Shown here piece by piece: positions 1 to 64,000 of a stretch of 64,000 bases of DNA. Below the pieces are notes generated by a model. That model ran no database searches. It saw only the letters and a program-made list of their open reading frames with translations, and was not told the DNA's origin. Positions within the stretch are counted from its first letter, which is position 1. Each line of letters opens with the position of its first letter. The translations under genes and the position numbers were made by a program. The stretch lies in the IMG/VR virus record IMGVR_UViG_3300023235_000008, positions 166,060 to 230,059 of that record. One strand, written 5' to 3'.

Positions 1-3000
1 TGTAAGGCGCAATACCGTAACGATCATCCCACCAAGTAGGCTTTTCGCTTTGCCCCAGCATTTCCCAAGGGTGACTATGTGGGCGGTCAGTATCGTAGAA
101 ATAACGATAAATTCCACGCCAGTGACCCGGTAACAAATCACCATCTATTTTATCTTGAAAATTAGACCAATTCCACGTAAACTTGTCAGCAACGTCAAAT
201 CCAATTTGTGCCGAGTAATCAACCTTATTGACAATCGCCCAATTTAAGAAACCAAGACTTAAAATACTATCAACTTCTTCACGAGTATAATCACTGTCAC
301 GGAATTTACCGGGAAGAAGTTCATTGACATCGAATACATCTGTGGTATAAGTTGTCTTAATATTGTTATAAATTCTTTTTTCAAATTCAAGTATAATGTC
401 GTCGCGACTATCGTTGAATGCCACAAAAATACTACCATCGTGTCCTTGGATAACTGTCTTCGGCGTGCGGTATGTATCGTCAGTGTAAATCTCTGGTCTA
501 AACTTCGGATATAACCCCATTTTTGTAGGCGTAGGCGGAATAAAACTTCCGTCCGTATTTGAATAATCAATAATCTCAATGATATCGTCTACTGCCAACA
601 CAAATCCATCATCAAAGGTAATATTTGCGCCAACGGTATCAAATACAAAATCCGTGCCAACATAAATCTGAACACCGTTATGATATACTAATACAGAGCG
701 ATTGCTGATATCATTGATATCAAAGAATAGTCCGTAGTCATATGTTCTAATATCTGGGTTCTCGATTGCATATATAGCAGTCGCGGCATCTTCACCATAT
801 CCAAGCATATCACTATAAAAGAACGGGAATGTTTCCGATTTGCCAATTTTTAGTTCATTGATAACTGCATCCAGTGCGGCGGGGATATCATCAAAATTTA
901 AATCCATCGTGCTAATAGCATCATATAATTTTTGTTTATACTTACTATATTCACGGCGGGAATAATCAATTGATCTGATTATACTCGAATCATGAACGTG
1001 GGTATTGTTATCCTTATTAATACTGCCGTTGTTTAGCAGAAATGCGCCTAAATGTGCGCCCGCACTATGCTGAAGAATATTACCAGCATAACTTTTTAAA
1101 TTAGTAACATCACGCAGATTACTATTACCCGGCGAATTACCAAAGAATGTAGTTGAGTTATTACTAGCGATGGTAATGTGATTGCGGATTTGTCCAAGTG
1201 TAAGCGTAGTAAACTCGGTGTTTGTTGCGTTATTTTCCAAGTTTGATGGAATTTCATAGTAACCGAAATCAGGCTGAACATCAGAATATGCACGAATAAC
1301 AATGTAATCATCCACGTCAGCCGGTGCAGCTAATACAACAAAAAAGTTCCCATCCTGCTCCAACGTAGTATATTCAGGTTCAATAAAGTTAGTGACATTT
1401 TGTGTAGTATCACGTTTCAGTAGTTTGCTATTTTTATATACGAATAGATTAACCACATCGTTCTCATTCTTAGGAATGGTGGGTGATTGAAATACCTGTG
1501 TCTCATCGGCAGTTACGAGGTATTCCTGAATAGAGAACTGGCGGGTATTTCTATTAACTTTCGTCCAGTCGTTCTTGATTTCATCCGTATCTCTGTCAAT
1601 AATTTTATGAACAAAGCCATCATTAATCTTGGTTGTTTCAATAATATTGCTTGGTGAATAAGTGAACGCATCACGAACGTAGTTGTTTTCAAAAATTATA
1701 TCGCCGACATTTTCGAAGTTTTTGTAGCTTAATCCAAATCCAAGAACAGGGTCTTCCACTGCGGCTGGCTGTTGCTGATAGCTAAACAATCTAGTTCCAG
1801 TGAAACCTGTTCCAAAATATACGCTTTCATCACCAAAACTATTTCCAGACGTATCGAAAATATCGAAATATGGGGTTTGATTAATATTGGTTTTTTGCTG
1901 GGATTCTAACCACACATCATCATTATAATAAAACACAATACCCTGTCTTGTGGCACCATTGGAAATAAGAATAACATCGTCGTTGGTGGCATCACCAACT
2001 TCTGTCAAATGAAGTTGAAATTCATCGTCTGAATCAGTATCAATAAAGGATACCTCATATATTTTACTACGCACCAATGGATCACGGTCAGCACCAAAGA
2101 TAACGGTTGTTCCACCTAATAACGGAATACCATCCACGAAGTAACCTGACTGACCTTCAACATTTGACAATGCATCAATCTGCGTTTCGTCAAATACATT
2201 AACAACTCGATTAAAAATCTTACCATAGTTGAATAGTTGTAAATCTGGTTCAAATTCAATGATAGGACGATTAGCTCGTTTGTCTTGATCGACAATAAAA
2301 TTAAAGTCATTATATGCAGCTGTTTTTTCAATCACATCAATGTGGAACCAACGGTTTGAACGTGACCAAGCATTGCGGTCAACGGATGAACGATTTATTG
2401 TGAAATAATCAACCTCTAGTGGCGCATTAGCAGAGCCAGCCCAACCAGCACTGTCAAACGTTTCTGTATCAAATCCTTCTTCTTCGGTGGTCGTAAACGG
2501 CTCTGGAACAACCAAATCATCCACTGATACTAATCGAATGCCTCCTGTTTGACCGACTCCTTCTACGTAATATTCGTTACCCGCATATGAAACTGGGGTG
2601 ACATCACTATTAAAATCAATCTTCATTCCATTCGTAAGTTCTACAGCATTTGGTGAAATATACTCGTTGCGTCCAATGATATCTTCGTCCACATTAATCG
2701 CAGGGACTTCATCCTGCTCAACCACATCAATAATACCGAAACGCAACGGGTCAATGCCATCAGCATAAAAGAAGCGGGTTAATGGCGCAGTGATTACGGG
2801 AACAAGTTCAAGTTGCTGAACTGCATTTTTCCAAAGTTCTTTATTGCCAAATTCGCTACCTTTAAGAATAAAAATCTTTTCATCCTGCGGTATATTCAGA
2901 ACACGAACAACAGTCATAATATCATTGGCATCAATGCTTATTCTGTAAACGTCGTGTCGGTCTTCTAGGGAAATCGTATTTGTAGGATCAAAGGTACTTC

Positions 3001-4000
3001 CGTTAGCATCAAAGCCAACACCCTGCGTATCAAATAGTCCGCCCGCTTCCCAAATCTCTTCGTTTTGGTTTTCGTCAACATTATAAAAAACGATAGTAGC
3101 ATTTTCAATTTCACGCTGATCAGTAATACCGTCAATACCATCAGGATTATTAGCAATGAACGTAGTGAATACTTGGTTATGTATTTCTGTATAAGAAAAG
3201 CGAGTTGCAAAATCAACGTCATCGGTTTTTGTCATTCCAATCCATTTATTTTGCGCATTTGCTGCTGGTACATTAAACGTTACTACGCCCACATCCTCGC
3301 CATTATTTTCAATACCTAGAATGTCACGGGTCGAAATGTTATCTTGGATGTCTTTAAGACCATCTAATCCCGGCTCAGTCTGAATATAAAATGGAAACCC
3401 AAGTTGATCTACTGTGAACGTATATGAACCACCACGTGCAATCTTAATAGTAGGGTTATTAACCGAGTTGCGATCATTTATAAAATACGAAGGTTCAATA
3501 TCCACACGAGTTATGTCAAAATTTTCTTCGGAATCAATAACGGAACTGAATACAGGAATAGAATCGGGTCCATTTGGTAACCAATAATATTGTGAAAAGT
3601 TAACAAACTTATCAAAATCAAAGAATGAAGACCAAGAATAATATTCATTTTCAAATAGACGGTCGTGATTATTAGTATCACCGCCTTCTGCCTCAATGGC
3701 GTTGACCATATCAACATAATTTGTCAAAAACTCAACACGATCACCACTCGTACCAGTTTCTGGAATTTCTTTAAATACTACACCCGGCTCAAGTTGATAA
3801 TTCTGACGAGTATCAGATACTTCATTTACGTATTGGTCACCCGCAGAGAAAGACGGTGCAAATTTTCTACCGACAAAGGCATTAATCTTTTCTTGAACAC
3901 TAGGTGTTACAAGTTGGTCAATGGTTGCATTAAGAAATTTCTCGTTTTTTTCAGTTCTGAAAATCTCAGGTAATAATCCGATGGTTTTACGCAAAGCCAT
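1..4000 (-). CDS. Large virion structural (baseplate/tail) protein, runs off the window start
   Basis: ATG at 4000-3998 overlaps the upstream stop (MALRKTIGLLPEIFRT...). The same frame at the window start reads MLGQSEKPTWWDDRYGIAPY, typical of giant jumbo-phage baseplate proteins. The frame was spot-checked, not read in full. Confidence 0.7.
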   Translation of the reverse strand, partial: MALRKTIGLLPEIFRTEKNEKFLNATIDQLVTPSVQEKINAFVGRKFAPSFSAGDQYVNEVSDTRQNYQLEPGVVFKEIPETGTSGDRVEFLTNYVDMVNAIEAEGGDTNNHDRLFENEYYSWSSFFDFDKFVNFSQYYWLPNGPDSIPVFSSVIDSEENFDITRVDIEPSYFINDRNSVNNPTIKIARGGSYTFTVDQLGFPFYIQTEPGLDGLKDIQDNISTRDILGIENNGEDVGVVTFNVPAANAQNKWIGMTKTDDVDFATRFSYTEIHNQVFTTFIANNPDGIDGITDQREIENATIVFYNVDENQNEEIWEAGGLFDTQGVGFDANGSTFDPTNTISLEDRHDVYRISIDANDIMTVVRVLNIPQDEKIFILKGSEFGNKELWKNAVQQLELVPVITAPLTRFFYADGIDPLRFGIIDVVEQDEVPAINVDEDIIGRNEYISPNAVELTNGMKIDFNSDVTPVSYAGNEYYVEGVGQTGGIRLVSVDDLVVPEPFTTTEEEGFDTETFDSAGWAGSANAPLEVDYFTINRSSVDRNAWSRSNRWFHIDVIEKTAAYNDFNFIVDQDKRANRPIIEFEPDLQLFNYGKIFNRVVNVFDETQIDALSNVEGQSGYFVDGIPLLGGTTVIFGADRDPLVRSKIYEVSFIDTDSDDEFQLHLTEVGDATNDDVILISNGATRQGIVFYYNDDVWLESQQKTNINQTPYFDIFDTSGNSFGDESVYFGTGFTGTRLFSYQQQPAAVEDPVLGFGLSYKNFENVGDIIFENNYVRDAFTYSPSNIIETTKINDGFVHKIIDRDTDEIKNDWTKVNRNTRQFSIQEYLVTADETQVFQSPTIPKNENDVVNLFVYKNSKLLKRDTTQNVTNFIEPEYTTLEQDGNFFVVLAAPADVDDYIVIRAYSDVQPDFGYYEIPSNLENNATNTEFTTLTLGQIRNHITIASNNSTTFFGNSPGNSNLRDVTNLKSYAGNILQHSAGAHLGAFLLNNGSINKDNNTHVHDSSIIRSIDYSRREYSKYKQKLYDAISTMDLNFDDIPAALDAVINELKIGKSETFPFFYSDMLGYGEDAATAIYAIENPDIRTYDYGLFFDINDISNRSVLVYHNGVQIYVGTDFVFDTVGANITFDDGFVLAVDDIIEIIDYSNTDGSFIPPTPTKMGLYPKFRPEIYTDDTYRTPKTVIQGHDGSIFVAFNDSRDDIILEFEKRIYNNIKTTYTTDVFDVNELLPGKFRDSDYTREEVDSILSLGFLNWAIVNKVDYSAQIGFDVADKFTWNWSNFQDKIDGDLLPGHWRGIYRYFYDTDRPHSHPWEMLGQSEKPTWWDDRYGIAPY

Positions 4001-7000
4001 TAACTTGTACTCCCTACATTAGTATTTTCGATAGTGGTAGTAGTGGCGAATGAACTAGTGATTGTATCGTCGGTGGAAGAGGACGATACTACATTGCCGC
4101 TTGCTTTTAGTCTACTTGCCGTAATTCCGTCAATAATATCAACATCACTTACTGTTGCTGACGATATAAAGATTTCATCACGCTGGGCAGTGATTTGAAA
4201 TAACGATCCAAATACTTGGTCGCCGCTATTAGGAACAATCAATACCGTTTCGATATCAGGCACAAGCTCTTGGTGAATATATCCTGCAAGTTCACTGAAG
4301 AAGAATGTGTCACCAAAATCCCAGTTATCCACTGCAAAGAATTCATTAATTGCATTAATAACACGAACGTTTATTTCACTATCAGTTTTTAGTGTTGCTG
4401 AATTTTTGATAACCTTGAAGGTTGACTGCAATGATGGATCGGATTTTTCACCAAATAATGGTCTATATTTGACACTGTTGAAAATAATCGTATCGCTGAT
4501 TGCCTTAAATGCTTCCAGACCACCAAAACTATTACGTAATTCAAAACTGGTTGGCTTAGTCGGCTCAGTCAATGTGTTGGTAGTATCAGCAATATATGCA
4601 CGATAATCCTCATCGTATGCACGTGTTAACAAGAACATATCAACGAAGTTCGAAGGCGATGGGTCAATACGGCGGCCGTTCGGACTGTTGTGCGTGTACT
4701 GGAAGTTAAGTAGGTCACGTCCAATACGAACACGATATTCTGTAGATTCGGCGACAGTACGTGTTCCTGCCGAACTAATGCTCATCACAAAGAATTTTTC
4801 TTCGGTCGTGGCATAAAATATCTGACCATCATTATACAATGATAAATCTTGACTTATATCAATTTCTGCGGCATAATCAACATTAACAGTGGTGGATGAA
4901 ATAGGACGATATCTTTCAAAGTTATCAACATCCAATACTTTTTCAAAAAATACCAATTTAGTTGTTACATTTGTTTCAGGGGCAACCACAATATCAAAAA
5001 TCTCGGGGTTATCTGGAATACCGTCATCATCACGATCAGGATAGGTCACTTTAATTTTAGTGCTATCAACATATCCATCACTTTCCTGAACATTCGCATA
5101 CACAGAAAGATTATAGTTTGACGGGAAAGCCTCGTTTGCATCAGGCTGGGCATTGATTTTTAAAATATTGATATTATCTTTGATTGTTTGTCCTGTACGT
5201 GGATCAAATATTTTCTGACCCGGCTCAAAGTAGAAGCGAGTTTGCAATGTGCTTTCAAAGAAATAATCCAATGAACGATACTTCACGGTATATGTTTCGC
5301 CATCTGTCTCAAACATAATAAACCAACTATTGTCTATGCCAGTTGAAGACGTGTCGCCCGCATTGCCAAGATTGAACGTTTCTGATTTATCCAAATCAAC
5401 CCCATCGATAACAACCCATTCCTGCGTTTCTTGATCAAAGCGCAATCCAAACTCTTTAAATAGTTTAACACGTGAAATAATATCGCTTTCTACAACCGCA
5501 GGGAAATCATTCGTAAATGGAACAATAATCTCAGTGGGGATTGCGGCACTTGGAAGTATATCATTCAATGATACCGGACCCGTGCCATCAGTCAATGCAC
5601 CCGTTCCTTGATTCGAACCATCATCCACCACGTTAGTGACGGCGCTCCATATAAAATCACGGGTTCCCGGCGCACCACTTGTTCCTGCCTCAAGCGTTCC
5701 ATTTTCACGGAAAAAGAAACCATCGGGGGCAACAAACTTAACAAGCGAACTTGTTTTTAAAAACTTCAGGTTGGATGTTACAAAACTACCAATACTTAAT
5801 GGATCACCGGATGCGTTAGCAAAATATCCAGTTGTTAGGTTGGTTCCTGTTGTTAACTGAATCCACTGAACGTCATTAACAGTAATATCATATGGTGAAT
5901 AATTCTTAAAGTAGAAATGCAACGCTGGTTTATCAGCAATAATAGGTTCCAATGTATTAATAACAACGTTCAAAATGTCGTTATCATTGATAAACTCAAA
6001 GGTAAAGGTTTCAATGCTTTCAAACTCATACAATAATCCGTCATCGGCAAAGATATTGGTTGAACTATACTTACCAGTGGTATCACGAACATCCAAGTAT
6101 CGTGAAATACCAGAACTTGCTCGGTTCACACTCTTAACTTTCAAGATATCATTGTATTGCGTTAACGGAAATGCATTATAATCTTCACCATTTATCATTC
6201 TATTTTGCGAATAGTAACTCAATGGTGCATTTGCACGAACACTGTTTATGCTTTCACGAGAAGACGCATTTGAAACCGTTGCTTCAAGGCTCAACTCAAG
6301 TGATACTGTCTCCAACTGATTGTTACGACTTAGATACGGAATATCAACAACAATACCTTGCATATTATCTGGTGTTATTTTATAATCAAGCGCATTACCA
6401 GCACGGAAAATTACCCGAAAGTCGCCAACTGGAATATCTGAAAATACACCATCACCAAATGCAATATCAATCTGATCATTAGTACGACTATTCACCGAAT
6501 AAAGTGTACGGGTGCTTGCCGCAAGATCGTTGTAAATAATGTTTGTACCTGAAATCGCAGGAACTTTAGTCCACTCGCTTTCCACATTGCCATCTGCATC
6601 CAATTTGTAAAGCCATACATCAGTATTATCAACATTCGAAACATTAATAGATACAATGCGGTTTTCAATAGATTCATCAATAGTAAAATCAGCCTGTTGA
6701 ACCACGCCCTGCTTAAAGTACGTAAAGAAACCAGTGTTATTTGAACCGTTACCACGTCCATCATTGCGATAGATTAGATTAAACCCACTGCCCGGAACAG
6801 GTGGTTGCTCATATACATAACTTTGTCCAGAAAATGAACCATTCACCAATTCAAAGTTCATATCGATGCCGTTCACGTTATTACTGAAAGAATAGATAGG
6901 AACGGTGTTCGGCACCAAGTTCAATGTATATTCTTCAACCTTAATACCGTTTATGTCGCCCGCATACGCTGGCTTGCCAAATCGCTGCGAACGTTGTAAT

Positions 7001-7491
7001 GACGCATTCATAACAATAGTAAACTGTTCTAAGAAATCGCTGTTGGTATTGTCGTCCCAAATAATAGGGGTATCAGCAAGATTAAAACCGTTGCTGTCAA
7101 AAATGTTTTCAGTAGTAGAAATAGATTGAATCTTTAAAAAACCACGTGCAGTAGAACTACGCTTCGGATGATAGTTAAGCATACGTGCAAGTTGCAATAC
7201 GCTGTCACGGCGTTCTGCTGTTTCAAGAAAGTTTTCACGTGCATTCATATCGGTGCGGAACGCAAGGCTCTGTCCCATAAACGCAATCAAATCAATAAGT
7301 GCAATATATTCGGAGGATTCAATGAAATCGTTGAAATCTTCAGGATAATAAATCCGAAGATAATCAATCATCGTCTTTCTTAATGTCTCGTAATCATATG
7401 ACTGGAAGTCCGCTTCACGAAATGTTTCATAAACTTTCTTCCAATCCTCATTGATAAATAAATTAAACCCACGTGTTGATGTTGCTGTCAT
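4000..7491 (-). CDS. gp6: Baseplate wedge subunit, T4 gp6-like
   Basis: 1163 aa; N-terminal DFQSYDYETLR...LAFRTDMNARENFLETAERRDSV and SQNRMINGEDY motifs; next to a gp25-like gene. Confidence 0.8.
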   Translation of the reverse strand: MTATSTRGFNLFINEDWKKVYETFREADFQSYDYETLRKTMIDYLRIYYPEDFNDFIESSEYIALIDLIAFMGQSLAFRTDMNARENFLETAERRDSVLQLARMLNYHPKRSSTARGFLKIQSISTTENIFDSNGFNLADTPIIWDDNTNSDFLEQFTIVMNASLQRSQRFGKPAYAGDINGIKVEEYTLNLVPNTVPIYSFSNNVNGIDMNFELVNGSFSGQSYVYEQPPVPGSGFNLIYRNDGRGNGSNNTGFFTYFKQGVVQQADFTIDESIENRIVSINVSNVDNTDVWLYKLDADGNVESEWTKVPAISGTNIIYNDLAASTRTLYSVNSRTNDQIDIAFGDGVFSDIPVGDFRVIFRAGNALDYKITPDNMQGIVVDIPYLSRNNQLETVSLELSLEATVSNASSRESINSVRANAPLSYYSQNRMINGEDYNAFPLTQYNDILKVKSVNRASSGISRYLDVRDTTGKYSSTNIFADDGLLYEFESIETFTFEFINDNDILNVVINTLEPIIADKPALHFYFKNYSPYDITVNDVQWIQLTTGTNLTTGYFANASGDPLSIGSFVTSNLKFLKTSSLVKFVAPDGFFFRENGTLEAGTSGAPGTRDFIWSAVTNVVDDGSNQGTGALTDGTGPVSLNDILPSAAIPTEIIVPFTNDFPAVVESDIISRVKLFKEFGLRFDQETQEWVVIDGVDLDKSETFNLGNAGDTSSTGIDNSWFIMFETDGETYTVKYRSLDYFFESTLQTRFYFEPGQKIFDPRTGQTIKDNINILKINAQPDANEAFPSNYNLSVYANVQESDGYVDSTKIKVTYPDRDDDGIPDNPEIFDIVVAPETNVTTKLVFFEKVLDVDNFERYRPISSTTVNVDYAAEIDISQDLSLYNDGQIFYATTEEKFFVMSISSAGTRTVAESTEYRVRIGRDLLNFQYTHNSPNGRRIDPSPSNFVDMFLLTRAYDEDYRAYIADTTNTLTEPTKPTSFELRNSFGGLEAFKAISDTIIFNSVKYRPLFGEKSDPSLQSTFKVIKNSATLKTDSEINVRVINAINEFFAVDNWDFGDTFFFSELAGYIHQELVPDIETVLIVPNSGDQVFGSLFQITAQRDEIFISSATVSDVDIIDGITASRLKASGNVVSSSSTDDTITSSFATTTTIENTNVGSTS

Positions 7492-7544
7492 ACTATTTGA
7501 ATCCTACTGTTAATGTATTTATGATTTATAATAAAGTGTGCATA

Positions 7545-7928
7545 TTATAGTATTGACGTACTGATTTGCTGTGTTTCGCCGTTAAACTGCAATAATAACT
7601 CTTCAGAAAGGTCTAACTCACGATAAAATAACTCTACTTCTACTTGTAACCCAAGCTCATATTCCGTTAGGATTACATTCGATACTTGTGTTCGTGGGTC
7701 GCTGTTGACAATAGTGGTTACATCGTCTACTATAGATTGCTTGACATCTTCGGTCATGGGATCGTATATATGATCCCAAATGATTGTGCCGAAATCAGGA
7801 CGCATTAACTTCTCGCCTTTACGGATTTGAAAATGATTAAGTAAATCACGCTTGATTAACTCTTTATCTTCCAAACGGGTTGACCCAAAGACCGTATCGA
7901 CCGTGTTATAACCTCTATAAAAACTCAT
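7545..7928 (-). CDS. gp25: Baseplate wedge subunit, gp25-like
   Basis: LLNHFQIRKGEKLMRPDFGTIIW...DPR motif; 127 aa. Confidence 0.85.
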   Translation of the reverse strand: MSFYRGYNTVDTVFGSTRLEDKELIKRDLLNHFQIRKGEKLMRPDFGTIIWDHIYDPMTEDVKQSIVDDVTTIVNSDPRTQVSNVILTEYELGLQVEVELFYRELDLSEELLLQFNGETQQISTSIL

Positions 7929-7956
7929 ATTATTATCTCCTTGTGGTATTTAGTCG

Positions 7957-7985
7957 TTGACAATAGGCAATGCTTAATGTATATT
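7957..7985 (+). promoter_or_regulatory. sigma70-type early promoter
   Basis: TTGACA-17-TATATT at the head of the plus-strand early block. Confidence 0.7.
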
Positions 7986-8009
7986 GAACGAAATAGATGG
8001 AGAAATACG

Positions 8010-8171
8010 ATGGCTAAGAAAGTCTACAAGTTTGTAAATCACGACGAGATTCCAGCAATCACCGCCGAATATGTATTAAGCGTTGCTGATGCTGATAGCA
8101 TCTGGTCCATACCTATTGACGAAATCAATGAGTTCCTTAACGACTTGGAAGAATATGATGGATTATCGTAA
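8010..8171 (+). CDS. Hypothetical early protein
   Basis: GGAG RBS then MAKKVYKFVNH; first gene after the promoter. Confidence 0.55.
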   Translation: MAKKVYKFVNHDEIPAITAEYVLSVADADSIWSIPIDEINEFLNDLEEYDGLS

Positions 8172-8685
8172 AAGTGGGTCAACATGTACGCATTCCAATT
8201 GGGATGGTAAATGGTATAGTTCGTCACATACAGTAAGTATTGACAAACTGCGGAATCACCAAGGGGATACTCTACCAGATTGGGAACGCCTTATCATAAT
8301 GAAAGAAGTTCTATCACCAGAACAATATGAGTTCAATAAAAATTTCGACGGATTTGCCCATTTAACAGATACAGAAATGCGTAATATATCTATGCGTTCG
8401 TTCCCAACATTACGTTCTGAAGTATTTCAATGGTTGCGTGAAAATGTTGCGGATTCAACCGATATCAATCGCAAAGACCGACCAGAAGGATGGTGCATTG
8501 GTTCAGCCGAATATCGTGTAAGTGGCGCATCGGGTTACCTAACCATCTGGTTTTTACGGCGTCTTGATGCAATGAAGTTTATCAAAAAGTGGAGTGTTTA
8601 CAATCAGCCAGAAGAATACTCGAATGATGACGGTATGTGGAAACGTCTTATTGACGGCATACTTGTAGATGTAGAGCAAAACTGA
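8158..8685 (+). CDS. Hypothetical protein, paralog of 8685-9200
   Basis: Shares FPTLRSEVFQWLRENVADSTDINRKDRPEGWCIG with the next gene. Confidence 0.7.
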   Translation: MDYRKSGSTCTHSNWDGKWYSSSHTVSIDKLRNHQGDTLPDWERLIIMKEVLSPEQYEFNKNFDGFAHLTDTEMRNISMRSFPTLRSEVFQWLRENVADSTDINRKDRPEGWCIGSAEYRVSGASGYLTIWFLRRLDAMKFIKKWSVYNQPEEYSNDDGMWKRLIDGILVDVEQN

Positions 8686-9022
8686 TGAGATATTTAAAAG
8701 GTTGGTATTTTTGTAGCGATTCGAATTGGGGCACTTCATTTGACTCAGGACATAGGGTGTCAGTTGAAACGCATGAAGATTTTAAGCATGGTTCAGTTGA
8801 GTGCGATGATTGGAAACGTCTAATCATTATGAAAAGCGCCATTAATAAAGTAAGATATGATATGTATGCACGTTTGAACCCCGAATGGACCGATTCTGAG
8901 TTAATAAGGTTAGCAGTAGAAGAGTTCCCAACATTACGTTCTGAAGTATTTCAATGGTTGCGTGAAAATGTTGCGGATTCAACCGATATCAATCGCAAAG
9001 ACCGACCAGAAGGATGGTGCAT
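8400..9022 (+). repeat. 99-bp identical direct repeat (8400-8498 and 8924-9022)
   Basis: Base-by-base identity read from the sequence. Confidence 0.9.
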
Positions 9023-9200
9023 CGGAGATACACAACGCCGCATGAAAGAAATGGTTGAGTTAAATATATGGTTTTTACGGCGGCGGGACGCACTGAAGTT
9101 TATCAAAACGTGGAGTGTTCACAAACAACCAACCGAAACCTTCAGCGACGACATAAAGAAGGTGTTGATTGATGGAAAACTTGTAGAAATAGAACGATAG
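8685..9200 (+). CDS. Hypothetical protein, paralog of 8158-8685
   Basis: Coupled stop/start; shared core. Confidence 0.7.
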   Translation: MRYLKGWYFCSDSNWGTSFDSGHRVSVETHEDFKHGSVECDDWKRLIIMKSAINKVRYDMYARLNPEWTDSELIRLAVEEFPTLRSEVFQWLRENVADSTDINRKDRPEGWCIGDTQRRMKEMVELNIWFLRRRDALKFIKTWSVHKQPTETFSDDIKKVLIDGKLVEIER

Positions 9201-9210
9201 GAAAAAGTTC

Positions 9211-9480
9211 ATGAATGAAGAAAAAGAGTATTACAGTCACTATCCAGACCGTTACGTATGTAGTGTGATTGACGAAATGCGGAAGTGTCATGAAACCCGC
9301 AACTATGCCATTCTACCTAGTCTCATTGAAGAAATGCAGACGATGGTTAATCGTATGGAAGCCGGTCTTAGTGAACAAAAAAGTATGAATAAACTTAGCG
9401 AAGATTTCAAGAAACTGCGTGTAGAATATAACGAACTTGTTACCGAATACAACGACCTCAATGATAAAGGTAAGAAATAA
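9211..9480 (+). CDS. Hypothetical coiled-coil protein
   Basis: RBS; operon-coupled ORF. Confidence 0.65.
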   Translation: MNEEKEYYSHYPDRYVCSVIDEMRKCHETRNYAILPSLIEEMQTMVNRMEAGLSEQKSMNKLSEDFKKLRVEYNELVTEYNDLNDKGKK

Positions 9481-9812
9481 TGTTCGGATTTAAGAAAGTT
9501 ATTGATGAAACTATTTCCCGTGAAGAGTTCTGGGAAACGTTATCAACCGACCACGGCATCAAGGCGGGCGATATTGTCCAGACACGAGATATCAGCCGTG
9601 GAAGCAAGTTAGTTTCTGGTGGATGGTCGTATGATTGTGCGGTTGTAATGTCAGTAAATCCTTTTATTATGGTTTCTGAAGAAACTGATATGAAATGGTC
9701 GTGTGCAAAAGCAGAAGATTTTGAACCAGTCGGTGTTCGGGCTTCGCAACGGTGGTTCAAACACTGTTGGAAAAAACGTATGGACGGTAAACCCCCAAAA
9801 TATAGGAGATAA
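9480..9812 (+). CDS. Hypothetical protein
   Basis: Coupled ORF in early operon. Confidence 0.65.
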   Translation: MFGFKKVIDETISREEFWETLSTDHGIKAGDIVQTRDISRGSKLVSGGWSYDCAVVMSVNPFIMVSEETDMKWSCAKAEDFEPVGVRASQRWFKHCWKKRMDGKPPKYRR

Positions 9813-9813
9813 T

Positions 9814-10560
9814 ATGAGAATTCACAGTAAGTTTCAAGACTATTACGACTCTGCACTCGGATTTGGTATTGACGAACAATGCCATTATTCCCGACAGACT
9901 GAATACATCAATGATAATCCGCTTAATGGATTGAAGCAGATCGGGTTCTATGAAGAACTGTTCGAAAGTATACCCCACGAACATGGTACTTGGACAACTA
10001 GCTTTGATGGTGTGAAAACTCATATCTTTTTGTTCTGTGGTAAGATGTATATTTGTATTCAATTCACAATTGAAGAAGAACAGCAATACAAAGATATATG
10101 GTGTTACTCGCCCGATGATATTGCTGAAGTGATTAACGAATACGGTTCCGATAATGATAAAAGTCGTTGGAATAGGAAAAAATACGACAAGGAAAAGCGG
10201 CGCATCGGTTTCCGTTATAGTATAACCAATAAGCGGCACATGGAAGAAATGTTCACAAAATATAGCGGCGTTGAGCGTGATGATATCGATGACTTCCATC
10301 ACGAGACTGGCATTCCTGTTATAGTTATTAAGCCCTCTAGAATGGCAAATGGCGATGTGTTGACTTACAATCCAGTCCTAAAGGATTATCAATTCTACAA
10401 AGTATTGGATGCCTTTACTGCCTTTCAAGAATTGAGCATGTATATTTCTGGTGTGCTTGGTGGTCATTCACCAAAGATGATAGAAGTAAGTAACGAAGTC
10501 AAAATCCACAAAGCTGGGTTTGACAAGTTTTCATTCAGAAAAGATAAGGAAGAGAAATAA
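9814..10560 (+). CDS. Conserved phage hypothetical protein (MRIHSKFQDYYD...)
   Basis: AGGAG RBS; start reassigned from 9703. Confidence 0.7.
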   Translation: MRIHSKFQDYYDSALGFGIDEQCHYSRQTEYINDNPLNGLKQIGFYEELFESIPHEHGTWTTSFDGVKTHIFLFCGKMYICIQFTIEEEQQYKDIWCYSPDDIAEVINEYGSDNDKSRWNRKKYDKEKRRIGFRYSITNKRHMEEMFTKYSGVERDDIDDFHHETGIPVIVIKPSRMANGDVLTYNPVLKDYQFYKVLDAFTAFQELSMYISGVLGGHSPKMIEVSNEVKIHKAGFDKFSFRKDKEEK

Positions 10561-10745
10561 TGGATAAAATCACGTTGATAGAAAAAGACTATTGTTCAGA
10601 AGAACTATGCGACCTTGACCGTGACGTGTCGGAATGTTTAGACCCGTTATTCACGCCCGGTGCAAAACATATACCAGTCGATGAACATGGATTTCATCCC
10701 GGCGTATTCAAAGTGTCGATTACATGGGTGAATGATAATGGTTAA
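10560..10745 (+). CDS. Hypothetical protein
   Basis: Coupled ORF. Confidence 0.55.
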   Translation: MDKITLIEKDYCSEELCDLDRDVSECLDPLFTPGAKHIPVDEHGFHPGVFKVSITWVNDNG

Positions 10746-10974
10746 AAAACCCACACCTAAAAAAGCTGTGCCTAAAAAAGCTGCACCAGTAAAGAAAGCA
10801 CCACCTAAAAAGGTCAAGAATACTGACCCATTCGAAATACCAAGGTTTTTGAATCGGTGGATTGGTAAGACTGAAATCGTAAAACTTATTAGCGATGACA
10901 AAGGCAATCTTATCAAAGTTGACAAAAAAGGTAATAAGTATGATGCTGCAACCGATAAAGTAATAAAAAAATGA
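10738..10974 (+). CDS. Basic protein with histone-like PKKA repeats
   Basis: KKPTPKKAVPKKAAPVKKAPPKK. Confidence 0.6.
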   Translation: MVKKPTPKKAVPKKAAPVKKAPPKKVKNTDPFEIPRFLNRWIGKTEIVKLISDDKGNLIKVDKKGNKYDAATDKVIKK

Positions 10975-11597
10975 TGCCGGATTTTAAATATAATATAAGC
11001 CGTGTGTGGTCCACCGCCGAAGCAAAGGCGAAGCCGTGGTCAACCGCAGGGTATATTGCGGTAATTATTGTTAGTTTTTTTGCGTACGTATTATTTGTTA
11101 ATGTATGGTTATTTACACTCAGTGATATGATGTGGTACGGCGATGCATCTTTTGGTCCGCATCCTATGGACGAAAGGTTTCAGGTGTTCACTGCGATTTT
11201 GTCTACGGTGTCATTCGTGGTGTTCTGTGCAACATGGATGTTTACAACAGATAGAGCAAAATTCATCGTTAATCGATTTTCGGCATTTGCAGTCCATTAC
11301 GGAAAACGGGCAATGAAAGATATCAAAAAGGAATGCACGGTGGGTTATGCTAATAACACATTTACATCTCATCATAATCCCCTTTTAGAAAAAATGGCAG
11401 GTATTACAAACATCAACTGCCACCTATTACTTACTCATAATAATACATCACACATGACTATTTTTAAGAAAGATGCGGTTGACGATTATATGATATACGG
11501 ATTTCCAATCGATGGTAAGCTAGAGTTTTGTGTAGAAGGTGAAAAAAATATGTTCTTTTTACAACTTTCCAGTGATATTTTCATTGACAATGGCTAA
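10971..11597 (+). CDS. Hypothetical membrane protein
   Basis: Two hydrophobic segments; ATGA overlap. Confidence 0.6.
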   Translation: MMPDFKYNISRVWSTAEAKAKPWSTAGYIAVIIVSFFAYVLFVNVWLFTLSDMMWYGDASFGPHPMDERFQVFTAILSTVSFVVFCATWMFTTDRAKFIVNRFSAFAVHYGKRAMKDIKKECTVGYANNTFTSHHNPLLEKMAGITNINCHLLLTHNNTSHMTIFKKDAVDDYMIYGFPIDGKLEFCVEGEKNMFFLQLSSDIFIDNG

Positions 11598-11618
11598 TAT
11601 TATGATATTATATAAATA
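11584..11618 (+). promoter_or_regulatory. Overlapping sigma70 (TTGACA..TATTAT) and late (TATAAATA) promoters before arfA
   Basis: TTGACA 11584-89; TATAAATA 11611-18. Confidence 0.6.
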
Positions 11619-11638
11619 TCAAACATTGGAGAAGAACT

Positions 11639-11809
11639 ATGGCAAAGAAAACAATCAAGTATGTATCGAAAGACGAAATCCCTACACTACGTAGCGGAAT
11701 CAATCTTGGCTTGCCTATGTTCCGTAAACGTGTTGAAGCCAAAAAAACTGGCAAAGCAAGCTACACCCGCAATACTAAACATAAGGGTGATGGCAGAAAT
11801 GGCGTTTGA
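11639..11809 (+). CDS. arfA: Alternative ribosome-rescue factor A homolog, 56 aa (not in ORF track)
   Basis: MAKKTIKYVSKDEIPTLRSGINLGLPMFRKRVEAKKTGKASYTRNTKHKGDGRNGV aligns with E. coli ArfA [24 protein letters not shown]; GGAG RBS. Confidence 0.75.
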   Translation: MAKKTIKYVSKDEIPTLRSGINLGLPMFRKRVEAKKTGKASYTRNTKHKGDGRNGV

Positions 11810-11975
11810 AAAAGAAGACTTTTGGAAAGCGTTATGCCAACCCGAAAAACGAACGTGCTTTAACTGCATAAACAAAGAACAATATTCGGCACGTAGAGCG
11901 CCGTGTAATGGTTGTATGAAACAATACCCGAAAACCGTGTTGTGGGAATGGGATGGAAAAACCCATGACATTTAA
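11799..11975 (+). CDS. Cys-rich small protein (CxxC), paralog of 27235-27459
   Basis: FWKAL..CFNC..WEWD shared with 27235-27459. Confidence 0.55.
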   Translation: MAFEKEDFWKALCQPEKRTCFNCINKEQYSARRAPCNGCMKQYPKTVLWEWDGKTHDI

Positions 11976-12300
11976 ACCATCAAAGGCAATAATCAAAAAA
12001 GAAGCAGCGTATATGAATACGGTGCTTTTTGCCGACGAAATACCCAAGTTCGATATTACAATAAAATACTTGACAGGCGCTTGGGCATATTGTATAAAGT
12101 ATACAGATAATACATTCGAGATAGAAATGAATAACAGTTTTCCTACGAAAGAGTTATTCGCAAATGTTCTCGGACATGAAATGGTGCACATATATCAAAT
12201 GACAAACGGCGATTCTGGTAATCACAATAGTTTGTTTTATTCGTTCCGTGATGCATTTTCTGAAAATGGATACCAACTGAAAAGAGTTTACAATGAGTAA
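11965..12300 (+). CDS. SprT-like zinc metallopeptidase domain protein
   Basis: HEMVHIYQ (HExxH) plus GNHNSLF. Confidence 0.7.
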   Translation: MTFKPSKAIIKKEAAYMNTVLFADEIPKFDITIKYLTGAWAYCIKYTDNTFEIEMNNSFPTKELFANVLGHEMVHIYQMTNGDSGNHNSLFYSFRDAFSENGYQLKRVYNE

Positions 12301-12691
12301 TACGTTTGGCGTCGATACAAAAGCTGTTATGTCCGGTATGCGCTTTGTTCGTGCATTGAATAGTGCATATGGTCCTGACCGTGGCATGGAAGTTTTTGAT
12401 AAAATCCGTGAAGTGATGGGCGAAGATGTTGCCCGTGCCATTTTCTTTGCACAACTTTCCTCAAATGTTGGCAACGATATTCGTATCACTAATCCCGGTC
12501 GAGAAAAAATCCAACTTATTAAAGAACTTCGCAACACACTCGGGTGTGGATTGAAAGATGCCAAAGATTATAGTGAAGGCACGAATCGTATCTTGGAATC
12601 ATATTACGAAAAATATGTGGATATGGACAAAGTTATCAATATTCTTGAAACAGCCGCCGACAGTTGGGGCGTCGAGTTCGAATACATATAA
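12293..12691 (+). CDS. Protein with ribosomal L7/L12 C-terminal-like domain
   Basis: KIQLIKELRNTLGCGLKDAKDYSE. Confidence 0.6.
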   Translation: MSNTFGVDTKAVMSGMRFVRALNSAYGPDRGMEVFDKIREVMGEDVARAIFFAQLSSNVGNDIRITNPGREKIQLIKELRNTLGCGLKDAKDYSEGTNRILESYYEKYVDMDKVINILETAADSWGVEFEYI

Positions 12692-12697
12692 TAAGCA

Positions 12698-12725
12698 TTG
12701 ACAAACAAAATGATTGGTGTATAAT
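12698..12725 (+). promoter_or_regulatory. sigma70 promoter (leaderless transcript)
   Basis: TTGACA-16-TATAAT; ATG 7 nt downstream. Confidence 0.7.
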
Positions 12726-12731
12726 ACTCCT

Positions 12732-13445
12732 ATGATCAAGTTTACAGACATTCCAAATACAACGTTTAAAGGTTTCCGAGTATTCGGTGACGTGCATGGC
12801 GAGTTCGACGATATGGTTGAAATCGTTACAGGCGCACTTAACGAAGACTTGTTTCCGATTGGACTAGGCGACTTTACTGATCGTGGTCCAGAATCAGACA
12901 AAGTTATGGCTTATGTATTGATGATGGCACGTAACGGTTTGTTCGCCAGCATCATTGGTAACCACGACGACAAGTTGTGGCGGGCTTTGAACGGCAACAA
13001 TGTTAAAATCAACAACGGGTTGGAATTGACATTAGAGCAGTTGAACAACAACGATGACCGTGAAGGCATCGTTAATGAGTGGTTAACTGCAATGCCCAAT
13101 ATGCCATTGTTTGCTACATTTGACAAATATACTTTTGTTCACGGTTCATTTCATCCTGCGATGTTGACGGCTGACGAGTTGGCATACAAAGATAAAAAAG
13201 GATGGGGCAAAGTTGTTTCCCGTGCAATGTATGGTCAAGTTGATGGATTTCAAGAAAACGGTTACCCTAATCGTATCCACGATTGGGTTGATACTATTCC
13301 CGCTGGACATACAGTGTTCGTCGGTCACGAGGTTGTAGGCGATGTGCCAATAACCAAAACAGGTGCCTTGGGTGGCACGGCGCACTTCTTGGACACTGGT
13401 TCGGGCAAGGGCGGTTCAATCTCATTTATGGACGTGGAGTTTTAA
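12732..13445 (+). CDS. Calcineurin-like metallophosphoesterase (Pnkp phosphatase/PrpA/ApaH type)
   Basis: GDVHG, GDFTDRGP, GNHD, FVHG, VFVGH, LDTG motifs. Confidence 0.85.
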   Translation: MIKFTDIPNTTFKGFRVFGDVHGEFDDMVEIVTGALNEDLFPIGLGDFTDRGPESDKVMAYVLMMARNGLFASIIGNHDDKLWRALNGNNVKINNGLELTLEQLNNNDDREGIVNEWLTAMPNMPLFATFDKYTFVHGSFHPAMLTADELAYKDKKGWGKVVSRAMYGQVDGFQENGYPNRIHDWVDTIPAGHTVFVGHEVVGDVPITKTGALGGTAHFLDTGSGKGGSISFMDVEF

Positions 13446-13450
13446 AAACA

Positions 13451-13648
13451 ATGAAAGACAACTATAGCGGAGAACTTGCTTTCTTAGGATTGATTGCTTT
13501 CGCATTCGTAATCCTTGCAGTCGCTGGGTGGTTCACACACTTGTATGTGTGCTTTACCACGGCGGCTTGGGGCTTCCTTATCGCAGGGGCAATCTTCTTT
13601 CCAATCGGGGTATTCCACGGTTGGGGTAGTTGGTTCGGAATCTGGTAA
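13451..13648 (+). CDS. Small membrane protein
   Basis: Hydrophobic; conserved-looking GWFTHLYVCF...FFPIGVFHGW. Confidence 0.65.
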   Translation: MKDNYSGELAFLGLIAFAFVILAVAGWFTHLYVCFTTAAWGFLIAGAIFFPIGVFHGWGSWFGIW

Positions 13649-14052
13649 TGGCAATAATACATTTCTTTTTCGTATGGGGTATTCTATATGCCGCATCAAA
13701 CAACTACTACGACAATCCCGAGAACTACTATATGTATGTAGCAGTATTGGGTGCGTATGCTATCTCAATGATCGGCATATATATATGGCGTATCATTAAG
13801 CCGCAGGATATAACCGAAATCAAAGAAAAGTTGGTTACGATTACAATTGAGACAAATAATGATATGTTTATGCCCGAACTCTTTAAATGGATGACTACAT
13901 TTATTACTGTTCATCACGCTGCGGTTATAATGGCGACGGTGTATTTGTTGCCCGAACCAAACGTAATCCTTGCCATGTTGTTTATGGCGGCATATACACT
14001 TTGTGGTATTATTACCGACAAAACATTAGACCGTCTTTACCAAAAAGGATAA
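13648..14052 (+). CDS. Membrane protein
   Basis: Several hydrophobic helices; TAATG coupling. Confidence 0.6.
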   Translation: MAIIHFFFVWGILYAASNNYYDNPENYYMYVAVLGAYAISMIGIYIWRIIKPQDITEIKEKLVTITIETNNDMFMPELFKWMTTFITVHHAAVIMATVYLLPEPNVILAMLFMAAYTLCGIITDKTLDRLYQKG

Positions 14053-14061
14053 CCAATATAT

Positions 14062-14247
14062 ATGTTAATATCATCAGATTCCGACCAAACCCAAGAAACA
14101 TCAGAAAAACTCGAAGGTTATATTCTCGGATATATACAGCTTGGGTTTGGCGAAGATGCAGCTGCGCAGTGGCGAGTCAGTCGCATAACATTCTGTACTA
14201 ACGACGAGTTTGAAAAATATATGTTTTGGCAACAACTTTCTGCTTGA
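14062..14247 (+). CDS. Hypothetical protein
   Basis: ORF in operon. Confidence 0.5.
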   Translation: MLISSDSDQTQETSEKLEGYILGYIQLGFGEDAAAQWRVSRITFCTNDEFEKYMFWQQLSA

Positions 14248-14271
14248 CATTCATCTAACTTAGGGTATAAT
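14244..14271 (+). promoter_or_regulatory. sigma70 promoter (leaderless transcript)
   Basis: TTGACA-16-TATAAT; ATG 8 nt downstream. Confidence 0.7.
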
Positions 14272-14278
14272 ACTTATT

Positions 14279-15484
14279 ATGAAATATAACTTTCCACATA
14301 TCAATCACATCAATGATGTCCTTCCACATATCGAAGGTCGTAAAGAGTTCGTTGTGGCAGAACGAGATGGATTTACGGTTATCAACTATGTCGTAATGAC
14401 GCCTGACCTGTTCCCACCAGTTGTTACTGAAGCAGATGCAATACTGCGTGAATGTCGTGGCATCACTTTCTGCAATGAAACGGGCAAAGTCGTAGCTCGA
14501 AAGTTTCACAAGTTCTTTAACGTTGGCGAACGCATGGAAACCGAGTTCCGTAAACTGGATTTAAGTCAGCCACACGTTATTCTTGAAAAGCTTGATGGCT
14601 CAATGATTACGCCGTATCTGCGTGATGGTAAAGTTGAATGGCATACCAAAATGGGCAAGACTGATGTTGCCGATATGGTTATTCCTTTCGTTGAAGCAAA
14701 TCCACAGTATGCTGAACTGGCAGATTTCATATTGCGTAATAATAACGCTACGCCAATATTTGAGTTCTGTTCACGCAAGAATCGTGTTGTGATTGACCAT
14801 CCAGAAGACCGTATGGTATTACTGGCGGTGCGTGATAACGTAACTGGAAAGTATTGGGAATACGAGCTTGGTCTTGAAATCCCAGCTGTAGAATTTAATG
14901 TCGAGTTGGTCGGACAGCATAAAGCAACGTTTGACAAGGATTTCCTTGAATATGTTCGTGGCTTGGTCGGAACTGAAGGGTTCGTTGTGCGCTTTGATGA
15001 TGGGCATATGTTGAAAATCAAAGCAGAGGATTACTTACAGTTACATCGTGCCAAAGAAGGTATCTCTCATGAGAAGAATGTTTGGTCAATGGTCCTCAAT
15101 GAGTCAGTAGATGATTTGAAGTCATTCTTAGATGATGATGACCGTATGCGTGTTGAAGATTTTGAAGTGAAGTTATGGCGTGAAGTTGATTACGCTGTTC
15201 AGCACTTGGAAATGTTCTTCGGATTTGCAATGGATGATTTGAACAAGCGTGACCTATCAATGTTTGAAGATGCTGACCGTGAACGTAAGAAGATGTTTGC
15301 CATGGAATACGCTAATAACTACCGTAAAGAGTTCAAAGGTGTCTTGTTCAGCATGTTTGATGGTGGCGATGTGCGTGACTTGGTTATACAGTTCATTAAG
15401 AGCAACGTATCAACTGGAACTAAGTTGGATGGAATACGTCCGTTGTTTAACAACATTCAGTTTGATGAAAGGGAGTATGAATAA
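14279..15484 (+). CDS. rnl1: RNA ligase 1 (T4 Rnl1 family)
   Basis: ECRG, FHKFFNVGE, EKLDGS (motif I), TPIFE, EGFVV, LKIK. Confidence 0.9.
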   Translation: MKYNFPHINHINDVLPHIEGRKEFVVAERDGFTVINYVVMTPDLFPPVVTEADAILRECRGITFCNETGKVVARKFHKFFNVGERMETEFRKLDLSQPHVILEKLDGSMITPYLRDGKVEWHTKMGKTDVADMVIPFVEANPQYAELADFILRNNNATPIFEFCSRKNRVVIDHPEDRMVLLAVRDNVTGKYWEYELGLEIPAVEFNVELVGQHKATFDKDFLEYVRGLVGTEGFVVRFDDGHMLKIKAEDYLQLHRAKEGISHEKNVWSMVLNESVDDLKSFLDDDDRMRVEDFEVKLWREVDYAVQHLEMFFGFAMDDLNKRDLSMFEDADRERKKMFAMEYANNYRKEFKGVLFSMFDGGDVRDLVIQFIKSNVSTGTKLDGIRPLFNNIQFDEREYE

Positions 15485-15690
15485 TGGCAATACTAATATG
15501 TAATGATTGTCGCTTTCATTTTGAAGATAAATGGTCCACAAATCATAAGTGTTGTATTGAACCACAAACGACAGACAGGTTTCCTAGTATGACAGCGTGT
15601 CATAGGTTTGAACCAGAGTTTTGTTCAGACCCAGAACTGAAAAAACAATACGACAAGTTTATGTTTGGCATACACTTGCAAAAGGAGTAG
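15484..15690 (+). CDS. Cys-rich hypothetical protein
   Basis: CNDC...C..C. Confidence 0.55.
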   Translation: MAILICNDCRFHFEDKWSTNHKCCIEPQTTDRFPSMTACHRFEPEFCSDPELKKQYDKFMFGIHLQKE

Positions 15691-15696
15691 AGACAG

Positions 15697-15996
15697 ATGT
15701 TTAAAATAATAGAAAAAGCCGAATCATATGGAAAACGGCTAGATGAGAAGATAGAAGCAAATAAGTTAACTAGCGAAAGTCAATCCCATTTCTGTCTTTA
15801 CTATATCCTAAACCAGATTTCCTTTGAAATGTGTTTTAGCGTAGGAACGATGCTAGGATTCATATTCGCAGCGATTGTGCTAATCGGTTTGATTAGCTTC
15901 TTCCCATGGTTGCTTATCGTTATTGCGGTAGCACTAGGTTGGGCGATTAAACAACACTGTAATAAAAACTGGAAGAAACACAATGCCAAACAATGA
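15697..15996 (+). CDS. Membrane protein
   Basis: Hydrophobic C-terminal half. Confidence 0.55.
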   Translation: MFKIIEKAESYGKRLDEKIEANKLTSESQSHFCLYYILNQISFEMCFSVGTMLGFIFAAIVLIGLISFFPWLLIVIAVALGWAIKQHCNKNWKKHNAKQ

Positions 15997-16171
15997 AGAT
16001 CGAGTTCCTACTACTGCACCCTATGGCGGGATAACTGACGGAAGTGTCTACTGTACTCGATGTGGCGAAGAGAGAACAGGGTGCAGTATGTGTGCTGGTG
16101 AACTCAGGAGTTTGAAAGCAGGGCGATCAACCGCCTACAGATTTTGTATAGGAGATGAAAATGCTAAATAA
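15983..16171 (+). CDS. Zinc-finger-like small protein
   Basis: CTRC...CSMC. Confidence 0.5.
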   Translation: MPNNEDRVPTTAPYGGITDGSVYCTRCGEERTGCSMCAGELRSLKAGRSTAYRFCIGDENAK

Positions 16172-16595
16172 ATTGAAAGATGATGCGTTACAAGCGAGGA
16201 AAGATCGTGATCTTTTTGCTAGTTCACTCAACACGCTTTTGTCTGAAGTAAAGATGAGAGCAAAGAACGATGGCAACCGTGAGCCTAACGACGAAGATGT
16301 GTATAAGATAGCACAGACTACAATGGCTTCGTTGCTCGGTAATCGTGACCTATTGGACACTGCAGGACGTGACACGACTGAAGTAGAACAAGAGATGAAA
16401 GTGATTTCTGCTTACGTTCCTACTGTTATGCCGAAGGAAGAAGTCGAAGGTAAAGTTCAACTTGCTATGCATGAAATCAAACCAGAAGGCATGCAAGATA
16501 TGGGCAAAGTGATGTCATGGCTTAAAGAAAAGTATGGAGCTCGTATTGATATGAAACTGGCCTCTCAGCTTTTCCGGGAGCGATTGAATGGATAA
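16161..16595 (+). CDS. yqeY: YqeY/GatB C-terminal domain protein (tRNA-binding fold)
   Basis: LKDDALQARKDRD..LLSEVK..EPNDEDV..EMKVISAYVP..DMGKVM. Confidence 0.85.
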   Translation: MLNKLKDDALQARKDRDLFASSLNTLLSEVKMRAKNDGNREPNDEDVYKIAQTTMASLLGNRDLLDTAGRDTTEVEQEMKVISAYVPTVMPKEEVEGKVQLAMHEIKPEGMQDMGKVMSWLKEKYGARIDMKLASQLFRERLNG

Positions 16596-16857
16596 CATTG
16601 CCCAATCAGAGGATGAACTGATCGAAGACTTTGCTGGAATCATCGGCAAAATCATTGTCGCCCGAAAAGCATGTGATGATTATCTGGAATCTGGAACAGC
16701 ATCAACCTTCCGCGGTGATGTTGTGGTTGAAACCGACGCAAAGATTGCGGCACTATCACGTGAAGCCGATGTCATTATTGCAATGATTGATGATATTGCA
16801 GAAAACAAAGGCTTTGTGAACCGTATGAAAAAAATGTATAAGGAGTTAATGGAATGA
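16588..16857 (+). CDS. Hypothetical protein
   Basis: Coupled ORF. Confidence 0.6.
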   Translation: MDNIAQSEDELIEDFAGIIGKIIVARKACDDYLESGTASTFRGDVVVETDAKIAALSREADVIIAMIDDIAENKGFVNRMKKMYKELME

Positions 16858-17108
16858 CGAATGAAACGTGGAAAGAAGCTATTACCGACACATTAGGCGA
16901 TCTTGGCGATACAATCGTGTTGGCTACATTGGTTGAAGCTTACGTTGCAAATGAGCGTGACATTTACAATCTCGAAAGCAACGAAGAACTCGAAGATTAT
17001 CAAACAGAGGATTTAGAATATAATAAGAAGCTTCGTGAATCTGTAAAGTTTGTAATCAAATATTATTCAACAGATTCTGAACGTGTAAGATTGGGATTGG
17101 ATTTTTAA
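16854..17108 (+). CDS. Hypothetical protein
   Basis: ATGA overlap. Confidence 0.6.
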   Translation: MTNETWKEAITDTLGDLGDTIVLATLVEAYVANERDIYNLESNEELEDYQTEDLEYNKKLRESVKFVIKYYSTDSERVRLGLDF

Positions 17109-17567
17109 ATGCCTATGTTATATATGCTAATCGGTGTTCCAGCAAGCGGCAAGTCAACTTGGCTTGAACAAAATGCTGATAGTGGTGTAGTTTTAAGCAC
17201 GGACGCACATATTGACAATGTTGCCGCACAACAGGGCAAGTCATATAACGATGTGTTTGGCGATGCGATTAAAAAAGCCACTGTGAAAATGAATAACGAT
17301 TTAAAGCAAGCGGTTAATCGTGGCGAAGATATCCATTGGGATCAAACCAATCTTACGGTTAAATCTCGTCGTGGCAAGCTACAGAAGGTGCCTGATACGT
17401 ATGAAAAGATTGCGGTAGTATTTCCAACACCCGATGCCGACGAACATCAGCGGCGACTGGATTCACGCCCCGGCAAAACTATTCCACCACATATTTTGAA
17501 GAATATGATGGCAACTTTCCAAATGCCTACCACCGATGAAGGATTTGATAGGATAGTAGTAATATGA
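17109..17567 (+). CDS. Polynucleotide kinase-like P-loop protein (AAA_33)
   Basis: GVPASGKST, STD, WDQTN, RR, IP..I. Confidence 0.85.
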   Translation: MPMLYMLIGVPASGKSTWLEQNADSGVVLSTDAHIDNVAAQQGKSYNDVFGDAIKKATVKMNNDLKQAVNRGEDIHWDQTNLTVKSRRGKLQKVPDTYEKIAVVFPTPDADEHQRRLDSRPGKTIPPHILKNMMATFQMPTTDEGFDRIVVI

Positions 17568-17884
17568 AAACACCAGACAACTGGGTTGTAATCTTCTTTA
17601 ATAGTGATGATCCTCATTATCGTGTCTTGGCTGGTTGGTCCGGTGGATATACCACAGGCGATGGCTGGCAGATGAACAGTGGCATCACTCGCATCGAACA
17701 AGACGAAGATTATTATAACGTGCATGGTTCATCGGGCAGCGTTTATCGTTGTCACAAAGATTCATATTGCCTACGGATGAACAATGGGCATATATGGAAC
17801 CAGTTGAAAGAACTCCATGGCGATAAAGTCCAAATGATGGACGAAGACACAAACTGGTTAGAAATGGATTGGATAATTGAGTAG
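17564..17884 (+). CDS. Conserved phage hypothetical protein
   Basis: PDNWV..YRVLAGWSGGY..GDGWQMNSGI..GSSGSVYRC. Confidence 0.7.
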   Translation: MKTPDNWVVIFFNSDDPHYRVLAGWSGGYTTGDGWQMNSGITRIEQDEDYYNVHGSSGSVYRCHKDSYCLRMNNGHIWNQLKELHGDKVQMMDEDTNWLEMDWIIE

Positions 17885-18251
17885 CAATATAGTTCAACTT
17901 GGGGCGGCGGCACGTTTAAAAACACCGATGTCTCAATCGGAATATGAAGATTTTTCCGAAGAAGCCGATGATATGGGTTTCAATATCGGTGCGGGTTATA
18001 TTAATGAAACCATTGATATGATTTTTATCAGGGAAGAAAGTTTTGATATTTTCGAACAGTTTCACGAACACGATATCACTGGTGTATTCGCATCAGCACG
18101 TGAAAGTCTAATCGAGATGGTTGAACATTTTAAACTTGATGCCGACCTTGACGATATCCGAGACTTTATGGATATGTATTATAATGGGGCAGACGATACC
18201 ATGTCGTATGCCAGTTGGGAAAACTTCGGAACAGGAAAGGGCGCATTATGA
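17877..18251 (+). CDS. Acidic hypothetical protein
   Basis: Coupled ORF. Confidence 0.55.
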   Translation: MSSNIVQLGAAARLKTPMSQSEYEDFSEEADDMGFNIGAGYINETIDMIFIREESFDIFEQFHEHDITGVFASARESLIEMVEHFKLDADLDDIRDFMDMYYNGADDTMSYASWENFGTGKGAL

Positions 18252-18559
18252 ATGATAAAGATTATGTTGTGGTTACGTGTGTTTCGTCTTATCGTATGCG
18301 GTATGTTATGCATAAAGATGACCTACAAAAACTCAACACAGAAAAACCAGTTAATCCGATTGAGTGGGCTAACGACATCGTAACATTGGACCAATGCGAA
18401 GAGTTTTCACAAGAGCATATGGGTGAATATATCCTAGACACGGTTGAAATGGCAGAAGATGATGTCATTGAACTATTCGATAAAGATAATGATTATCTTA
18501 GTTCATGGACGAAAGAGCAAAAGATTGAATCTATTAGAAAATCATTAGATGATGAATGA
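18248..18559 (+). CDS. Conserved phage hypothetical protein
   Basis: VSSYRMRY..EFSQEHMGE. Confidence 0.7.
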   Translation: MNDKDYVVVTCVSSYRMRYVMHKDDLQKLNTEKPVNPIEWANDIVTLDQCEEFSQEHMGEYILDTVEMAEDDVIELFDKDNDYLSSWTKEQKIESIRKSLDDE

Positions 18560-18695
18560 ACGTCTACAAAAGAGTATAATAAGGCTTATCAAATTTGCAT
18601 CAACGTAGATACAAATGGACCAACGGATGTATACCTAAACGATGCCGAGGTAAATGCAGTATTAAAAACTTTTTTATAAAAAATGCAAAAAAGGC

Positions 18696-18733
18696 TTGAC
18701 TTATTAATATATATGTGATAGAATGTATAAATA
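18696..18733 (+). promoter_or_regulatory. sigma70 (TTGACT-17-TAGAAT) plus late TATAAATA promoter
   Basis: Direct motif match. Confidence 0.65.
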
Positions 18734-18780
18734 GAATAACAGCACAGAATACTTCAGTGCACAATATAGAAAGAGATACA

Positions 18781-18975
18781 ATGACTTCAACACTTTTAAC
18801 ACAACCAATAACACTCAGCTTATCAGATTATCGACCGATTATCCGTGCGTGTATTGCCGTGCTTAAAGGTTGGGGTAGTATTCAATCAGAACATACAGCG
18901 CTACCCGTATATACACGATTTAATATGGATAAAAGCGCAACGAGGGTTCAAGGAGATGGTGGAAGTTCATTCTAA
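18781..18975 (+). CDS. Short leader-like ORF ahead of the tRNA array
   Basis: Lone 64-aa ORF between a promoter and an intrinsic terminator. Confidence 0.4.
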   Translation: MTSTLLTQPITLSLSDYRPIIRACIAVLKGWGSIQSEHTALPVYTRFNMDKSATRVQGDGGSSF

Positions 18976-19004
18976 CACAAAATCTTAAAAACGAAAGTTT
19001 TACG

Positions 19005-19037
19005 AACCCTCTAAACCGCAAGTTTAGGGGGTTTTTT
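19005..19037 (+). terminator. Intrinsic terminator
   Basis: AACCCTCTAAAC-CGCA-AGTTTAGGGGG followed by a T6 run. Confidence 0.8.
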
Positions 19038-19056
19038 AATGAGCGTAAAAAAGATG

Positions 19057-19085
19057 TTGACAAAAAGATATAGGTAGAGTAATCT
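19057..19085 (+). promoter_or_regulatory. sigma70 promoter of the tRNA/ncRNA array
   Basis: TTGACA-17-TAATCT. Confidence 0.65.
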
Positions 19086-19150
19086 ACTGAAGATAAGCAG
19101 TCAAGACCGGCGAACAACAAAGGTTGTTCAGATATATGGTAAGGCTGGCA

Positions 19151-19223
19151 CAGTAAAGAATAGCCCGTAAGGATACTAACTTTACTGCAGTAAAGAATAG
19201 CCCGTAAGGATACTAACTTTACT
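19151..19223 (+). repeat. Head-to-tail duplicated 37-nt hairpin
   Basis: CAGTAAAGAATAGCCCGTAAGGATACTAACTTTACTG twice (second copy 36/37). Confidence 0.9.
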
Positions 19224-19282
19224 AAGCAGAGGTTCGAAGCGTTTACGTGGATTGCCAATCTAAAATGTTATGTGTGTTTTGT

Positions 19283-19357
19283 CAGGGTGTAGCTCAGTCT
19301 GGCCAGAGTGTCGGTCTTGGAGTCCGAAAGTCGCAGGTTCGAGTCCTGCCACCCTGA
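19283..19357 (+). tRNA. trnP: tRNA-Pro(TGG), CCA not encoded
   Basis: CAGGGTG/CACCCTG acceptor, CT TGG AG loop, TTCGAGT T-loop. Confidence 0.9.
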
Positions 19358-19376
19358 CAGAATACATATAGAGAGA

Positions 19377-19599
19377 ATATGGGCGGGTACGCAACACCGT
19401 AAGTCCCAGAGATTACGTGAGTTAACGGTCCACGCTGACAATCGGGTTCACAGCATGAAATAGGGCAATCGGAATCAACCGTTATCGTCTTTATCTGTTA
19501 TATTATAATAAATGTGAAGACCAATGGAAATCGGTATCACAGATAATATTGCAATAAACTTAATAGTTTCCCAATCGAAGGTGACGATAATATCCATAT
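19377..19599 (+). ncRNA. Structured ncRNA A (shares 18-nt motif with ncRNA B)
   Basis: Terminal stem ATATGG/CCATAT; CGTAAGTCCCAGAGATTA at 19398-19415; nested stems. Confidence 0.55.
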
Positions 19600-19608
19600 A
19601 GATATTTA

Positions 19609-19770
19609 TACTAGGGGCAGCTTAAAGCGTAAGTCCCAGAGATTAGTTACCCCGGTGGTCCTACGGTACGTTGTTTAACCGCTTCGTTATCATGGTCTAG
19701 CGTGGTCGCTAGGGTGAAACAGGCTGGGTAGTAAAATAGTGTGGTAACTATTTGAACCCCGTCCCTAGTA
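19609..19770 (+). ncRNA. Structured ncRNA B
   Basis: Terminal stem TACTAGGG/CCCTAGTA; same 18-mer at 19628-19645; TAGTTACC/GGTAACTA stem. Confidence 0.6.
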
Positions 19771-19782
19771 GCCAAAAGTTTA

Positions 19783-19915
19783 GGATTGGTAGCTGAGAGG
19801 CACAGCGGCACCTTAATGGGTGTGTCGAAACATAAGCACGTAACAAACTCGCCGAGGACGCTCGAACGATAAGGTTACGCCTGTTACGTTGGTTCAAATC
19901 CAACCCAATCCACCA
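19783..19915 (+). tRNA. tRNA-Leu(TAA)-like RNA with ~60-nt extra arm
   Basis: GGATTGG/CCAATCC-A-CCA, intact D and T arms, irregular anticodon loop. Confidence 0.55.
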
Positions 19916-19999
19916 TTTCGCCAAGCGTATCTCGATACTGTCCGAATGCAGTACATAAGCAACGAATGTCGTTGATATTGGGACCGCTACTTTTTTTAA

Positions 20000-20075
20000 T
20001 CCCTACGGGCGAGCAAGCGAACGCACTGGTCTGTTAAACCAGCATTGCCTCGGGCGGTACGAGGGTAGGGAGCCA
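20000..20075 (+). tRNA. trnN: tRNA-Asn(GTT), non-canonical T-loop GGCGGTA
   Basis: TCCCTAC/GTAGGGA-G-CCA; CTGGT CTGTTAA ACCAG. Confidence 0.8.
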
Positions 20076-20086
20076 ATATATATTAT

Positions 20087-20190
20087 CGTGGATGTCAGAA
20101 GCGTTTAAGCTTCGGGTATATTACAACTTTCGTCCCATGGGATGGGTGCCGAAGTGATATATCTGCTGGTGTAAGCCCAGTGCCCACGCC
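20087..20190 (+). ncRNA. tRNA-like RNA with expanded anticodon arm
   Basis: CGTGGAT/GCCCACG stem, GCTGG-TGTAAGC-CCAGT T-arm, GGTATAT/ATATATC stem closing ~35 nt. Confidence 0.4.
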
Positions 20191-20450
20191 TATTTAGTGA
20201 CCGTTACAGACAGGTTTTGGCAACCTCTCATAAGCAATACTAGTAAAAGCTTTGGATGGGGAAACACCAAACGGCACTAATCCAGTTTGCGATAGCTTAA
20301 TAACTCTTGGATAAGCGCACTAAGAGTAAAGCGTCTGGTATTTCGCCAGAAGATGGTAAACGAAAGGAATAATGCATTATTCCAAGTAGTTGCGGCACTG
20401 ACCACCTCGCAAAGCCAAACTTAGGGTAGAAGCAGCATTATGCTCCCCTC
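20191..20450 (+). ncRNA. Multi-stem non-coding RNA candidate
   Basis: No ORF; TTTGCGA/TCGCAAA enclosing several hairpins. Confidence 0.4.
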
Positions 20451-20456
20451 CTTTAT

Positions 20457-20567
20457 TAGCGTGAAAAACGGAGGTATTGCAGTTCGATTCTGCTGATCTT
20501 GTTCGTAAGAAAAATAGTGGTCTGTTGTGGGTAGCACCCAGCCTATGGTTTCGAATCCTTCACGCTA
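20457..20567 (+). ncRNA. tRNA-like RNA with two T-loop arms
   Basis: TAGCGTGAA/TTCACGCTA closing stem; GCAG-TTCGATT-CTGC and GG-TTTCGAAT-CC. Confidence 0.45.
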
Positions 20568-20582
20568 TAGTAAATACCCACA

Positions 20583-20670
20583 CCAGAAGTTGGGCAGGTG
20601 GTGAGCCTCGGGGATTGTAAATCCCTCGCGTATGTATGCTTTAGAAGTTCGATTCTTCTCTTCTGGACCA
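20583..20670 (+). tRNA. trnY: tRNA-Tyr(GTA)
   Basis: CCAGAAG/CTTCTGG-A-CCA; long variable arm. Confidence 0.9.
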
Positions 20671-20698
20671 ATTTTATTTAACAGACTAATTCAAATAA

Positions 20699-20776
20699 CT
20701 TCCCATCGTCTAGTCTGGTTTAGGACGCTGCCCTTTCAAGGCGGAAACACGAGTTCAAATCTCGTTGGGAAGACCA
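20699..20776 (+). tRNA. trnE: tRNA-Glu(TTC)
   Basis: CTTCCCA/TGGGAAG-A-CCA; CT TTC AA. Confidence 0.9.
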
Positions 20777-20781
20777 ATTAA

Positions 20782-20861
20782 GGGGGCAGTGGTCTAAGTC
20801 AGGTTCAAGACGCCGGTATTCCATCATCGGAAACAGTGGTTCAAATCCACTCACCCCGCCA
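20782..20861 (+). tRNA. Degenerate tRNA-like gene with 8-nt anticodon loop (ATTCCATC)
   Basis: D, anticodon and T arms and CCA present; acceptor stem mispaired. Confidence 0.5.
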
Positions 20862-20937
20862 TATTTTGCGGAGCGTTTCCGTGTACCCGCTCCATTTTAT
20901 ATAGAGTTTCTTTGATTGTTTGTGATATAATCAAAGT

Positions 20938-21554
20938 ATGAACACATGTAAAATATGCAATACACAGTTTATCAATAAACCTAAAACAACAGGTCTATAC
21001 TGTTCAATCTCCTGTGGAAATCGCAGTAGAGGAAATAAACTAAGAGAACAAAATAAGACAATCTATGTTCCGTCATCTTGCAAACGCTGCGGTGATGACA
21101 TTCCATATGAAAAAAGACGCAACACATTTTGCTCTAGTAAATGTGCTGCTACAGGAAATACAAACAGAAGGTATCTTCATACATCATATGCAAAGAATGC
21201 AACGAGGCATACAAACCAAGACATTCGGTTTCATACTTTTGTAGCAAGGCATGTGAGATTGAGAATAGGCGAGGGGCTACTGAAAAGAAAATTAAAAAAG
21301 GGGCAGTCAGAGGTCGCCCGACATTAAAAAGATATCTTCTACGAAAGAATGGACACTGCTGTGAAATGTGCAACGGGACGGAATGGATGGGCGAACCTAT
21401 TCCACTCGAACTTGACCATATTAATGGCGATGCGGGTAACAATATGCCCGACAACTTGCGATTATTATGCCCTAACTGCCATACTATAACACCATACTCA
21501 AATGGAAAAAATAGAGGCAATGGTAGAAAATCTCGTGGTGTCCCGCTAAACTAA
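20938..21554 (+). pseudogene. HNH endonuclease with zinc-finger N-terminus, split by a frameshift near 21165-21170
   Basis: ORF 20938 (CxxC/CSxxC) joins ORF 21141 (LELDHINGD..NLRLLCPNCH) if one base is restored. Confidence 0.75.
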
Positions 21555-21558
21555 TAAA

Positions 21559-21633
21559 GCCTCGGTAGCTCAATGGTAGAGCGATGGTGTGAAGTACCAT
21601 GCGTAGGGAGTTCGATTCTCTTTCGAGGCACCA
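21559..21633 (+). tRNA. trnF: tRNA-Phe(GAA)
   Basis: GCCTCGG/TCGAGGC-A-CCA; ATGGT GTGAAGT ACCAT. Confidence 0.85.
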
Positions 21634-21655
21634 TTTCAAAACTATGTTCTTAGGT

Positions 21656-21728
21656 GTGGTCGAAGGCAAACTGGTGAGCCGACAGATTGTGGTTCTGTTG
21701 TTATTGGATTCGAGTTCCAGCGGCCACC
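21656..21728 (+). tRNA. trnH: tRNA-His(GTG), CCA not encoded
   Basis: GTGGTCG/CGGCCAC; ACAGA TTGTGGT TCTGT. Confidence 0.8.
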
Positions 21729-21743
21729 CCTAATAACATATAT

Positions 21744-21820
21744 GCATAGGTGGCGGAAATAGGTACGCACAAGATTGCAAATCTTGACAGATGCTGGTGC
21801 AAGTCCAGTCCTATGCTCCA
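21744..21820 (+). tRNA. trnC: tRNA-Cys(GCA)
   Basis: GCATAGG/CCTATGC-T-CCA (U73). Confidence 0.9.
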
Positions 21821-21869
21821 AAAATTTATCTTGTTGCCGGAACTGGTATACTTGGTATAATAATAATAA

Positions 21870-21944
21870 GGGTATGTAGCTCAAAGGAAGAGCGCCGCTC
21901 TGTCGAAGCGGAGGTTGGGATATCGTAATTCCTCATACTCGCCA
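21870..21944 (+). tRNA. trnD: tRNA-Asp(GTC)
   Basis: GGGTATG/CATACTC-G-CCA; atypical T-loop ATCGTAA. Confidence 0.85.
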
Positions 21945-21954
21945 TTTAAAGAAC

Positions 21955-22089
21955 GTGTCGTGTAGCAGCGACTAGTCGTGGACCCACCCACGATGATGAG
22001 AAGTGGTGTCGCAACCGCAAACAAAGGTCGTACCCGAAGGGTGGCTGTGAAGGCAGCAGTAGATAGATCGGTGGAGTCGCTTATGGCAT
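21955..22089 (+). ncRNA. Structured ncRNA candidate
   Basis: GTGTCGT/ATGGCAT and AGCGACT/AGTCGCT closing stems; internal hairpins. Confidence 0.5.
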
Positions 22090-22113
22090 TGATTCCGAGA
22101 TATTCCTTCTTAA

Positions 22114-22190
22114 TGCGGTGTAGCTTAGTGGCTTAAAGCATTCGGCTCATATCTGAAAGATCGTTGGTTCGAATCCAACCACCGCCACCA
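22114..22190 (+). tRNA. trnM: tRNA-Met/Ile2(CAT)
   Basis: TGCGGTG/CACCGCC-A-CCA; CT CAT AT. Confidence 0.85.
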
Positions 22191-22220
22191 TTTTTTTATA
22201 TACATTTACAGGAAATCATT

Positions 22221-22577
22221 ATGGCTAAACTAGAAAAAGAGGTTATTAAGAACGAAACCGTTTGTGACGTAGATATGACTATCTTTAGCGGATCAACCGT
22301 TGGCGAAGTAGTCGATTATTTTGGGCAATACGAAAGAAGCTTTGAACTCGATGCGTTCTGGGGATACGATGGTATTGAACAGTTACTCATCAAGGATGTC
22401 GAACTCGAAAGCGACGATGATTTTGAAAAGCGTTGCGACGAAGAAGAAAATCGTCTGGAAGAACAACGAAAAATTCGTGAATCAAATAAACGCAAAAAAG
22501 AATTAAAAGAACGTAAGGCTGTAGAAGCCGAAGAAAAGAAACTCCTCAAAGAGTTAAAGAAAAAATACGAACAATAG
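22221..22577 (+). CDS. Hypothetical protein with coiled-coil C-terminus
   Basis: AGGA RBS; stop overlaps tRNA-Gln. Confidence 0.65.
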
Positions 22578-22652
22578 GGGAATAGCACAGCCCGGTAGTG
22601 CGGCACGTTCTGAGCGTGATGGTCGTAGGTTCAAATCCTTCTTCCCCTGCCA
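22576..22652 (+). tRNA. trnQ: tRNA-Gln(CTG)
   Basis: AGGGGAA/TTCCCCT-G-CCA; TT CTG AG. Confidence 0.85.
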
Positions 22653-22661
22653 ACACATTAT

Positions 22662-22737
22662 AGGGCGGTAGCACAATTGGTAGTGCATTGGTTTTTGGTG
22701 CCGAAGGTTGTAGGTTCGAACCCTACCCGCCCTGCCA
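22662..22737 (+). tRNA. trnQ: tRNA-Gln(TTG)
   Basis: AGGGCGG/CCGCCCT-G-CCA; TT TTG GT. Confidence 0.9.
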
Positions 22738-22770
22738 AGATCACACAGTTGACCTTACATTATATGTTAA

Positions 22771-23091
22771 CACTTCGATCCAGCTAATGATACCAAAATA
22801 GTTTCAGGGGCAGCATTCAACTTCGGTGGCCAACGCGGTCGGGCAAGTTTTAAAATAAGCAAAGGAACGCCGAACTCATACGTGATAGTAACTGTTCCTT
22901 CATCATTCACTATTTCAAAAGGTGGCTCTACGTTAACAGTAGACCAACTAACTGTTAGTCCAACTGGTCCGATATTATTGGATAATAAAGGCAAGGGTTT
23001 ATTTTATGTTGGTGGAAGACTTACCATTCCGACCAATCAATCAGGTCAGGCAGGATTAACTGGCGACCTAACAATTTCAATAACAGAATAA
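22771..23091 (+). pseudogene. 5'-truncated DUF4402-like (pilin/spore-coat-U fold) gene fragment
   Basis: Open frame without a start: GRASFKISKGTPNSYVIVTVPSSFTISKGGSTLTVD..FYVGGRLTIPTNQSG..GDLTISITE. Confidence 0.5.
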
Positions 23092-23092
23092 T

Positions 23093-23172
23093 ACTTCCGT
23101 ATACCCTTCCGCTACGAACGGATTGAAAGGTTAGCTGGACACACGTGGGTTCAAATCCTACCGGGAGTGCCA
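23093..23172 (+). tRNA. trnR: Atypical tRNA-Arg(ACG) lacking a normal D-arm
   Basis: ACTTCCG/CGGGAGT-G-CCA; TCCG CTACGAA CGGA; D-loop-like TAGCTGGAC lies 3' of the anticodon arm. Confidence 0.65.
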
Positions 23173-23179
23173 AAACAAT

Positions 23180-23276
23180 GAGGGTGGGGTCTTTAGCTAA
23201 GACGCTGATCTGTTTAATCAGAGATAGTAGGTAAGCATCAATTCTAGAAATGATGCGAATCTTATCACCCTCGCCA
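23180..23276 (+). tRNA. trnN: tRNA-Asn(GTT) with a hairpin inserted in the T-loop
   Basis: GAGGGTG/CACCCTC-G-CCA; GCATCA-ATTCTAGAAA-TGATGC inside the T-loop. Confidence 0.6.
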
Positions 23277-23296
23277 ATTATACAAAGGAAAATATA

Positions 23297-23383
23297 ATGG
23301 AAATAGCAATCGGATCGTTATTAATCGCAGCAGTCGTGGTAATCGGACTGGCAATGTTTCTTTTCTTTAAATCATCTTTTTAA
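23297..23383 (+). CDS. 28-aa single-TM peptide
   Basis: AAGGA RBS; MEIAIGSLLIAAVVVIGLAMFLFFKSSF. Confidence 0.5.
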   Translation: MEIAIGSLLIAAVVVIGLAMFLFFKSSF

Positions 23384-23468
23384 TATACGCCGGGAATATA
23401 ATATAATGTCAAAACTAAGCTAGCCATGGAAACTTGCGCATCCATGGTAGAATTAATCGCTTACTACT

Positions 23469-23546
23469 GGATACGAGCCAACTATTGGTTTGTTGGGGCG
23501 GCCTTTTAACCCGTGTCTATTCTCGGTTCGATTCCGAGCGTATCCT
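23469..23546 (+). tRNA. trnK: tRNA-Lys(TTT), CCA not encoded
   Basis: GGATACG/CGTATCC; CT TTT AA. Confidence 0.8.
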
Positions 23547-23547
23547 C

Positions 23548-23627
23548 GTCTGTCAATATATAGTTACCTCCACGCGGTGACGGATGGAAAAGTTCGATAT
23601 AATATCGAACCTTACTAAATACTATAT
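23548..23627 (+). ncRNA. HDV-like (theta-type) self-cleaving ribozyme 3' of tRNA-Lys
   Basis: P1 GTCTGTC/GACGGAT (G1.U), P2 ATATAGT/ACTATAT, P3 ACC/GGT, L3 TCCACGC, P1.1 GG, P4 hairpin, J4/2 CTAA. Confidence 0.8.
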
Positions 23628-23631
23628 GAAA

Positions 23632-23703
23632 TACACAGTAGCTCAGAGGCAGAGCAGCAGATTGTTAATCCGTAGGTCGTGAGTTCGAGTCCCGCCGCCC
23701 CGT
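23632..23703 (+). pseudogene. tRNA-Asn(GTT) pseudogene (acceptor strands not complementary)
   Basis: D, anticodon and T arms canonical; TACACAG versus CGCCCCG. Confidence 0.6.
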
Positions 23704-23749
23704 TCTCCAGATTATGTTGTCGAGTGGGATTTTGATCCCATTTTTATAT

Positions 23750-23826
23750 AGGGATGTAGTTCAATCCGGTAGAATAGGTGGTTCCAACCCACCCGATGCG
23801 AGTTCAAATCTGCGCCGTCCCTGCCA
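23750..23826 (+). tRNA. trnW: tRNA-Trp(CCA)
   Basis: AGGGATG/CGTCCCT-G-CCA; one extra base in the T-stem. Confidence 0.85.
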
Positions 23827-24090
23827 TTCTCCAATCAGGAAATAAATATTCGAATTTCTTGATTCTTTTGCAGGTAAACGTGTTTTTGAACCTGCCAAAA
23901 ATTAATGTGGCTGACACATAGTATTCCAAAGTTGCCTAAACTCTTCTTTATTTGTAAATGCGGTATCATATGGATGATATAGAAATTCGCAGAATCGCAT
24001 CACATTGCTGTTGTATGGAATATCGAATTATATGGGTTCCGCATCTACTAGTGGTGCATAGTAATTTTTTTTGCATATTATATTTATTCA

Positions 24091-24168
24091 TCTGGGTTGG
24101 CTGATAGGAAAAGCGGCGTCTTGATAAGGCGTGTCATTACATTGGTTCGAATCCAATACCCAGAACCA
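24091..24168 (+). tRNA. trnI: tRNA-Ile(GAT)
   Basis: TCTGGGT/ACCCAGA-A-CCA. Confidence 0.9.
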
Positions 24169-24218
24169 AAATTCGGTATCGCCAACCAATAAATATACAG
24201 TTGATAAGGATTAACATA

Positions 24219-24290
24219 ATGGCTACTTACATAGGGTTAGGTATTATTGGATTAGCTTTTATATGGTTGATTCATACGATACATAAATAA
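24219..24290 (+). CDS. 23-aa single-TM peptide
   Basis: TAAGGA RBS; MATYIGLGIIGLAFIWLIHTIHK. Confidence 0.45.
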   Translation: MATYIGLGIIGLAFIWLIHTIHK

Positions 24291-24297
24291 AGAATAC

Positions 24298-24382
24298 GGA
24301 GGATACCGAGGTTGGCTCCTCAAACGGTCTTGAAAACCGTGGCACCGCAAGGTTGATAGTTCGATGCTATTATCCTCCGCCA
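24298..24382 (+). tRNA. trnS: tRNA-Ser(TGA)
   Basis: GGAGGAT/ATCCTCC-G-CCA; long variable arm. Confidence 0.9.
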
Positions 24383-24399
24383 TTAATGGAATTTGTAAA

Positions 24400-24588
24400 A
24401 TGATTTTTATACCCACTGATAATGTATACAATCGCATTGGCAATACATTCTTTACAACGATTGAAGAAGCGAAAGCGTGTGAACACAAATGCGTATGTGT
24501 ATCAAATGTAGAAGCGATTGATAGAACATTGCGATTTTACAAAAAGATGGGCAACGCAATTATTGCTTGTGATGTTAAAAAAGTTTAA
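24400..24588 (+). CDS. Hypothetical protein
   Basis: ORF after tRNA-Ser. Confidence 0.45.
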   Translation: MIFIPTDNVYNRIGNTFFTTIEEAKACEHKCVCVSNVEAIDRTLRFYKKMGNAIIACDVKKV

Positions 24589-24596
24589 AATACCTG

Positions 24597-24624
24597 TTGA
24601 CATATCCGTTGGATAGTGTATATT
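24597..24624 (+). promoter_or_regulatory. sigma70 early promoter
   Basis: TTGACA-16-TATATT. Confidence 0.65.
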
Positions 24625-24661
24625 CACATTATCAGTTGAACGCAAACAGGAGATTTTGCAA

Positions 24662-25315
24662 ATGAATATGTTTCAAAAAGCACTTGACGAAGCAGTTGTC
24701 GCACCGAAAGCCGCCAAGTCAAAAAAGCCGAGCAAGCCAGAGATTAACGTTGAAGGTATTGCAGTATTCGCAACCGTTGATGCAGTTATCAAAGGGTTGA
24801 CGGGCATTAAGTCCTCACTTGATGGCGAAATCAAAGCAGAAATCGTTGAGAATGCAGTAGCAACCCGTTCCGCAGAAAGCATTACCGGCATCGGCAATGA
24901 CGAAGATGGTGAGGCTATCGCAAGCGCAAACTTACAGTTACGCAAGCGTGTAGCAACTTCCGCACTTAGCGAAACAGAAGTAGCAATGCTTGCCGCTAAC
25001 GGTGTCAGCACACAGGAAGTCGGCGTTGATAGTCAAATCATTATCAACCCAAAATACAAGAACAACGAAAAGTTGCTGACTAAAATTAGCAAAGCACTTG
25101 AAAAAGTGGCTGGTATGCCAGAAGACTTCATTGTTGCCACACCAGAGTCGAAGAAGACTGTTACTACCGAGAACAGCATCAAAGACGCATTGGCGGTTGA
25201 AGATAAAGAAGTGGTTGCACAGTTGTTGGCAATCGTTGCCACCCCGGCAATCAAAGCAACACTGAACGATCCCGATTTGGCAAAAGCACTTGATCGCCTA
25301 AAAGACCTAATCTAA
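24662..25315 (+). CDS. Early hypothetical protein (highly-expressed codon usage)
   Basis: CAGGAG RBS; own promoter and terminator. Confidence 0.75.
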   Translation: MNMFQKALDEAVVAPKAAKSKKPSKPEINVEGIAVFATVDAVIKGLTGIKSSLDGEIKAEIVENAVATRSAESITGIGNDEDGEAIASANLQLRKRVATSALSETEVAMLAANGVSTQEVGVDSQIIINPKYKNNEKLLTKISKALEKVAGMPEDFIVATPESKKTVTTENSIKDALAVEDKEVVAQLLAIVATPAIKATLNDPDLAKALDRLKDLI

Positions 25316-25320
25316 TCCAA

Positions 25321-25348
25321 GCGGGGGTGAAAGCCCCCGTCATTTAGT
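25321..25348 (+). terminator. GC-rich hairpin terminator
   Basis: GCGGGGG-TGAAAG-CCCCCGT. Confidence 0.6.
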
Positions 25349-25350
25349 TG

Positions 25351-25379
25351 TTGACATCGTATAACATATAGTCTACTAT
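25351..25379 (+). promoter_or_regulatory. sigma70 early promoter
   Basis: TTGACA-17-TACTAT. Confidence 0.65.
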
Positions 25380-25417
25380 CTATTTGTAAGTTGATGAACA
25401 CATTAGGAGAGATTCAG

Positions 25418-25600
25418 ATGTCTACCATTTATGACCAAGCTATTCGTGAAGAAATCAAAGCCAATGCACCTTGCTGCCGCAATGGCATCAAACGATTTGG
25501 TGAAGCTAACGCAACAGGTCGTTCCGATGACATTGTATATTGCAGTTGCCCTAAAGGCGTTACAGAAGCCAATAAAATGCCAGCGTGGATGAACAAATGA
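25418..25600 (+). CDS. Small Cys-containing early protein
   Basis: AGGAG RBS. Confidence 0.6.
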   Translation: MSTIYDQAIREEIKANAPCCRNGIKRFGEANATGRSDDIVYCSCPKGVTEANKMPAWMNK

Positions 25601-25827
25601 ACGTTAGTTTCGAAACAACGATTTTGGGCGGGTTGCCGGTTTATGTTCAAGGCAATGTAGCGCCACCAGAACCTGATGTTGGCATCTTTCATTATTATGT
25701 TTATGATTATGAAATCTTCTGGGCAAGTGGTAAAAAACTGCGGAACATTCCAAACTCAATGTATGAGCGTATGACGGAAGACGAGATTGATGATCTGAAA
25801 GAAGAGATTTTAACTTGGGAACCGTAA
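25597..25827 (+). CDS. Hypothetical early protein
   Basis: ATGA overlap. Confidence 0.6.
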   Translation: MNVSFETTILGGLPVYVQGNVAPPEPDVGIFHYYVYDYEIFWASGKKLRNIPNSMYERMTEDEIDDLKEEILTWEP

Positions 25828-25834
25828 ATAGGGT

Positions 25835-25862
25835 TTGACATAATCGCAAAATCTGCTATACT
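25835..25862 (+). promoter_or_regulatory. sigma70 early promoter
   Basis: TTGACA-16-TATACT. Confidence 0.65.
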
Positions 25863-25888
25863 TCAAATATCAGAAACAGGAGATTAAA

Positions 25889-26110
25889 ATGGCTGCAATG
25901 AAAAACAAGATGATGGAAGTTCAAGACGAAGCACGTGAAGCGTTTGACAATGATACCGGTCTTGAAGCTGGTGTTCAATACAAAGGCACCATGTTTGAAG
26001 AAGTTTTTATCGATGCTTTCATTGAACGCCAAAACGAATACATCGCATACCTTGAACAGACTGCCACCATGAATGCCGCAAACGCTGGTTACGAAAATGG
26101 CGGCTGGTAA
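25889..26110 (+). CDS. Hypothetical early protein
   Basis: CAGGAG RBS. Confidence 0.7.
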   Translation: MAAMKNKMMEVQDEAREAFDNDTGLEAGVQYKGTMFEEVFIDAFIERQNEYIAYLEQTATMNAANAGYENGGW

Positions 26111-26324
26111 ATACGATATCACCTTCATCAAGGATGGCGTATCCGATGCGAACAATAACGGTGAACGATTTGATTTGTTCACCGTTCAGTTTAATGGCAA
26201 GCCCATTATGCAACGTGTTCCACATCATTTCGCTGTTTGGGCAGTTGCCGCAATGCGTGAGTTCGATCCACGGGATAATCACGATGCCTATCGCAAAGTG
26301 CAATCAGAGTGTCCATATGATTAG
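26097..26324 (+). CDS. Hypothetical protein
   Basis: Coupled ORF MAAGKYDITF. Confidence 0.55.
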   Translation: MAAGKYDITFIKDGVSDANNNGERFDLFTVQFNGKPIMQRVPHHFAVWAVAAMREFDPRDNHDAYRKVQSECPYD

Positions 26325-26577
26325 AATGATTAAACGAACGATTAAAGGCTGTGGATATGTTCCCGGATATGGAACGCATCCCGGCACCCCCATTATTTGG
26401 TATTTGACGTTCCTTGGCTTTAGTATTAATCTTGTCAACGGGACATTAATGATGGCAATCGTTAGCGCATCCTTAATGCTTATTATTTTTGGCATTCCTT
26501 ATCTATGGAGTGCGCACGAAAGAGCAGTAGATGGCGAAAAAGATTTCATCAGGGGATTGACAAAAGAATACAAGTAA
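26317..26577 (+). CDS. Membrane protein
   Basis: Hydrophobic segments. Confidence 0.55.
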   Translation: MIRMIKRTIKGCGYVPGYGTHPGTPIIWYLTFLGFSINLVNGTLMMAIVSASLMLIIFGIPYLWSAHERAVDGEKDFIRGLTKEYK

Positions 26578-26585
26578 GGTAGTAT
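26557..26585 (+). promoter_or_regulatory. sigma70 promoter (leaderless transcript)
   Basis: TTGACA-17-TAGTAT; ATG 7 nt downstream. Confidence 0.6.
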
Positions 26586-26591
26586 CTTATT

Positions 26592-27245
26592 ATGAAATAT
26601 GAAACATTCAATTACTGCTTTCCCGGTCGCCCACGTAAAGCGATTGCCCCAGCATTCCTAAACTTTCACGAAAAGCGTGGATGGGTAGGTCAATACAAAA
26701 AGAATGGAACGTGTAACGTTTTGTTTGTATCGCCTGATAAAGAAGTCACGGCTATGACACGACATAACGATACCCACAAACTTTGGACACCCACAGAAGC
26801 TTCTACTGGACTACTCCGCACAGTACCCGGCAATGGCTGGTGGGTGTTTAATGCCGAACTACTACACAGTAAATCACAGGCTGGACCGACCGATACCAAC
26901 TATCTATTCGATGTTCAAGTCGCCGATGGTGAAGTATTACTAGACAAAACATTTGCTGAACGTATTAAGATTATGGAAGACCTATTCTTGAAAGAGGATT
27001 CCGTCGAAGAATATAGCCATTACGTGGTAGGTGAGCGTGTATGGCTTGCTAAGACCATCACAGAGGGGTTTAAAGACAAATGGGACGAAGCAGATAGAGT
27101 TGCAAAAACACTCGATACTTCGCCTACCGATGAAGGATTGGTGTTGAAAAATCCAAAGGCAGTTTTGAAGCCACCGTTTTCAGCAGATTCAAATGCGGCA
27201 TGGCAAGTCAAATGTCGGGTGGCACACACAAACTATGCATTCTGA
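26592..27245 (+). CDS. Stand-alone ATP-dependent ligase/capping-enzyme nucleotidyltransferase domain
   Basis: QYKKNG (motif I), NAELL, YLFDV, EGLVLK, QVKCR; no OB domain. Confidence 0.75.
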   Translation: MKYETFNYCFPGRPRKAIAPAFLNFHEKRGWVGQYKKNGTCNVLFVSPDKEVTAMTRHNDTHKLWTPTEASTGLLRTVPGNGWWVFNAELLHSKSQAGPTDTNYLFDVQVADGEVLLDKTFAERIKIMEDLFLKEDSVEEYSHYVVGERVWLAKTITEGFKDKWDEADRVAKTLDTSPTDEGLVLKNPKAVLKPPFSADSNAAWQVKCRVAHTNYAF

Positions 27246-27459
27246 TAAAAAAGAGTTTTGGGACGCATTAAAGTATCCATCTGAAAAAGGATGCTTTAAC
27301 TGTAAACATAGGGTAGGAACGTCAGTTGAAAATACGTGTTGGCGCTGGTTGTCAGCGGCACCCGAAGCACGGTGCAGTATTACTGAAAAGCGGGGTGGCA
27401 CATCTCGGCTGTATCCATTTTGGGAATGGGATGAAGGATTGAAATGTGACATATTTTAG
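27235..27459 (+). CDS. Cys-rich small protein, paralog of 11799-11975
   Basis: EFWDAL..CFNC..WEWD. Confidence 0.55.
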   Translation: MHSDKKEFWDALKYPSEKGCFNCKHRVGTSVENTCWRWLSAAPEARCSITEKRGGTSRLYPFWEWDEGLKCDIF

Positions 27460-27488
27460 TTGACATCCGCATTCCGCCATGGTATAAT
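27460..27488 (+). promoter_or_regulatory. sigma70 promoter
   Basis: Perfect TTGACA-17-TATAAT. Confidence 0.75.
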
Positions 27489-27498
27489 AAATACTGTA

Positions 27499-27756
27499 AT
27501 GAAAGATATAAAAGAAGCACGGATTTGCCGTGAACAAGAGTTTTATGCTAAGTGTGGCGAACTCTTAGGATTGGAACATAAATATGTTGTTCCGTATAAA
27601 AGAAAAACACGTTGGAACCAACGCAATCCCGGTAACGGTAGATACAAAGGTTTCGGCGTAATAAGATATTTTAACGAAGCGAATATACACGTTATGTGTC
27701 GAAAGGGTTCAAAAACCTTTACCAATGTCGATGCAGTATATGAATGGCTTCAGTGA
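27499..27756 (+). CDS. Hypothetical protein
   Basis: RWNQRNPGNGRY.GFG. Confidence 0.6.
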   Translation: MKDIKEARICREQEFYAKCGELLGLEHKYVVPYKRKTRWNQRNPGNGRYKGFGVIRYFNEANIHVMCRKGSKTFTNVDAVYEWLQ

Positions 27757-27923
27757 GCGAGTGTGGTGAAATTGGTAAACACGCCAGATTTATGAGAGTC
27801 TCCGTTATAGGCTCCAATCTACAAGTTAGATTGTTTGGGGAACCGAGAAGGCTAAACCTTCAAAGTTCAAATCAGGTTCTGGTGCCGAAAGGTTTGGAGG
27901 TTCAAGTCCTCTCACTCGTACCA
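27757..27923 (+). tRNA. trnL: tRNA-Leu(TAG) with an 82-nt structured insert in the anticodon (27793-27874)
   Basis: Removing the insert restores CCAGA TT TAG GT TCTGG; the rest is a perfect Leu cloverleaf with A73-CCA. Confidence 0.85.
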
Positions 27924-27929
27924 AAATAA

Positions 27930-28005
27930 CGTAGGGTGGAGCAGTGGTCAGCTCGTGAGTCTCATAAACTCAAGGTCGGGGGTTCGAATCCCCCCCCTGC
28001 AACCA
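27930..28005 (+). tRNA. trnfM: Initiator tRNA-fMet(CAT)
   Basis: C1.A72 mismatch; CT CAT AA; CCA. Confidence 0.8.
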
Positions 28006-28048
28006 AAATATACAACGATAAATACTATTATCAAAAAGGAGAAAAGCA

Positions 28049-28240
28049 ATGATGATCGTAGGTTATCGTTCAAACGTAAACGCCGCAGAGGGCGTAAGAG
28101 CAGTAGTTAAACACACAGGTAAGCCAGTCGGCGAGGCACGTAAACTAATCGATTCTGCAATCGGTGGACAATCAGTTTTATTCGATTCAGATTGGGTATT
28201 ACGTGAAGACCTCGAAGACAATGGATTTATCATAGACTAA
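28049..28240 (+). CDS. Small protein, weak L7/L12 CTD-like helix motif
   Basis: AAGGAG RBS; VRAVVKHTGKPVGEARKLID. Confidence 0.6.
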   Translation: MMIVGYRSNVNAAEGVRAVVKHTGKPVGEARKLIDSAIGGQSVLFDSDWVLREDLEDNGFIID

Positions 28241-28245
28241 AAAAT

Positions 28246-28320
28246 GCGGATATAGCTCAGAGGCAGAGCAGAAGGTTTCCAACCTTCGTGTCGGGATTTC
28301 GAAATTCCCTATCCGCTCCA
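28246..28320 (+). tRNA. trnG: tRNA-Gly(TCC)
   Basis: GCGGATA/TATCCGC-T-CCA. Confidence 0.9.
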
Positions 28321-28426
28321 ACAAAGCAAAAGCGCTTCACGTTCAATAGTGATGCTCCTTATTTTGATTAAGTTCAAGCCTTCGGGTCATAGGGGTTATA
28401 TACTGGCTAAAGTTGAACATAGTTTC

Positions 28427-28502
28427 GGGGTATTAGCTCATCGGGGAGAGCACGACGTTAGCACGGTCGAGGTGGTAGGTTCGAGTCCTTGTTGGCCCAC
28501 CA
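28427..28502 (+). tRNA. Degenerate tRNA-Ala-like gene, anticodon AGC
   Basis: TT AGC AC loop; mispaired acceptor and T stems; CCA. Confidence 0.55.
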
Positions 28503-28508
28503 ATATAT

Positions 28509-28585
28509 AGTTGCGTAGCATAACTGGCGAATGCCGACTCCTCATAAGAGTTTTTATTCTGGTTCGAATCCAGACGTGACTACCA
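28509..28585 (+). tRNA. trnI: tRNA-Ile2/Met(CAT)
   Basis: AGTTGCG/CGTGACT-A-CCA; CT CAT AA. Confidence 0.8.
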
Positions 28586-28623
28586 AAATAAAAGGCGCAG
28601 GAACACGTTCCATAAATATATGT

Positions 28624-29321
28624 ATGAAAAGTATGTTTGAAGAAAACCCCGTTTATCGGGATGGATGGGAATATGATGATAATATCAAAGCCAATAAAGT
28701 AGTATATGCTATTGGATGCAGTTGGATACATTATAGTTGGTTCACTCGGGTACACGCTCTAAAATATCCAGACACCCTTCTTATCAATAGGTCATTCGGC
28801 GGTCATGGAAATAGTATGATTATAGACACGGTAAAACGTGAATATGATCTAATGCAAAAGTTTGATGATATATATTTTATAGTTTGTTTCTCCGAAGTAG
28901 GTAGAAATATCAAAGACTTTTCATATCAAAATCCAAAAAATTACAACGGTGTTCAAGAATATGAAAAAGCAATACTATACAATCAGATGGAATGCATTGA
29001 TCAGTTTCTCGGCAATGAACAAAGGTTTATAACAACCAGTTTCGTCAGTAATCCATATAATAATAATAAGCGTATTATTGACTTCTGTGAAAAGACATAT
29101 GATCAACCATGCGAAAGTTATACAGCTGCACCGGTGCATTCGAATACCTCAAAGATAGAAATAAGGTGTTCGATTTTGATTTGAATACATTAAGCAACGA
29201 CTTAGAGGATTGTATTAAATATATCGATTGGATGAATAGCCACAAACACATAGAAAATAATCACGCATTTGGATTCACGCCATATGAAAGTTTTATAGAT
29301 TATTTTTATCATGATAAATAA
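28624..29321 (+). pseudogene. SGNH-hydrolase-like gene split by a frameshift near 29115-29120
   Basis: AIGCSW and NRSFGGHGN blocks; continues in the frame of ORF 29109-29321. Confidence 0.5.
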
Positions 29322-29413
29322 TAATACACCTTGAACGGACCCGTAATGTTGGATGGGCCGCGCCCCTTGAGGTTTTCTAAGGCTCAATCGCCAACACGAA
29401 AGAGTTACAAAAT

Positions 29414-29512
29414 GCCCCTATAGCTGAGTGGTTTAGCAAGGGTTTTGTCAAGTACATCCGAGGGTGTATTTGAAAAACCCTAGACCGGAGTTCGATTCTT
29501 CGTGGGGGCACC
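29414..29512 (+). tRNA. trnT: tRNA-Thr(TGT) with a 25-nt hairpin insert (29449-29473)
   Basis: AGGGT TT TGT [CAAGTACATC-CGAG-GGTGTATTTG-A] AA ACCCT; GCCCCTA/TGGGGGC-A-CCA. Confidence 0.85.
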
Positions 29513-29527
29513 ATTCCTAAAATATTA

Positions 29528-29596
29528 GGGGCTGCTGTATGGGACAGACTCTGCACTTGCACTGCGGATGGTGGGGATCGTTACCCCATAGCTCCA
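29528..29596 (+). tRNA. trnA: tRNA-Ala(TGC), CCA not encoded
   Basis: G3.U70 pair, A73, CT TGC AC. Confidence 0.8.
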
Positions 29597-29664
29597 GATT
29601 GATAATATTGACTACCTCCACGTGGTATCAATCGGAAACTACAGAAATGTAGGCTAAATGTCAA
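29597..29664 (+). ncRNA. HDV-like (theta-type) ribozyme starting right after the tRNA-Ala discriminator
   Basis: P1 GATTGAT/ATCAATC, P2 TTGAC/GTCAA, P3 ACC/GGT, L3 TCCACGT, GG, P4 CTACA-GAAA-TGTAG, J4/2 GCTAA. Confidence 0.85.
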
Positions 29665-29674
29665 AAAGAATAAA

Positions 29675-29830
29675 GGGTCTTTAGCTCAGTTGGTAGAGCA
29701 TCTCGCTTATGTGAGACTTCCTATAGTCTCCGGTCTATTGTTAGACCGTCATTGGTATACTGCGAAGGGAAATCTTCAAAGTTAATGAACATCGAGAATG
29801 TCGGCGGTTCAAACCCGTCAAGACCCACCA
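29675..29830 (+). tRNA. trnV: tRNA-Val(TAC) with an 80-nt structured insert in the anticodon (29710-29789)
   Basis: Removing the insert restores TCTCG CT TAC AT CGAGA; GGGTCTT/AAGACCC-A-CCA. Confidence 0.85.
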
Positions 29831-29896
29831 TTTTAGAGGTATATGGTTAAAGTCCATATTTAAAGCGACGGTCAGTTCTCGCCTCTACTATAATAT

Positions 29897-29985
29897 GGAT
29901 AGTTGGCTGAGTTGGCCGAAAGCGCTCGATTGCTAATTGAGTGAACCGCAAGGTTCCGTGGGTTCGAATCCCACACTATCCGCCA
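29897..29985 (+). tRNA. trnS: tRNA-Ser(GCT)
   Basis: GGATAGT/ACTATCC-G-CCA; long variable arm. Confidence 0.9.
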
Positions 29986-29991
29986 ATTGTA

Positions 29992-30020
29992 TTGACATTC
30001 GTTGTCAATTTTGATATACT
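29992..30020 (+). promoter_or_regulatory. sigma70 promoter
   Basis: TTGACA-17-TATACT. Confidence 0.65.
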
Positions 30021-30044
30021 TAATTAAACATGGATATTTAATAA

Positions 30045-31175
30045 ATGATCATAGACGATGTGCCACGTGGATATACTGTCAACAATAAACTATTTTTCAA
30101 CCGCCATTTAGCTCACATTGAGCAAATGACGAATGGAGGGCTACTTGAGTTTAATATGTTTGATGACGCTTTCAGCAAATATAATTGGAAAATAGACCCT
30201 ACATTATCATTTGAGGAATTGATAGATATCCGAGCACACCAAATCAGAGAAACCAATGATGTGGTTGTGTTATGGTTTAGTGGTGGTACAGATAGTCTCA
30301 CGATGTATAATGCATTTATTCGCAACAATTTACACATTGATGAAATCATTGTTAGGTATTGGCCGATAGCTGGTCATTTTGGTATCGACAAATCAATTAT
30401 CGACTGGCTTTATGAACATCATCCTGACAAAAAAACTACTATAACGACGATTGACCAAACAGATAAGACTGTTCTATCATCCAATTTATACACAGATGAA
30501 TGGACATTATTGAATATGGGATTTGCTAAACATTTGAACGCTGCTGTAGTTTGGGGAACAGACGCCCTTAGTAAAAAATATGAAAACAGGAAATGGGTAC
30601 AAGTACATGGTTTCGAAAAACCACACTTGGTATACCGTAATGAAAAATTCTCTGCTTGGCATTTGGACCTTCCTTATCAATCAACTTTAGGTCACGAAAA
30701 TATGGAATACTTTTTCATAAGTCCTGAATTACCAGAACTACATATAAAGCAGTGCCATCTGCTAAAGAATCATTTAGTAGATAACCTATCGCATACATTA
30801 CATGAGGATTTTAGGTCAGAAAAACTATTTGAAACTACTGACCAGTCATCGTATATGAACTTATCAGTTCATGGGTGTGGCAGACACGGTGAAATACATC
30901 ATAAAATATGTGTTAGTGAGAAATCACTAATAAGGTCTAAAAAAGTTATATTTTCAAAGACAGAAAATTACAATGATTTGAAATTCACTGGATACCAATC
31001 TATACTTCACGCCAGCGCCAATAATATTGATAATATGAAGCATTGGTACAATGGCAGACTTGAGCTTATCAAATCCCCTGTGATGAAATATATGCTGGAT
31101 AGAAACCTAGTGACAAATAAAGACGACCCATTCAGTTTCGTCGGGATGTATTCCAAACAGTACGATCTAGAATGA
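30045..31175 (+). CDS. PP-loop (adenine nucleotide alpha-hydrolase-like) protein
   Basis: VVLWFSGGTDS; YFFISPELPELHIKQCH. Confidence 0.7.
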   Translation: MIIDDVPRGYTVNNKLFFNRHLAHIEQMTNGGLLEFNMFDDAFSKYNWKIDPTLSFEELIDIRAHQIRETNDVVVLWFSGGTDSLTMYNAFIRNNLHIDEIIVRYWPIAGHFGIDKSIIDWLYEHHPDKKTTITTIDQTDKTVLSSNLYTDEWTLLNMGFAKHLNAAVVWGTDALSKKYENRKWVQVHGFEKPHLVYRNEKFSAWHLDLPYQSTLGHENMEYFFISPELPELHIKQCHLLKNHLVDNLSHTLHEDFRSEKLFETTDQSSYMNLSVHGCGRHGEIHHKICVSEKSLIRSKKVIFSKTENYNDLKFTGYQSILHASANNIDNMKHWYNGRLELIKSPVMKYMLDRNLVTNKDDPFSFVGMYSKQYDLE

Positions 31176-31270
31176 TATTATCATTATTGGCTATTATAAG
31201 TGGATTGGTTTCTGGTATTTTTATCGGATATTTGAATGGATGGGCATCTTGTCCATCCATTCATAAATAA
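31172..31270 (+). CDS. 32-aa TM peptide
   Basis: ATGA overlap; hydrophobic. Confidence 0.4.
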   Translation: MILSLLAIISGLVSGIFIGYLNGWASCPSIHK

Positions 31271-31367
31271 ATGATGGACGCAATTTATAACTTTCTTGCC
31301 ACGGCTATCATTGTTGTATTGACACCGCTTATCGTATACTCTATAATAAGCATTACATTTTACATTT

Positions 31368-31443
31368 CTTCCCGTGGTGAAACTGGATATCACACTAGTC
31401 TTCTAAACTTGTATTTCGAGTTCGAGTCTCGACGGGAAGACCA
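31368..31443 (+). tRNA. trnR: tRNA-Arg(TCT)
   Basis: CTTCCCG/CGGGAAG-A-CCA; CT TCT AA. Confidence 0.85.
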
Positions 31444-31449
31444 TAATAC

Positions 31450-31568
31450 GGGTGCGTGGTGGAATTGGTATACACGCCAGACTTTTCAGTAAGGCTTTCG
31501 GAAACGAGAGTTTTACAAAAAATCTGGTGCCTTATGGATTGCGGGTTCGAGTCCCGCCGCACCCACCA
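31450..31568 (+). tRNA. trnL: tRNA-Leu(TAA) with a 34-nt hairpin insert (about 31485-31518)
   Basis: CCAGA CT T[TTCA-GTAAGGCTTTCG-GAAA-CGAGAGTTTTAC-AA]AA AA TCTGG; perfect Leu body. Confidence 0.8.
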
Positions 31569-31574
31569 ATCACA

Positions 31575-31757
31575 TTGATTAAAAGAACCTACTACTGTAT
31601 GTGTGACAAGTGTGGCACCGTACTTAAAGATAACTTCGAACAATATGCATACCAAACTGAACTTAAAACGATGGTTTCGTTTGTCACTAAATCTGGATGG
31701 ACTGTTGTAGAACAGGATGATGGGTCATTTAAAGACTTTTGTGAAGTATGTTCTTAA
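31575..31757 (+). CDS. Small zinc-binding protein
   Basis: CDKC...CEVC; TTG start inferred. Confidence 0.45.
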   Translation: MIKRTYYCMCDKCGTVLKDNFEQYAYQTELKTMVSFVTKSGWTVVEQDDGSFKDFCEVCS

Positions 31758-32041
31758 ACCGTCTTATTTAAAACAAGCTGATATTGATACACGGGCTTCG
31801 CCGCCTTGGTATATGATATCAGCTTTTTTTGTGGCTTTGGATTGACTGTTTTCATACACAGATGATAGCCATTATTATTTAATAATATATTAGGGAATAT
31901 GGTTACCAAAAAATAAATTAAATAATGGGGAAGACAGAGGGTCGAGGATTTTTACCGAAGAGAACCGGGGTAGAAATTAAGCAGTGAAGCGACCACAGAA
32001 AAAGCCCGGTAGACTTTGCTATCTTTTACAGGAAACAAATA

Positions 32042-32167
32042 ATGAACAAGTTAATATTCATCGGAGTAGCGTTGTTTGCAGGGTTGCTAGTTGAGGGGAT
32101 TTGGTGGGATGTTCCCGTCACCTATATGTCAAGTATGTCATTCGCCCTATTTGAAGTATTCCAATAA
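32042..32167 (+). CDS. 41-aa membrane peptide
   Basis: ACAGGA RBS; hydrophobic. Confidence 0.45.
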   Translation: MNKLIFIGVALFAGLLVEGIWWDVPVTYMSSMSFALFEVFQ

Positions 32168-32505
32168 CTCCCTATGCGTAATCGTATAGGGATATTCTCG
32201 TTTATTCTGTGATTGTTTCCATAAATCAATATCACGCTCAAAGAATGGCTTGATGTAATGTTGATAGGCTTCACGAACACGGGGATGGGTTGTAATTAAC
32301 TCTCCTACCTTTGATTGGGCGGCGGATTTAGCACGGCCTGATTTATTGCGGCTCTTTAACGTTAGTAGGTATGGATAATGTATGCCAAACTGTTCTAAGA
32401 AATCATATGTGCGGTCGTTGAAGAAGACGACGAACTACTTATTGGCGAATCTAATAAAAGAACATCACGTGAAGATGAAGATTTAGAGTTGCTTGGATTG
32501 TTAGA

Positions 32506-34635
32506 TTAAGCGATAGCCGAACGACCAATATTATAGTAGGTATCTATTGATACACCATTACCATCCGTGAATGTTCCACCATTATTAGCCCATTTTTTAA
32601 CATCGCCCGGACCTTTAAGATGCGAAGCCATAATCAAACCAGCTTGTTCTTGCGTTGTGGTAGATGCTTTAATAACACCAATACGTTTCAGTGTTGCTAC
32701 ATTACGGTCGGTAAATGTTTCCATAGCTGCTTCTTGACCTTCTTTTGAAGCTAGAAAATCAGGGCGACTTCCTACGCCTTCTTTACCAGTCCACACATTA
32801 GGGTCTTGTAGAACATCATTAATATTTCTAAATGAATAACCTGCCTGCTGTGCCGAAGCAAACGTTCCCGGTTTAACGTATCCCGCATCCTCAAGTGCTG
32901 CCAATCCCATTTGATATTTACCAAGATATCCAAACTGGTTAACAGCCTGATAATTATTGGAACTTTCACGTTGTCCGATTGCTGCAAGTAAACGCTTTGT
33001 TTCTTCCGCAGAAAGATCACCTACCGCACCATTTGGTTCAGGTTGTTTAATTACTGCGCCTCGTGTAACACGATCTGCTTTATCTAAATATTTTGTTCTG
33101 GCTTGCGTTGGTCCCGGTTTAGTAGGGGTATCATCCAATTCAGCAGTAGTAGCTGCCTGTGCTGCCTGTCGATTAGCAAGATCAATCTGTTCCTGTTTAT
33201 CTTCGCCTCGTGATTTAAATGGTTCGTGTGTAGGCACACGGGATACAATGGTATTAATCGTACCGTCACTAACCATCCAAAATCCATTACCCGTGCGTAT
33301 TGTGTCATCCACGGGAACTTTGGCTAACGCAACAGGTGTTCCCGAAACGCCGCCAGCACCATTTCCCAGTTCAACGCAACTTCCATCAATTTTAACATCG
33401 CCGCCCGCATTAAGATTAATAGTACCGGATGCGTCGAGATTAACCGCCGATCCTTTTATATCAACCGCACGGGATGAATCTAACTTTATACCCGTAGTAG
33501 TAGATTTTAAATCTATATTACCAGCATCAACTTGGAATTTTCCTTCAGCAAGGATACTGATATTTTTCTTAGCGTGCATATTAATATTACTATCAGCGTA
33601 TAAATTCATATTATTTGAACGTACATTAACACTAGATTGCGAATATATATCAAGCGTTCCACTATTATCCATTTCAATCCATACTGTTCCTTTGGCATTT
33701 CCGATATACACAACGCCCTCGGTATCATGTAACAAAATTTGATGACCTGATGCCGAACGCATTCGGACAAGATTGTTTTTTCCTTCAATGTCGCCATCGT
33801 CGAGAACTACGCTATGTCCTTGCTTGCGTGTTGCGAATTTAAATGCATCTAACTCTTTGCCAGTCAAATCACTGATGCGATTCCCGGAAAGTTTTTCAAT
33901 AATAGATGCATTATCTTTAGCATCATACACAGGGCGTCCCTTTGTGCTAATACCAAAAACGTTACTCGGTGTTTCTCGTTGGGCTGAACTTGTAGTATGC
34001 CCACGAATTAAATCACCATTCAATCCCTGTTCTTTATATACACTATTCAAGTATTTATTAATCGGCTTTTCTTTAACCATTGGGTTAGGCACATTTTCAT
34101 GGTGTGACATCGTGCCCGTTTTGATGGGATCGTAAAATTCACCGACTGCCTGTGCTGTATCATATTTTCCAGTAGATGGGTCTAAAAACTCCTTTTCTGG
34201 GTCCGTGTCTGCGTCCCAAAATATAGAACTAGCAAACCCCGGCAACGAATGGTTGTTATAACGGTCCTGCACACATGCAATCCAAAAACCTTGGTTTGTA
34301 TCGCCATTCGCAAAAATAACTAATACTTCCGATCCAATATCCGGCTGCTGTAACCACATGCCTGAAGTTTGTGTTGACGATGCATAGTCACCATTTTTAC
34401 CATCGGCTCGGGTGTGACTTATAAATGGACTTGCAAACCTAACATCAAGTCGTTCGCTGTAATCCGATGCCAAGTTTGGAATGTATACAGAAATAGTACC
34501 AGTGCGTTTGTTATCAACATTATTCATAACAACTGCTATATATGGACCTGAATCAAGGTATGCGCCCGGTTCCCGATCTGGTCTGTTGGTTTTATCACCG
34601 CCTCGTGTGGATTGACCTCGTGTATTTAATGCCAT
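32506..34635 (-). CDS. gp5: Baseplate hub/needle protein, gp5/VgrG-like, with C-terminal lysozyme-like domain
   Basis: OB-fold GMWLQQPDIGSEVLV, GHQILLHD beta-helix, NQFGYLGKYQMG. Confidence 0.8.
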   Translation of the reverse strand: MALNTRGQSTRGGDKTNRPDREPGAYLDSGPYIAVVMNNVDNKRTGTISVYIPNLASDYSERLDVRFASPFISHTRADGKNGDYASSTQTSGMWLQQPDIGSEVLVIFANGDTNQGFWIACVQDRYNNHSLPGFASSIFWDADTDPEKEFLDPSTGKYDTAQAVGEFYDPIKTGTMSHHENVPNPMVKEKPINKYLNSVYKEQGLNGDLIRGHTTSSAQRETPSNVFGISTKGRPVYDAKDNASIIEKLSGNRISDLTGKELDAFKFATRKQGHSVVLDDGDIEGKNNLVRMRSASGHQILLHDTEGVVYIGNAKGTVWIEMDNSGTLDIYSQSSVNVRSNNMNLYADSNINMHAKKNISILAEGKFQVDAGNIDLKSTTTGIKLDSSRAVDIKGSAVNLDASGTINLNAGGDVKIDGSCVELGNGAGGVSGTPVALAKVPVDDTIRTGNGFWMVSDGTINTIVSRVPTHEPFKSRGEDKQEQIDLANRQAAQAATTAELDDTPTKPGPTQARTKYLDKADRVTRGAVIKQPEPNGAVGDLSAEETKRLLAAIGQRESSNNYQAVNQFGYLGKYQMGLAALEDAGYVKPGTFASAQQAGYSFRNINDVLQDPNVWTGKEGVGSRPDFLASKEGQEAAMETFTDRNVATLKRIGVIKASTTTQEQAGLIMASHLKGPGDVKKWANNGGTFTDGNGVSIDTYYNIGRSAIA

Positions 34636-34651
34636 ATATCAATTTATCCTA

Positions 34652-37651
34652 TTAATTGTATTTGAATTTTTTCTGTAAGGCGGCAGTAGCTTGCTGGAAA
34701 GACTCGTCTGACAATCCAGCCGCTCTTGATTCATTCAACTTATTACGAAGTCTTACGTACTCATTAAATCTAGCTCTTTCCGTTCTTGACATATTTGTGG
34801 TATCCCGAACCACATCATCGAATGGATTTTGATTAACCGTTGCCTTGCCTACATCGTTCTTAGTGTTAAGTTCGTCAGTGCCACCAAGATTTTTACTTAA
34901 TGCGGCTTGACGTAAGGCGAGTTGTCGATTGTCTTGTAAAAGTTGCCCTCTTGATTGATAATCAGCAAGTGCTATTGAATCTTCGCCGCCATCATCTGAC
35001 CCATTAGTTACATCATCTGACCCATTAGTTACACTAACGGTAGAAATATATTGGGTATTCAGTTTGTTTTTTTCAATGCACTTTTGTCTTTCTTCCTGCG
35101 CTTCTTTACGTTCTTTATTGATTTTATCAACATCCACCTTTTCTTTAGTTTTTAGAAGTCTTACGCCTCGTAAAGTCTGATTGAACTGCCCGCCCGTAAA
35201 TGTATGATCGACGTGCGTTACTCGATATATGCCACTAAACTGGTCACTTGATCTATATTTATTAGACGAGTTTTCAGCGAGTTGCATAAGACCATCGCTG
35301 CCGTAATCTGATGGAAACTTAAAGTTCATATTTATAAGCAGATCGCCGTAATCATAGTTAATGGTTCCGTCATCTAAGAATGCTGTCATTGGTAGATTAT
35401 TCAGTGGATCAATATGATCCTGACTATAAATCTCTGATTGCATAATGAACGCAGGGTCACCGATGATATTTAACTTCAAACCAATCATTTCTGGTCCCTC
35501 GGTCAAAACGGTCTTTGCCAAATCTCTTGCGGATAAAGCTAACGAACCCTGACCTTTATCTGGAAGTCCAGAACTTACCGCTTTAGGCTTTGCCGAATAA
35601 TGCACTGGTGTATTTACATCACCTGATTCATTTTCTGGATCATCCGCTTCCTGTGCTTCGTCACCAATACCAAGGGTAGATTGTCTGTAATATGCAATAT
35701 TATATTTGATGTCAAAATCAAGAACATCTGTGTTTTGTCCAGTATAAATGTAATCATATTGCTTATGATATCCATTACCTTTAGGATTTCCACGAGGTGC
35801 TTTCGGGTAGTTAATATTAAATACCATATAAGGCGATATAGTATACCTGATCTTGTATGCGAAGCGACCTATTTTACTATCCCACTCACCTAACAAAACA
35901 CGAGGTGTTATTTTAAACCATTTAAGCGGTTTGTTTTTATCATTGTCGGTTGATTTAAGCTGATCCTGAATGTAAGAACTATGCAGCATAATAACTTCAA
36001 TAACCTTAATAATACTTGTTCCTGCATTTAATCGCAAGGTGGTTTTATCAACCAACTTATATGATGACGGGCTGATACTTGACACGAAATGCTGCAAGAA
36101 AGCGTTGTTTTCATAGGTAGAGGTGTTAGGTATATTTTCAAGCTGAAGTGAATCATATTCGATAGCACTCTTGCCTATATCTTCATAAAACACAAACTCA
36201 ACAGTATCAGGATAATCCCGTCTACGTATGGATTCGCCCGGACAACCAGCAGATGTTGAAAGTTTCTTTCTCATTTCTGCTGGCAAAAAGCGACTTTGTG
36301 CTGCCAGATTATTACTGGTCAATGAGATATAATATTTATTAAGCAAGTCTTCTAAGCTTTCAAAACTATAGGTTGATACATCTCTTGTCGTAGGAGCTAC
36401 GTCACTATTATTCGCACGAGCCGATTGTGAGGCTTTATCATTCCTAATTTTGTCTTTGTCTCTATCCACTTTATCGAATACAGTGACACTGTTATTCAAA
36501 AAATCTTCAACTGTCTTTCCTGCAATCTGAATCATCTTGGGCAAAACAATACTTGTGGTTGACATTGCTTCCTGATTATATGGCACGGCATTTATTGCAT
36601 ACGTGGCACCACCTTCATTCGCATCAAATGTCAACGAAGTTAGTTTTACTGGAATATATCGGGTGGCGTTGTCAATCTTTTTAGGAACGCCATCTTTGTC
36701 ATATCCGACAAACGTAATCTTGATAAGATATGGGAGCTGCGAATACATCTTCGGACGTAGACCGGGCTTGAATGTATCACGAACCATATTTTCAATACGT
36801 TCAAGTAACGTCACACCATATGGCTCAATGATTTTAAAGCTGACATTAGTGACGTTCGTATTTTTACTTTTACCAGTAGTTGGCGTTACCGTTTTCATTT
36901 CAAGGTCATCAATATAGAAAGTATCATCAAACTCACTATTACGCATTCCTACTGGATATCGCTTGTCTCCTGAACTAATAATAAGACGATTGCGTACAGC
37001 AGCAATAGATGTTGGGTTCAATACCATCGTATTATATGTATCATCGTCTAATAAATACAAATCAATATTATATGTATAGTTCGAATATGCATCCAAAATA
37101 TTATCCTGTTTATCGATATTCAGTTTTATTTCTTGTCTATTTACAGCGACAGATTGTGATTCACCACTAATAGATTTTTCAGGTGTCGATTTACGGGCAA
37201 AAGAATGATCGTCATCGTTGCCACTTGTTTTTGGTGGATTTATTTTGCGATAATCTTCATCATATACGTCAATCCCATCCCTGCCTTGTGATGGTTTCTT
37301 TTTTAATTCATCGATATGCTGCTTGTTTGCTACTCGTGCAGATACCGCATCCCGTTCATTTTTCAATGCTCGACTTTGCTCGATGGTAATAGTATCACGG
37401 GTTTCAAAAGCATCTTGCGCTGCATCATCAACTATACTTTGCGTAGAAGTTGCTGTGGCTCGCTGTTGATTAATATTGTTCGATAAATCCGAAACACTTA
37501 CATCAATCCCTGATGCTTCTGGTTCCTCAACAACATCACTCCAAAACGACGATGGAAATGGTGGTTGCGGGGTTTCTATTTTTTTTGGGTCGGTAAAATC
37601 GCCACCGTAATCGCCTTCACCTACGCCGCCATTAACGTCTACTTCAGCCAT
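34652..37651 (-). CDS. Baseplate hub/tail protein
   Basis: NILDAYSNYTYN, FKIIEPYG, YDYIYTG, I.GDPAF motifs of jumbo-phage hub proteins. Confidence 0.7.
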   Translation of the reverse strand: MAEVDVNGGVGEGDYGGDFTDPKKIETPQPPFPSSFWSDVVEEPEASGIDVSVSDLSNNINQQRATATSTQSIVDDAAQDAFETRDTITIEQSRALKNERDAVSARVANKQHIDELKKKPSQGRDGIDVYDEDYRKINPPKTSGNDDDHSFARKSTPEKSISGESQSVAVNRQEIKLNIDKQDNILDAYSNYTYNIDLYLLDDDTYNTMVLNPTSIAAVRNRLIISSGDKRYPVGMRNSEFDDTFYIDDLEMKTVTPTTGKSKNTNVTNVSFKIIEPYGVTLLERIENMVRDTFKPGLRPKMYSQLPYLIKITFVGYDKDGVPKKIDNATRYIPVKLTSLTFDANEGGATYAINAVPYNQEAMSTTSIVLPKMIQIAGKTVEDFLNNSVTVFDKVDRDKDKIRNDKASQSARANNSDVAPTTRDVSTYSFESLEDLLNKYYISLTSNNLAAQSRFLPAEMRKKLSTSAGCPGESIRRRDYPDTVEFVFYEDIGKSAIEYDSLQLENIPNTSTYENNAFLQHFVSSISPSSYKLVDKTTLRLNAGTSIIKVIEVIMLHSSYIQDQLKSTDNDKNKPLKWFKITPRVLLGEWDSKIGRFAYKIRYTISPYMVFNINYPKAPRGNPKGNGYHKQYDYIYTGQNTDVLDFDIKYNIAYYRQSTLGIGDEAQEADDPENESGDVNTPVHYSAKPKAVSSGLPDKGQGSLALSARDLAKTVLTEGPEMIGLKLNIIGDPAFIMQSEIYSQDHIDPLNNLPMTAFLDDGTINYDYGDLLINMNFKFPSDYGSDGLMQLAENSSNKYRSSDQFSGIYRVTHVDHTFTGGQFNQTLRGVRLLKTKEKVDVDKINKERKEAQEERQKCIEKNKLNTQYISTVSVTNGSDDVTNGSDDGGEDSIALADYQSRGQLLQDNRQLALRQAALSKNLGGTDELNTKNDVGKATVNQNPFDDVVRDTTNMSRTERARFNEYVRLRNKLNESRAAGLSDESFQQATAALQKKFKYN

Positions 37652-37652
37652 T

Positions 37653-37955
37653 TTATAATCCTAATGATTCAATAAGTGTTGCCTGTTTAGGTAGGTATAA
37701 AGATACCCCTGCACTAAAATCCCAAATAGGGTCTTCAAAAGTGTTTGGATTACGAGCAGCAAATACCCACCATAATCCAGCATCGCCATAAAGGTCATAT
37801 GCCAACATATCTGGGCGGTATTGATACACTTGTTGAATCTCATATACAACATCGTCTGGCGCACGGGGTATCGGACGTTTGGTCATAACGTCCAGATAGT
37901 TTCCAAATCTACCAGTATCAAGATAGGGTGAGGTCGAAGTATACGAAACAGCCAT
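37653..37955 (-). CDS. gp53: Baseplate wedge gp53/LysM-like protein
   Basis: YQYRPDMLAYDLYGDAGLWWVF. Confidence 0.7.
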   Translation of the reverse strand: MAVSYTSTSPYLDTGRFGNYLDVMTKRPIPRAPDDVVYEIQQVYQYRPDMLAYDLYGDAGLWWVFAARNPNTFEDPIWDFSAGVSLYLPKQATLIESLGL

Positions 37956-38863
37956 TAAATAAATCCGCCTTTATCAATAAGTCGTCCTGCCGCAAAGTCA
38001 CTAAGTCCAAACTGCTTCATTTGATCACGACTATATAGCGGCTGAAGTCCAACTGTAATATTAGTTCTTGTTGGCACACGTGTAGGCCGCTGCAATAGAT
38101 TCTCGATGCGGCGTTCGGCACCACTGCCATCTGCACGTGTATTTCCAGTATTAATACTATCGATGGTATTAACAAACGCATTAATATAATCAACGTCGCC
38201 GCTAAAATCTGAGTTAAAAGTAGTCACTACCACTGGAACATCTTTAAAAATATGATCGCCATATCCATTCAATCGTAGAACAGGCGGCGGGGTTCCTGCA
38301 TTTTGATCATTGCCAAAAAACATTTTAGTTACACTACGTAAAAAAGTAATAGTTGCTACAATATATGCAGCTTCTAATGCATTTTGTGCCGTGAATTCAC
38401 CAGTTACTTGGATTTGATCAACCGCCGAAGAACCATAAAAGAACTGCGGATAGTTACTATGTGTAGGTTGCGATGATGCATATGATGCACTATGCGAAAG
38501 CATTACTTGTGGTGTATATGGCCATATAAGACCAGCCGTTGCTGCTAATGGACGCATTACTGCATTCGCCGTATCATTGTAAAAATACGGGTTCTTTGGT
38601 GGTAAACTAAGTCTAACACGCCAATCCTGCTCATTAAACTTAGCAGTAGTCGGTGTTCTATCTGATGCTTGTGCACCAGCTGATAATCCTGCATTTCCCA
38701 AACGTCGGTCTTTTGGATTAACAATATTCCCAACCACATCCTTCGCTTGTCTAAGAACCGAGTTCAAGCCACGTGAAATATCAACACCAAACAAACTATT
38801 AGTTTGATTTTGACTTGAAGGTAGACGATTATTACTTGGTGCTACTGGTGGCATTTTATTCAC
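37955..38863 (-). CDS. Baseplate-tail tube junction protein (gp48/gp54-like)
   Basis: GLIWPYTP, FFGNDQNAGTPPPVLRLNGYG. Confidence 0.65.
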   Translation of the reverse strand: MNKMPPVAPSNNRLPSSQNQTNSLFGVDISRGLNSVLRQAKDVVGNIVNPKDRRLGNAGLSAGAQASDRTPTTAKFNEQDWRVRLSLPPKNPYFYNDTANAVMRPLAATAGLIWPYTPQVMLSHSASYASSQPTHSNYPQFFYGSSAVDQIQVTGEFTAQNALEAAYIVATITFLRSVTKMFFGNDQNAGTPPPVLRLNGYGDHIFKDVPVVVTTFNSDFSGDVDYINAFVNTIDSINTGNTRADGSGAERRIENLLQRPTRVPTRTNITVGLQPLYSRDQMKQFGLSDFAAGRLIDKGGFI

Positions 38864-38961
38864 TTTTTCCTTGCATTTACTATAGTATTTATGCTATTAT
38901 TAATGTACGTATATAATACAGTAATAAATAGTATTATACTTTTTTAACCCCAAGGACAGGA

Positions 38962-40788
38962 ATGGCTAGACAAAAATATTTAAACAACAGAGACTTATTA
39001 CGTCAAATACACCTAAGTAAGAACACATATTGTTCATTCGTAGACGATTATTTCAAAGATTATGATATCATCCTACCATCAATTGACAGGATCAACATCC
39101 GAACAATCGCCGAAGCAAAAAGAAATCGTGCGGATCGTCTTCAGAAAAATCAGTTTCATATAGCAAAGAAAGCTGGTGAAACCGTCAAGTTAAGTGATTT
39201 TGAACTATTAAACTGGAAAAAGATTCCAAAACAAGATGTGGTATTTCGTGTCCATACCTTTGACCATATTCCCGAAGAACCGGGTCGTAAGAAAAATCCT
39301 AAATCAGTAGCAGACCGGCACGTGCGATTATATTTCCCGCCGTTTGCACATTATTCATTTAATGATGATAATGAACTTATTATGGTAGGAAAATCGCATT
39401 GGGAAGGCGGAATGGATAATGGATATTTCAAGGAAGATCGTGGACGAATGACCGATGAACTTGGTCGTATGTTTATGAAACTGTGCGAACGCTATGGTTC
39501 AAGATATAACTGGCGCGGATATTGTGTCGATGAAAAAACGGAAGCGTTGACACAACGAGGGTGGTTGGGAATAAACGAAATCACCGATCACGATACCATT
39601 CTATCGTATACCGACAACAAGCTAACGTGGTCATCCATTAAATCAATATTCAGAGATGATTTTGATGGAAAAATGTTCAAGATGACAGTTCGCGGGATGG
39701 ATGCATTAGTAACTCCTCGCCATAAATTTATTACCGACTCTGGGTTAAAAGAAGTTGAATACATTTTGGAAAAAGATAAAATTATTTTAACTGGTGAGCC
39801 AGTAGAAGATGGCGAAAGCATTCACAGCGATGCATTCGTTGAACTCATCGGTTGGATTGTTACTGAGGGAAATTTCTATAACGATAAATCACGAAATTAT
39901 ACCAGAATATCTGTGTATCAAAACGAAGGCACTCACGCTGATAGAATTCGTGAATGTCTACATTCACTAAATGCTGGTTTTTCAGAAAGTATACTCGATA
40001 AATTGATTTCTTTCACATTAAACAAAGACATATGCAATAAAGTAAATGATGTGATAACAGATAAAGTCCTGCCAATGGATTTTATTTTATCATTAACACA
40101 AAAACAGAGATCACTTCTCATCGATACCATGATTGATGGGGATGGATGGATTAGAAGTGGCAACATGAAAAGCTATTGTCAGAAGGATAAGAAACACGTC
40201 GATAGTTTCTTAGCGCTATGTACTATTGCTGGCATCAGAACAACTCATAAGTTGAATGAAATCACATCATTTGGAAAACCAACGACTATATTCAATGTGA
40301 ATTTATTATCAGAAAAGAAAAATGTAACTCGCATGGAGAATGTAAACTTATATGAGGGTAAACGAAGTGGTAGCGGAAGAAGCAAAGTGCATCATCCAAA
40401 TGAACCAACTGTAGATTATCATGGGAAAGTATGGTGCCCGGAAACTGAGTACGGGTCGTTCATGGCACGTAGGAATGGCACAATTTATCTAACAGGAAAC
40501 ACATATAACGATGAAATGCAACAACAAGCGTTAATGCAGCTTTCACAGGTTGGACTTCAGTTCGACGAAAGTAAATCACAAAATCCATTTGCGTATTATA
40601 CCGCAATAATTAACGCTTCATTTACGAGAGTTTTAAATATCGAAAAACGTGGTCAAAATATACGGGATGATATTCTTGAAATGAACGGATTGACCCCAAG
40701 TTACACCCGACAAGCGTTGGCACAGCCAGATCAATGGCAAGCAGCAACTGATATAACCAAGGCGGGAAATAAGCCAAAGAAGAAATAA
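38962..40788 (+). CDS. gp55: Late-transcription sigma factor (gp55-like) with intein
   Basis: KYLNNRDLL, YNWRGY|TYNDEMQQQALMQLSQVGLQFDESKSQNPFAYYT; upstream of gp47. Confidence 0.8.
   Translation: MARQKYLNNRDLLRQIHLSKNTYCSFVDDYFKDYDIILPSIDRINIRTIAEAKRNRADRLQKNQFHIAKKAGETVKLSDFELLNWKKIPKQDVVFRVHTFDHIPEEPGRKKNPKSVADRHVRLYFPPFAHYSFNDDNELIMVGKSHWEGGMDNGYFKEDRGRMTDELGRMFMKLCERYGSRYNWRGYCVDEKTEALTQRGWLGINEITDHDTILSYTDNKLTWSSIKSIFRDDFDGKMFKMTVRGMDALVTPRHKFITDSGLKEVEYILEKDKIILTGEPVEDGESIHSDAFVELIGWIVTEGNFYNDKSRNYTRISVYQNEGTHADRIRECLHSLNAGFSESILDKLISFTLNKDICNKVNDVITDKVLPMDFILSLTQKQRSLLIDTMIDGDGWIRSGNMKSYCQKDKKHVDSFLALCTIAGIRTTHKLNEITSFGKPTTIFNVNLLSEKKNVTRMENVNLYEGKRSGSGRSKVHHPNEPTVDYHGKVWCPETEYGSFMARRNGTIYLTGNTYNDEMQQQALMQLSQVGLQFDESKSQNPFAYYTAIINASFTRVLNIEKRGQNIRDDILEMNGLTPSYTRQALAQPDQWQAATDITKAGNKPKKK
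39523..40500 (+). mobile_element. Intein (326 aa) with LAGLIDADG-type endonuclease
   Basis: C1 (CVDEKTEALT), VTPRH block B, LIGWIVTEG and MIDGDG, ends TGN|T. Confidence 0.85.
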
Positions 40789-42444
40789 TTATTTTTCCCA
40801 TATCCACACATTATTACCGCAATCCCAGAACCGATTGAATTTCAAGAACTTCATTATTTCCCACTCAGACCCCAAATAATGAAGTTCTTGTGGTAATTTA
40901 TGCTTTTGATATTTTATTCTACTTTCTACATTAAGTCCTTTGAAATACCAATAGTTAGGTTTAGAAGAATGGCTTTTCACGAATCCTAGATTAGAATAAA
41001 AATCCCCTTCTCCCCAAGACAAGTTCGCGTAACTAACTACTGATTTAAAATCATATGTGTTACACGCGAATTTGAATAATTTCGACCCCGCGCCTTGAAC
41101 ATTGTATCCATTCTTAGATGCAAATCTAAGCATCTCGTATTCATATTTTTTAGAATAACGAGTTCGCACAAATGTCATAACCGATACCAACTCATTATTA
41201 TGCATCAACCCTAATGAATATTTTGCATTAGCACTGCCTTGTAAGTGATTATTATTTAAGAACTCAGATGCTATTTTATTATCAATTATACTAATCGTGG
41301 TCTTTCGTGCGCCTATGCTGATTTGTGATTTTGATAATGCCGATCCAATCCTTGAAAATACAATATCAGATTTATGCTCCAATTCGTGTTCAAATACGTG
41401 CAATAACGTAATTCCAAGTTGCATACACTTTTTATGTTTAGATAAATGATACGATCTATCTTGATTGACTACTTCCGAATGCCAGTATAATCCGTTATAT
41501 TCAATAGCTACTTTTTGGTCTGGGCAATAAAAATCTAACTCACTTGGTCCAATAATTGTGCGATCTTGGTGGATGTATTTTATCTTTTGTTTATTCAAAT
41601 ATTGTCTGATTTTATATTCACCTACAGACTCGGTTTTAGGATGGCATATATAACATCGTGCGTTTAGTCCCGGTAGTATAGGTTGAGAAAATATATGATC
41701 GCATTGTTTACATTGCCAGTTAAATGACGCATCTGCTTGGGCGGTAGCATATTCGTTCATATCAAATAACGGAGTAGCGTTATCACGTATTTGAATGACA
41801 TCATTATATATACTGGACTTCAGCGTGATAGTTGTTTTTTTTGAAATCTCTGAATTTTGCGCAGGACGCGGGCTACCATATCTATCCTCAAATACATCAC
41901 ATGTCTTATCATAGATATTCTTGTTTTGCTGCGGGAACGAAACGCCATGATTTTCATAACAGGTATGTTGGGATTTGTGTTGGATGTCTACATTCATCAT
42001 AGGCGATACACTACCGTATCTATCAATACACGTTTTGGCAGCTTTGCGCTTTGTGGTGGATGTTTGACTAGCGAAGTCGCATCCATATACAATGTTATTT
42101 GTTGCTTTTCGTTTTTTAATTATATTAAGTTTCTCATCGTGCGATTTAGATTTTCGTTTAGTATCGGCATTCAACTTATTACATACGCATGTAGATTGAT
42201 TACCGCAATAATTCATGAAGCCCTTAGAAAGAGATAAAAAACGCTTAGGAACACCTTCGCCGCAGTTTACTGATTTTTCATTAATATCATTCAAGTACAT
42301 ATAGAATTTACCCATCATTGGTATAGATAAATCGCAATACAAGTTCAGTTCAGTTTGTAAGGTAGTATTTGTAGATAGCATTCTGCTTAATTTGATGGTT
42401 GATATATTTCCATCTCGGTATAGTTTAAGTATTTCTTGTAGCAT
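40789..42444 (-). mobile_element. Free-standing homing endonuclease (Hef/Vsr-like)
   Basis: ELDFY..AIEYNGLYWH..HVFEHE..FLNNNHLQG..RFWDCG; opposite strand, between gp55 and gp47. Confidence 0.75.
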
Positions 42445-42571
42445 TAAATTCTCCTTATATACTATTTATATGCGAACGGGTTGCGTAATGCAATATATAT
42501 TTAATATATTATATATATAGACATTACTCTTGCATATACGATATAATAGTATATAATAAAAAGGGCAACTA

Positions 42572-43585
42572 ATGAGTAATCTATTTAAAAAAGCTATTAT
42601 GTTTACTGATATTCATTTTGGCAACAAAAGTAATTCAAAACTACATAATCAAGATTGTGCCGATTTCGTTGATTGGATAATCACTGAAGGAAAGAAGAAC
42701 GATTGTGAAACTTGTTTCTTCTTAGGTGATTGGCATCACGCTCGTGCGAGCATCAATATTTTGACGCTAAACTACAGTCTACAAGCTTTAGAAAAACTAT
42801 CAAATGCTTTTAGTCAAGTATTCTTTATTCCCGGCAATCATGATTTATATTATCGTGATCGTCGGGATATTCAGAGTGCAGAATGGGCTAGAAACATTAA
42901 AGGCATTACCATCGTTAATGATTTCTTTAACGAAGGCGATGTGGCTATTGCACCATGGCTAGTAGGTGACGATCACAAGAAGGTAAAAAAGATGGAAGCA
43001 AAATATCTTCTTGGTCACTTTGAGTTGCCCCACTTCTACATGAACGCAATGGTGCGTATGCCTGATCACGGTGATATTACCGTGCATGATTTTAAGGGTG
43101 TCGAACAAGTCTATAGTGGTCACTTCCACCACAGACAGGTTCAGGGTAATGTGAAATACATTGGTAATGCATTTCCGCATAATTACTCCGATGCTTGGGA
43201 CGATGAGCGAGGCGCAACAATTATCCAATGGGGAGGTGAGCCAAATCACATCGCTTGGCCTGACGCACCCAAGTATCGCACCCTTAAACTCTCTACACTT
43301 CTAGAAAAACCAGATGAAATCCTATTACCAAAAACATTTGCACGGGTATCACTCGATATTGATATATCATATGAAGAAGCAAACTTTATTAAAGAAGAAT
43401 TTATGGACAAATATGACCTACGTGAATTAAATCTCATACCTACTAAAAACACCGAATATAAAGATGATTTTACAGGCGACGTTAACTTCAAAAGTGTGGA
43501 TACTATCGTATCATCACAACTAGAACAAGTTGAAAGTGACTTTTATGACCCAAAGATATTATTGGGATTATATAGGAACCTATAA
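42572..43585 (+). CDS. gp47: Recombination endonuclease subunit (Mre11/SbcD-like)
   Basis: TDIHFG, GDW, GNHD, GHF, SGHFH. Confidence 0.9.
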   Translation: MSNLFKKAIMFTDIHFGNKSNSKLHNQDCADFVDWIITEGKKNDCETCFFLGDWHHARASINILTLNYSLQALEKLSNAFSQVFFIPGNHDLYYRDRRDIQSAEWARNIKGITIVNDFFNEGDVAIAPWLVGDDHKKVKKMEAKYLLGHFELPHFYMNAMVRMPDHGDITVHDFKGVEQVYSGHFHHRQVQGNVKYIGNAFPHNYSDAWDDERGATIIQWGGEPNHIAWPDAPKYRTLKLSTLLEKPDEILLPKTFARVSLDIDISYEEANFIKEEFMDKYDLRELNLIPTKNTEYKDDFTGDVNFKSVDTIVSSQLEQVESDFYDPKILLGLYRNL

Positions 43586-44937
43586 TGTTAGTATGTGTCG
43601 ATTACCCAAGTGGCGGTTTTGGTCATTTTATAGCAGCCTTATTATCAAGAAGTTTTGACAGCGTATTCGACCGCGGTGGCGAATTCTTACTGGATAGTAA
43701 AGGAACTAGCCATCAGTATCCGTTGCACTATAGTAAATGGCGGCACCGTGACCCATCATTTGAATTGCAACCAAAATTTGACTTCGGCGACAAACATAGT
43801 GTTTTACTTGTTGATTCAGGTTTTGATAATTCATCAGATGTTATATTTTCAAAGATAGAAGCCCCGTTTATTATACGGTTATGCATCGACGACAGAGCAA
43901 AGAGTATAGTACATCAAACATGTAAAATTAAAGCTGAAAATAGTTTGTTTAATTTAAACGGGAATGACTGGGAAGAACGAGAGTTGTTTACACTCACGTA
44001 CCATCACATAGATAATAATCACGACTATTACTTAAACACATTTAGCCCCGGTTCTGATTTTTTTGAAATAAACATCAGTGACCTATTCTTTAATTTCGAA
44101 TCAGTGAAACATCGCCTTGCCGAAGTATTTGGCCAACCGAATAATAATATTGATTTAATGCATCAACAAATGGTACAATCAAACATAGATTTTATCAAAG
44201 CTGAAAAATTAGTTAATAGTTTCGAACAATCTAAGCCAATTAATTGGAATGAATATTCTATTCATGACCAAGGATTTTTTAATTACTGGATTGAAAAAAC
44301 ACACAATATAGAATTGACTATAAAGACTGGTTTTCATCATACGAGGATGTACATGAGCTACTTACCAAATATAATACACTATGATCCGAATTTTGTTTCA
44401 TCCGAGCATTCTCGTATGTTTCAGAGGTTATTGATAAACAGGCAGTGGGTGTTTTTTAAAGATAGCAATGATGACATTAGTGGGTGGTCATTTGATTTAT
44501 ATAATCATTATAAATGGGATGGAAACTGGGATGCCACAGAATGGCTCGATTCAACACCGCCTGAATGGGAAGATTTATATTTACGGATAAGCGATCTTAT
44601 TCCGCCACATTTCTTACATTGGGTTGATGTTAAAGTAACTCCACCGTTATGTGAAGGATCGCCGCCGCATCGTGACAAAGACCCTTGGACCAAAGGTGGC
44701 GATTCTGAAAGGTTTTCACGAACTATTTCTATCGTGTGTAACCTAAACCACGAATGGAAAGAAGAATGGGGTGGGGCATTTAATTTATGGAATGAAGATG
44801 GTACTTTATATAAAAAAGTTCCATTAGAAGCTGGTGCATTGACTATTATGGATAATTGTACACACAGCATAGAACCTATTACCGAACCTAATAAAAATAG
44901 AATATCACTTATCATACACGTACTGGAATATAAATGA
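43585..44937 (+). CDS. Two-domain accessory protein: unknown N-terminal domain plus 2OG-Fe(II) oxygenase
   Basis: C-terminal HRD...HSIEPI..RISL; internal MSYLPNII may be a separate start. Confidence 0.6.
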   Translation: MLVCVDYPSGGFGHFIAALLSRSFDSVFDRGGEFLLDSKGTSHQYPLHYSKWRHRDPSFELQPKFDFGDKHSVLLVDSGFDNSSDVIFSKIEAPFIIRLCIDDRAKSIVHQTCKIKAENSLFNLNGNDWEERELFTLTYHHIDNNHDYYLNTFSPGSDFFEINISDLFFNFESVKHRLAEVFGQPNNNIDLMHQQMVQSNIDFIKAEKLVNSFEQSKPINWNEYSIHDQGFFNYWIEKTHNIELTIKTGFHHTRMYMSYLPNIIHYDPNFVSSEHSRMFQRLLINRQWVFFKDSNDDISGWSFDLYNHYKWDGNWDATEWLDSTPPEWEDLYLRISDLIPPHFLHWVDVKVTPPLCEGSPPHRDKDPWTKGGDSERFSRTISIVCNLNHEWKEEWGGAFNLWNEDGTLYKKVPLEAGALTIMDNCTHSIEPITEPNKNRISLIIHVLEYK

Positions 44938-46712
44938 GTTTTAAAATCAATACACTGACCGTTAAAAATTTTATGAGCGTGGGAAATCAAACCCAAGCGA
45001 TTGATTTTGATCGTGACGATCTTACCCTTGTTCTTGGTGAAAATCTTGACCAAGGCGGTGATGATGCGGGCGCACGTAATGGAACTGGTAAAACCACAAT
45101 CATTAACGCATTATCATATGCACTTTACGGTCAGGCTTTAACTAAGATCAAAGTAAATAATCTTATCAATAAGACAAACGGAAAAGGCATGGTCGTATCT
45201 GTCGATTTTGATAAAGACGGCACTAGTTATCGAATAGAACGTGGTCGTAAATCAAACTTCCTTCGTTTTTATATCGAAGGTCTTGAACAAGAACTTGCCG
45301 ACGATGAATCACAGGGCGATAGCCGTGAAACACAAGCAGATATCGAAAAACTCCTGAATATGTCGCATGATATGTTCAAGCATATTTTAGCATTGAACAC
45401 ATACTCGGAACCGTTCCTTAGTATGCGGGCGAATGATCAGCGGCAGATTATTGAACAACTGCTCGGCATTACGCTATTAAGCGAAAAAGCCAATGTTCTT
45501 AAAACCGATTTAAAATCTTCAAAGGATTCAATTAAAACCGAAGAAGTAAGGATCGCTACATTACAAGAATCAAATAAAAAAATCGAAGAAACTATCGAAA
45601 GTCTACAACGCCGACAACGCCTATGGCATAAAAGCATTGAAGAAAAGATTGCCAATCTCAATAAACAACTTGATGATTTATCACACGTTGATATTGAAGC
45701 TGAACTAAAAGCACATGAAGATTTAGGTGTGTGGAAATTAAAAGTGGGTGAAATTGAAGACTTGGCTAAAAAATTAAACACAGCCGACAAAACTTTATAC
45801 AAAGCCACAAATGCGTTTATCAAGGCTGAACGAAATCTTAAAGTTACAACAGAAGATATGAAATGTCCTACATGTGCCCGAGATTTACACGATGAAAAAC
45901 ACCAACACCTTATAAATGATGCTAAAGAAGAGTATGATGCGTGTTCACGGGAATGTAGTAAATACCAAAGCGAAGTTGATACTATTGCTAATATTATCGA
46001 TAACTGCGTTGATCCCGGCGATAAGCCAAATACTTTTTACAATGGGTTACATGAAGCACATAATCACAATTCAAGCTTAACGCATCTCACATCACAGATT
46101 AAGGATGCCAAAGCCGAATCCGATCCATATGATGAACAAATTGACGATTTACAAAACGAAGCATTAAGTGTGATTTCTTATGATCACATGAACGAACTAG
46201 CTAATTTACGTGATCATCAAGATTTCTTATTGAAGCTTCTGACCAACAAAGACAGTTATATTCGTAAGAAAATTATCGACCAAAACTTATCATTCTTAAA
46301 TGCACGGCTGTGTTATTATCTTGACAAAATCGGATTACCACACACTGTAGAATTTCAGAACGATCTTTCGGTTGAAATTATGGAATTTGGCCGTGACTTA
46401 GACTTTGATAATCTATCAAGGGGCGAACGTAACCGACTAATCCTAAGTCTATCTTGGGCATTTCGTGACGTTTGGGAAAACCTATACCAACCTGTAAACC
46501 TATTGTTTATTGATGAATTGATTGATTCAGGAATGGATGCTAGTGGTGTCGATAGTAGCCTGAGTATTCTAAAGAAGATTTCACGTGAACGTAAAAAATC
46601 GGTATGGCTTGTTAGTCATAAAGACGATCTTGCATTACGTGTTAATAACGTATTGACAGTAACCAAAGAAAACGGGTATACTACGTATTCCCCTGATGTT
46701 ACAATAGCATAA
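44934..46712 (+). CDS. gp46: Recombination ATPase subunit (Rad50/SbcC-like)
   Basis: RNGTGKT, CPTC hook, LSRGE signature, LFIDE. Confidence 0.9.
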   Translation: MSFKINTLTVKNFMSVGNQTQAIDFDRDDLTLVLGENLDQGGDDAGARNGTGKTTIINALSYALYGQALTKIKVNNLINKTNGKGMVVSVDFDKDGTSYRIERGRKSNFLRFYIEGLEQELADDESQGDSRETQADIEKLLNMSHDMFKHILALNTYSEPFLSMRANDQRQIIEQLLGITLLSEKANVLKTDLKSSKDSIKTEEVRIATLQESNKKIEETIESLQRRQRLWHKSIEEKIANLNKQLDDLSHVDIEAELKAHEDLGVWKLKVGEIEDLAKKLNTADKTLYKATNAFIKAERNLKVTTEDMKCPTCARDLHDEKHQHLINDAKEEYDACSRECSKYQSEVDTIANIIDNCVDPGDKPNTFYNGLHEAHNHNSSLTHLTSQIKDAKAESDPYDEQIDDLQNEALSVISYDHMNELANLRDHQDFLLKLLTNKDSYIRKKIIDQNLSFLNARLCYYLDKIGLPHTVEFQNDLSVEIMEFGRDLDFDNLSRGERNRLILSLSWAFRDVWENLYQPVNLLFIDELIDSGMDASGVDSSLSILKKISRERKKSVWLVSHKDDLALRVNNVLTVTKENGYTTYSPDVTIA

Positions 46713-47689
46713 TGTTAGCAAAATGGCACTATCATATTGAAATTAGCTCTAAGTGTACATTGGCGTGTCCTCGTTGTGCAAGAACAGAAGTACCCGAGAG
46801 TCTAATAAATACACAACTTGACTTGGAGTTTTTTACCAAGAACTTTACCAAAGATATTTTAGATGATGTCGAAAAGGTAACATTTTGCGGCGACGATGGT
46901 GACCCGATATACGCACGTGATCTTATATCAGTAATCACATACCTAAAAACTTACGAGGTTGATATTACTATTGTGACAAATGGATCATACAAATCAGCAG
47001 ATTGGTGGTCTAAGCTTGCAATGGTGTTAGGCGAACGAGATGTTATTCATTTCAGCATGGATGGATGGGATAATAGAAGTAATAATTTATACCGTGTGAA
47101 TTCGGACTGGGATTCCATCATGGTGGGGTTTATGATTATGTGTAGAAGCAAGGCAATCGTTGTTCGGGATGTTATTGCATTCAAGTTCAATGAAGATCAC
47201 ATTGACGATATGATTTCCCAAACCAAACAACATGGTGCGGATATATTTCAGTTGACCAAGAGTACAAAATTCGGCAGTGTATATCCGTCATATGGCGACA
47301 ACGATCCATTGGAGCCGAGTAGCATGTACGTATCTTCTACTGACAGATTTGAAAGAGAATATACTATACTAAAAAGAAGTATCCCACAGAAGGATATAAA
47401 AGATTTATACGATAACGCATCCCACGATGAGGTAACGCCGTTATGTTACGTAGGATCAAAGGGATTGTTTATCAATAGCCGTGGCGAGTTCTATCCGTGT
47501 TGTTGGGTAGCTAATCGTTACAAACATAATGAAGATTGGCAAGGCAAGTTCGATCTTCATAAAAGTACCCTTTCACAAATATTTAATGATGAATTTTGGG
47601 AAGGTGATTTTAAGACATTCAAGTGGTATGAATGCCAGACGAAATGCTCGTCAAAACAATCATCCCTTGAAAAAGCAAGTGAATGGTAA
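46712..47689 (+). CDS. Radical SAM enzyme with SPASM-like tail
   Basis: CTLACPRC, GDDGDP, TNG, GEFYPCCW, C..C. Confidence 0.85.
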   Translation: MLAKWHYHIEISSKCTLACPRCARTEVPESLINTQLDLEFFTKNFTKDILDDVEKVTFCGDDGDPIYARDLISVITYLKTYEVDITIVTNGSYKSADWWSKLAMVLGERDVIHFSMDGWDNRSNNLYRVNSDWDSIMVGFMIMCRSKAIVVRDVIAFKFNEDHIDDMISQTKQHGADIFQLTKSTKFGSVYPSYGDNDPLEPSSMYVSSTDRFEREYTILKRSIPQKDIKDLYDNASHDEVTPLCYVGSKGLFINSRGEFYPCCWVANRYKHNEDWQGKFDLHKSTLSQIFNDEFWEGDFKTFKWYECQTKCSSKQSSLEKASEW

Positions 47690-47700
47690 AGGAGTTTATA

Positions 47701-47877
47701 ATGACCACACACGAACAAATTGTATCACAATACGAAGCATATCTAGCAGAACACGAGACTTTCGAAAGCAAGGGCGTTAAAGCCGCCGCCGCACGTGCAC
47801 GGAAAGCACTAGGTGAGATGGGTAAACTATCCAAAACACGCCGTGGTGAAATTCAAGACAAAAAGAACGCCATGTAA
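47701..47877 (+). CDS. Small basic conserved phage protein
   Basis: AAGGAG RBS; KAAAARARKALGEMGKL..RR.EIQ. Confidence 0.7.
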   Translation: MTTHEQIVSQYEAYLAEHETFESKGVKAAAARARKALGEMGKLSKTRRGEIQDKKNAM

Positions 47878-48648
47878 ATGAACAAGGTTATTTTCACTGG
47901 GTGTTCCTTTACATTCGGCAACGGCATGGAAAGGAACATGGATTTATTTTGGGTTAATCTTTTACGCAATGACATTTTTAAAAAGCATGATGTCATTAAC
48001 TTAGGAAAAGGTGGCGCGTCCAATCAGGATATATTTTATCAAGCATCATCGGCTATTGCGAAATATGATGATATTGATTATATAATATGCCAGTGGACTT
48101 CGTATCCAAGATACACGTTTGAAGTAGGATTAGAAACATATGATACCAGCGCCTCAATGAAAATGAGACGAGATTATGACTTAAATGATCGCAGTTTAAA
48201 GTTGTCATACACTCGCCCTATTTGTGATCGCTTTATATCGTTGATTTATGATTATGGCGAACTAGTGAAAATAACCGAATTCATTAATACATTAAACGCG
48301 TTTGGAGACAAGCATAACATCGAAATCATACACATCAACGGGCTGTGTGTATGGGACGAAGGCTTTTTTGATAAAAAAGAATCATTTCTTTCCGGTGACC
48401 TATCACCATATACGCAAGAACTTCTTAATACCGCAAATAGAGATGATGACGAAATATTCTTAATATATGACAAGTTGTTTGGCGAGATTAGTGACGTGTC
48501 GCCATCGCGATGGGTAAATCTTTACGATTCATTTAGATCATCTCGGGTTGATTATGGCGAGGATAATAGGCATCCCGGCATTGCTTCCAATGAACATCAG
48601 GCCATGCTGGTAAAAAAATATGTAGATAATCAATGCCCCGTTTTGTAA
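47878..48648 (+). CDS. SGNH/GDSL-hydrolase-like protein
   Basis: FTGCSFTFG, NLGKGGASN, QWT, D.RHPG. Confidence 0.65.
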   Translation: MNKVIFTGCSFTFGNGMERNMDLFWVNLLRNDIFKKHDVINLGKGGASNQDIFYQASSAIAKYDDIDYIICQWTSYPRYTFEVGLETYDTSASMKMRRDYDLNDRSLKLSYTRPICDRFISLIYDYGELVKITEFINTLNAFGDKHNIEIIHINGLCVWDEGFFDKKESFLSGDLSPYTQELLNTANRDDDEIFLIYDKLFGEISDVSPSRWVNLYDSFRSSRVDYGEDNRHPGIASNEHQAMLVKKYVDNQCPVL

Positions 48649-48884
48649 TCAGGCATCCCGATCTAGAAGAGTGGCATATCTCCGTAAATGACAAGGAGAA
48701 AGCCGATGGCTATGGACAGGTTGAAATCTTTTTTAAGCCATGGGGAATACGCCCCGATATCTATTATGATAAAATGGATTTTCTAGGAATCGAAGAGTCC
48801 GATGAACGATTTGATTTTTATATTGGGCTGTCAGCACATGAGGATATAGTTAAGAAAATCAATGAAAAAATTAATCCTAGTTAA
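48633..48884 (+). CDS. Hypothetical protein
   Basis: Overlapping ORF in operon. Confidence 0.5.
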   Translation: MPRFVIRHPDLEEWHISVNDKEKADGYGQVEIFFKPWGIRPDIYYDKMDFLGIEESDERFDFYIGLSAHEDIVKKINEKINPS

Positions 48885-48975
48885 CCTACCTAAACACGAT
48901 AGTATAGCCCCCCCCTGCGGGAAGAACTACAGTCGTTGTTAAAATTAGTTTCATAAAACCACTTATAAATAGGGT

Positions 48976-49428
48976 ATGGACACAGGACACTGGGAATACC
49001 CTAACGACTTCGACCCCTCTGAATGGTTTGGATTTATATATCGTATTATCGAAAAAGATACACAAAAAATGTATATCGGTAAAAAACAATTCCAATCTAT
49101 TCGGAGGGTCAAAGTTAAAAATCGCAAGAACCGTAAAATAGTTCGTAAAGAAAGTGACTGGAAAACTTATACAAGTTCGTCTACCCACTTAAATGCAGCA
49201 ATAGAAGAAAACGGCATTGATAACTACCAGTTCATTATTGAGTCATTACATGAAACAAAAGGATCAATGTATTACCGTGAAGTAGAACTTCAAATAAAAG
49301 AAGATGTTTTACTTAAAGAACTTGACAATGGTACACCAATGTACTATAATAAGCAGGTAGGATCGGTTAGATTTATTCCGCCAAAACCTACACTTAAAGA
49401 ACAAAAATTTTATAACACAAAAATTTAG
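48976..49428 (+). CDS. GIY-YIG family endonuclease
   Basis: GFIY...YIGKK, YTSSS; preceded by TATAAATA 48964-71. Confidence 0.7.
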   Translation: MDTGHWEYPNDFDPSEWFGFIYRIIEKDTQKMYIGKKQFQSIRRVKVKNRKNRKIVRKESDWKTYTSSSTHLNAAIEENGIDNYQFIIESLHETKGSMYYREVELQIKEDVLLKELDNGTPMYYNKQVGSVRFIPPKPTLKEQKFYNTKI

Positions 49429-49490
49429 TGCTAAGTATAAGCACGAGGCATCATCGAGGGTATAAATCCCCAAGGCATATCAGGCATCAA

Positions 49491-49715
49491 ATGAAATATC
49501 ATTTTCTAGACGAGGCAACACGCCTCAGTTTATTACAAAGAGTACGACATAGAACAACCGATAAAGAATATCGGAAGTTCACACCAGTTGATCTAGATTT
49601 CATAGAATCTATGAAATACAAACTAAGTTCAACAAGTCTATCATCAGTTAAACTGTCAACAAAACAGTTTGAATGGTTATTGAGTATTCTAGAACGTAAA
49701 GAAAAAGAAAAATAG
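49491..49715 (+). CDS. Hypothetical protein
   Basis: ATG start preferred over GTG 49428. Confidence 0.45.
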   Translation: MKYHFLDEATRLSLLQRVRHRTTDKEYRKFTPVDLDFIESMKYKLSSTSLSSVKLSTKQFEWLLSILERKEKEK

Positions 49716-49719
49716 ATAT

Positions 49720-50270
49720 CGGGCATAAGGCATATTTTAGGCATAAGGCATAAATGTTGCTACCTTAAAAGGTTAAGTTTGTGGAGCGCCGAAACTAAGT
49801 AGGTGAGCCTGTTGATTGGGCGGTCTGATTCGCTCTTCCTAACACACAAGCAATGCACACAATATTTTAGGAATCAATGATAGTGGCTCTGTGAAAAAGA
49901 TAACAACCACTGCCCAAAACTCACGTTGGCTAGTTACGGCGTGTGAGGGTCCGTTGTAGGAAGCTAGGGTAACGTTTCGAAGGTACAGAGCAACCGCCTT
50001 CGTCGCATGTTTTGCGAATCCCTTTTAATTAGTATGTTGTAGAACTCACAGAGAGAGCGAAAGCTTCTCGTGTTTTTTTTATACTTCTCTCCGCAAGGGG
50101 AGAAGTATGTCCAAATCTACAGAGAGTATGTGTAAAGAAAATATATTAAGCGTAAATCTTAAATCAGTATGCGAATGAAAATGAATAAGCGAAGTGAAAC
50201 GAAGCGCATTCATTGATTGAGCCGATGCCCTGTGCATCGCATTAGTATTATAATAGTTACAATATTTTAT
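49720..50270 (+). ncRNA. Large structured non-coding region (ncRNA and/or origin)
   Basis: 550 nt without an ORF; GGCATAA repeats; many GC stems and GNRA hairpins. Confidence 0.5.
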
Positions 50271-50271
50271 A

Positions 50272-51096
50272 TTATATGTTTGGATATTTTACGTCTTTTG
50301 CATCAGCTGCGTGGAATAATGGCCACATATCTTTACTTGATGGACCAGTTTGCCATTTTCCATCCTTTGTCTTTTTAGACCACATCTGACCTTCCCACTT
50401 GAAGATATTACCATTATGAGATAATAAAGTTCCTTTAGGGATTTCACGTGGTCTAGAAGGTTTAGGTGTTTCTTCTGGTTGTGCGTTAGGTGTTTCTTCT
50501 GATTGTGCATTATATTTTGCGTTGAGATATTCTTCAGCTTTCTTTGCAATATAAGCCTTCATGCCATCAATATTCTCAACTTCATTATCAAAGTCTCCGA
50601 TGCCTACGCCTTTAACTCCACCAATAATGCCATTCATAAAGTTCTTGAAAATTTCAAGTGTTTTAGAATCCTCTACTGCTTCATCTTTCGTGGCATTGAC
50701 ATAGTAATCTTCCCATTTCTTAGCAAATAATCTTGCAAGTTTAGGCGCATCTTTCTTGATGTTCTTCTTGCGTGTTCTGAATTCATCCGCAGAAAGATTA
50801 TTATTGGTACTTTGTTGTGGGGTGGTATCAGTTTGTTGTTGCGGAAAGAAACGTCTGAATTCGCTACTTGTTCCATCCATTCGCTGCAATAAATCGGTAT
50901 ATTCATTACCAGCTGCGGTCATTAACTTGACTAATATAGCTGTGTCGGATGATCCAAGGTTACCAAAAGCAGATTGTTTAAGTAGTGCATATGCTTTTTT
51001 AGAGCCTTTACCACCATTGCCAAGCTTATTGATAAGCTTTTCATCATCGGGTTTCGGTCCAGTTCCTGCTTCGAATATTAATTCACGATATTTCAT
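50272..51096 (-). CDS. Late hypothetical (virion-type) protein
   Basis: MKYRELIFEA start typical of phage head proteins; upstream ATAAATA. Confidence 0.65.
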   Translation of the reverse strand: MKYRELIFEAGTGPKPDDEKLINKLGNGGKGSKKAYALLKQSAFGNLGSSDTAILVKLMTAAGNEYTDLLQRMDGTSSEFRRFFPQQQTDTTPQQSTNNNLSADEFRTRKKNIKKDAPKLARLFAKKWEDYYVNATKDEAVEDSKTLEIFKNFMNGIIGGVKGVGIGDFDNEVENIDGMKAYIAKKAEEYLNAKYNAQSEETPNAQPEETPKPSRPREIPKGTLLSHNGNIFKWEGQMWSKKTKDGKWQTGPSSKDMWPLFHAADAKDVKYPNI

Positions 51097-51107
51097 ATAC
51101 GTATTTA

Positions 51108-51340
51108 TTAAATAAACGGCATTTGTGTTTCTTTGGTTGCTTCCATATTCGATTGAATGATTTCAGAAATTAATGCACGATCCTTCGGCGGCATAATATA
51201 TACCTCATTAAGCGTGACACCGCCACGCATCCACCAGCATATTGTCAGGAGTTCTTTTCGTAAGGCTTCCACATTTTTATCGTAACTGTCTAGTAACTTT
51301 ACGATATCCTGATTATTGAGCGATAGAAGCCTTACCCGAA
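51108..51340 (-). CDS. -1 frame extension of the upstream chaperone gene (gpT-like)
   Basis: RVRLLSLNNQDIVKLL..ICWWMRGGVTLNE..ETQMPFI; no ATG/RBS at its head; entered through T TTT TTC. Confidence 0.65.
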
Positions 51341-52180
51341 AAAATTTGATGCCTCGAATTCAAGCGGTGCAGTATATTCGTGCTTACAATCCATACAAGT
51401 TAGATTTAATGGGTTTAACTCCATTTGTTTGCGGAACACCGTAAGAATATTTTCAATCATTTCATATGAACGCTTATCCGTATTAGTTACGAATTCAAAT
51501 ATATGTTTACGATCAATAACTTCAGTTCCATCAGGCATTACAATCTTATCAATGAAATTGCTCGTGATATCCATGGATAAGTTACTAATATTACTAAGAT
51601 AATCAGCATAAAGTTTATTTTTACGCTCATCATCCATTGTATTATCTGGATTATCGAGCAATGTCAATAAACGCTGTTCTTCGAACGTCTGCATACTGAC
51701 TTTATTAAGCTGACTAAACATCTGCGGTTTGAAATATATTTTCAAATCTTTGACCATATGCGGTTCTGAGAAATCGATGTGTCTTTTTTGATCAAGCATG
51801 ATGCGTAAATCGATTGCAAACTTATTTTCTTCTTTGCAGCTAGGGCAAATACTAGTGAAATCCATTTCTTCGCCATACGTGGCAATACGGATAGCAATAA
51901 GGATAGAATCGATGTCGGTAGTAGGCACACCCGCAGCATCTTTGATTTGCGGAATGCAACTTTGAATAACTTGTCTTGTTGCTGATCCATTCATAAGTGA
52001 ATCGGGCGTGTTTAGCGCAATTTCATCCCGTGCTGTCATAGGCATAACCGCGACTTCGGTTGAACCTTCCTCCAATTCAAGTGCACCGGGCGAATAATGC
52101 TCGCCTTTCGACGGCAAGTCTAAAAAAAGTGCTGGTGTTCGAAAATGTCCAGAAAGTGGGTTAGTATTAGGGGTTTCCAT
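51332..52180 (-). CDS. gp26: Baseplate hub/tail assembly chaperone (T4 gp26/gp51-like)
   Basis: NPLSGHFR.P...MTARDE..PD.LMNG..AIRIATYG, CxxC twice. Confidence 0.75.
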   Translation of the reverse strand: METPNTNPLSGHFRTPALFLDLPSKGEHYSPGALELEEGSTEVAVMPMTARDEIALNTPDSLMNGSATRQVIQSCIPQIKDAAGVPTTDIDSILIAIRIATYGEEMDFTSICPSCKEENKFAIDLRIMLDQKRHIDFSEPHMVKDLKIYFKPQMFSQLNKVSMQTFEEQRLLTLLDNPDNTMDDERKNKLYADYLSNISNLSMDITSNFIDKIVMPDGTEVIDRKHIFEFVTNTDKRSYEMIENILTVFRKQMELNPLNLTCMDCKHEYTAPLEFEASNFFG

Positions 52181-52191
52181 TAATTTCTCCG

Positions 52192-52199
52192 TATAAATA
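52192..52199 (+). promoter_or_regulatory. T4-type late promoter TATAAATA (others at 54546, 48964, 18726; GATAAATA at 57523, 57813)
   Basis: Recurrent motif just upstream of structural genes. Confidence 0.7.
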
Positions 52200-52250
52200 C
52201 AATATAGTAGTGTGTTATTTATTGCACTAATTAACTTGGTATATAATTAT

Positions 52251-54542
52251 ATGAATGATCAGCAAGTACAAACCTTATTAAATACATTGAATGGTCTACC
52301 TGACCGCATTGTTAATGCAATGCAATCTGGTGGCACTCCCGGTGGCGGAAGCGGTGCGCCCGGAACACGTGATGGCGATAATGGTGCTGGTAATGCAGCC
52401 GCTGATTTAGAAAAAGCGATGCGTGATGCACAAAAAGGAACCAAGGGGTTACTCGGCGCATTCCATCAAGGCACGAAAGATTTATCACAGGACTTCGACC
52501 AGCTTGGGTCTAGCATGGATAGCGCATCATCGGCGATGGCTGACGGTTCCGGTGCGATCACCGCATCGTATAAAGCCATAACATCAACGGGTGGTGCGGT
52601 TGCATCATCGCTTTCGACAATGAAAGACGGTTTTATTGAAAATACCGAAATGGGTAGAAGGTTTGGTGAAAGACTAAAGGACAGCGATGGTAAATTAACT
52701 GGTTTTGGTAAGAGTTTAAAAGTCGCATCGATTGGTCTAACGCTTCTTTCTGGTATAGTCGGTTTTGTTGTTAGTCAACTTGGTGGAACATATGATGCAT
52801 TCAGAGATATGTCGTCGGCAGGTGCTACTTTCGGATCGTCGCTTTTGGGATTACGAGAAAGCGCAACCGCTAGTGGTCTTGGACTTAAAGAATTCACCAA
52901 ATATGTAACAACTAACGTTAAAGTATTGACACAACTAGGCGGAAGTGCATCGGGCGGCGCAAAGGCACTGGCAGAAGTTGGTAAAGAGATAAGAGATCAG
53001 GGTCTTACTCAATCATTTCGGGCAATGGGTATTAGTGCTAAAGAACAGTTAGAGGTATCGCAGGATTATATGCGTGTTGTTCAGATGACGGGATATTCAC
53101 AATCCCATTCTACTGCCGATGTTGCTAAGAAAAGTTTAGATTATGCCAAATCTTTGAAAATGCTAGGTGAACTAACGGGGGAGTCTGTCGAGGAACAGCG
53201 TAAAAACCAAGAAGCCCTTGCTATGGATACCGCATTCCGTGCTAAAATGCGGGGGATGAGTGCAGATGAAATCGCCAACTTTAAAGCGATGGAAGCGACC
53301 ATGAAAGCACAATTCGGCGACGTGGGTTCGCAAATGGCGAAGGAAATCATCGTTACAGGTAACGTTGCGAGTGAGGCAACTGCAACATTAGCAGCATTTT
53401 CGCCAGCTGCGACCCAACTTATGGATACGATGATGGCATCGCAAGGAAAAACTGCTAAAGAGTTTGCAGCGGCAATGCCGGGAATATTAAAAGGCATCGA
53501 AGGACAACTAAAAGAAGACCTTGATAATATGGCTGAGACTGCGATGCTAACAATTTACGGAAAAGAAGGTCCGATGGGAACACTTGATAAAATCTTTGTT
53601 CCTATGTCGGATGCTGCCGAAAGATTATCTAAAATGTCAGTTGAACAACTGGCAGAATCTAATGCTAATCTTGGAAAAGGCGGAGCGGCAATGGATGCAG
53701 CCGTAAAGGCGGCTGAAGCATTTGAAAAATTAATGGTTAAATTGCGTGAAGTTGGAACGGAGCTTTTTGAAAAAATATTCACCGCCGATAATGTTAGTGG
53801 TATGATTAGCTTCATTGATGGTATAAAGAATTTTGAACTAGGGTCTTGGGCTAAACTAATAACCGCTGTTGGAGTTCTTGGTGCTGCCTTTGTTGGATTG
53901 CCGATGATAATTTCAGGCATGGCGGCTAAAGCTATGATGGGCGGAATGGGCGGCGGAATGGGCGGCAGAATGGGCGGTCGTGGTAAATTTGGTAAACTTA
54001 AAAGTTTAGCAAAGGGTGCTTTTGGTCTTGGTCGTGCTGTCCTTGGAGGAACTGCTGCCGCTGGTGCTGCCGGTGCTGCTGGTGCTGCGGGGGCGGGTGC
54101 CGCTGGTGCCGGTGCTGGTGCCGGTGCTGGTGCTGCTGGTGCTGCGGCTAAAATAATAGGTGGCAAAATGCTTGCCAAAATCATACCGGGCGCCGCCGCT
54201 GCTTTTGCCATAAAAGACTTCATGGAAGGTGACTACACCGGGGCATTGCTAAACACTGCTGCCGCTGGTGCTAGTTTCATTCCCGGTGTAGGTACTGCGG
54301 CTGCACTCGGATTATCTGGTATTGATGCTATTCGAGAATCATTTTTCAATGACGATGAGGGTGCAGCAATCGCCGAGCAAAAGAAGGTGGCTGAAAACCA
54401 ATTGATAAGTCAATCTGCCCAAGAAAACTCACAGATGGATGTGCCTACCTTGATGGCCAAGTTGGTGACAATCCAAGAGGCAACTCTGCGACTACAACGT
54501 GAAGCCACCGACCACTTAGAAAATATCAAAAACGAGGTCTAA
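52251..54542 (+). CDS. Tape-measure-like protein
   Basis: Ala/Gly-rich and helical; GA low-complexity tract near 54055-54145; divergent from the chaperone gene. Confidence 0.65.
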   Translation: MNDQQVQTLLNTLNGLPDRIVNAMQSGGTPGGGSGAPGTRDGDNGAGNAAADLEKAMRDAQKGTKGLLGAFHQGTKDLSQDFDQLGSSMDSASSAMADGSGAITASYKAITSTGGAVASSLSTMKDGFIENTEMGRRFGERLKDSDGKLTGFGKSLKVASIGLTLLSGIVGFVVSQLGGTYDAFRDMSSAGATFGSSLLGLRESATASGLGLKEFTKYVTTNVKVLTQLGGSASGGAKALAEVGKEIRDQGLTQSFRAMGISAKEQLEVSQDYMRVVQMTGYSQSHSTADVAKKSLDYAKSLKMLGELTGESVEEQRKNQEALAMDTAFRAKMRGMSADEIANFKAMEATMKAQFGDVGSQMAKEIIVTGNVASEATATLAAFSPAATQLMDTMMASQGKTAKEFAAAMPGILKGIEGQLKEDLDNMAETAMLTIYGKEGPMGTLDKIFVPMSDAAERLSKMSVEQLAESNANLGKGGAAMDAAVKAAEAFEKLMVKLREVGTELFEKIFTADNVSGMISFIDGIKNFELGSWAKLITAVGVLGAAFVGLPMIISGMAAKAMMGGMGGGMGGRMGGRGKFGKLKSLAKGAFGLGRAVLGGTAAAGAAGAAGAAGAGAAGAGAGAGAGAAGAAAKIIGGKMLAKIIPGAAAAFAIKDFMEGDYTGALLNTAAAGASFIPGVGTAAALGLSGIDAIRESFFNDDEGAAIAEQKKVAENQLISQSAQENSQMDVPTLMAKLVTIQEATLRLQREATDHLENIKNEV

Positions 54543-54574
54543 ACATATAAATAACCCTATAGATAGGAAACAAT

Positions 54575-57517
54575 ATGAGTTGGCGTAAACACTTTAGAAC
54601 AGCAAATGCAAGCCCCCTTACTAATAATAGTCGGGGCAATGATTCATTTTCGCATAACAACTGGGCTTCCCAGTTACCAGAGGTTTATATTGGTCACCCA
54701 AATAGGGTCGAGCGATATGCCCAATATGAGAATATGGATAACGACAGTGAAGTAAACGCCGCACTGGATATTATCGCCGAGTTTTGTACACAAAAGAATG
54801 GTGATAACGGAACAGGGTTCGATATTCATTTTTATGAAGAAGCAACAGATTCTGAAATCAAGATTCTAAAAGAAGCCCTTATTAACTGGTGGAAAATTAA
54901 TAAATTCGAAACACGTTTGTTTAAAGCATTCCGTAATACTATTAAATATGGCGATCAAGTCTTTATCCGTGACCCCGATACACTAGAATGGTTCTGGGTT
55001 AATATGGAAGATGTCATTAAAGTAATCGTTAATGAAGGCGAAGGCAAAGCACCCGAGCAATACGTGGTTAGAAACATCAATCCAAACTTCGAAAGCTTAA
55101 CAGCAACGCAACGAACACACCAAGATCAAGTAGCTGGACAGACATCAAGCGGAACATCCGTTAATCAAAGCTACCAACAATCAAGTGCAGCAAATGGTAG
55201 CAGTGGTGGATCACGATTTGAAAATCAAATCAATGAATTCGCAGTCGATGCTGAACATATTGTTCATTGTTCACTAACCGAAGGCATGGATGTATCTTGG
55301 CCATTTGGTAATAGTATTTTGGAACGTATTTTCAAGGTATATAAACAAAAAGAACTACTAGAAGACGCACTTCTTATCTATCGTATCCAACGTGCACCTG
55401 AACGCCGAGTATTCAAAGTAGATGTTGGTAATATGCCATCACATATGGCTATGGCGTTTGTTGAGCGTGTGAAAAACGAAATTCACCAGAAGCGTCTGCC
55501 GTCACAAAGCGGTGGAAACAATATGATGGATGCTACATATAATCCACTATGTTTAGATTTGAGTACCAGAATTCCGTTATTGGATGGTAGGACGCTATCA
55601 CTTAATCATATTATTGATGAATTTAATGAAGGTAAGGAAAATTGGGTTTATTCTACTAATCCAGAAAATGGCGAAATAGTTCCCGGTCCAGTATCATGGG
55701 CTGGTATTACCAGAGAGAATGCGGAAGTAGTTAAATTAACTTTTGATAACGGCGAGACATTGACATGTACCCCCGATCATAAAATTCCAGTATTAGGAAA
55801 AGGATTTGTTAGTGCATCCGAACTAACTGCCGATGATAGTTTAATTTCACATAATACACAACAAACACCCATTACGACTGGAAAAAAACATAAAGATAAA
55901 ACATATACACAGGTGTTTGATCATAACAAGAAAAACTGGATTTATGTTCATAGAATGGTTGCTAATTTTATGAAGAATAAAACTCTTCATGAAGAGTTTA
56001 CATACTTGGACGAAAATATAAATTTATCTAAAAATACCATTCATCATAAGGATTATACAAGAAATAACAATAATCCAAGTAACTTATGCTTTATGAATAA
56101 AGAAGATCATATTAAGTTTCATAGTGAAAATAATTTCTGGAATGTTGTGTCAGATGCCGAGGCAGCACGTATCAAAAATAAGATATCTATTAAAACCAAA
56201 CGTAACTGGGATAATATGAATTCTATTGATAAAGCTGTGGCAGTTAATGATATGCGAACTATTCAACAGAAAGCAGTATGGATGCGCAAAAATGATCCTG
56301 AAACTAAGGCATCTTATGCCAAAAATATGTCTGCATCTCAAAAAATACGCATGAAAGAAAATCCAAAGGCATTAGCGCAATTACTCAAAAATGCTGAAAA
56401 TAGAGTTCCGTTTAATAATCAAGAGATGGTTTTAACACAGCAAATGTTAGGCAGAGTTGTTAGTATTATAGTAAAAAATAATACCACCACAAAAACTGAA
56501 GTTTTAAAGTTATGCGATGCTGATTCCATATTAATGAATATGTTTAGAGATGCTAATCCCAAAACAAAAAGATTATGTAAAATTGATTTTGACAAATGGG
56601 GATATAGTAAAATGGACAAACTTATAACCCAAGAAGGTTATAGTAATTGGAAAGATTTTACTAAAAAAGTTAGTCAATATAACCATAAAGTAGTGTCAAT
56701 TGAGTATTTGGAAGAGACAATGGATGTTGGCACGATTACAGTTGATGGACTAGAAGAATATCATAACTATCATACTTTTGCTATTGATGCCGGAATATAT
56801 GTTAAGAATTCAACAAATGAAGATTATTTCTTCCCCGTAACATCGGATGGTCGTGGTTCATCGGTTGATGTTCTACCGGGTGGACAAAATCTCGGTGAAA
56901 TTAATGATTTGCTTTACTTTAATAATAAATTATTGCGTGGATTACGTATACCGTCATCATATCTACCTACGGGACCAGACGAAGGTTCGCAAACATACAA
57001 TGATGGTCGTATGGGAACCGCATTGATTCAAGAAAAGACGTTCAATGACTACTGTATTCGTCTTCAAAATATGCTTGCACCATCATTTGACCAAGAGTTT
57101 AAGGTATTTTTACAAGAACGTGGATACAATATTGATAACTCAATCTTTGATTTACGTTTCAATGAACCACAAAACTTCTCAGCGTATCGTGAAGTAGAAG
57201 TAGATAGCAACCGTATCGGAACATTTACACAGCTTCTTGAAGTGCAGGGAATGTCATTGCGTTTCTTACAAAAGCGTTATCTTGGTCTTTCAGAAGAAGA
57301 AATGCAAGAAAATGACCGTATGTGGCGTGAAGAAAACGTCGAGTCTGAAGCAACACCTGTAACTGGCGACAGTATGCGTGGGCTTGGTATGAGTCCGGGT
57401 GGATTTAATGCTGATATGGACATTGCAGACCCTGATCAACCAGACTTTGGCGGTGATGAAATGGGCGAGATGGGTGGACCAGAAGGCGACGACATGGATG
57501 CTGACCTAGAATTGTAA
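54575..57517 (+). CDS. gp20: Portal protein with intein
   Basis: LLEDALLIYRIQRAPERRVFKVDVGNMP, EDYFFP, LPGGQNLGEI. Confidence 0.9.
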   Translation: MSWRKHFRTANASPLTNNSRGNDSFSHNNWASQLPEVYIGHPNRVERYAQYENMDNDSEVNAALDIIAEFCTQKNGDNGTGFDIHFYEEATDSEIKILKEALINWWKINKFETRLFKAFRNTIKYGDQVFIRDPDTLEWFWVNMEDVIKVIVNEGEGKAPEQYVVRNINPNFESLTATQRTHQDQVAGQTSSGTSVNQSYQQSSAANGSSGGSRFENQINEFAVDAEHIVHCSLTEGMDVSWPFGNSILERIFKVYKQKELLEDALLIYRIQRAPERRVFKVDVGNMPSHMAMAFVERVKNEIHQKRLPSQSGGNNMMDATYNPLCLDLSTRIPLLDGRTLSLNHIIDEFNEGKENWVYSTNPENGEIVPGPVSWAGITRENAEVVKLTFDNGETLTCTPDHKIPVLGKGFVSASELTADDSLISHNTQQTPITTGKKHKDKTYTQVFDHNKKNWIYVHRMVANFMKNKTLHEEFTYLDENINLSKNTIHHKDYTRNNNNPSNLCFMNKEDHIKFHSENNFWNVVSDAEAARIKNKISIKTKRNWDNMNSIDKAVAVNDMRTIQQKAVWMRKNDPETKASYAKNMSASQKIRMKENPKALAQLLKNAENRVPFNNQEMVLTQQMLGRVVSIIVKNNTTTKTEVLKLCDADSILMNMFRDANPKTKRLCKIDFDKWGYSKMDKLITQEGYSNWKDFTKKVSQYNHKVVSIEYLEETMDVGTITVDGLEEYHNYHTFAIDAGIYVKNSTNEDYFFPVTSDGRGSSVDVLPGGQNLGEINDLLYFNNKLLRGLRIPSSYLPTGPDEGSQTYNDGRMGTALIQEKTFNDYCIRLQNMLAPSFDQEFKVFLQERGYNIDNSIFDLRFNEPQNFSAYREVEVDSNRIGTFTQLLEVQGMSLRFLQKRYLGLSEEEMQENDRMWREENVESEATPVTGDSMRGLGMSPGGFNADMDIADPDQPDFGGDEMGEMGGPEGDDMDADLEL
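55550..56809 (+). mobile_element. Intein (420 aa) with HNH-type endonuclease
   Basis: C1 (CLDLSTRIPL), CTPDHK, HRMVA..IHHKD..NNPSNL, ends VKN|S. Confidence 0.85.
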
Positions 57518-57548
57518 TCTTTGATAAATAAAAGAAAGGGGATTACCG

Positions 57549-57779
57549 ATGCAGTTGCACGAAGTTTTTTCAAGAACAGATGATAATGAAGATTACCGTG
57601 ACGATGCGGAGGACGGATCACGTCGAAAGAAAAGTGATACCCGTAAGACTCGTTTAACCCTTTCACATATTAATAAACTTCGCATTATGAATGATACGCG
57701 AACACTCGAACAAGAAGAAAAAATAAAACAAGTCCAACAACAATATAAGAAACCAGTCGAAGACTCCGCTGGATTGTAA
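57549..57779 (+). CDS. Prohead core protein (gp68-like)
   Basis: DTRKTRLTLSHINKLR. Confidence 0.65.
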   Translation: MQLHEVFSRTDDNEDYRDDAEDGSRRKKSDTRKTRLTLSHINKLRIMNDTRTLEQEEKIKQVQQQYKKPVEDSAGL

Positions 57780-57893
57780 ATTTACTCCAAAATCACGTTT
57801 TTTGGGGCTTTTGATAAATAAATATACGGTTAATAGTAAATACCTGTATAGAAGAAGCCCTATTATAAAAACCTTAAAGGAGTTTAAATTATT

Positions 57894-58784
57894 ATGAGCA
57901 AGTTTGAAAAATTAATTGAATACGTTGTGAACGAAGACATGGAAAAAGCCCGTGCGCTTTTCCACGATCTATGCGTAGAAAAATCCCGTGACATTTATGA
58001 GAATCTTCTCGATGAAGAAGACCTTGATGAAGCTGAAGAAGCTGACGAAGAAGTTACTGAATCAGATGATGAAGACGAAGATGATAAAGAAGAAGTAGAA
58101 GAATCTTTTATGGACGAAGATTCTGACAATCTTCCTGTTGACCAATTCATTGATGATATCGAAGCTGATGAAGCTGGTATGTCAATGGAAGGCGAAGACG
58201 ATTTCGGCGATGACGAAGCAACATTCGGCGATGACGAAATGGGCGGCGAAGATGATATTGAAGATCGTATCGTAGACGTTGAAGACGCACTTGACGAACT
58301 AGAAGCAAAATTTAACGAGATTGTTGATGGTGGCGAATATGGCGACGACGAAGGCGACGATATGGGAATGGAATTCGGCGACGATGAAGACGGTATGGGC
58401 GACGAAGATTTCGGTGACGAAGAAAGTGGCGAAATGGATTTTGATTCTGAAGAAGATGATGATGAAATGGAAGAAACATTTGTTCGTGAATACACAGAAA
58501 AAGTTGACACACCTTCTAATAGTGCTCGTGAAGTTGGTACAGGCAAAGGCATCACTGTTAATAACAAAGATGTTGTAGCTAAAAAGCGTGAAAAAGGTTC
58601 AATCGACATTGGACGTGGTAGCAAGACGGAAGGTTCTAAGCCATCAGTAGGTAAATATGCTGACGGAATGGACCCACGTGCTGTTGGCAAGAAAAATGGC
58701 GACGGTCCAAAAACCGCTGCACCAGCAACAAAAAGCGAAGACCCCGGCAAAGGCAAGGGTCCAGTAGCTAAGAGTCACAAGTAA
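57894..58784 (+). CDS. Acidic prohead core protein (gp67-like)
   Basis: Extremely D/E-rich; between portal and protease. Confidence 0.7.
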   Translation: MSKFEKLIEYVVNEDMEKARALFHDLCVEKSRDIYENLLDEEDLDEAEEADEEVTESDDEDEDDKEEVEESFMDEDSDNLPVDQFIDDIEADEAGMSMEGEDDFGDDEATFGDDEMGGEDDIEDRIVDVEDALDELEAKFNEIVDGGEYGDDEGDDMGMEFGDDEDGMGDEDFGDEESGEMDFDSEEDDDEMEETFVREYTEKVDTPSNSAREVGTGKGITVNNKDVVAKKREKGSIDIGRGSKTEGSKPSVGKYADGMDPRAVGKKNGDGPKTAAPATKSEDPGKGKGPVAKSHK

Positions 58785-58814
58785 AAGACTCCTAACGGAG
58801 AGGAAAAATATAGA

Positions 58815-59450
58815 ATGGCTTCTTATTTGAGAGAAAACCTTACCTTCAAACAAGCGCAGATCGTCGTTGAAACTGCGAATGAAGGTAAGGAACTCTTTAT
58901 GAAAGGTATATGTATTCAAGGCGATCAACTGAACGCTAATAAACGTGTATACCCGACTAACGAGATTTCCGGTGCTGTAGTACAGATCACCGAAAGATTA
59001 AAGCAAGGTGAATCAGTTCTTGGCGAAGTAGACCATCCTGATGACCTGCAAGTTAACCTAGACCGAGTGTCCCACATGATTGAATCAATGTGGATGGAAG
59101 GCAACGATGGTTACGGTAAACTAAAAATTATTCCTACTCCAATGGGCAAGCTTGTCCAAACAATGTTGGAGTCAGGGGTTAAATTGGGCGTTTCATCCAG
59201 AGGTTCTGGAAACGTTAACGAAAGCGACGGAAAAGTTTCTGACTTCGAAATCGTAACCGTTGATGTTGTTGCCCAACCAAGCGCACCAGATGCATATCCA
59301 ACAGCTATCTACGAAGGGCTAATGAATATGCGAGGTGGACACAGAGTTCTGGAAATCGCCAAAGCTACCGGCGAAGATCAAAAAGTCCAGAAATATCTAA
59401 AAGAAGGCGTTCTGCGCCTTATCAAAGACCTAAAACTAGGAGACAAATAA
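58815..59450 (+). CDS. gp21: Prohead protease
   Basis: GEVDHP, VSH, LGVSSRGSG, D.V..PSAP.AY. Confidence 0.9.
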   Translation: MASYLRENLTFKQAQIVVETANEGKELFMKGICIQGDQLNANKRVYPTNEISGAVVQITERLKQGESVLGEVDHPDDLQVNLDRVSHMIESMWMEGNDGYGKLKIIPTPMGKLVQTMLESGVKLGVSSRGSGNVNESDGKVSDFEIVTVDVVAQPSAPDAYPTAIYEGLMNMRGGHRVLEIAKATGEDQKVQKYLKEGVLRLIKDLKLGDK

Positions 59451-60545
59451 ATGTTTGAGGCTCTAAAACCATTACTAGAAAGTGATATCGTCAATGAAGA
59501 AACTCGCCAAGCAATTCAAGAAGCTTGGGAACAAAAGGTTGGTGAAATTACTGAGCAAAATAAAGCGGAACTCCGTGAAGAATTTGCTCAAAAGTATCAG
59601 CACGATAAGTCTGTAATGGTTGAAGCTCTTGACACAATGGTAACTGAAAGTCTTAACGATGAATTAAAACAAATCGTTAAAGAAAAGAAGGCTCTATCCG
59701 AAGACCGTGTACGTTTCGCCAGTAAAATGACGGAATCTGCAAAGCGTTTTGACCAGTTCATGGTTTCTAAACTAGCTGAAGAAATTAAAGAACTACGTTC
59801 AGACCGAAAGGTTCAAGTGGAAGCACTCGCTAAATTCGAAGACTTTATGGTTCAAGCACTAGCTGAAGAAATTGAAGAATTCCAAGTTGATAAAAAAGAC
59901 CTAGCTGAAACAAAAGTTAAACTAGTTTCAGAAGCTAAGTCAAAAATGAAATCAATGCAAAAAGAATTCATCAAGCGTTCAGCGAAATTGGTTGAAACCG
60001 CAGTTTCCAAAAATCTTACACGTGAATTATCACAGTTGAAAGAAGATATCCAAGCTTCACGCAAGAACGATTTCGGTCGCCGCTTGTTCGAAGCCTTTGC
60101 TACCGAATTCGGTGCATCGCATCTTAATACAAATGTGGAAATGAAAAAGCTCGAAAAGAAACTAGCAGAAAAAGAAGCAATGATCAGTGAATCAACTGAA
60201 AAAGCTTCAAAAACTGCTCGCCTACTAGAAAGCAAAGATCGTGAACTACGTTTAACACAAGATCGTATCGAACGTAGTAAGGTTTTGTCAGAACTTTTAC
60301 AACCATTAAATCGAGACAAAGCAAATGCTATGAAAAGCCTACTTGAGTCAGTTGACACAGGTAAACTTAGAACAGCATTCGATAAATATCTACCAGCCCT
60401 ACTTAACGAAACACGTAAACCTAAAGCTAAAACGCTTAACGAAAGTTCACAAGTTCGAGAAGTAACCGGGGATAAAAAACAAAAAGCGCCAGAAGCAGAC
60501 GTTGTTGAATTAGACAGCATCCGTAAACTGGCAGGCATTAACTAA
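59451..60545 (+). CDS. gp22: Prohead scaffold protein
   Basis: Coiled coil between gp21 and gp23. Confidence 0.85.
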   Translation: MFEALKPLLESDIVNEETRQAIQEAWEQKVGEITEQNKAELREEFAQKYQHDKSVMVEALDTMVTESLNDELKQIVKEKKALSEDRVRFASKMTESAKRFDQFMVSKLAEEIKELRSDRKVQVEALAKFEDFMVQALAEEIEEFQVDKKDLAETKVKLVSEAKSKMKSMQKEFIKRSAKLVETAVSKNLTRELSQLKEDIQASRKNDFGRRLFEAFATEFGASHLNTNVEMKKLEKKLAEKEAMISESTEKASKTARLLESKDRELRLTQDRIERSKVLSELLQPLNRDKANAMKSLLESVDTGKLRTAFDKYLPALLNETRKPKAKTLNESSQVREVTGDKKQKAPEADVVELDSIRKLAGIN

Positions 60546-60558
60546 CAGGAGACAAAAA

Positions 60559-61752
60559 ATGTCACAGCCACTATTAGAAAGCCGTTGGAACGAGACAAAA
60601 GGCACGTTGCTTGAAGGTCTTGACGGAACAGCACGCAAGAATATGTCAATGATTCTTGAAAATACAAAAAAGCAGCTTCTTAACGAAACTGCAACAGTGG
60701 GCGGAACAGCCCATGGTAACATCGCAACACTAAACCGTGTGATCCTTCCGGTCATTCGTCGTGTGATGCCAACCGTTATCGCTAACGAACTTGTAGGCGT
60801 TCAGCCAATGCAAGGTCCAGTAGCACAAATTCACACGCTACGTGTACGTTATGCTGACACAGTTACTTCAACTGGTTCAACAGGCGCAACAGCTGGTGAA
60901 GAAGCACTATCACCATTCAAAATTGCAACCGCTTATTCTGGTGCAGATACGACTACAGATGCGAACAACGCTGGACGTGCAGCTAATACTGCTACTCTAG
61001 AAGGTGATCCGGGTCAGCGTATGTCTATCCAAATCATGAAGCAGCCTGTTGAAGCTAAAACTCGTAAGCTTGCAGCACGTTGGACTTTTGAAGCAGCTCA
61101 AGACGCAGATGCAATGCATGGTATCGATATCGAAGCAGAAGTAATGGCAGCACTTGCTCAAGAAATTACTTCAGAAATCGATCAAGAAATCATTTCTTCG
61201 CTTCGTGCACTAGCAGCAACAGAATACACATATAACCAAGCGGCAGTGTCCGGTACAGCAACTTATGTTGGTGACGAACACGCAGCTCTTGCAGTTCTTA
61301 TTAACCGTATGGCTAACAAGATCGGTCAGCGCACACGTCGTGGTCTAGGTAACTGGGCAGTCGTTTCCCCAGAAATGCTTACAGTTCTTCAAAGCGCAAG
61401 CACATCAGCTTTCGCTCGTACAACTGAAGGTACTTTCGAAGGTCCAACTAACCAGAAATTCGTTGGTACGCTTAACAGCACAATGAAAATCTACGTAGAC
61501 ACATATGCAGCAGATACTACACCAGTTCTTGTTGGATATAAAGGTTCTTCTGAAGCAGATGCAGCAGCATTCTATTGCCCGTATATTCCTCTTATGAGTT
61601 CTGGTACAGTTCTAGACCCAAGCACATTCGAACCAGTAGTTAGCTTTATGACAAGATACGGATATGTGGAATTAACGAACTCTTCCAGTAGCTTTGGTAA
61701 TGCTGGCGATTATTTGGGCGAAATTGCCGTAAGTAATATTTCGTTTAGCTAA
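60559..61752 (+). CDS. gp23: Major capsid protein
   Basis: VGVQPMQGP, A.TRKL.ARWTFE.AQD, FYCPYIPL, TRYG. Confidence 0.95.
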   Translation: MSQPLLESRWNETKGTLLEGLDGTARKNMSMILENTKKQLLNETATVGGTAHGNIATLNRVILPVIRRVMPTVIANELVGVQPMQGPVAQIHTLRVRYADTVTSTGSTGATAGEEALSPFKIATAYSGADTTTDANNAGRAANTATLEGDPGQRMSIQIMKQPVEAKTRKLAARWTFEAAQDADAMHGIDIEAEVMAALAQEITSEIDQEIISSLRALAATEYTYNQAAVSGTATYVGDEHAALAVLINRMANKIGQRTRRGLGNWAVVSPEMLTVLQSASTSAFARTTEGTFEGPTNQKFVGTLNSTMKIYVDTYAADTTPVLVGYKGSSEADAAAFYCPYIPLMSSGTVLDPSTFEPVVSFMTRYGYVELTNSSSSFGNAGDYLGEIAVSNISFS

Positions 61753-61804
61753 GGCTATACGCAATAAAGTTACGCAGTTTTACTTAGATAAGACACAAAA
61801 GATT

Positions 61805-61834
61805 AGGGAGAGCCTTCGGGTTCTCCCTTTTTTT
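61805..61834 (+). terminator. Intrinsic terminator after gp23
   Basis: AGGGAGAGCC-TTCG-GGTTCTCCC followed by a T7 run. Confidence 0.85.
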
Positions 61835-61895
61835 ATATAGATTTTTATATCCACCTGCGTTATAATGATAAATAAGTATATAACAAAGGAATATA

Positions 61896-62687
61896 ATGAA
61901 ACATTTTATCTATAAGACAACACATACAAACGGCAAATACTACATTGGTAGACATTCAACAAACAATATAGAAGACGGCTACTTAGGATCAGGTAAATGG
62001 GTCAGGGGCATCATTGATAAGTCTTCTTTATCCCGTGAAGTAATTCAGGAATACGATACCTTTGAAGACCTCATAGACGCAGAAGAGCAGTTTCTTATAG
62101 AACACATCCATAATCCCCAATGTATGAATATGACTGCACAATCTATCGGTTTCGTCACTGGTGGCAACAACCCTATGAAGGACCCTGATATAGCATCTAA
62201 AATATCAGGAGATAATCATTATTCAAGAACTAATCCCGAAAAAGTATCTCGTGGCGACAAACACTGGATGAATACCAATCCAGAAGCACGAGATACTTTC
62301 GTTGATAATCACCCTATGAAAACAGATGATAACAGGCAAAGGCAATCTGTGCGTAGAACGCAACGAAACTATGATAATAATCCTTCTGTGAAAAGTGCCA
62401 AAGAAGGTAAACATCATTGGCAGAATGGTAAGTCCCCGAATGCTGGTGGTAAGTTGAATAAAAAGTTGATTGAAGAAGGTCGGCATAACTTCCAAGGACC
62501 TGAGCATAATCGCCGCATGATTGAAGAAGGTAAAAATCCATGGGTGGGTGCTACACAAAATGAAAAGATGTTATCTACTGGAACTCATCCATCACAAACA
62601 AGATTAGTGTGTGAGCATTGTGGTTTAGAAACTGCTAAGGGTATGTACGCACGTTGGCACGGCGATAACTGTAAGACAAAAACATAA
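61896..62687 (+). mobile_element. GIY-YIG homing endonuclease (Seg-like)
   Basis: FIYKT..YYIGRH..DGYLGSG; NUMOD-like repeats; C-terminal CEHC..HGDNC. Confidence 0.8.
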
Positions 62688-62691
62688 ACGA

Positions 62692-62720
62692 TTGACAATC
62701 CTTAACCTATAGTGTATGTT
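62692..62720 (+). promoter_or_regulatory. sigma70 promoter (leaderless) of the repeat-gene array
   Basis: TTGACA-17-TATGTT; ATG at 62727. Confidence 0.6.
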
Positions 62721-62726
62721 ATTTAA

Positions 62727-63008
62727 ATGATACAGAACATTTATCCAGATGGAATGCATACCGATGCTGCAAATGGCAACAAACAATGGTTCTCTAATGG
62801 CAAACGACATAGAGAAGATGGCCCTGCCCTTGAATATGCAAATGGCAACAAATATTGGTACTTTAATGGCAAACTACATAGAGAAGATGGCCCTGCTATT
62901 GAATTTACAAATGGCACCAAAGTTTGGTACTTAAATGGCAACCTAGTAAACATGGGAGATGTTATCACTGATCCAAAAGATCAATTCTGGTGGAATATGA
63001 AATCATGA
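62727..63008 (+). CDS. HRxDGPA (MORN-like) repeat protein A, 2 repeats
   Basis: WxxNGxxHREDGPA twice; C-cap VITDPKDQFWW. Confidence 0.8.
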   Translation: MIQNIYPDGMHTDAANGNKQWFSNGKRHREDGPALEYANGNKYWYFNGKLHREDGPAIEFTNGTKVWYLNGNLVNMGDVITDPKDQFWWNMKS

Positions 63009-63409
63009 GAAAAGATGGAATGCATACCAATGAATTTGGTAACAAAGAATGGTATTTGAATGGCGAACGTCATAGAGAAGATGGTCCTGCTATTGAATAT
63101 GCATATGGCGAGAATTTTTGGTACTTGAATGGCAACCTTCATAGAACTGATGGCCCTGCCATTGAAAATTCAAATGGCGACAAATTATGGTACTTGAATG
63201 GTGAACGACATAGAACTGATGGTCCTGCCGTTGAATTTGCAGATGGCGACAAATTTTGGTACTTGAATGGTGATCTTCACCGAGAAGACGGACCAGCTAT
63301 TGAAAGCGCAAATGGCGACAAATTTTGGTACTTTAATGGCAAAGAAGTAAGAATGCAAGATGTTATCACCGATCCAAAAGAACAATTTTGGTGGAATATG
63401 AAATCATGA
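63005..63409 (+). CDS. HRxDGPA repeat protein B, 4 repeats
   Basis: ATGA overlap; same caps. Confidence 0.8.
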   Translation: MRKDGMHTNEFGNKEWYLNGERHREDGPAIEYAYGENFWYLNGNLHRTDGPAIENSNGDKLWYLNGERHRTDGPAVEFADGDKFWYLNGDLHREDGPAIESANGDKFWYFNGKEVRMQDVITDPKEQFWWNMKS

Positions 63410-63600
63410 GAAATGGAATGCATACCGATGCATATGGCACCAAACAATGGTACTTTAATGGTGAACGACATAGAGAAGATGGTCCTGCGAGTGAATGGGA
63501 TGATGGCACCAAACAATGGTACTTTAATGGCAACCTAGTAAACATGGAAGATGTTATCACCGATCCAAAAGAACAGTTCTGGTGGAAGTTAAAATCATGA
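63406..63600 (+). CDS. HRxDGPA repeat protein C, 1 repeat
   Basis: ATGA overlap; same caps. Confidence 0.75.
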   Translation: MRNGMHTDAYGTKQWYFNGERHREDGPASEWDDGTKQWYFNGNLVNMEDVITDPKEQFWWKLKS

Positions 63601-63932
63601 AAACAGATGGAATGCATACCAATGCATATGGCACCAAACATTGGTTCTTTAATGGCAAAATACATAGAGAAGATGGCCCTGCTATTGAATGGGATGATGG
63701 TAGCAAATTTTGGTACTTGAATGACAAACGACATCGAGAAGATGGCCCTGCTGTTGAATTTGCAAATGGCACCAAACATTGGTTCTTGAATGATAAACTT
63801 CATAGAACTGATGGCCCTGCTATTGAAGATGCAAATGGCACCAAAGTTTGGTACTTAAATGGCAACCTAGTAAACATGGGAGATGTTATCACTGATCCAA
63901 AAGATCAATTCTGGTGGAAGTTAATATCATGA
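63597..63932 (+). CDS. HRxDGPA repeat protein D, 3 repeats
   Basis: ATGA overlap; same caps. Confidence 0.8.
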   Translation: MKTDGMHTNAYGTKHWFFNGKIHREDGPAIEWDDGSKFWYLNDKRHREDGPAVEFANGTKHWFLNDKLHRTDGPAIEDANGTKVWYLNGNLVNMGDVITDPKDQFWWKLIS

Positions 63933-64000
63933 ATGTAGATGGAATGCATACCAATGGAAATGGCACCACCCGTTGGTTCTTGAATGGCGAACGACATAGA
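63929..64000 (+). CDS. HRxDGPA repeat protein E (runs off the window)
   Basis: MNVDGMHTNGNGTTRWFLNGERHR. Confidence 0.75.
   Translation, partial: MNVDGMHTNGNGTTRWFLNGERHR

Follow-up and report, generated by a model that had tools for sequence, protein, structure and literature searches.

A candidate ArfA ribosome-rescue gene in a jumbo phage and a large group of short phage relatives that appear to lack the bacterial non-stop control

In the literature ArfA is described as a bacterial back-up that is switched on only when tmRNA fails, and off the ribosome the peptide is disordered. The E. coli gene encodes 72 residues and the protein is made from an mRNA that is cut at a hairpin; the active form is 17-18 residues shorter at its C-terminus, order on the ribosome extends over 46-48 residues, and a form cut down to 40 residues has no activity (PMC8012679). 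Because the bacterial mRNA is cut inside the hairpin, tmRNA keeps arfA off. On the ribosome, E. coli ArfA contacts RF2 through F25 and the Q27-E30 beta-strand, its basic residues bind the mRNA channel, and a KH motif anchors in a pocket of that channel (PMC8012679). The segment around A18 orders on RF2 and opens it, and the A18T substitution alone kills the protein, which then binds and recruits RF2 without activating it (PMC8012679). Two other small release-factor-dependent rescue peptides, BrfA of Bacillus and ArfT of Francisella, likewise place a basic tail in the mRNA channel, and BrfA shares the KH motif with ArfA, but no homology to ArfA is detectable in the sequence of either; BrfA, too, is synthesised from a non-stop mRNA. 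For phages, a literature search yielded one sentence on ArfA, in the paper on phage RXM (PMC8953757), and no functional study of a phage ArfA, and ArfA goes unmentioned in a wide-ranging survey of RNA repair and ribosome rescue in jumbo phages.

Here we describe a candidate arfA gene in the final 64 kb (hereafter the window) of a 230-kb IMG/VR virus record, which is judged to be about 65% complete and therefore to come from a jumbo phage. Salt-lake metagenomes contain DNA of this arfA-carrying phage. The genome has no close cultured relative, and a phage collection searched with the window DNA and with the 56-aa protein gave no match. An initial annotation, made from the sequence, had proposed a 56-aa open reading frame with an ArfA-like core, and both the frame and the quoted core are present (Table 1). 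The 3' end of the frame overlaps the following Cys-rich gene by 20 nt.

Table 1. Features of the arfA-like locus, in window coordinates.
Feature	Position	Strand	Evidence
Sigma-70-type promoter-like site (TTGACA, 16 nt, TG-extended TATTAT)	11584..11611	+	11/12 consensus positions
TATAAATA, proposed earlier as a late promoter	11611..11618	+	motif present
Ribosome-binding site GGAG, 7 nt 5' of ATG	11628..11631	+	sequence reading; kept in relative
arfA-like gene, 56 aa, ATG to TGA	11639..11809	+	ORF reading, Pfam, PDB chains, P0003
Cys-rich 61-aa gene, no family	11790..11975	+	no Pfam match
Weak hairpin across stop codon	11799..11835	+	-10.7 kcal/mol, z -2.2
SprT-like metallopeptidase candidate, 115 aa	11953..12300	+	Pfam SprT-like 21 bits, below cut-off
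132-aa protein with ribosomal L7/L12 C-terminal domain	12293..12691	+	PF00542 32.3 bits vs 25.9; NCBIfam L12 E 6e-5
Calcineurin-type metallophosphoesterase	12714..13445	+	Pfam Metallophos 46.5 bits
T4 Rnl1-type RNA ligase	14279..15484	+	Pfam RNA_lig_T4_1 102 bits
YqeY-like protein	16161..16595	+	Pfam YqeY 72 bits
AAA_33 / KTI12-type kinase (polynucleotide-kinase-like)	17109..17567	+	Pfam AAA_33 63 bits
17 tRNA genes, clustered	19283..31443	+	ARAGORN; only tRNAs in 230 kb

Several searches connect the protein to ArfA. Against the Pfam ArfA profile (PF03889) it scores 26.1 bits for a cut-off of 25.5, a borderline positive that covers only profile positions 21-44, the C-terminal half; a whole-genome Pfam scan scores the same match at 25.3 to 25.8 bits. 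NCBIfam and PHROGs gave no useful match. E. coli ArfA chains from ribosome structures in the PDB match phage residues 23-52 (E = 5.6e-4). An exhaustive search of 1.84 billion protein representatives found four proteins, among them P0003, a Pfam-positive bacterial ArfA of 63 aa from a metagenomic bacterial contig (L024) that is 61% identical over 44 residues (E = 1.5e-6) and whose core is almost identical to that of the phage protein. Among the 100 nearest clusters in the ESM Atlas, 74 belong to the ArfA-carrying set, while a word-based protein search returned the protein itself and one close relative only.

The conserved residues are those through which ArfA makes its contacts. In an alignment with the E. 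coli protein (A1), the phage protein keeps the equivalents of F25, R26, R28, V29, E30 and G35 as well as those of K36, S38, Y39, R41, K44 and H45. The RF2-docking elements are in place, with phage F28 and K30-R31-V32-E33 aligned gap-free to F25 and Q27-E30. The KGKGS-type motif reads KTGKASY-x-R, which amounts to two substitutions, and is followed by KH at residues 47-48; with both motifs present and a product of more than 40 residues, the basic tail would be long enough to fill the mRNA channel. Phage and E. coli proteins share the order F-R-x-R-V-E, then K-x-G-K-x-S-Y-x-R, then KH, an active-form length of about 55 aa and, presumably, the mechanism of mRNA-channel sensing and RF2 recruitment. 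Judged from these comparisons the match to ArfA is more than chance, and membership in the family, as first annotated, is supported by the agreement of Pfam, the PDB chains, P0003 and the conserved contact residues.

A comparison between two phage lineages indicates that the frame is a real gene. The relative, P0002 (55 aa, contig L002), is 87% identical to the window protein and is encoded at the equivalent site in syntenic surroundings. Counted over the first 50 codons, the pair of genes shows 18 synonymous substitutions and 6 non-synonymous ones (dN/dS of about 0.055), and the N-terminal third is as well conserved between the lineages as the remainder. By this measure the arfA-like frame is under strong purifying selection and is a functional coding gene. 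Further relatives were sought in viral and genome contigs with tblastn, which confirmed none at a threshold too strict for a 56-aa query, and by scanning the genome contigs for the signature PMFRKRVE, which gave 13 spurious matches and no ArfA.

Upstream of the gene, the initial annotation had placed an early promoter, a late promoter and a ribosome-binding site. The putative early promoter is a good match to the sigma-70 consensus, and the relative has a promoter-like site of its own at the equivalent position; the ribosome-binding site is likewise found in both phages. The late promoter is not supported. The motif TATAAATA occurs at 8 sites in the window against 7.1 expected, which is no enrichment, and the relative reads TGTAAATA at the position of TATAAATA upstream of arfA, the exact motif not being kept. 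A search of the 230 kb (about 65% of the genome) detected no Sigma70_r2 gene, and the pairing that marks T4-type late transcription, a motif enriched 5' of genes plus a late sigma factor from the phage, is not seen here. Promoter-like sites are frequent in this region as a whole, with 18 between 10500 and 13500 against 10 expected, and a perfect sigma-70 consensus (TTGACA, 16 nt, TATAAT) lies at 12698-12725 (+), directly 5' of the phosphoesterase gene.

The 3' end is where the phage gene departs from its bacterial counterparts. The phage product ends at a position aligned to about E. coli residue 53, and so, by the alignment, it ends where active truncated E. coli ArfA ends. The relative gene stops at the same position with TAA and the window gene with TGA; because the same end is kept with a different stop codon, the position of the end is selected. 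The TAA of the relative also rules out read-through of the TGA in arfA. To compare RNA structure, we folded 141 nt around the 3' ends of four genes, with E. coli arfA and P0003 as the only two bacterial controls for length and hairpin. The E. coli end folds at -42.6 kcal/mol (z -4.06) and that of P0003 at -47 kcal/mol (z -6.98), with a 25+6 bp stem directly after the KH codons; the values are -33.5 kcal/mol (z -1.96) for the window gene and -32.3 kcal/mol (z +0.61) for its relative. The hairpin across the window stop codon is far weaker than the bacterial hairpins and is absent in the relative. P0003 differs from the phage protein, whose core it otherwise shares, in retaining both this hairpin and a hydrophobic tail; the window gene and its relative have no hydrophobic C-tail. 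Compared with E. coli arfA, the phage gene thus has a real stop codon and lacks both the internal RNase III/terminator hairpin and the hydrophobic tail. A hairpin within the frame and a hydrophobic tail, the two features of synthesis from non-stop mRNA, are regulatory and not catalytic. On these comparisons the bacterial hairpin that makes arfA mRNA non-stop is missing from the phage gene, and the loss of the bacterial non-stop control is supported. The short, stop-terminated and tail-less architecture first proposed for the gene is borne out by the conserved stop, the missing tail and the want of any conserved hairpin.

The initial annotation had treated the gene as exceptional, and this view has to be given up. 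Using E. coli ArfA as a tblastn query against 50,697 phage records, we find stop-terminated ArfA-like ORFs of 40-60 aa in seven isolated phages; an eighth match is to an unverified Pseudomonas record. Two of them carry an ArfA annotation already: that of Pseudoalteromonas phage J2-1, which is without KGKGS, and that of Citromicrobium phage RXM, whose tail is longer and partly hydrophobic. The ORF of Salmonella phage Arash adjoins four tRNA genes and is 63% identical to E. coli ArfA over residues 4-41. For Pseudomonas phage pf16 and Ralstonia jumbo phage RsoM2USA, the ORF lies on a strand without an annotated gene at that place. Erythrobacter phage XM05 and Roseobacter phage CRP-212 complete the set, the latter with its ORF inside an annotated gene. 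Around the stop codon, notable structure is seen in XM05 (z -3.6) and in none of the other six. Like the window gene these ORFs are short and stop-terminated, but most retain the exact KGKGS and a canonical N-terminus, and none was found adjoining RNA-repair genes. The CRP-212 ORF is a clear 41-aa frame (L021:2989-3114) within the annotated 3' end of the large gene gp38, and is either an overlapping gene or a sign that the end of gp38 is mis-annotated; near-identical ORFs occur in IMG/VR (L158, L206 and L242).

Motif scans extend the group considerably. Two scans of IMG/VR for KKGKGSY-x-R gave more than 116 and more than 120 loci, or more than 230 together, counts that are approximate because some of the contigs may be host DNA; a rough estimate of the chance expectation is a handful. 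Our analysis covered 226 complete open frames among the matches listed. Most of these listed ORFs are 40-69 aa long and reach a stop 5-15 residues past the motif. Positions that were not selected by the scan also look like ArfA in the listed ORFs, with F/Y at -8 in 47%, K/R at -7 in 65% and V/I at -4 in 78%, and nine of ten sampled ORFs pass the Pfam ArfA cut-off. A strong hairpin (z < -4) was found at only 6 of 148 distinct loci listed, with a median z of -0.6. Eleven listed loci have a tRNA gene no more than 1 kb away, and some of them sit inside clusters of 6-23 tRNAs. Six IMG/VR loci (L074, L084, L085, L104, L105 and L114) have longer ORFs of about 104-126 aa, in which an ArfA-like N-terminal segment that includes KKGKGSY is joined to a conserved, Gly- and Lys-rich domain of about 70 residues at the C-terminus; these look like a fusion form of phage ArfA. 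As far as these searches can tell, the window gene belongs to a large phage group that has hardly been studied, and is a variant of ArfA without the bacterial self-limiting control.

Another claim of the initial annotation concerned location, and arfA does adjoin RNA-repair genes and the 17-tRNA cluster (Table 1). The phosphoesterase, the Rnl1-type ligase and the kinase, all within 5 kb (12714-17567, +), plausibly form a heal-and-seal set. T4-type RNA repair, in which Pnkp and Rnl1 act against anticodon nucleases, resembles this arrangement in having a kinase/phosphoesterase/Rnl1 set beside tRNA genes, but the phosphoesterase here is calcineurin-type, and the target of ArfA is the ribosome and not an RNA end; the link between the phage ArfA and these genes is one of proximity only. 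A general association of arfA with RNA repair was rejected, since a tblastn search with the module proteins against the 226 viral arfA loci gave only two SprT-like matches (L170 and L220). The protein with the L7/L12 domain has an unrelated N-terminal half and is kept in most related contigs, two genes after arfA. At its other end, the window starts inside a 4367-codon ORF (1-4000, -) that reaches upstream to G000:C1:156956, and this is followed by a 1163-aa DUF8360 gene (4000-7491, -) and then a gp25-like baseplate gene.

We propose, as the most likely function and one that we hold to be probable, that the gene encodes a constitutive ArfA for tmRNA-independent, RF2-dependent rescue of non-stop ribosomes during infection. 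From the sequence we infer ribosome binding, RF2 dependence, constitutive expression and a benefit to the phage. On a ribosome that has run to the 3' terminus of a broken mRNA, the C-terminal half of the peptide, which is basic and contains the KTGKASY and KH motifs, would thread into the empty 30S mRNA channel and the FRKRVE segment would contribute a beta-strand to host RF2; RF2 would then cleave the nascent chain off the tRNA, and the ribosome would be recycled. Because the phage gene ends at a normal stop codon, any transcription of the gene would yield the peptide, irrespective of the tmRNA state, and the apparent sigma-70 promoter suggests transcription early in infection. Ribosomes would in this way stay available while mRNAs are cut, be it by phage-driven decay of host mRNA or by RNA-cleaving defences of the host, and a counter-defence role is plausible. 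Since ArfA requires the mRNA to be cut no more than about 3 nt from the P site (PMC8012679), it would give no direct relief of stalls caused by tRNA cleavage.

The N-terminal segment is the part of the protein that least resembles E. coli ArfA. It is shortened and diverged around A18, where alignment A1 has a 2-residue gap, and it shows little identity to the E. coli sequence, and yet it is strongly conserved between both phage lineages. Given that the A18T form of E. coli ArfA retains binding and RF2 recruitment but not RF2 activation, a diverged activating segment with a gap at this very position could mean that the peptide is an ArfA-derived blocker, which would bind ribosomes with an empty channel, and perhaps RF2, without activating hydrolysis, and so deny tmRNA-SmpB or host ArfA access to stalled ribosomes, or sequester RF2. 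We regard this as unlikely. The N-terminus is naturally variable across the family, and the A18 position itself varies among the phage ArfA-like ORFs; other phage ArfAs, that of Arash for example, have a canonical N-terminus. Moreover, the neighbouring genes (tRNAs, the L12-like protein, RNA repair) all support translation, and locked ribosomes would hurt translation of the phage's own genes too.

A different partner for the peptide can also be considered. An RF1-like protein lacking domain 1, with PCRF and RF-1 domains, is also encoded by this phage, and this protein, instead of host RF2, might be what the phage ArfA recruits. We think this less likely still, as none of the five isolated ArfA-carrying phages examined has an RF-1 domain gene, about 57 kb separate arfA from the RF1-like gene, and the contacts of ArfA F25 are described as RF2-specific. 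The RF1-like gene, which lies outside the window (G000:C1 about 120186-120884; L040:1174-1872, +), is unusual in its own right. Its product has PxT and GGQ, and codon 36 is an in-frame TGA at a position that is Trp in full-length relatives (232-233 aa). The sequence GGT-TGA-A also occurs in two other phage contigs (L277 and L278) that are about 65% identical, and most of the best 120 RF1-like homologues are 155-193 aa long, the length expected from a start called after the TGA. Elsewhere in the genome TGA is a normal stop that terminates 91 of 290 ORFs, and genome-wide recoding is rejected on this count, because no suppressor tRNA was found and because single-TGA junctions are not in excess. 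The TGA of the RF1-like gene may be a programmed UGA read-through site that senses RF2 activity. In the phage tRNA-Trp(CCA) at 23750-23826 (+), the D-stem position that corresponds to 24 is A, against G in E. coli trpT; G24A is the classical Hirsh UGA suppressor, and the phage tRNA might help to read the in-frame TGA.

The least probable of the alternatives to RF2-dependent rescue is a small basic protein with no part in ribosome rescue, such as another nucleic-acid-binding protein or the product of a captured gene in decay. In its favour are the very small size, the richness in lysine and arginine and the borderline Pfam score; against it, the conserved residues are specifically those of the ArfA contacts, correctly spaced, purifying selection is strong, and the exhaustive search gave a significant match to a bacterial ArfA.

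Returning to ArfA-mediated rescue, phages appear routinely to carry the active part of ArfA without the tmRNA switch. More tentatively, and as an idea we would not yet back over its alternatives, a short ArfA free of tmRNA control could be a very widespread, so far unrecognised phage tool, made at all times, that frees ribosomes while mRNAs are being cut, either by RNA-targeting defences of the host or by the phage's own host shut-off. In the phage described here it would act within a translation-takeover set, which may comprise the L12-like protein, the RNA repair enzymes, the 17 tRNAs and the RF1-like factor, whose synthesis would depend on UGA read-through. Salmonella phage Arash, Pseudomonas phage pf16 and Ralstonia phage RsoM2USA are among the carriers that can be grown in culture, which makes the idea directly testable. 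If phages do routinely carry ArfA without this switch, their minimal, constitutively expressed versions would offer a natural collection in which to study the recruitment and activation of RF2, and ribosome rescue would be a resource that phages supply themselves and a new point of conflict with RNA-cleaving defences.

What the first reader, a model, noticed from the sequence alone, without database searches (positions are those of the whole stretch)
12732..31568. Candidate system: anticodon-interrupted tRNAs plus phage RNA healing/sealing enzymes
Seen: the array covers all 20 amino acids, but the only Thr and Val tRNAs and both canonical Leu tRNAs in the window are the four interrupted ones (inserts of 82, 80, 25, 34 nt). 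All four have U34 and intact stems, unlike the decayed pseudo-tRNAs nearby, which argues for selection on function. The window also encodes an Rnl1 ligase, a PNK-type kinase, a metallophosphoesterase and a second stand-alone ligase domain. Known: T4 Rnl1/Pnk repair PrrC-cut tRNA-Lys. Inference: the enzymes may complete excision and ligation of the inserts, or the inserts may hide anticodon loops from host anticodon nucleases or act as decoys.
Basis: inference. Interest (0 to 1): 0.85.

Follow-up and report, generated by a model that had tools for sequence, protein, structure and literature searches.

The report
Phage tRNA genes split by mini-inserts
Four tRNA genes of an uncultured 230-kb T4-like phage carry precise 26-82-base inserts in the anticodon loop, next to a complete RNA heal-and-seal enzyme set, which hints at protein-assisted tRNA splicing in a bacterial virus, but the link between inserts and enzymes is not shown.

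Summary
tRNA-Leu(UAG), Thr(UGU), Val(UAC) and Leu(UAA) carry inserts of 82, 26 (not 25), 80 and 34 nt in the anticodon loop. Removing the inserts in silico restores canonical tRNAs.

The closest relative found (about 75% nt identity, syntenic array) has uninterrupted Thr, Val and Leu(UAA). The inserts are therefore lineage-specific.

Exons of the interrupted genes are as conserved as those of uninterrupted neighbours (68-86% against 61-74%). Their stem changes are compensatory, so they do not look like decaying genes.

The 82- and 80-nt inserts are two copies of one four-helix RNA, with 7 doubly compensated pairs out of 21. It matches no Rfam family and was found nowhere else. The two short inserts are stable hairpins that extend the anticodon stem.

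They are not group I introns, not bulge-helix-bulge introns and not RNase III-type.

Rnl1, a Pnkp-like kinase, a Pnkp-like metallophosphoesterase and a minimal ligase domain are all intact. However, Rnl1 is common in phages without such inserts, and the minimal ligase is kept by the insert-free relative. Two HDV-like ribozymes abutting tRNA 3' ends give the healing enzymes another job.

Verdict: probably real mini-introns. The removal mechanism and the role of the enzymes remain untested.

The parts
27757..27923 (+). tRNA-Leu(UAG), type II. It is interrupted by an 82-nt structured insert at 27793-27874 (position 35|36; 34|35 is equally possible).
29414..29513 (+). tRNA-Thr(UGU), interrupted by a 26-nt hairpin insert at 29449-29474 (position 36|37).
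29675..29830 (+). tRNA-Val(UAC), interrupted by an 80-nt structured insert at 29710-29789. The insert is homologous to the one in Leu(UAG).
31450..31568 (+). tRNA-Leu(UAA), type II, interrupted by a 34-nt hairpin insert at 31485-31518 (position 34|35).
12714..13445 (+). Binuclear metallophosphoesterase with all catalytic motifs. Its closest solved relative is 4j6o. It is a candidate 2',3'-cyclic phosphodiesterase / 3'-phosphatase for healing RNA ends. An ATG start lies at 12732.
14279..15484 (+). T4-type RNA ligase 1 (Rnl1), full length, with the motif I lysine conserved.
17109..17567 (+). Stand-alone P-loop polynucleotide-kinase-like protein, resembling the kinase module of Pnkp. It has no fused phosphatase.
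26592..27245 (+). Minimal stand-alone ligase-type nucleotidyltransferase domain inside the tRNA array. The insert-free relative also has it.
29597..29665 (+). HDV-like (theta-like) self-cleaving ribozyme candidate. Its first base follows the discriminator of tRNA-Ala(UGC), which has no encoded CCA.
23547..23626 (+). Second HDV-like ribozyme candidate, directly after tRNA-Lys(UUU), which also has no encoded CCA.

Best explanation
The four inserts are true intervening sequences (mini-introns) gained in this phage lineage.

Shown:
- They are precise insertions into otherwise canonical anticodon loops, splitting or abutting the anticodon.
- Insert-free alleles exist in the nearest relative.
- The exons stay under tRNA-like constraint.
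- The inserts themselves are constrained RNA structures. One four-helix family of about 80 nt is present twice. Two simple hairpins stack on the anticodon stem.

Inferred:
- The pre-tRNAs are cut at both insert borders by an activity not yet identified. It could be a host RNase, an unrecognised phage nuclease, or self-cleavage in the case of the 80-nt element.
- The exon halves stay held together by the tRNA body.
- If the ends are 2',3'-cyclic phosphate and 5'-OH, they are healed by the phage metallophosphoesterase and kinase. They are then joined in the anticodon loop by the phage Rnl1. This would parallel the fungal and plant Trl1 pathway.

My estimates: removal from the transcript about 0.55-0.6; use of the phage enzymes, given removal, about 0.5.
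For: - Precise inserts and canonical products.
- Empty sites in a syntenic relative; the blastn match to the window stops at the start of the Thr insert.
- Exon identity to the relative is 86, 75 and 68% for interrupted genes against 74, 70, 67, 65 and 61% for uninterrupted genes, with cloverleaves intact.
- Shared fold of the two long inserts: Pa GAGUC/GGCUC vs GAGAC/GUCUC, Pb AAUCUA/UAGAUU vs GGUCUA/UAGACC, Pd GUUUG/CAAAU vs UCAUU/AAUGA, Pc GAAGG/CCUUC vs GAAGG/UCUUC. That is 7 double and 1 single compensatory change and no disruption (sequences; folds).
- Hairpin inserts fold with z = -5.5 and -5.2.
- The two long inserts are only about 75% identical. If they diverged in place, the host genes have been interrupted for long without decaying.
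- Codons read by the four tRNAs are heavily used (TTA 0.27, TTG 0.21, CTA 0.16, ACA 0.35, GTA 0.28), as for the other U34 tRNAs of the array.
- Intact Rnl1, kinase and phosphoesterase.
Against: - No endonuclease candidate was found among about 50 ORFs scanned against Pfam, with some also against PHROGs or NCBIfam.
- The four sites share no cutting geometry: positions are 34|35, 34-36 and 36|37, there is no bulge-helix-bulge, and the overhangs are inconsistent.
- Rnl1 is widespread in phages without interrupted tRNAs.
- The minimal ligase is conserved in the insert-free relative.
- The array tolerates several clearly decayed tRNA-like genes, so not every gene in it is needed.
- The inserts could be recent, which would also leave the exons intact.
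- No homologue of the 80-nt element was found anywhere else, so its conservation rests on two copies in one genome.
Confidence: 0.4

Rival explanations
1. The inserts are small selfish or accidental insertions that simply inactivate four tRNA genes, and nothing removes them. The enzymes are the ordinary T4-type defence against host anticodon nucleases and have nothing to do with the inserts.
For: - The same array holds other damaged tRNA-like genes. These include 19783-19915 with a 62-nt expansion of the variable region, 22820-23172 with a roughly 271-nt insertion, 23181-23278, 23638-23696 and 20783-20858.
- A free-standing HNH endonuclease sits in the array.
- The nearest relative manages with uninterrupted genes.
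- Aberrant or interrupted tRNA-likes are common in phage arrays.
- Rnl1 is common in phages.
Against: - The exons of the four genes are not more diverged than uninterrupted neighbours, and they keep every stem.
- The inserts keep RNA-level structure with sense-strand G-U pairs and compensatory changes.
- No other copies of the inserts exist in the window or in any collection searched. That is unusual for an active mobile element.
- These are the only Thr, Val and Leu tRNAs seen, and they read abundant codons.
Confidence: 0.25
2. The healing and sealing enzymes are not dedicated to the inserts. Their main jobs would be to reverse cuts by host anticodon nucleases (the T4 role) and to remove the 2',3'-cyclic phosphate that the two HDV-like ribozymes leave on the 3' ends of tRNA-Ala and tRNA-Lys. 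That removal allows CCA to be added. This reading can hold whether or not the inserts are spliced.
For: - Two HDV-like ribozyme candidates abut the discriminator of tRNAs that lack an encoded CCA.
- In the relative, Ala has an encoded CCA and no ribozyme.
- Phages with theta ribozymes are reported to be 140-fold enriched in an RNA ligase family and 250-fold in CCA-adding enzyme (PMC10879173).
- The phosphoesterase is closest to 4j6o, which as I recall is the end-healing phosphatase domain of Clostridium thermocellum Pnkp.
- Kinase, phosphoesterase and ligase occur fused in phrog_8238.
- Rnl1 is present in 1808 phage records.
Against: - A ligase is not needed for healing a 3' end.
- The ribozyme scores are just below Rfam thresholds (41.5 against 44; 28.9 against 37).
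- No CCA-adding enzyme was found in the window.
Confidence: 0.5
3. The 80-nt element is a new small ribozyme that cleaves (or cleaves and rejoins) at its own borders, so the two long inserts are self-processing. The short hairpins would be handled by host RNases.
For: - It is a compact four-helix junction with conserved unpaired stretches (AAAGUU, UAUAG, ACYGNGAAGG) and covarying helices.
- The same array already uses small ribozymes for tRNA processing.
- Self-cleavage would give exactly the ends that the kinase and phosphoesterase heal.
Against: - No match to any Rfam ribozyme, even at E up to 10 on 2 kb.
- Only two copies are known.
- No precedent exists for an 80-nt RNA that excises itself precisely.
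- The two short inserts cannot work this way.
Confidence: 0.1
4. The chimeric RNAs act unspliced. They could be decoys or shields against anticodon nucleases. Alternatively they could be tRNA-scaffolded small RNAs that use the tRNA body for processing and stability.
For: - All four have U34, the class most often hit by anticodon nucleases (p about 0.04).
- The insert splits the anticodon in at least three of the four.
- The inserts are stable structured RNAs.
Against: - The exact halves of the 7-nt anticodon loop are retained on both sides of every insert, which a decoy or scaffold does not need.
- The phage would then lack Thr, Val and Leu tRNAs for abundant codons, while its relative keeps them.
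Confidence: 0.1

Closest known systems
'Enigmatic' introns in tRNAs of Lak megaphages (Devoto et al. 2019, PMC6784885)
   Same: Phage tRNA genes are interrupted by short sequences that fit no known intron class, and alleles with and without the insert exist among relatives.
   Different: The phage lineage and host are different. Homology was not tested because no Lak sequences were at hand. Here two inserts form a covarying four-helix family, and the genome also carries a heal-and-seal enzyme set. That paper does not mention a ligase, kinase or endonuclease.
Fungal/plant Trl1 tRNA splicing, and T4 Pnk + Rnl1 anticodon-loop repair
   Same: A kinase, a 2',3'-end phosphoesterase and an Rnl1-type ligase are able in principle to join tRNA halves broken in the anticodon loop.
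   Different: No splicing endonuclease and no bulge-helix-bulge or ruler-type sites are present. The phosphatase is a metallophosphoesterase (Pnkp type), not the T4 HAD type or the Trl1 2H type. The three activities are on separate genes.
Group I introns in bacterial tRNA anticodon loops (for example cyanobacterial tRNA-Leu(UAA), between U34 and A35)
   Same: The location is the same: three of the four inserts can be placed at 34|35, and one is in tRNA-Leu(UAA).
   Different: The inserts are 26-82 nt against 200 nt or more. They have no group I core, no Rfam hit and no terminal G.
Theta (HDV-like) ribozymes next to phage tRNAs (Kienbeck et al. 2024, PMC10879173)
   Same: Two candidates lie directly 3' of tRNAs that lack CCA, and RNA ligase genes are in the same genome.
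   Different: They flank tRNAs rather than interrupt them. The phage is an environmental T4-like jumbo phage, not a gut phage of Bacteroidota or Bacillota. The scores are slightly below Rfam cut-offs.

Membership tests
Group I intron | Catalytic core (P3-P9) of about 200 nt or more, recognised by the Rfam group I model | tested here: not met
   The inserts are 26-82 nt. No Rfam hit on them at gathering score or at E up to 10.
Group I intron | Terminal G at the 3' end of the intron | tested here: not met
   The last insert base is A in all four. In the alternative register for Leu(UAG) it is C.
Archaeal/eukaryal tRNA intron | Bulge-helix-bulge motif (two 3-nt bulges 4 bp apart) holding both splice sites | tested here: not met
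   Thr and Leu(UAA) fold as near-perfect hairpins with a 1-nt bulge or a 2x2 loop. Val has a 3-nt bulge plus a 4-bp helix (AUGU/ACAU) but no second bulge or inner helix. Leu(UAG) lacks even that (manual reading).
Archaeal/eukaryal tRNA intron | Canonical position 37|38 | tested here: not met
   The positions are 34|35, 34|35 or 35|36 (twice), and 36|37. They were fixed by comparison with uninterrupted homologues.
Archaeal/eukaryal tRNA intron | Splicing endonuclease (EndA/Sen) encoded or available | tested here: inconclusive
   None among about 50 window ORFs scanned against Pfam. 166 kb of the genome and the host are unseen.
T4 Pnk/Rnl1 tRNA repair | Rnl1-family ligase with a KxDG adenylylation lysine | tested here: met
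   Pfam 4.5e-29; phrog_562 covers residues 1-379; aligned to T4 Rnl1 (2c5u) with KLDG opposite KEDG.
T4 Pnk/Rnl1 tRNA repair | Bifunctional Pnk: kinase fused to a DxDxT (HAD) 3'-phosphatase | tested here: not met
   The kinase is a stand-alone 152-aa protein. Phosphoesterase activity would come from a separate metallophosphoesterase.
Bacterial Pnkp/Hen1 RNA repair | Kinase + binuclear metallophosphoesterase + ligase modules | tested here: met
   All three match parts of the fused phrog_8238. The kinase hits TIGR04075 (bacter_Pnkp) at 6.4e-6. The phosphoesterase hits 4j6o at 5.6e-17. They are on three genes, and the ligase is of Rnl1 type.
Bacterial Pnkp/Hen1 RNA repair | Hen1 2'-O-methyltransferase partner | tested here: inconclusive
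   No methyltransferase hit among the ORFs scanned in the window. The rest of the genome is unseen.
HDV-like / theta ribozyme (the two flanking elements, not the inserts) | Nested double-pseudoknot fold scored by the Rfam HDV-like models | tested here: inconclusive
   41.5 bits against a gathering score of 44 (E about 1e-5), and 28.9 bits against 37 (E 0.02). P1, P2 and P4 differ between the two copies while staying paired, and both share the core ACCUCCACGYGGU.
HDV-like / theta ribozyme (the two flanking elements, not the inserts) | Starts directly after a tRNA that lacks an encoded CCA | tested here: met
   Cleavage is predicted between A29596 and G29597, after the discriminator of tRNA-Ala. 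For tRNA-Lys it is predicted at or one base after the discriminator.
Known small self-cleaving ribozymes (hammerhead, twister, pistol, hatchet, hairpin and others) for the inserts | Match to the family's covariance model | tested here: not met
   No hit on the inserts at E up to 10 in a 2-kb search.

The most novel reading that the evidence does not exclude
A bacteriophage runs its own tRNA splicing. Short structured introns sit in the anticodon loops of its only Thr, Val and Leu tRNAs. They are cut out, either by a new small ribozyme (the 80-nt four-helix element) or by an unrecognised nuclease. The halves are then rejoined by a phage-encoded kinase, cyclic-phosphodiesterase and Rnl1 set. This would be the first heal-and-seal tRNA splicing pathway outside eukaryotes. 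It could serve to keep these U34 tRNAs invisible to host anticodon nucleases until they are matured.
Probability: 0.25. Interest if true: 0.9.

Novelty: new variant of a known kind. Interest (0 to 1): 0.68.

Why it matters
Bacteria and their viruses are thought to have only self-splicing introns in tRNA genes. Small non-group-I inserts in phage tRNAs have been seen once (Lak megaphages) and were left unexplained.

This case is well suited for testing, for four reasons:
- There are four inserts of two kinds in one array.
- Insert-free alleles exist in a close relative.
- There is evidence that the interrupted genes are still under selection.
- The same genome encodes every enzyme needed to rejoin cut tRNA halves.

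If the inserts are spliced, three things follow. It would show how a tRNA intron can be maintained without a self-splicing core or an archaeal-type endonuclease. It would give T4-type RNA repair enzymes a housekeeping role. It might also yield a new small ribozyme or a new RNA-cutting enzyme.

Tried and rejected
1. Group I, bulge-helix-bulge and every Rfam family are rejected for the inserts (manual reading).

2. RNase III-type excision is rejected. The Thr hairpin would give roughly a 2-nt 3' overhang. The Leu(UAA) sites give a 5' overhang in either pairing register. There is no common geometry.

3. A fixed-distance 'ruler' cut is rejected. It would give a Thr body with a UAA anticodon.

4. 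Ile(UAU), ARAGORN's reading of the Val gene, is rejected. Six uninterrupted phage tRNA-Val genes have the identical anticodon arm with loop CTTACAT.

5. Homologues of the 80-nt element were sought in several ways:
- Two exact-pattern scans of IMG/VR and JGI metagenomes. These found only the phage's own contig and the same phage in a second sample, L114.
- One scan of 185,579 species genomes, which gave chance hits only.
- blastn against GenBank phages, which found nothing.
- A four-helix descriptor search of 4.5 Mb of fetched loci, which found nothing.

6. Relatives were sought through the hub protein, the PP-loop protein and ORF 28531-29184. The homologues found were not in tRNA arrays. The useful relative came from the ligase-like gene.

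7. AlphaFold of the ligase-like protein from a single sequence failed (pLDDT 31). A profile search of the PDB gave only weak DNA-ligase hits (E 0.02).

8. ORF 30045-31175 inside the array is a PP-loop ATP pyrophosphatase (SGGTDS motif, model pLDDT 81, generic fold matches). In relatives it is not linked to tRNAs, so I do not count it as part of the system.

9. Co-occurrence of Rnl1 with interrupted tRNAs across phages could not be measured. Fetched loci are too short, and the relative's contigs are 7.4 kb or less.

10. The other 166 kb of the contig were not scanned for tRNAs. The Leu D-arm pattern matched the contig only at the two known genes.


Full report
**Source and setting.** The window is the last 64 kb of IMGVR_UViG_3300023235_000008, which is also Ga0222634_1000013 (230,059 bp). 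The phage is a T4-like jumbo myovirus. The window holds a gp23 capsid protein, a gp21 protease, a gp5-like hub, gp46/47-like proteins and a gp55-like late sigma factor. The capsid protein is 62-65% identical to those of Sinorhizobium phage Phosso, Vibrio phage 2.275.O and Pseudomonas phage PA5oct. No close relative exists in GenBank phages. GC content is 39.5%.

**The observation.** A tRNA array runs from 19283 to 31568 on the + strand. With introns allowed, ARAGORN finds four long genes. Rfam's tRNA model spans three of them with a large local insertion, at 49.7-55.2 bits, which is within the range of the uninterrupted tRNAs. Reading the sequence gives the following:

| Gene | tRNA | Anticodon loop with insert | Insert coordinates |
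|---|---|---|---|
| 27757-27923 | Leu(UAG) | TTTA[82]GGT | 27793-27874 |
| 29414-29513 | Thr(UGU) | TTTGT[26]AA | 29449-29474 |
| 29675-29830 | Val(UAC) | CTTA[80]CAT | 29710-29789 |
| 31450-31568 | Leu(UAA) | CTT[34]AAAA | 31485-31518 |

- Uninterrupted phage tRNAs share the same D arm, anticodon stem and loop. For the two Leu genes, 93 IMG/VR loci were found.
- A Thr(UGU) with the same acceptor stem and loop TTTGTAA exists.
- Six Val(UAC) genes have the identical anticodon arm.
- With the inserts removed in a script, ARAGORN calls all four as canonical tRNAs.
- Minor corrections: the Thr insert is 26 nt rather than 25, and Asn is covered only by defective copies.
- U34 in all four is weakly non-random (12 of 25 intact tRNAs have U34; p about 0.04).

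**What the inserts are.** The 82- and 80-nt inserts are about 75% identical and share four helices:
- Pa: GAGUC/GGCUC against GAGAC/GUCUC.
- Pb: AAUCUA/UAGAUU against GGUCUA/UAGACC.
- Pd: GUUUG/CAAAU against UCAUU/AAUGA.
- Pc: GAAGG/CCUUC against GAAGG/UCUUC.

Of 21 pairs, 7 change on both sides, 1 changes on one side, and none is broken. The unpaired stretches AAAGUU, UAUAG and ACYGNGAAGG are conserved.

The 26- and 34-nt inserts are very stable hairpins that extend the anticodon stem (z = -5.5 and -5.2). The long inserts fold with z = -2.1 and -3.8. All helices contain G-U pairs on the tRNA-sense strand, which would be A-C mismatches on the other strand. The structure is therefore selected in the transcript.

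None of the inserts matches an Rfam family, even at E up to 10 in a 2-kb search. They are too short for group I and do not end in G. They show no bulge-helix-bulge. They share no RNase III-like stagger.

No further copy exists in any place searched:
- the window;
- 4.5 Mb of fetched loci;
- IMG/VR and JGI metagenomes, by exact pattern (only the same phage in a second sample);
- GenBank phages;
- 185,579 species genomes.

**The relative with empty sites.** The ligase-like gene 26592-27245 has a homologue that is 78-80% identical on short contigs from four samples (L270-L275). These contigs are about 75% identical in DNA to window stretches 24703-27303, 27510-28270, 29323-29451 and 31274-31757.
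- They carry uninterrupted Thr(UGU), Ala(UGC), Val(UAC), Arg(UCU) and Leu(UAA).
- The DNA match to the window stops at 29451, close to the first base of the Thr insert (29449).
- The inserts are therefore a difference between close lineages, and the three tRNA species are kept in both.
- Exon identity between the two phages is 86% (Thr), 75% (Leu-UAA) and 68% (Val).
- For uninterrupted tRNAs it is 74, 70, 67, 65 and 61%.
- Differences in stems are compensatory; for example the Thr anticodon stem is ACGGU/ACCGU against AGGGU/ACCCU.
- There is thus no sign of relaxed constraint on the interrupted genes.
- The two long inserts differ from each other about as much as the two phages do. If they diverged in place, the host genes have stayed intact through a long interrupted history.
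- The codons read by the four tRNAs are abundant.

**The enzymes.**
- Rnl1 (14279-15484) is a full-length homologue of T4 Rnl1.
- The kinase (17109-17567) has a Walker A motif, and its best curated hit is the kinase end of bacterial Pnkp.
- The phosphoesterase (12714-13445) has all the metallophosphoesterase motifs. It is far closer to 4j6o (5.6e-17) than to protein phosphatases (about 1e-4). From memory, 4j6o is the phosphatase domain of Clostridium thermocellum Pnkp.
- All three match parts of one fused PHROG family, phrog_8238.
- The 217-aa protein at 26592-27245 carries ligase motifs I (KKNG), III, IIIa, IV (EGLVLK) and V. These are invariant in a large family of stand-alone proteins found on many jumbo-phage contigs. 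Its nearest solved relatives are ATP-dependent DNA ligases, but only weakly.

**Is there a system?** It is established, from my own knowledge, that T4 Pnk plus Rnl1 can do the healing and sealing steps of tRNA splicing. The enzymes are therefore competent in principle. Nothing here ties them to the inserts.
- Rnl1 is in 1808 of 50,697 phage records.
- The minimal ligase is kept by the insert-free relative.
- No nuclease other than an HNH homing endonuclease (21141-21554) was recognised among about 50 ORFs scanned against Pfam.
- The healing enzymes have another substrate in the same array. Two HDV-like ribozyme candidates start right after tRNA-Ala(UGC) (29597-29665, 41.5 bits, E about 1e-5) and tRNA-Lys(UUU) (23547-23626). 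Both tRNAs lack an encoded CCA.
- Such ribozymes leave a 2',3'-cyclic phosphate on the tRNA, which must be removed before CCA addition.
- The theta-ribozyme paper reports strong enrichment of an RNA ligase family and of CCA-adding enzyme in such phages (PMC10879173).
- In the relative, tRNA-Ala has its CCA and there is no ribozyme.

**Wider context.** Interrupted phage tRNAs were first reported in Lak megaphages as 'enigmatic introns' (PMC6784885). I found no later paper that explains them. A scan of IMG/VR for one common D arm followed by a T arm 46-76 nt away gave at least 70 genes with intact acceptor and anticodon stems.
- Many are from giant viruses and have eukaryote-type introns.
- Some are from phages. 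One example is a Thr(UGU) with a 42-nt hairpin insert in a tRNA array that also holds a related HNH gene (L141, 342-kb contig).
- Hairpin inserts in phage anticodon loops are therefore not unique to this genome.

**Verdict.** The most likely reading (about 0.55-0.6) is that the inserts are removed from the transcripts. Rejoining by the phage's own heal-and-seal enzymes is plausible but untested, so the joint confidence is about 0.4 or less. Dead genes, unspliced function and self-processing remain open. The enzyme set may serve other ends in any case.

Noticed in passing
window 29597-29665 and 23547-23626 (+): Two HDV-like (theta-like) ribozyme candidates start at or next to the discriminator of tRNA-Ala(UGC) and tRNA-Lys(UUU). 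Both tRNAs lack an encoded CCA. The two candidates share the core ACCUCCACGYGGU, and their P1, P2 and P4 helices differ while staying paired. The close relative has neither the ribozyme nor the missing CCA.
   Followed up: partly
window 19783-19915, 20783-20858, 22820-23172, 23181-23278, 23638-23696 (+): Several damaged or odd tRNA-like genes sit in the array. One has a 62-nt structured expansion of the variable region. One has a roughly 271-nt insertion. One is Asn-like with a foreign hairpin in place of the T arm. One is a truncated Asn. One is a decayed Gly(UCC).
   Followed up: partly
window 38962-40788 (+) and 40789-42444 (-): The gp55-like late sigma factor gene is 608 aa. It matches the family only at residues 1-191 and 514-598, so about 320 aa are inserted (possibly an intein). 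A 551-aa HNH homing endonuclease gene lies next to it.
   Followed up: no
window 12293-12691, 16155-16595, 30045-31175 (+): Translation-related extras: a protein with a ribosomal L7/L12 C-terminal domain, a YqeY/GatB-like protein, and a PP-loop (SGGTDS) ATP pyrophosphatase inside the tRNA array. The specific function of the PP-loop protein is unknown (model pLDDT 81, only generic fold matches).
   Followed up: partly
window 19151-19223 and 19399 / 19629 (+): A perfect tandem pair of 36-nt units lies at 19151-19223. A 17-nt motif, GTAAGTCCCAGAGATTA, occurs twice 230 nt apart in the non-coding stretch between tRNA-Pro and the odd tRNA at 19783. Neither has an Rfam match.
   Followed up: no
L229:3831-4185 (three in tandem), L135:12571-12683, and L201, L153, L145, L209, L172, L224: A recurring kind of tRNA-like gene occurs in other phage contigs. 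It has normal acceptor, D and T arms (some with CCA). In place of the anticodon loop there are about 45-56 nt made of a hairpin followed by a conserved ACAGCAA-like stretch. I have no explanation for it.
   Followed up: no
L141:6675-6792 (= L191:13001-13118): Another jumbo phage contig (342 kb) carries tRNA-Thr(UGU) interrupted by a 42-nt hairpin whose first and last bases pair (TTT|G...C|GTAA). It lies in an array with uninterrupted Val and Leu genes and an HNH gene related to window 21141-21554.
   Followed up: partly
window 26592-27245; proteins P0016-P0135: A family of more than 288 stand-alone ligase-type nucleotidyltransferase domains of about 210 aa. Many are on contigs of 200-550 kb, and some lie among aminoacyl-tRNA synthetase and peptidyl-tRNA hydrolase genes (L282). 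The substrate is unknown.
   Followed up: partly

What the first reader, a model, noticed from the sequence alone, without database searches (positions are those of the whole stretch)
23548..23627. HDV-like theta ribozyme trimming tRNA-Lys(TTT)
Seen: complete nested double pseudoknot with a G1.U wobble, L3 TCCACGC and a candidate catalytic C; predicted cut after U73-C74. Known: theta ribozymes were described at tRNA 3' ends in gut phages, often with suppressor tRNAs and recoding, and cleavage leaves a 2',3'-cyclic phosphate. Here the phage uses the standard code, and its phosphoesterase is a candidate healer before CCA addition.
Basis: partly seen in the sequence, partly recalled or inferred. 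Interest (0 to 1): 0.7.

Follow-up and report, generated by a model that had tools for sequence, protein, structure and literature searches.

The report
Self-cleaving ribozymes trimming two phage tRNAs
A large T4-like phage from a salt lake carries two HDV-like self-cleaving RNA motifs directly after its tRNA-Lys and tRNA-Ala genes, so they most likely cut these tRNAs free at their 3' ends; this kind of element was described in gut phages in 2024, and here it appears in a fuller form and in a new setting.

Summary
Window 23548-23628(+) folds into a complete HDV-like nested double pseudoknot (P1, P1.1, P2, P3, P4) with a G1.U wobble and L3 UCCACGC. The catalytic C is C23615, in a CUAA motif. 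G1 follows U73-C74 of tRNA-Lys(UUU).

P1, P2 and P4 differ between the copies by compensatory changes, while the catalytic core is identical.

A covariance model built only from other phages' ribozymes finds exactly these two sites in the 230-kb genome (E about 1e-7 and 2e-4). The core alone is expected 6e-4 times per genome by chance.

The conserved core matches published theta ribozymes letter for letter. Both copies carry a P4 hairpin (27 and 18 nt, against an L4 of 5-8 nt) and a 6-nt J4/2, so they fall outside the published minimal theta descriptor.

The host is a T4-like jumbo phage from a salt lake that uses the standard code. These two tRNAs are among the few in the array of about 28 without an encoded CCA.

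The phage encodes a CCA-adding enzyme and a split Pnkp-type kinase, 2',3'-phosphatase and Rnl1 ligase set. These enzymes also occur in relatives without ribozymes, so the healing link is plausible but not specific.

Verdict: real, a new member of a known kind, of moderate interest.

The parts
23469..23547 (+). tRNA-Lys(UUU), no encoded CCA. Acceptor 23469-75/23539-45, U73 = 23546, C74 = 23547. The predicted product ends ...U73-C74 with a 2',3'-cyclic phosphate.
   Evidence: ARAGORN. Below Rfam tRNA gathering; the best Rfam hit is tRNA-Sec at 25.4 bits. 3' flank comparison.
23548..23628 (+). HDV-like ribozyme copy 1 (the finding). P1 23548-54/23579-85; P2 23558-64/23621-27; P3 23566-68/23576-78; L3 23569-75; P1.1 C23570-71/G23586-87; P4 23589-99/23603-13; J4/2 23615-20.
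   Evidence: Sequence. Rfam drz-agam-1 28.9 bits, E 6e-4 local. Independent model R1 34.4 bits, E 1.7e-4 over the window, starting exactly at G1.
23615..23615 (+). Candidate catalytic cytosine (HDV C75 equivalent), first base of the conserved J4/2 CUAA.
   Evidence: Aligns with the CUAA block of published theta ribozymes, of model R1 and of copy 2 (C29654).
23638..23703 (+). tRNA-Asn(GUU)-like body 10 nt downstream of copy 1. The 5' acceptor strand does not pair and there is no CCA. Probably a damaged or unusual tRNA.
   Evidence: Rfam tRNA 39.6 bits, model positions 7-64 only. ARAGORN finds nothing. 83-89% identical to tRNA-Asn of other phages.
29528..29596 (+). tRNA-Ala(UGC) with G3.U70 and discriminator A73 = 29596, no encoded CCA. 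Atypical D arm and T loop.
   Evidence: ARAGORN (its boundaries are shifted by 3 nt). My register gives 7 clean acceptor pairs. No Rfam tRNA hit.
29597..29665 (+). HDV-like ribozyme copy 2. P1 29597-603/29627-33 (G1-C); P2 29608-12/29660-64; P3 29614-16/29624-26; L3 UCCACGU 29617-23; P1.1 C29618-19/G29634-35; P4 CUACA-GAAA-UGUAG 29639-52; catalytic C29654 in CUAAAU.
   Evidence: Core pattern hit. Rfam HDV-F-prausnitzii 41.5 bits, gathering 44, E 6e-5. R1 51.5 bits, E 1e-7.
12714..13445 (+). Metallophosphoesterase, 243 aa. Candidate 2',3'-cyclic phosphate/3'-phosphate healing enzyme (Pnkp phosphatase-like).
   Evidence: Pfam Metallophos. Best PDB match 4j6o_A, E 5.6e-17, which is the Pnkp 2',3' phosphatase (PMC3675462). 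Matches the middle part of PHROG 8238.
14279..15484 (+). T4 Rnl1-family RNA ligase, 401 aa. Context only: part of the RNA repair set.
   Evidence: Pfam RNA_lig_T4_1, E 4.5e-29. PHROG 562.
17109..17567 (+). P-loop polynucleotide-kinase-like protein, 152 aa. Context only: part of the RNA repair set.
   Evidence: Pfam AAA_33, E 3.8e-17. PHROG 505 polynucleotide kinase and the N-terminal part of PHROG 8238.

Best explanation
Both elements are active HDV-like (delta-like) self-cleaving ribozymes that form the 3' ends of two CCA-less phage tRNAs in cis.

Proposed mechanism:
1. The tRNA array is transcribed on the + strand.
2. As each ribozyme emerges it folds into the nested double pseudoknot.
3. 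The J4/2 cytosine (C23615 in copy 1, C29654 in copy 2) and a bound Mg2+ catalyse attack of the 2'-OH of the nucleotide 5' of G1.
4. This releases tRNA-Lys ending ...U73-C74>p and tRNA-Ala ending ...A73>p, each with a 2',3'-cyclic phosphate. The ribozyme keeps a 5'-OH and stays attached to the leader of the next tRNA.
5. The cyclic phosphate must then be removed. Candidates are the phage's Pnkp-type metallophosphoesterase or a host enzyme.
6. The phage or host CCA-adding enzyme then adds CA to tRNA-Lys or CCA to tRNA-Ala.

Shown here: the fold, the intact catalytic core, covariation, exact juxtaposition to the tRNA ends, the missing CCA, and the presence of the enzymes. Inferred: cleavage activity, the healing step, and which enzyme performs it.
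For: 1. All HDV-like helices and core residues are present in both copies.
2. The two copies share an identical core (ACC-UCCACGY-GGU, GG, CUAAAU). P1 differs at 6 of 7 pairs, with 4 double compensatory changes and 2 single changes, and all pairs are kept. P2 and P4 have unrelated sequences that still pair.
3. Model R1, built from six ribozymes of other phages, finds only these two sites in the whole genome. Both hits are full length and start at G1. The next hits have E of 2 or more.
4. In a 31-sequence alignment, P1 is 99.5% paired and all 7 pairs covary.
5. In IMG/VR, 112 of 116 hits to the core have P1 in register, and many abut tRNAs, including versions with P4.
6. Chance expectation is 6e-4 per genome.
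7. In the flank table of 27 tRNA-like genes, 22 are followed directly by CCA. The two ribozyme-linked tRNAs are not. This matches the report that 95.5% of theta-linked tRNAs lack CCA.
8. A CCA-adding enzyme and a Pnkp-like 2',3' phosphatase are encoded.
9. AAA and GCA, the codons read by these tRNAs, are the phage's commonest Lys and Ala codons.
10. Four theta ribozymes with the same core self-cleave in vitro, and C-to-U mutation kills them (Kienbeck 2024).
Against: - There is no experimental or transcript evidence. No RNA run was listed, and the DNA contigs show no variants.
- Rfam scores stay below gathering: 28.9 against 37 for copy 1 and 41.5 against 44 for copy 2.
- Four cultured relatives and five large IMG/VR relatives lack the core. 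The elements are therefore not conserved in the lineage.
- Both linked tRNAs are atypical and fall below the Rfam tRNA threshold. The tRNA-Asn-like gene next to copy 1 looks broken, so the cassette could be decaying.
- The phosphoesterase and the CCA enzyme are not specifically co-distributed with ribozymes.
- Copy 1 leaves one extra nucleotide (C74) beyond the discriminator.
Confidence: 0.82

Rival explanations
1. The ribozymes are active, but their selected role is not tRNA 3' maturation. They might instead act as processing insulators of a horizontally acquired tRNA cassette. In that role they would define the 5'-OH end of the downstream RNA (the tRNA-Asn-like gene or intron-bearing tRNA-Ile), or put a 2',3'-cyclic phosphate on the tRNA as a regulatory or protective end.
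For: - Both ribozymes lie 9-10 nt upstream of another tRNA-like gene.
- The two tRNA-ribozyme units differ from the rest of the array: no CCA and atypical tRNA bodies.
- They are absent from relatives, as expected for mobile cassettes.
- Many ribozymes with the same core in IMG/VR and in prokaryote genomes are not next to a tRNA.
Against: - G1 sits 0 or 1 nt after the discriminator in both copies.
- The same exact juxtaposition recurs in dozens of unrelated phages (Kienbeck 2024). This points to the upstream tRNA end as the selected target.
- Downstream tRNAs can get their 5' ends from RNase P without a ribozyme.
Confidence: 0.1
2. The elements are inactive relics of an imported tRNA-ribozyme cassette. 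The tRNAs are not used, and the motifs persist only because the insertion is recent.
For: - tRNA-Lys and tRNA-Ala score below the Rfam tRNA threshold.
- The adjacent tRNA-Asn-like gene lacks an acceptor stem.
- There are no orthologues in related phages.
Against: - Every catalytic-core residue is intact in both copies, while P1, P2 and P4 have diverged with pairing preserved. This is the signature of selection on the fold.
- tRNA-Lys(UUU) is the only Lys tRNA in the array and reads the commonest Lys codon.
- tRNA-Ala keeps the G3.U70 identity pair.
Confidence: 0.07
3. The resemblance to an HDV-like fold is due to chance in an AT-rich spacer.
For: The minimum-free-energy fold is only modestly better than shuffles (z = -1.9). 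Rfam scores are below gathering.
Against: - Core expectation is 6e-4 per genome, against 2 observed and 0 in 200 shuffles.
- P1 is 7/7 in register, with GG for P1.1, a CUAA motif and P2 all in place.
- An independent model gives E 1.7e-4 and 1e-7.
- Both hits lie at tRNA 3' ends.
Confidence: 0.01

Closest known systems
Theta ribozymes (minimal HDV-like ribozymes at phage tRNA 3' ends; Kienbeck et al., Nat Commun 2024, PMC10879173)
   Same: - The conserved core is identical: ACC | U | CC | ACGY | GGU | P1' | GG ... CUAA.
- G1 lies within 1 nt of a tRNA 3' end.
- The linked tRNAs lack encoded CCA.
- The host is a Caudoviricetes phage.
- The phage encodes a tRNA nucleotidyltransferase and an RNA ligase.
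   Different: - Ours have a P4 hairpin (27 and 18 nt) where theta ribozymes have a 5-8 nt L4.
- J4/2 is 6 nt (CUAAAU) with a U.U at the P2/P3 junction.
- The source is a salt lake rather than a gut, and the host is a T4-like jumbo phage.
- The phage uses the standard code and has no suppressor tRNA.
- The ligase is of the Rnl1 family, not the DRB0094 family.
drz-Fpra-1 / Rfam RF02682 (HDV ribozyme from Faecalibacterium prausnitzii)
   Same: Same overall fold with a short P4, and the same ...G-CUAA J4/2. Copy 2 scores 41.5 bits against this model.
   Different: The score is below gathering (44). As far as I recall, the F. prausnitzii ribozyme is not tRNA-linked.
Genomic HDV ribozyme and drz-Agam-1 (Rfam RF00094, RF01787)
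   Same: Nested double pseudoknot, G1.U wobble, L3 UCCUCGC against UCCACGC here, P1.1 CC/GG, and a catalytic C followed by NAA. The HDV layout is from my own knowledge; the drz-Agam-1 alignment is.
   Different: P4 is much shorter, the element is AT-rich, and the biological context differs (rolling-circle or retrotransposon RNA processing against tRNA 3' end formation).
RNase Z / exonuclease pathways for CCA-less tRNA 3' ends, followed by the CCA-adding enzyme
   Same: Same outcome: a tRNA cut at or next to the discriminator that then needs CCA addition.
   Different: Here the cut is made in cis by RNA. It leaves a 2',3'-cyclic phosphate rather than a 3'-OH, so an extra healing step is needed.

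Membership tests
HDV-like (delta-like) self-cleaving ribozymes | Nested double pseudoknot: P1 (7 bp), P1.1 (2 bp), P2 and P3 (3 bp), with optional P4, in the order P1-P2-P3-L3-P3'-P1'-P1.1-P4-J4/2-P2' | tested here: met
   All helices are present in both copies. P1 covaries in a 31-sequence alignment.
HDV-like (delta-like) self-cleaving ribozymes | Catalytic cytosine at the start of J4/2, followed by N-A-A | tested here: met
   C23615-U-A-A and C29654-U-A-A align with the CUAA block of published ribozymes.
HDV-like (delta-like) self-cleaving ribozymes | G at +1 forming G.U (or G-C) at the base of P1, and L3 U-C-C-N-C-G-Y supplying P1.1 and the metal site | tested here: met
   G23548.U23585 in copy 1 and G29597-C29633 in copy 2. 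L3 is UCCACGC and UCCACGU.
HDV-like (delta-like) self-cleaving ribozymes | Score at or above the gathering threshold of an Rfam HDV-like model | tested here: not met
   Copy 1: RF01787 28.9 against 37 and RF02682 21.3 against 44. Copy 2: RF02682 41.5 against 44. These Rfam models are narrow, built from mosquito and F. prausnitzii seeds. A model built from phage examples gives E 1.7e-4 and 1e-7.
HDV-like (delta-like) self-cleaving ribozymes | Mg2+-dependent self-scission 5' of G1, abolished by C-to-U in J4/2 | not testable with these tools
   No RNA run was listed. This needs an in vitro assay.
Theta ribozymes (Kienbeck 2024) | Minimal form: no P4 domain, short L4 | tested here: not met
   The paper defines theta ribozymes as minimal drzs lacking P4, found with a motif in which L4 was shortened. 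About 120 listed examples have L4 of 5-8 nt. Here there are 27 and 18 nt forming 10-bp and 5-bp hairpins.
Theta ribozymes (Kienbeck 2024) | Conserved nucleotides of the refined motif (ACC/GCC, U, CC, NCGY, GGU, GG, C-N-R-A) | tested here: met
   Identical blocks in both copies.
Theta ribozymes (Kienbeck 2024) | J1/2 of 1-3 nt, 7-nt P2 abutting P3, J4/2 of 4-5 nt | tested here: inconclusive
   The descriptor itself is a figure that is not held, so these limits are inferred from the lists. Ours fit only if a U.U mismatch at the P3-proximal end of P2 is allowed. Otherwise J4/2 is 6 nt (CUAAAU).
Theta ribozymes (Kienbeck 2024) | Cleavage site within +/-5 nt (77% within +/-1) of a tRNA 3' end, in a Caudoviricetes phage | tested here: met
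   Offset +1 (after C74) for tRNA-Lys and 0 (after A73) for tRNA-Ala. T4-like Gp23 and portal genes are present.
Theta ribozymes (Kienbeck 2024) | Typical setting (not strictly defining): mammalian gut phages of Bacteroidota or Bacillota, often with suppressor tRNAs and recoding | tested here: not met
   The source is salt lake metagenomes. The capsid protein is nearest to jumbo phages of Pseudomonas, Vibrio, Sinorhizobium and E. coli. The code is standard and there is no suppressor tRNA.

The most novel reading that the evidence does not exclude
The two units may be imported, CCA-less tRNA-ribozyme cassettes feeding a fully phage-encoded 3'-maturation line that needs no host RNase. The ribozyme would cut, the split Pnkp-type 2',3'-phosphatase would open and remove the cyclic phosphate, and the phage CCA-adding enzyme would finish the end. 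This would show that ribozyme-made tRNA ends are a general phage strategy outside the gut and independent of stop-codon recoding. It would also identify the missing healing step that the theta-ribozyme work did not address.
Probability: 0.2. Interest if true: 0.6.

Novelty: new member of a known kind. Interest (0 to 1): 0.4.

Why it matters
Ribozyme-made tRNA 3' ends were reported in 2024 and presented as a feature of gut phages linked to genetic-code switching. These two copies show the same catalytic core doing the same job in a different setting: a standard-code, T4-like jumbo phage from a salt lake.

The scans done here also show that P4-bearing versions next to tRNAs are common in public viral and metagenomic data. 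They fall outside the published minimal descriptor, so the published census is probably an undercount.

The genome also offers a concrete, testable candidate for a step the theta-ribozyme paper does not discuss, namely removal of the 2',3'-cyclic phosphate before CCA addition. The candidate is a Pnkp-type phosphatase encoded beside an Rnl1 ligase and a kinase.

Tried and rejected
- Near and distant BLAST of the region against 50,697 phage records matched only the tRNA-Asn-like part.
- An exact 22-mer of copy 1 and a copy-specific pattern found nothing in viral contigs.
- A protein-anchored search with the neighbouring ORF 30045-31175 found no relatives.
- Four cultured jumbo-phage relatives and five large IMG/VR relatives (74-78% capsid identity) have no core match above the control rate. 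Orthologue-based covariation was therefore impossible.
- MAFFT alignments of diverse P4-bearing ribozymes were misaligned in P1 and P4. I dropped them and built the model from one well-aligned subfamily instead.
- No RNA sequencing run was listed. Laying contigs from four salt-lake DNA runs showed no variants.
- The metagenome scan returned the same phage from a sister sample at 100% identity (L216), which is not independent evidence.
- C23611 was considered as the catalytic C and rejected. It sits opposite A23591 inside P4, whereas C23615 aligns with the conserved CUAA.
- ARAGORN's boundaries for tRNA-Ala (29525-29599) were rejected in favour of 29528-29596. That register gives seven clean acceptor pairs, G3.U70 and a 5-bp T stem.
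- The GGGGCGG (23495-23501) / CCGCCCC (23687-23693) complementarity was considered as a split tRNA-Asn acceptor. I judged it most likely chance (about 4% expectation within +/-300 nt).
- No DRB0094-family RNA ligase and no EndA-type splicing endonuclease is encoded.

Full report
**Observation.** The stretch 23548-23627 lies in a non-coding gap of a + strand tRNA array; no ORF of 50 aa or more overlaps it. ARAGORN places tRNA-Lys(UUU) at 23469-23547. Its acceptor stem is GGAUACG/CGUAUCC, the discriminator is U23546 and one further base is C23547.

From G23548 onward the sequence forms every element of an HDV-like ribozyme:
- P1: 23548-54 with 23579-85, 7 bp, with G1.U at the base.
- P3: ACC/GGU, enclosing L3 UCCACGC.
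- P1.1: C23570-71 with G23586-87.
- P4: 10 bp with one A.C mismatch, 23589-99 with 23603-13.
- J4/2: CUAAAU, 23615-20.
- P2: 7 bp, 23558-64 with 23621-27.

**A second copy.** A search for the core CCUCCNCGNGG found a second exact match at 29615-25. It belongs to a complete second ribozyme at 29597-29665:
- P1: GAUUGAU/AUCAAUC.
- L3: UCCACGU.
- P4: CUACA-GAAA-UGUAG.
- J4/2: G-C29654-UAAAU.
- P2: UUGAC/GUCAA.

Its G1 directly follows A73 of tRNA-Ala(UGC), which spans 29528-29596 and carries the G3.U70 identity pair. The two copies share the core letter for letter. P1 differs at six of seven pairs (four double changes and two single changes), and every pair is kept. P2 and P4 have unrelated sequences that still pair. 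This within-genome covariation was not imposed by the search, which used only the core.

**Statistics and independent models.**
- Rfam gives sub-threshold but full-length hits. Copy 1 scores 28.9 bits on drz-agam-1 (gathering 37; E 6e-4 in the local search). Copy 2 scores 41.5 bits on HDV-F-prausnitzii (gathering 44).
- I built covariance model R1 from six ribozymes of other IMG/VR phages. It finds only these two sites in the window and in the whole 230-kb genome: 51.5 bits (E about 1e-7) and 34.4 bits (E about 2e-4). Both hits are full length and begin exactly at G1. The next hits have E of 2 or more.
- In the 31-sequence model alignment, P1 is 99.5% paired and all seven pairs covary. That alignment is fitted to the model, so it leans towards the structure.
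- The core plus GG is expected 6e-4 times per genome. It is observed twice and never in 200 shuffles.

**What kind of ribozyme.** The supplementary lists of Kienbeck et al. 2024 show the theta layout: P1 | J1/2 | P2 | ACC | U | CC | NCGY | GGU | P1' | GG | L4 | CUAA(N) | P2'. Our copies have exactly these conserved blocks.

Theta ribozymes are defined as minimal drzs without P4, found with a descriptor in which L4 was shortened. In about 120 listed examples L4 is 5-8 nt and J4/2 is 4-5 nt. Here the L4 position holds 27 nt (copy 1) or 18 nt (copy 2) forming a hairpin, and J4/2 reads CUAAAU. The elements are therefore P4-bearing relatives of theta ribozymes, not members by the published descriptor.

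Such forms are not rare:
- A scan of IMG/VR for the core with a longer L4 gave 115 loci. Of 116 core hits, 112 have P1 in register.
- Several P4-bearing ones abut tRNAs: Ala, Gln, Ile, Trp, Lys and Met.
- Metagenome contigs add P4-bearing CUAAAU ribozymes after tRNA-Cys, tRNA-Glu and tRNA-Pro.
- In prokaryote genomes, 30 of 78 core hits have P1, and 7 of these abut tRNAs.

**Genome context.** The window is the last 64 kb of a 230,059-bp IMG/VR record that CheckV estimates to be 65% complete. It encodes a T4-type major capsid protein, a T4-type portal and Rad50/Mre11-like proteins. The capsid protein is about 65% identical to those of Pseudomonas phage PA5oct, Vibrio phage 2.275.O, Sinorhizobium phage Phosso and E. 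coli phage Turkey5.

The DNA is held by salt lake metagenome runs. ORF statistics and intact conserved genes fit the standard code, and no suppressor tRNA is found.

None of four cultured relatives or five large IMG/VR relatives carries the core above the control rate. The ribozymes are therefore not a lineage trait.

In the flank table of 27 tRNA-like genes, 22 are followed directly by CCA; an intron-aware run adds one more gene that also ends in CCA. tRNA-Lys and tRNA-Ala are not followed by CCA. They are also the ones that fail the Rfam tRNA threshold. Together this suggests imported tRNA-ribozyme cassettes. AAA and GCA, the codons they read, are the commonest Lys and Ala codons of the phage.

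**Mechanism.** By analogy with HDV-like ribozymes in general, and with the four theta ribozymes shown to cleave in vitro, the J4/2 cytosine and Mg2+ catalyse cleavage 5' of G1. This would release tRNA-Lys-U73-C74>p and tRNA-Ala-A73>p. A 2',3'-cyclic phosphate blocks nucleotide addition, so a healing step is needed before CCA addition. That is established chemistry; the word 'cyclic' does not occur in the main text of the theta paper.

The phage encodes:
- A tRNA nucleotidyltransferase, at genome 50077-51405, outside the window.
- A 243-aa metallophosphoesterase (12714-13445). [quoted passage not shown]
- An Rnl1-type ligase (14279-15484).
- A polynucleotide-kinase-like protein (17109-17567).

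The last three proteins match three successive parts of one 737-aa PHROG family. Together they form a split Pnkp-like heal-and-seal set.

The phosphoesterase is also present in ribozyme-less PA5oct and Phosso and absent from three complete ribozyme-bearing phages. The CCA enzyme is similarly scattered.

**Limits.** No transcript data exist for this phage in the runs that could be listed. The only other DNA copy is the same phage. Activity and the downstream steps are inferred.

**Verdict.** This is a genuine pair of HDV-like ribozymes at tRNA 3' ends. It is a new member of a known kind, with a P4 stem, a non-gut source and a standard-code host as the points of difference.

Noticed in passing
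window 19783-19915, 27757-27923, 29414-29513, 29675-29830, 31450-31568: Five tRNAs of the array carry structured insertions of about 24-82 nt in the anticodon loop. Examples are tRNA-Asp(GUC) with 24 nt after position 37/38 and two tRNA-Ile(UAU) with 80-82 nt. The two Ile insertions are homologous and fold strongly (-54.4 kcal/mol, z = -4.25). A homologous insertion sits in a tRNA of another IMG/VR phage (L292). They are too short for group I introns. No Rfam ribozyme matches them, and no EndA-type endonuclease is encoded. The split Pnkp/Rnl1 set could heal and seal such tRNAs if something cuts them..
   Followed up: partly
window 23638-23703: A tRNA-Asn(GUU)-like body lies 10 nt after ribozyme copy 1. 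It is 83-89% identical to tRNA-Asn of other phages from position 7 to the T arm. Its 5' acceptor strand does not pair with the 3' strand CGCCCCG, and no CCA follows. It may be a pseudogene damaged when the tRNA-Lys-ribozyme unit was inserted..
   Followed up: partly
window 12714-17567: A split Pnkp-like RNA repair set lies just upstream of the tRNA array: a metallophosphoesterase (12714-13445), an Rnl1-type ligase (14279-15484) and a kinase (17109-17567). They are separate genes that match successive parts of one 737-aa PHROG family..
   Followed up: partly
window 54575-57517: The T4-like portal gene (980 aa) contains an intein-splicing domain between its two portal halves.
   Followed up: no
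L035:1902-1996, L049:7300-7394, L016:8789-8883: In three IMG/VR phage contigs, the ribozyme subfamily closest to copy 2 follows a sequence that looks like the 3' end of a tmRNA (...GGGUUCGACUCCCUCUACCUCCA|G) rather than a tRNA. HDV-like ribozymes may therefore also trim phage tmRNAs. ARAGORN found no tRNA there.
   Followed up: no
window 26122-26293: A sister-sample contig of the same phage (L216) is 100% identical across the tRNA array except for a gap of about 170 bp at this position. This is an indel polymorphism within the array.
   Followed up: no
window 21141-21554: An HNH endonuclease gene (137 aa) sits inside the tRNA array. It may be a homing or mobile-element gene relevant to turnover of the array.
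   Followed up: no

What the first reader, a model, noticed from the sequence alone, without database searches (positions are those of the whole stretch)
29414..29512. tRNA-Thr(TGT) interrupted by a perfect 10-bp hairpin after position 36
Seen: a 25-nt insert unrelated in sequence to the 80-nt family and at a different register (36/37). A pure hairpin is too small to be a self-splicing RNA, so removal would need proteins. This supports an enzymatic route.
Basis: partly seen in the sequence, partly recalled or inferred. Interest (0 to 1): 0.7.

Follow-up and report, generated by a model that had tools for sequence, protein, structure and literature searches.

The report
Hairpin intron in phage tRNA-Thr
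A T4-like giant phage from a salt lake carries a threonine tRNA gene split by a 26-base hairpin right after the anticodon; related phages lack the insert, no known self-splicing RNA or archaeal splice motif is present, and whether and how it is removed is still untested.

Summary
Window 29414-29513 is a good tRNA-Thr(UGU) gene with CCA encoded. It carries a 26-nt insert (29449-29474), not 25, exactly between anticodon base 36 and base 37. Alignment to intronless orthologues in related phage contigs fixes both boundaries. The insert forms a 10-bp hairpin (two G·U pairs, CGAG loop) and turns the anticodon arm into a rod of about 19 bp that buries the anticodon.

It is one of four clearly interrupted tRNAs in this cluster: Thr, Val and two Leu, the cluster's only decoders for those amino acids. 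All four inserts can be placed at the single U|A step of the anticodon loop. Both hairpin inserts fold only in the sense RNA.

No bulge-helix-bulge motif, group I core, known ribozyme, splicing endonuclease, RtcB or RNase III was found in the 230-kb record (about 65% complete). A T4 Rnl1-type RNA ligase, a Pnkp-type phosphoesterase and a P-loop kinase lie 12-17 kb upstream of the gene (4-7 kb from the start of the cluster).

My best reading (0.45) is a protein-spliced intervening sequence resealed by the phage ligase. The main rival (0.3) is a recently inactivated gene. No RNA data exist. The nearest precedent is the "enigmatic" tRNA introns of Lak megaphages.

The parts
29414..29513 (+). tRNA-Thr(UGU) gene with encoded CCA. 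The 5' exon is 29414-29448 and the 3' exon is 29475-29513.
   Evidence: Rfam RF00005 scores 49.7 bits. All four stems are intact. An orthologue without the insert exists.
29449..29474 (+). 26-nt intervening sequence CAAGTACATCCGAGGGTGTATTTGAA between nt 36 and nt 37.
   Evidence: The boundaries are fixed by alignment to L008 and L010. It is single-copy in the genome.
29449..29472 (+). Hairpin with arms 29449-29458 and 29463-29472 (10 bp, 2 G·U) and loop CGAG at 29459-29462. The excised piece would carry a 2-nt 3' AA tail (29473-29474).
   Evidence: Folds. The sense strand folds at -11.1 kcal/mol and the antisense at -3.1 kcal/mol.
29439..29481 (+). Extended anticodon arm. 29439-29446 pairs with 29474-29481 and U36 (29448) pairs with A29473. 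G35 (29447) is bulged. Together with the hairpin this makes a rod of about 19 bp.
   Evidence: MFE structure, -22.6 kcal/mol for the arm alone.
31450..31568 (+). tRNA-Leu(UAA) with a second hairpin-type insert, 31485-31518 (34 nt, 12-bp stem with 3 G·U, GAAA loop), at U34|A35.
   Evidence: The intronless Leu(UAA) in L009-L012 is seen.
29675..29830 (+). tRNA-Val(UAC) with an 80-nt insert (29709-29788 if placed at U34|A35).
   Evidence: Rfam 55.2 bits. Intronless Val-like contigs read GCTTTACACGC across the gap.
27757..27923 (+). tRNA-Leu(UAG) with an 82-nt insert of the same family (27792-27873 if placed at U34|A35).
   Evidence: Intronless Leu(UAG)-like contigs are seen.
14279..15484 (+). T4 Rnl1-type RNA ligase, the candidate sealing enzyme.
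   Evidence: PF09511 scores 102 bits. T4 Rnl1 structure 2c5u matches at E 5.7e-24.
12714..13445 (+). Calcineurin-like metallophosphoesterase, a candidate 2',3'-phosphate end healer.
   Evidence: PF00149 E 7e-12. Best solved relative is 4j6o at E 5.6e-17. From memory only, 4j6o is the phosphatase domain of bacterial Pnkp.
17109..17567 (+). Stand-alone P-loop kinase (AAA_33), a candidate 5'-OH polynucleotide kinase.
   Evidence: PF13671 E 3.8e-17. No solved relative was found by sequence.

Best explanation
The 26-nt hairpin is a genuine intervening sequence, apparently gained since the split from its intronless relatives, in the tRNA-Thr(UGU) gene of a T4-like jumbo phage of a bacterium. In the transcript it stacks on the anticodon stem. 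U32-U34 and U36 pair with the A-run, G35 is bulged, and the result is a rod of about 19 bp that hides the anticodon. The precursor therefore cannot decode. I infer that the insert is removed by proteins. Two endonucleolytic cuts, after U36 and before A37, would release a 10-bp hairpin with a 2-nt 3' tail. The exon ends would then be sealed in the anticodon loop by the phage's own Rnl1-type ligase. [quoted passage not shown] The cutting enzyme is unidentified. For this insert the geometry fits a host RNase III-class double-strand nuclease, whose 5'-P and 3'-OH ends Rnl1 can join directly. Shown: the interrupted gene, its exact boundaries, the sense-specific RNA structure, intronless orthologues, intact exons, and the presence of the ligase and healing genes. 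Inferred: that excision happens, where the cuts fall, and which enzymes act.
For: The exons are a fully intact tRNA with Thr features G1-C72, C2-G71, G35 and U36. Removing 29449-29474 recreates exactly the TTTGTAA loop of the orthologue. The cluster holds about 28 tRNAs and covers almost all amino acids. Thr, Val and Leu are represented only by interrupted genes. ACA is the phage's commonest Thr codon, at 37%. All four inserts lie inside the anticodon loop and fit its single U|A step. By my estimate, chance gives roughly 1e-3 for that. Both hairpin inserts fold only as sense RNA: -11.1 and -15.2 kcal/mol against -3.1 and -4.3 antisense. Their 5 imperfect pairs are all G·U and there are no mismatches. 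That argues for selection on the transcript rather than on a DNA palindrome. Rnl1, a Pnkp-like phosphoesterase and a P-loop kinase are encoded 12-17 kb upstream of the Thr gene. The excised piece would have the 2-nt 3' overhang typical of RNase III products, on a rod of about 19 bp. The form is stable across samples.
Against: There are no RNA data, and no RNA run could be listed. No nuclease candidate was found. The record lacks RtcB, EndA and RNase III and is only about 65% complete. The second hairpin insert, in Leu(UAA), does not give RNase III geometry at its deduced junctions, so a single simple rule for cutting fails. RNA repair genes are common in jumbo phages as counter-defence (PMC7824862). 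They could also serve the HDV-like ribozyme ends in this cluster. Only one independent sequence of the insert exists, so there is no covariation test. The compensatory stem differences from L008 are shared with the intronless L022, so they do not date from after the insertion.
Confidence: 0.45

Rival explanations
1. The gene is dead. A small mobile or repair-derived DNA insertion that prefers the T|A step of anticodon-loop DNA recently knocked out this and three other tRNA genes. Nothing is spliced, and the host tRNAs do the decoding.
For: Related phages have the same genes uninterrupted, so the inserts are dispensable and probably recent. No splicing nuclease was found. Freestanding homing endonucleases, an HNH and a SegE-like enzyme, are present in the window. 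A fixed T|A target is also what a site-specific DNA insertion would give.
Against: The insert is single-copy and no target-site duplication is evident at the T|A junctions. The hairpins are much weaker on the other strand, with all 5 imperfections being sense G·U. The exons of all four genes show no decay. Under this reading the phage would have lost every Thr, Val and Leu decoder of an otherwise near-complete set.
Confidence: 0.3
2. The interrupted transcript has a non-decoding or conditional role. It could be a decoy or sponge for a host anticodon nuclease. It could be a pro-tRNA that is activated only when a nuclease cuts it and the phage ligase reseals it. It could also be a change that protects the gene from a competitor's homing endonuclease.
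For: Phage tRNAs are known to counter tRNA-targeting defences through anticodon-loop changes (PMC10264068). Three of the four inserts can sit at 34|35, a known hotspot of anticodon nucleases (my knowledge of RloC, colicin E5 and zymocin). The repair ligase set is present.
Against: This is purely inferential, and no defence or nuclease partner is identified. It overlaps with the splicing model in its activated form.
Confidence: 0.12
3. It is an archaeal-type intron cut at a bulge-helix-bulge motif by a splicing endonuclease, and the virus infects a haloarchaeon.
For: The source is a salt lake. The insert is short and lies in the anticodon loop.
Against: No 3-nt bulges or 4-bp central helix can be drawn at these junctions. 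There is no PF01974 endonuclease. tRNA-Tyr is class II at 88 nt, one CAT tRNA has the C1xA72 initiator mismatch, an L7/L12 domain gene is present and the virion genes are T4-like. All of these point to a bacterial host.
Confidence: 0.02
4. It is a self-splicing or self-cleaving RNA.
For: An HDV-like ribozyme lies 85 nt downstream, so ribozymes are used in this cluster.
Against: 26 nt with a plain 10-bp stem leaves no room for a catalytic core. No Rfam ribozyme or intron family matches at E <= 1. The intron ends in A, not in the terminal G of group I introns.
Confidence: 0.02

Closest known systems
'Enigmatic' tRNA introns of Lak megaphages (Devoto et al. 2019, PMC6784885)
   Same: These are phage-encoded tRNAs, including a Thr(TGT), interrupted in the anticodon loop. 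The inserts are present in some related genomes and absent in others. They match no known intron class and their removal is unexplained.
   Different: The Lak introns are longer, and one may itself encode a tRNA. The Lak phages are gut Prevotella phages with an alternative code. Here the insert is a bare 26-nt hairpin in a T4-like salt-lake phage, and there is no sequence similarity.
Archaeal and eukaryal protein-spliced tRNA introns (BHB motif; EndA/TSEN plus RtcB or Trl1)
   Same: A short insert next to the anticodon pairs with the anticodon loop. Cut, heal and seal logic applies. The phage's kinase, phosphoesterase and Rnl1-type ligase mirror the three activities of fungal Trl1.
   Different: There is no BHB motif. 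The position is 36/37, not 37/38. No splicing endonuclease gene was found, and the tRNAs are bacterial in type.
T4 Pnkp-Rnl1 repair of anticodon-loop breaks
   Same: The same ligase family is present. It is a T4-like phage and the same place in the tRNA is sealed.
   Different: In T4 a single break made by a host defence nuclease is repaired. Here two breaks would be needed and a piece discarded.
RNase III-excised intervening sequences of bacterial 23S rRNA (my knowledge)
   Same: An extra helix is inserted into a stable RNA and the excision geometry fits a double-strand nuclease. For the Thr insert this gives a 2-nt 3' overhang.
   Different: rRNA fragments are left unligated. A tRNA would have to be resealed. 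The Leu(UAA) insert does not fit the geometry.
Group I introns in bacterial tRNA anticodon loops (for example cyanobacterial tRNA-Leu UAA)
   Same: They are bacterial-type tRNA genes interrupted in the anticodon loop, the 5' exon ends in U, and distribution is patchy among relatives.
   Different: Group I introns exceed 200 nt, have a conserved core and end in G. This insert is 26 nt and ends in A. There is no Rfam match.

Membership tests
tRNA (the interrupted gene is a real tRNA-Thr) | Cloverleaf with conserved core nucleotides, scoring above the Rfam gathering score. | tested here: met
   49.7 bits against a gathering score of 29. Acceptor 7 bp, D 4 bp, anticodon 5 bp and T 5 bp stems are intact, and GTTCGATTC forms the T loop.
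tRNA (the interrupted gene is a real tRNA-Thr) | Thr identity: anticodon UGU plus G1-C72 and C2-G71. | tested here: met
   Read directly from the sequence. The orthologue with loop TTTGTAA is called Thr(tgt) by ARAGORN. That these are the identity elements is from my knowledge of E. coli ThrRS.
Archaeal/eukaryal BHB tRNA intron | Two 3-nt bulges on opposite strands separated by a 4-bp helix, each holding a splice site. | tested here: not met
   The arm folds into a continuous helix with one bulged G, and no drawing puts both junctions in 3-nt bulges.
Archaeal/eukaryal BHB tRNA intron | A splicing endonuclease (PF01974) in the virus or host. | tested here: not met
   No match in the 230-kb record while the control genomes ring. 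The host is unknown but bacterial by its tRNA features.
Group I intron | Conserved P3-P9 core, more than 200 nt, terminal G. | tested here: not met
   26 nt, ends in A, and no Rfam intron match at E <= 1.
Known self-cleaving ribozymes (hammerhead, twister, pistol, hatchet, hairpin, HDV) | Match to the family covariance model. | tested here: not met
   Inside 29414-29513 only the tRNA model matches. The HDV-like hit lies outside, at 29598-29665.
Repeated palindromic DNA elements (REP/PATE/MITE-like) | Many copies per genome, a palindrome equally good on both strands, and target-site duplication for cut-and-paste types. | tested here: not met
   A single copy in 230 kb. Sense folds at -11.1 and antisense at -3.1 kcal/mol. 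No duplication is evident at the junctions. The genome is only about 65% complete.
Phage 'enigmatic' tRNA introns (Lak type) | Phage tRNA interrupted in the anticodon loop, present or absent among related genomes, with no known class. | tested here: met
   This is a descriptive grouping, not a homologous family.
Spliced intron in the functional sense | A mature RNA lacking the insert exists. | not testable with these tools
   No RNA run could be listed. The DNA contigs show only the interrupted form.

The most novel reading that the evidence does not exclude
A bacterial virus runs a protein-catalysed tRNA splicing pathway that does not use the bulge-helix-bulge motif. Short hairpin introns sit at the U|A step of the anticodon loop. 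They are cut out by a double-strand-specific or anticodon-loop nuclease, and the exons are rejoined by the phage's T4 Rnl1-type ligase with kinase and phosphoesterase healing. That would make the classic T4 'tRNA repair' enzymes a true splicing machine.
Probability: 0.3. Interest if true: 0.85.

Novelty: new variant of a known kind. Interest (0 to 1): 0.62.

Why it matters
In bacteria and their viruses, the only characterised tRNA introns are self-splicing group I introns. Protein-dependent tRNA splicing is regarded as an archaeal and eukaryotic trait. Short unexplained inserts in phage tRNAs were noted once, in Lak megaphages, and never resolved. This locus offers a minimal, experimentally tractable case: a 26-nt hairpin, exact junctions known from an intronless orthologue, three further interrupted tRNAs in the same cluster, and a candidate ligase and healing set in the same genome. 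If it is spliced, it would show a new route of tRNA maturation in the bacterial world and a new job for Rnl1-type ligases. If it is not spliced, it documents a process that inserts DNA specifically at the T|A step of anticodon loops.

Tried and rejected
- **Close relatives in GenBank phages:** none were found.
- **Relatives in IMG/VR:** none were found with an exon pattern allowing a 0-30 nt gap or with the neighbouring PP-loop protein.
- **Conserved block upstream of the tRNA:** a 17-nt block gave only chance hits in IMG/VR.
- **Motif of the 80-nt insert family:** a scan of IMG/VR gave only chance hits in coding DNA.
- **217-aa mini-ligase (26592-27245):** I considered it as a splicing ligase because it sits inside the cluster and keeps all the ligase motifs. 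In 78 IMG/VR loci the family is mostly not next to tRNAs, so it is not evidence.
- **ORF 28531-29184:** this gene just upstream is SGNH-hydrolase-like, not a nuclease.
- **ARAGORN intron mode:** it mis-assigns this gene as Asp(gtc) with a 3-nt intron and produces many false chimeras, so it was used only as a pointer.
- **RNase III geometry as a general rule:** it fits Thr but fails for Leu(UAA).
- **RNase P or RNase Z cutting of a minihelix-like hairpin:** the 5' site fits for Thr, but the 3' site is one base off, and it fails for Leu. I did not pursue it.
- **Compensatory stem changes against L008 as proof of post-insertion selection:** rejected, because the intronless L022 shares the same D and T arms.
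- **RNA evidence:** none was listed.
- **An intronless allele within this phage population:** none was seen in contigs of eight runs. Contigs can miss rare variants.

Full report
**What is there**

The window is the last 64 kb of a 230-kb IMG/VR virus record, estimated about 65% complete, from salt-lake metagenomes. Between about 19.2 and 31.6 kb it carries roughly 28 tRNA genes, all on the + strand.

Rfam's tRNA model matches 29414-29510 at 49.7 bits, with about 26 extra bases in the anticodon loop. CCA follows at 29511-29513. Read directly, the gene has:
- a 7-bp acceptor stem with G1-C72 and C2-G71;
- a 4-bp D stem;
- the anticodon stem AGGGT/ACCCT;
- a 5-bp T stem with GTTCGATTC;
- the loop TTTGT, then 26 nt, then AA.

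**Exact boundaries**

Related phage contigs were reached through a neighbouring gene. They carry a syntenic tRNA-Thr(UGU) without any insert (L008:2216-2291, L010:28-103), behind the same conserved element of about 85 nt. The alignment places the insert at 29449-29474, between T36 and A37. The boundary cannot slide, because the flanking letters differ. So the insert is 26 nt, not 25, and the predicted mature loop TTTGTAA is exactly the relative's loop.

A scan of JGI metagenomes for the acceptor ends with a variable gap gave these results:
- The interrupted form occurs only in the source contig and in L025. L025 is the same phage from another sample, identical over the alignment apart from one 170-bp indel and a 1-nt gap.
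- Several intronless homologues were found.
- One of them, L022, has the same D and T arms as the window's gene.

In contigs of eight DNA runs the interrupted form appears with zero differences, and no copy of this phage lacks the insert. The relative's intronless Thr sequence appears in run X5, which also holds this phage (table 5c).

**Structure**

The insert forms a 10-bp hairpin: 29449-29458 with 29463-29472, two G·U pairs, loop CGAG. It stacks on an extended anticodon stem. U36 pairs with A29473, U32-U34 pair with the A-run, and G35 is bulged. The result is a rod of about 19 bp.

The fold is far better than shuffles. For the whole precursor z = -5.2, with 0 of 200 shuffles as good. For the insert alone z = -5.0, with 1 of 3000 as good.

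The fold is strand-specific, at -11.1 kcal/mol sense against -3.1 antisense. The second hairpin insert in tRNA-Leu(UAA) behaves the same way, at -15.2 against -4.3. Across the two stems all five imperfect pairs are G·U in the sense RNA and there are no mismatches. This points to selection on the transcript rather than on a DNA palindrome.

**Context: not an isolated oddity**

Four tRNAs in the cluster are clearly interrupted inside the anticodon loop:

| tRNA | Gene | Insert | Insert coordinates |
|---|---|---|---|
| Thr(UGU) | 29414-29513 | 26-nt hairpin | 29449-29474 |
| Leu(UAA) | 31450-31568 | 34-nt hairpin | 31485-31518 |
| Val(UAC) | 29675-29830 | 80 nt | 29709-29788 |
| Leu(UAG) | 27757-27923 | 82 nt | 27792-27873 |

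The Val and Leu(UAG) inserts belong to one family. The anticodons are supported by intronless counterparts in the relatives and by other organisms' contigs that bridge the gaps. A fifth tRNA-like gene (19783-19915) has 57 extra bases, probably in the variable region, and a 6-nt loop.

Thr, Val and Leu are represented in the cluster only by the interrupted genes. ACA is the phage's commonest Thr codon.

Each of the four mature loops contains exactly one U|A step, and every insert sits at it or can be placed at it. For Thr this is 36|37 and for the others 34|35, with 35|36 equally possible for two of them. With 8 possible junctions per loop, I estimate a chance coincidence at about 1e-3.

**Who the host is**

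- tRNA-Tyr is class II, at 88 nt.
- One CAT tRNA has the C1xA72 mismatch of bacterial initiators.
- tRNA-Ala has G3·U70.
- An L7/L12 domain gene and a YqeY gene are present.
- The virion genes are T4-like: gp23, gp20, gp25, gp53 and the prohead protease. A SegE-like endonuclease and an intein are also present.

This is a T4-like jumbo phage of a bacterium, not a haloarchaeal virus.

**What it is not**

No bulge-helix-bulge motif can be drawn at the junctions, and there is no splicing endonuclease gene. The insert is far too small for a group I or II intron and ends in A. Rfam finds no intron or ribozyme inside the gene. It has no other copy in the genome.

**What could remove it**

The record lacks RtcB, Rnl2 and RNase III. 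It does encode the following upstream of the tRNA cluster, 12-17 kb from the Thr gene:
- a T4 Rnl1-type RNA ligase at 14279-15484 (PF09511 at 102 bits; T4 Rnl1 structure at E 5.7e-24);
- a calcineurin-like phosphoesterase at 12714-13445, whose best solved relative is 4j6o (E 5.6e-17). From memory, 4j6o is the phosphatase domain of bacterial Pnkp;
- a stand-alone AAA_33 kinase at 17109-17567.

These are the three activities of a heal-and-seal tRNA ligase.

If the junctions deduced from the orthologue are the cut sites, the released piece is a 10-bp hairpin with a 2-nt 3' tail, and the exon product keeps the anticodon as a 3' overhang. That is the stagger of an RNase III-class enzyme, which nearly all bacteria have (my knowledge). 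Its 5'-P and 3'-OH ends could be joined by Rnl1 without healing.

There are three caveats:
- The Leu(UAA) hairpin insert gives the opposite stagger at its deduced junctions.
- The two 80-nt inserts share no junction structure.
- Repair enzymes are widespread in jumbo phages (PMC7824862). They could equally process the 2',3'-cyclic ends left by the HDV-like ribozyme that follows tRNA-Ala.

**Verdict**

No RNA run could be listed.

- **Protein-dependent splicing sealed by the phage ligase: 0.45.** The nuclease is unknown, and host RNase III is the best single guess for this insert.
- **A recently inactivated gene: 0.30.**
- **A decoy or conditional pro-tRNA role: 0.12.**
- **Archaeal-type splicing or self-splicing: about 0.02 each.**

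The nearest precedent is the unexplained tRNA introns of Lak megaphages (PMC6784885). Against that background this is a new, minimal variant. Among about 100 tRNAs in 78 other large-phage loci, I found only one clearly interrupted gene (L063). This cluster, with four or five, is unusually rich.

Noticed in passing
window 29598-29665 (+): There is an HDV-like ribozyme match (RF02682, 41.5 bits, gathering score 44) starting two bases after the discriminator of tRNA-Ala(UGC), which lacks an encoded CCA. It looks like the tRNA-3'-end-processing 'theta' ribozymes of gut phages. A weaker candidate follows tRNA-Lys at 23547-23626 (drz-agam-1, 28.9 bits).
   Followed up: partly
window 29329-29413 (+); L008:2132-2215: An element of about 85 nt directly upstream of tRNA-Thr is conserved at about 85% with the relative, more than the flanks. 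It has a predicted two-domain fold and two pairs changed on both sides. It matches no Rfam family. It could be a processing or regulatory RNA.
   Followed up: partly
window 27757-27923 and 29675-29830 (+): The 80-82-nt inserts in tRNA-Leu(UAG) and tRNA-Val(UAC) form one family, with shared TATAG and GAAGG-loop-CTTCAAAGTT blocks and three hairpins. They have no Rfam match and no relatives in IMG/VR by motif scan.
   Followed up: partly
window 19783-19915 (+): This tRNA-like gene scores 40.8 bits in Rfam. It has a 6-nt anticodon loop (TTAATG) and about 57 extra structured bases after the anticodon stem. ARAGORN's Arg call is unreliable.
   Followed up: partly
window 26592-27245 (+): This is a 217-aa ligase-like protein with the adenylyltransferase domain only and all nucleotidyl-transferase motifs (KKNG, EGLVLK, KCR). 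It is a member of a large family of about 210-aa proteins on big phage contigs. It is mostly not linked to tRNAs and its substrate is unknown.
   Followed up: partly
window 30045-31175 (+): This 376-aa protein has a PP-loop motif (SGGTDS) and sits inside the tRNA cluster. It has only a weak PHROG match to PAPS reductase, and its homologues are all unnamed. It may be a tRNA-modifying enzyme.
   Followed up: partly
window 26123-26292: This 170-bp stretch is absent from the otherwise identical contig L025 from another sample and is flanked by a short direct repeat (ATCAC). It is either a deletion variant in the population or an assembly difference.
   Followed up: partly
window 20938-21554 (+): An HNH endonuclease ORF (21141-21554) overlaps a zinc-finger-rich ORF (20938-21327) in another frame. 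It is probably a freestanding homing endonuclease inside the tRNA cluster, perhaps frameshifted.
   Followed up: no
L063:11280-11413 (-): A tRNA in an unrelated 181-kb IMG/VR phage scores 54.9 bits in Rfam and is interrupted by about 62 nt in the anticodon loop. The insert contains a T-arm-like hairpin, which recalls the Lak 'tRNA within intron'.
   Followed up: partly
window 12293-12691 and 16155-16595 (+): The phage encodes a ribosomal L7/L12 C-terminal domain protein and a YqeY-like protein next to the RNA repair genes.
   Followed up: no
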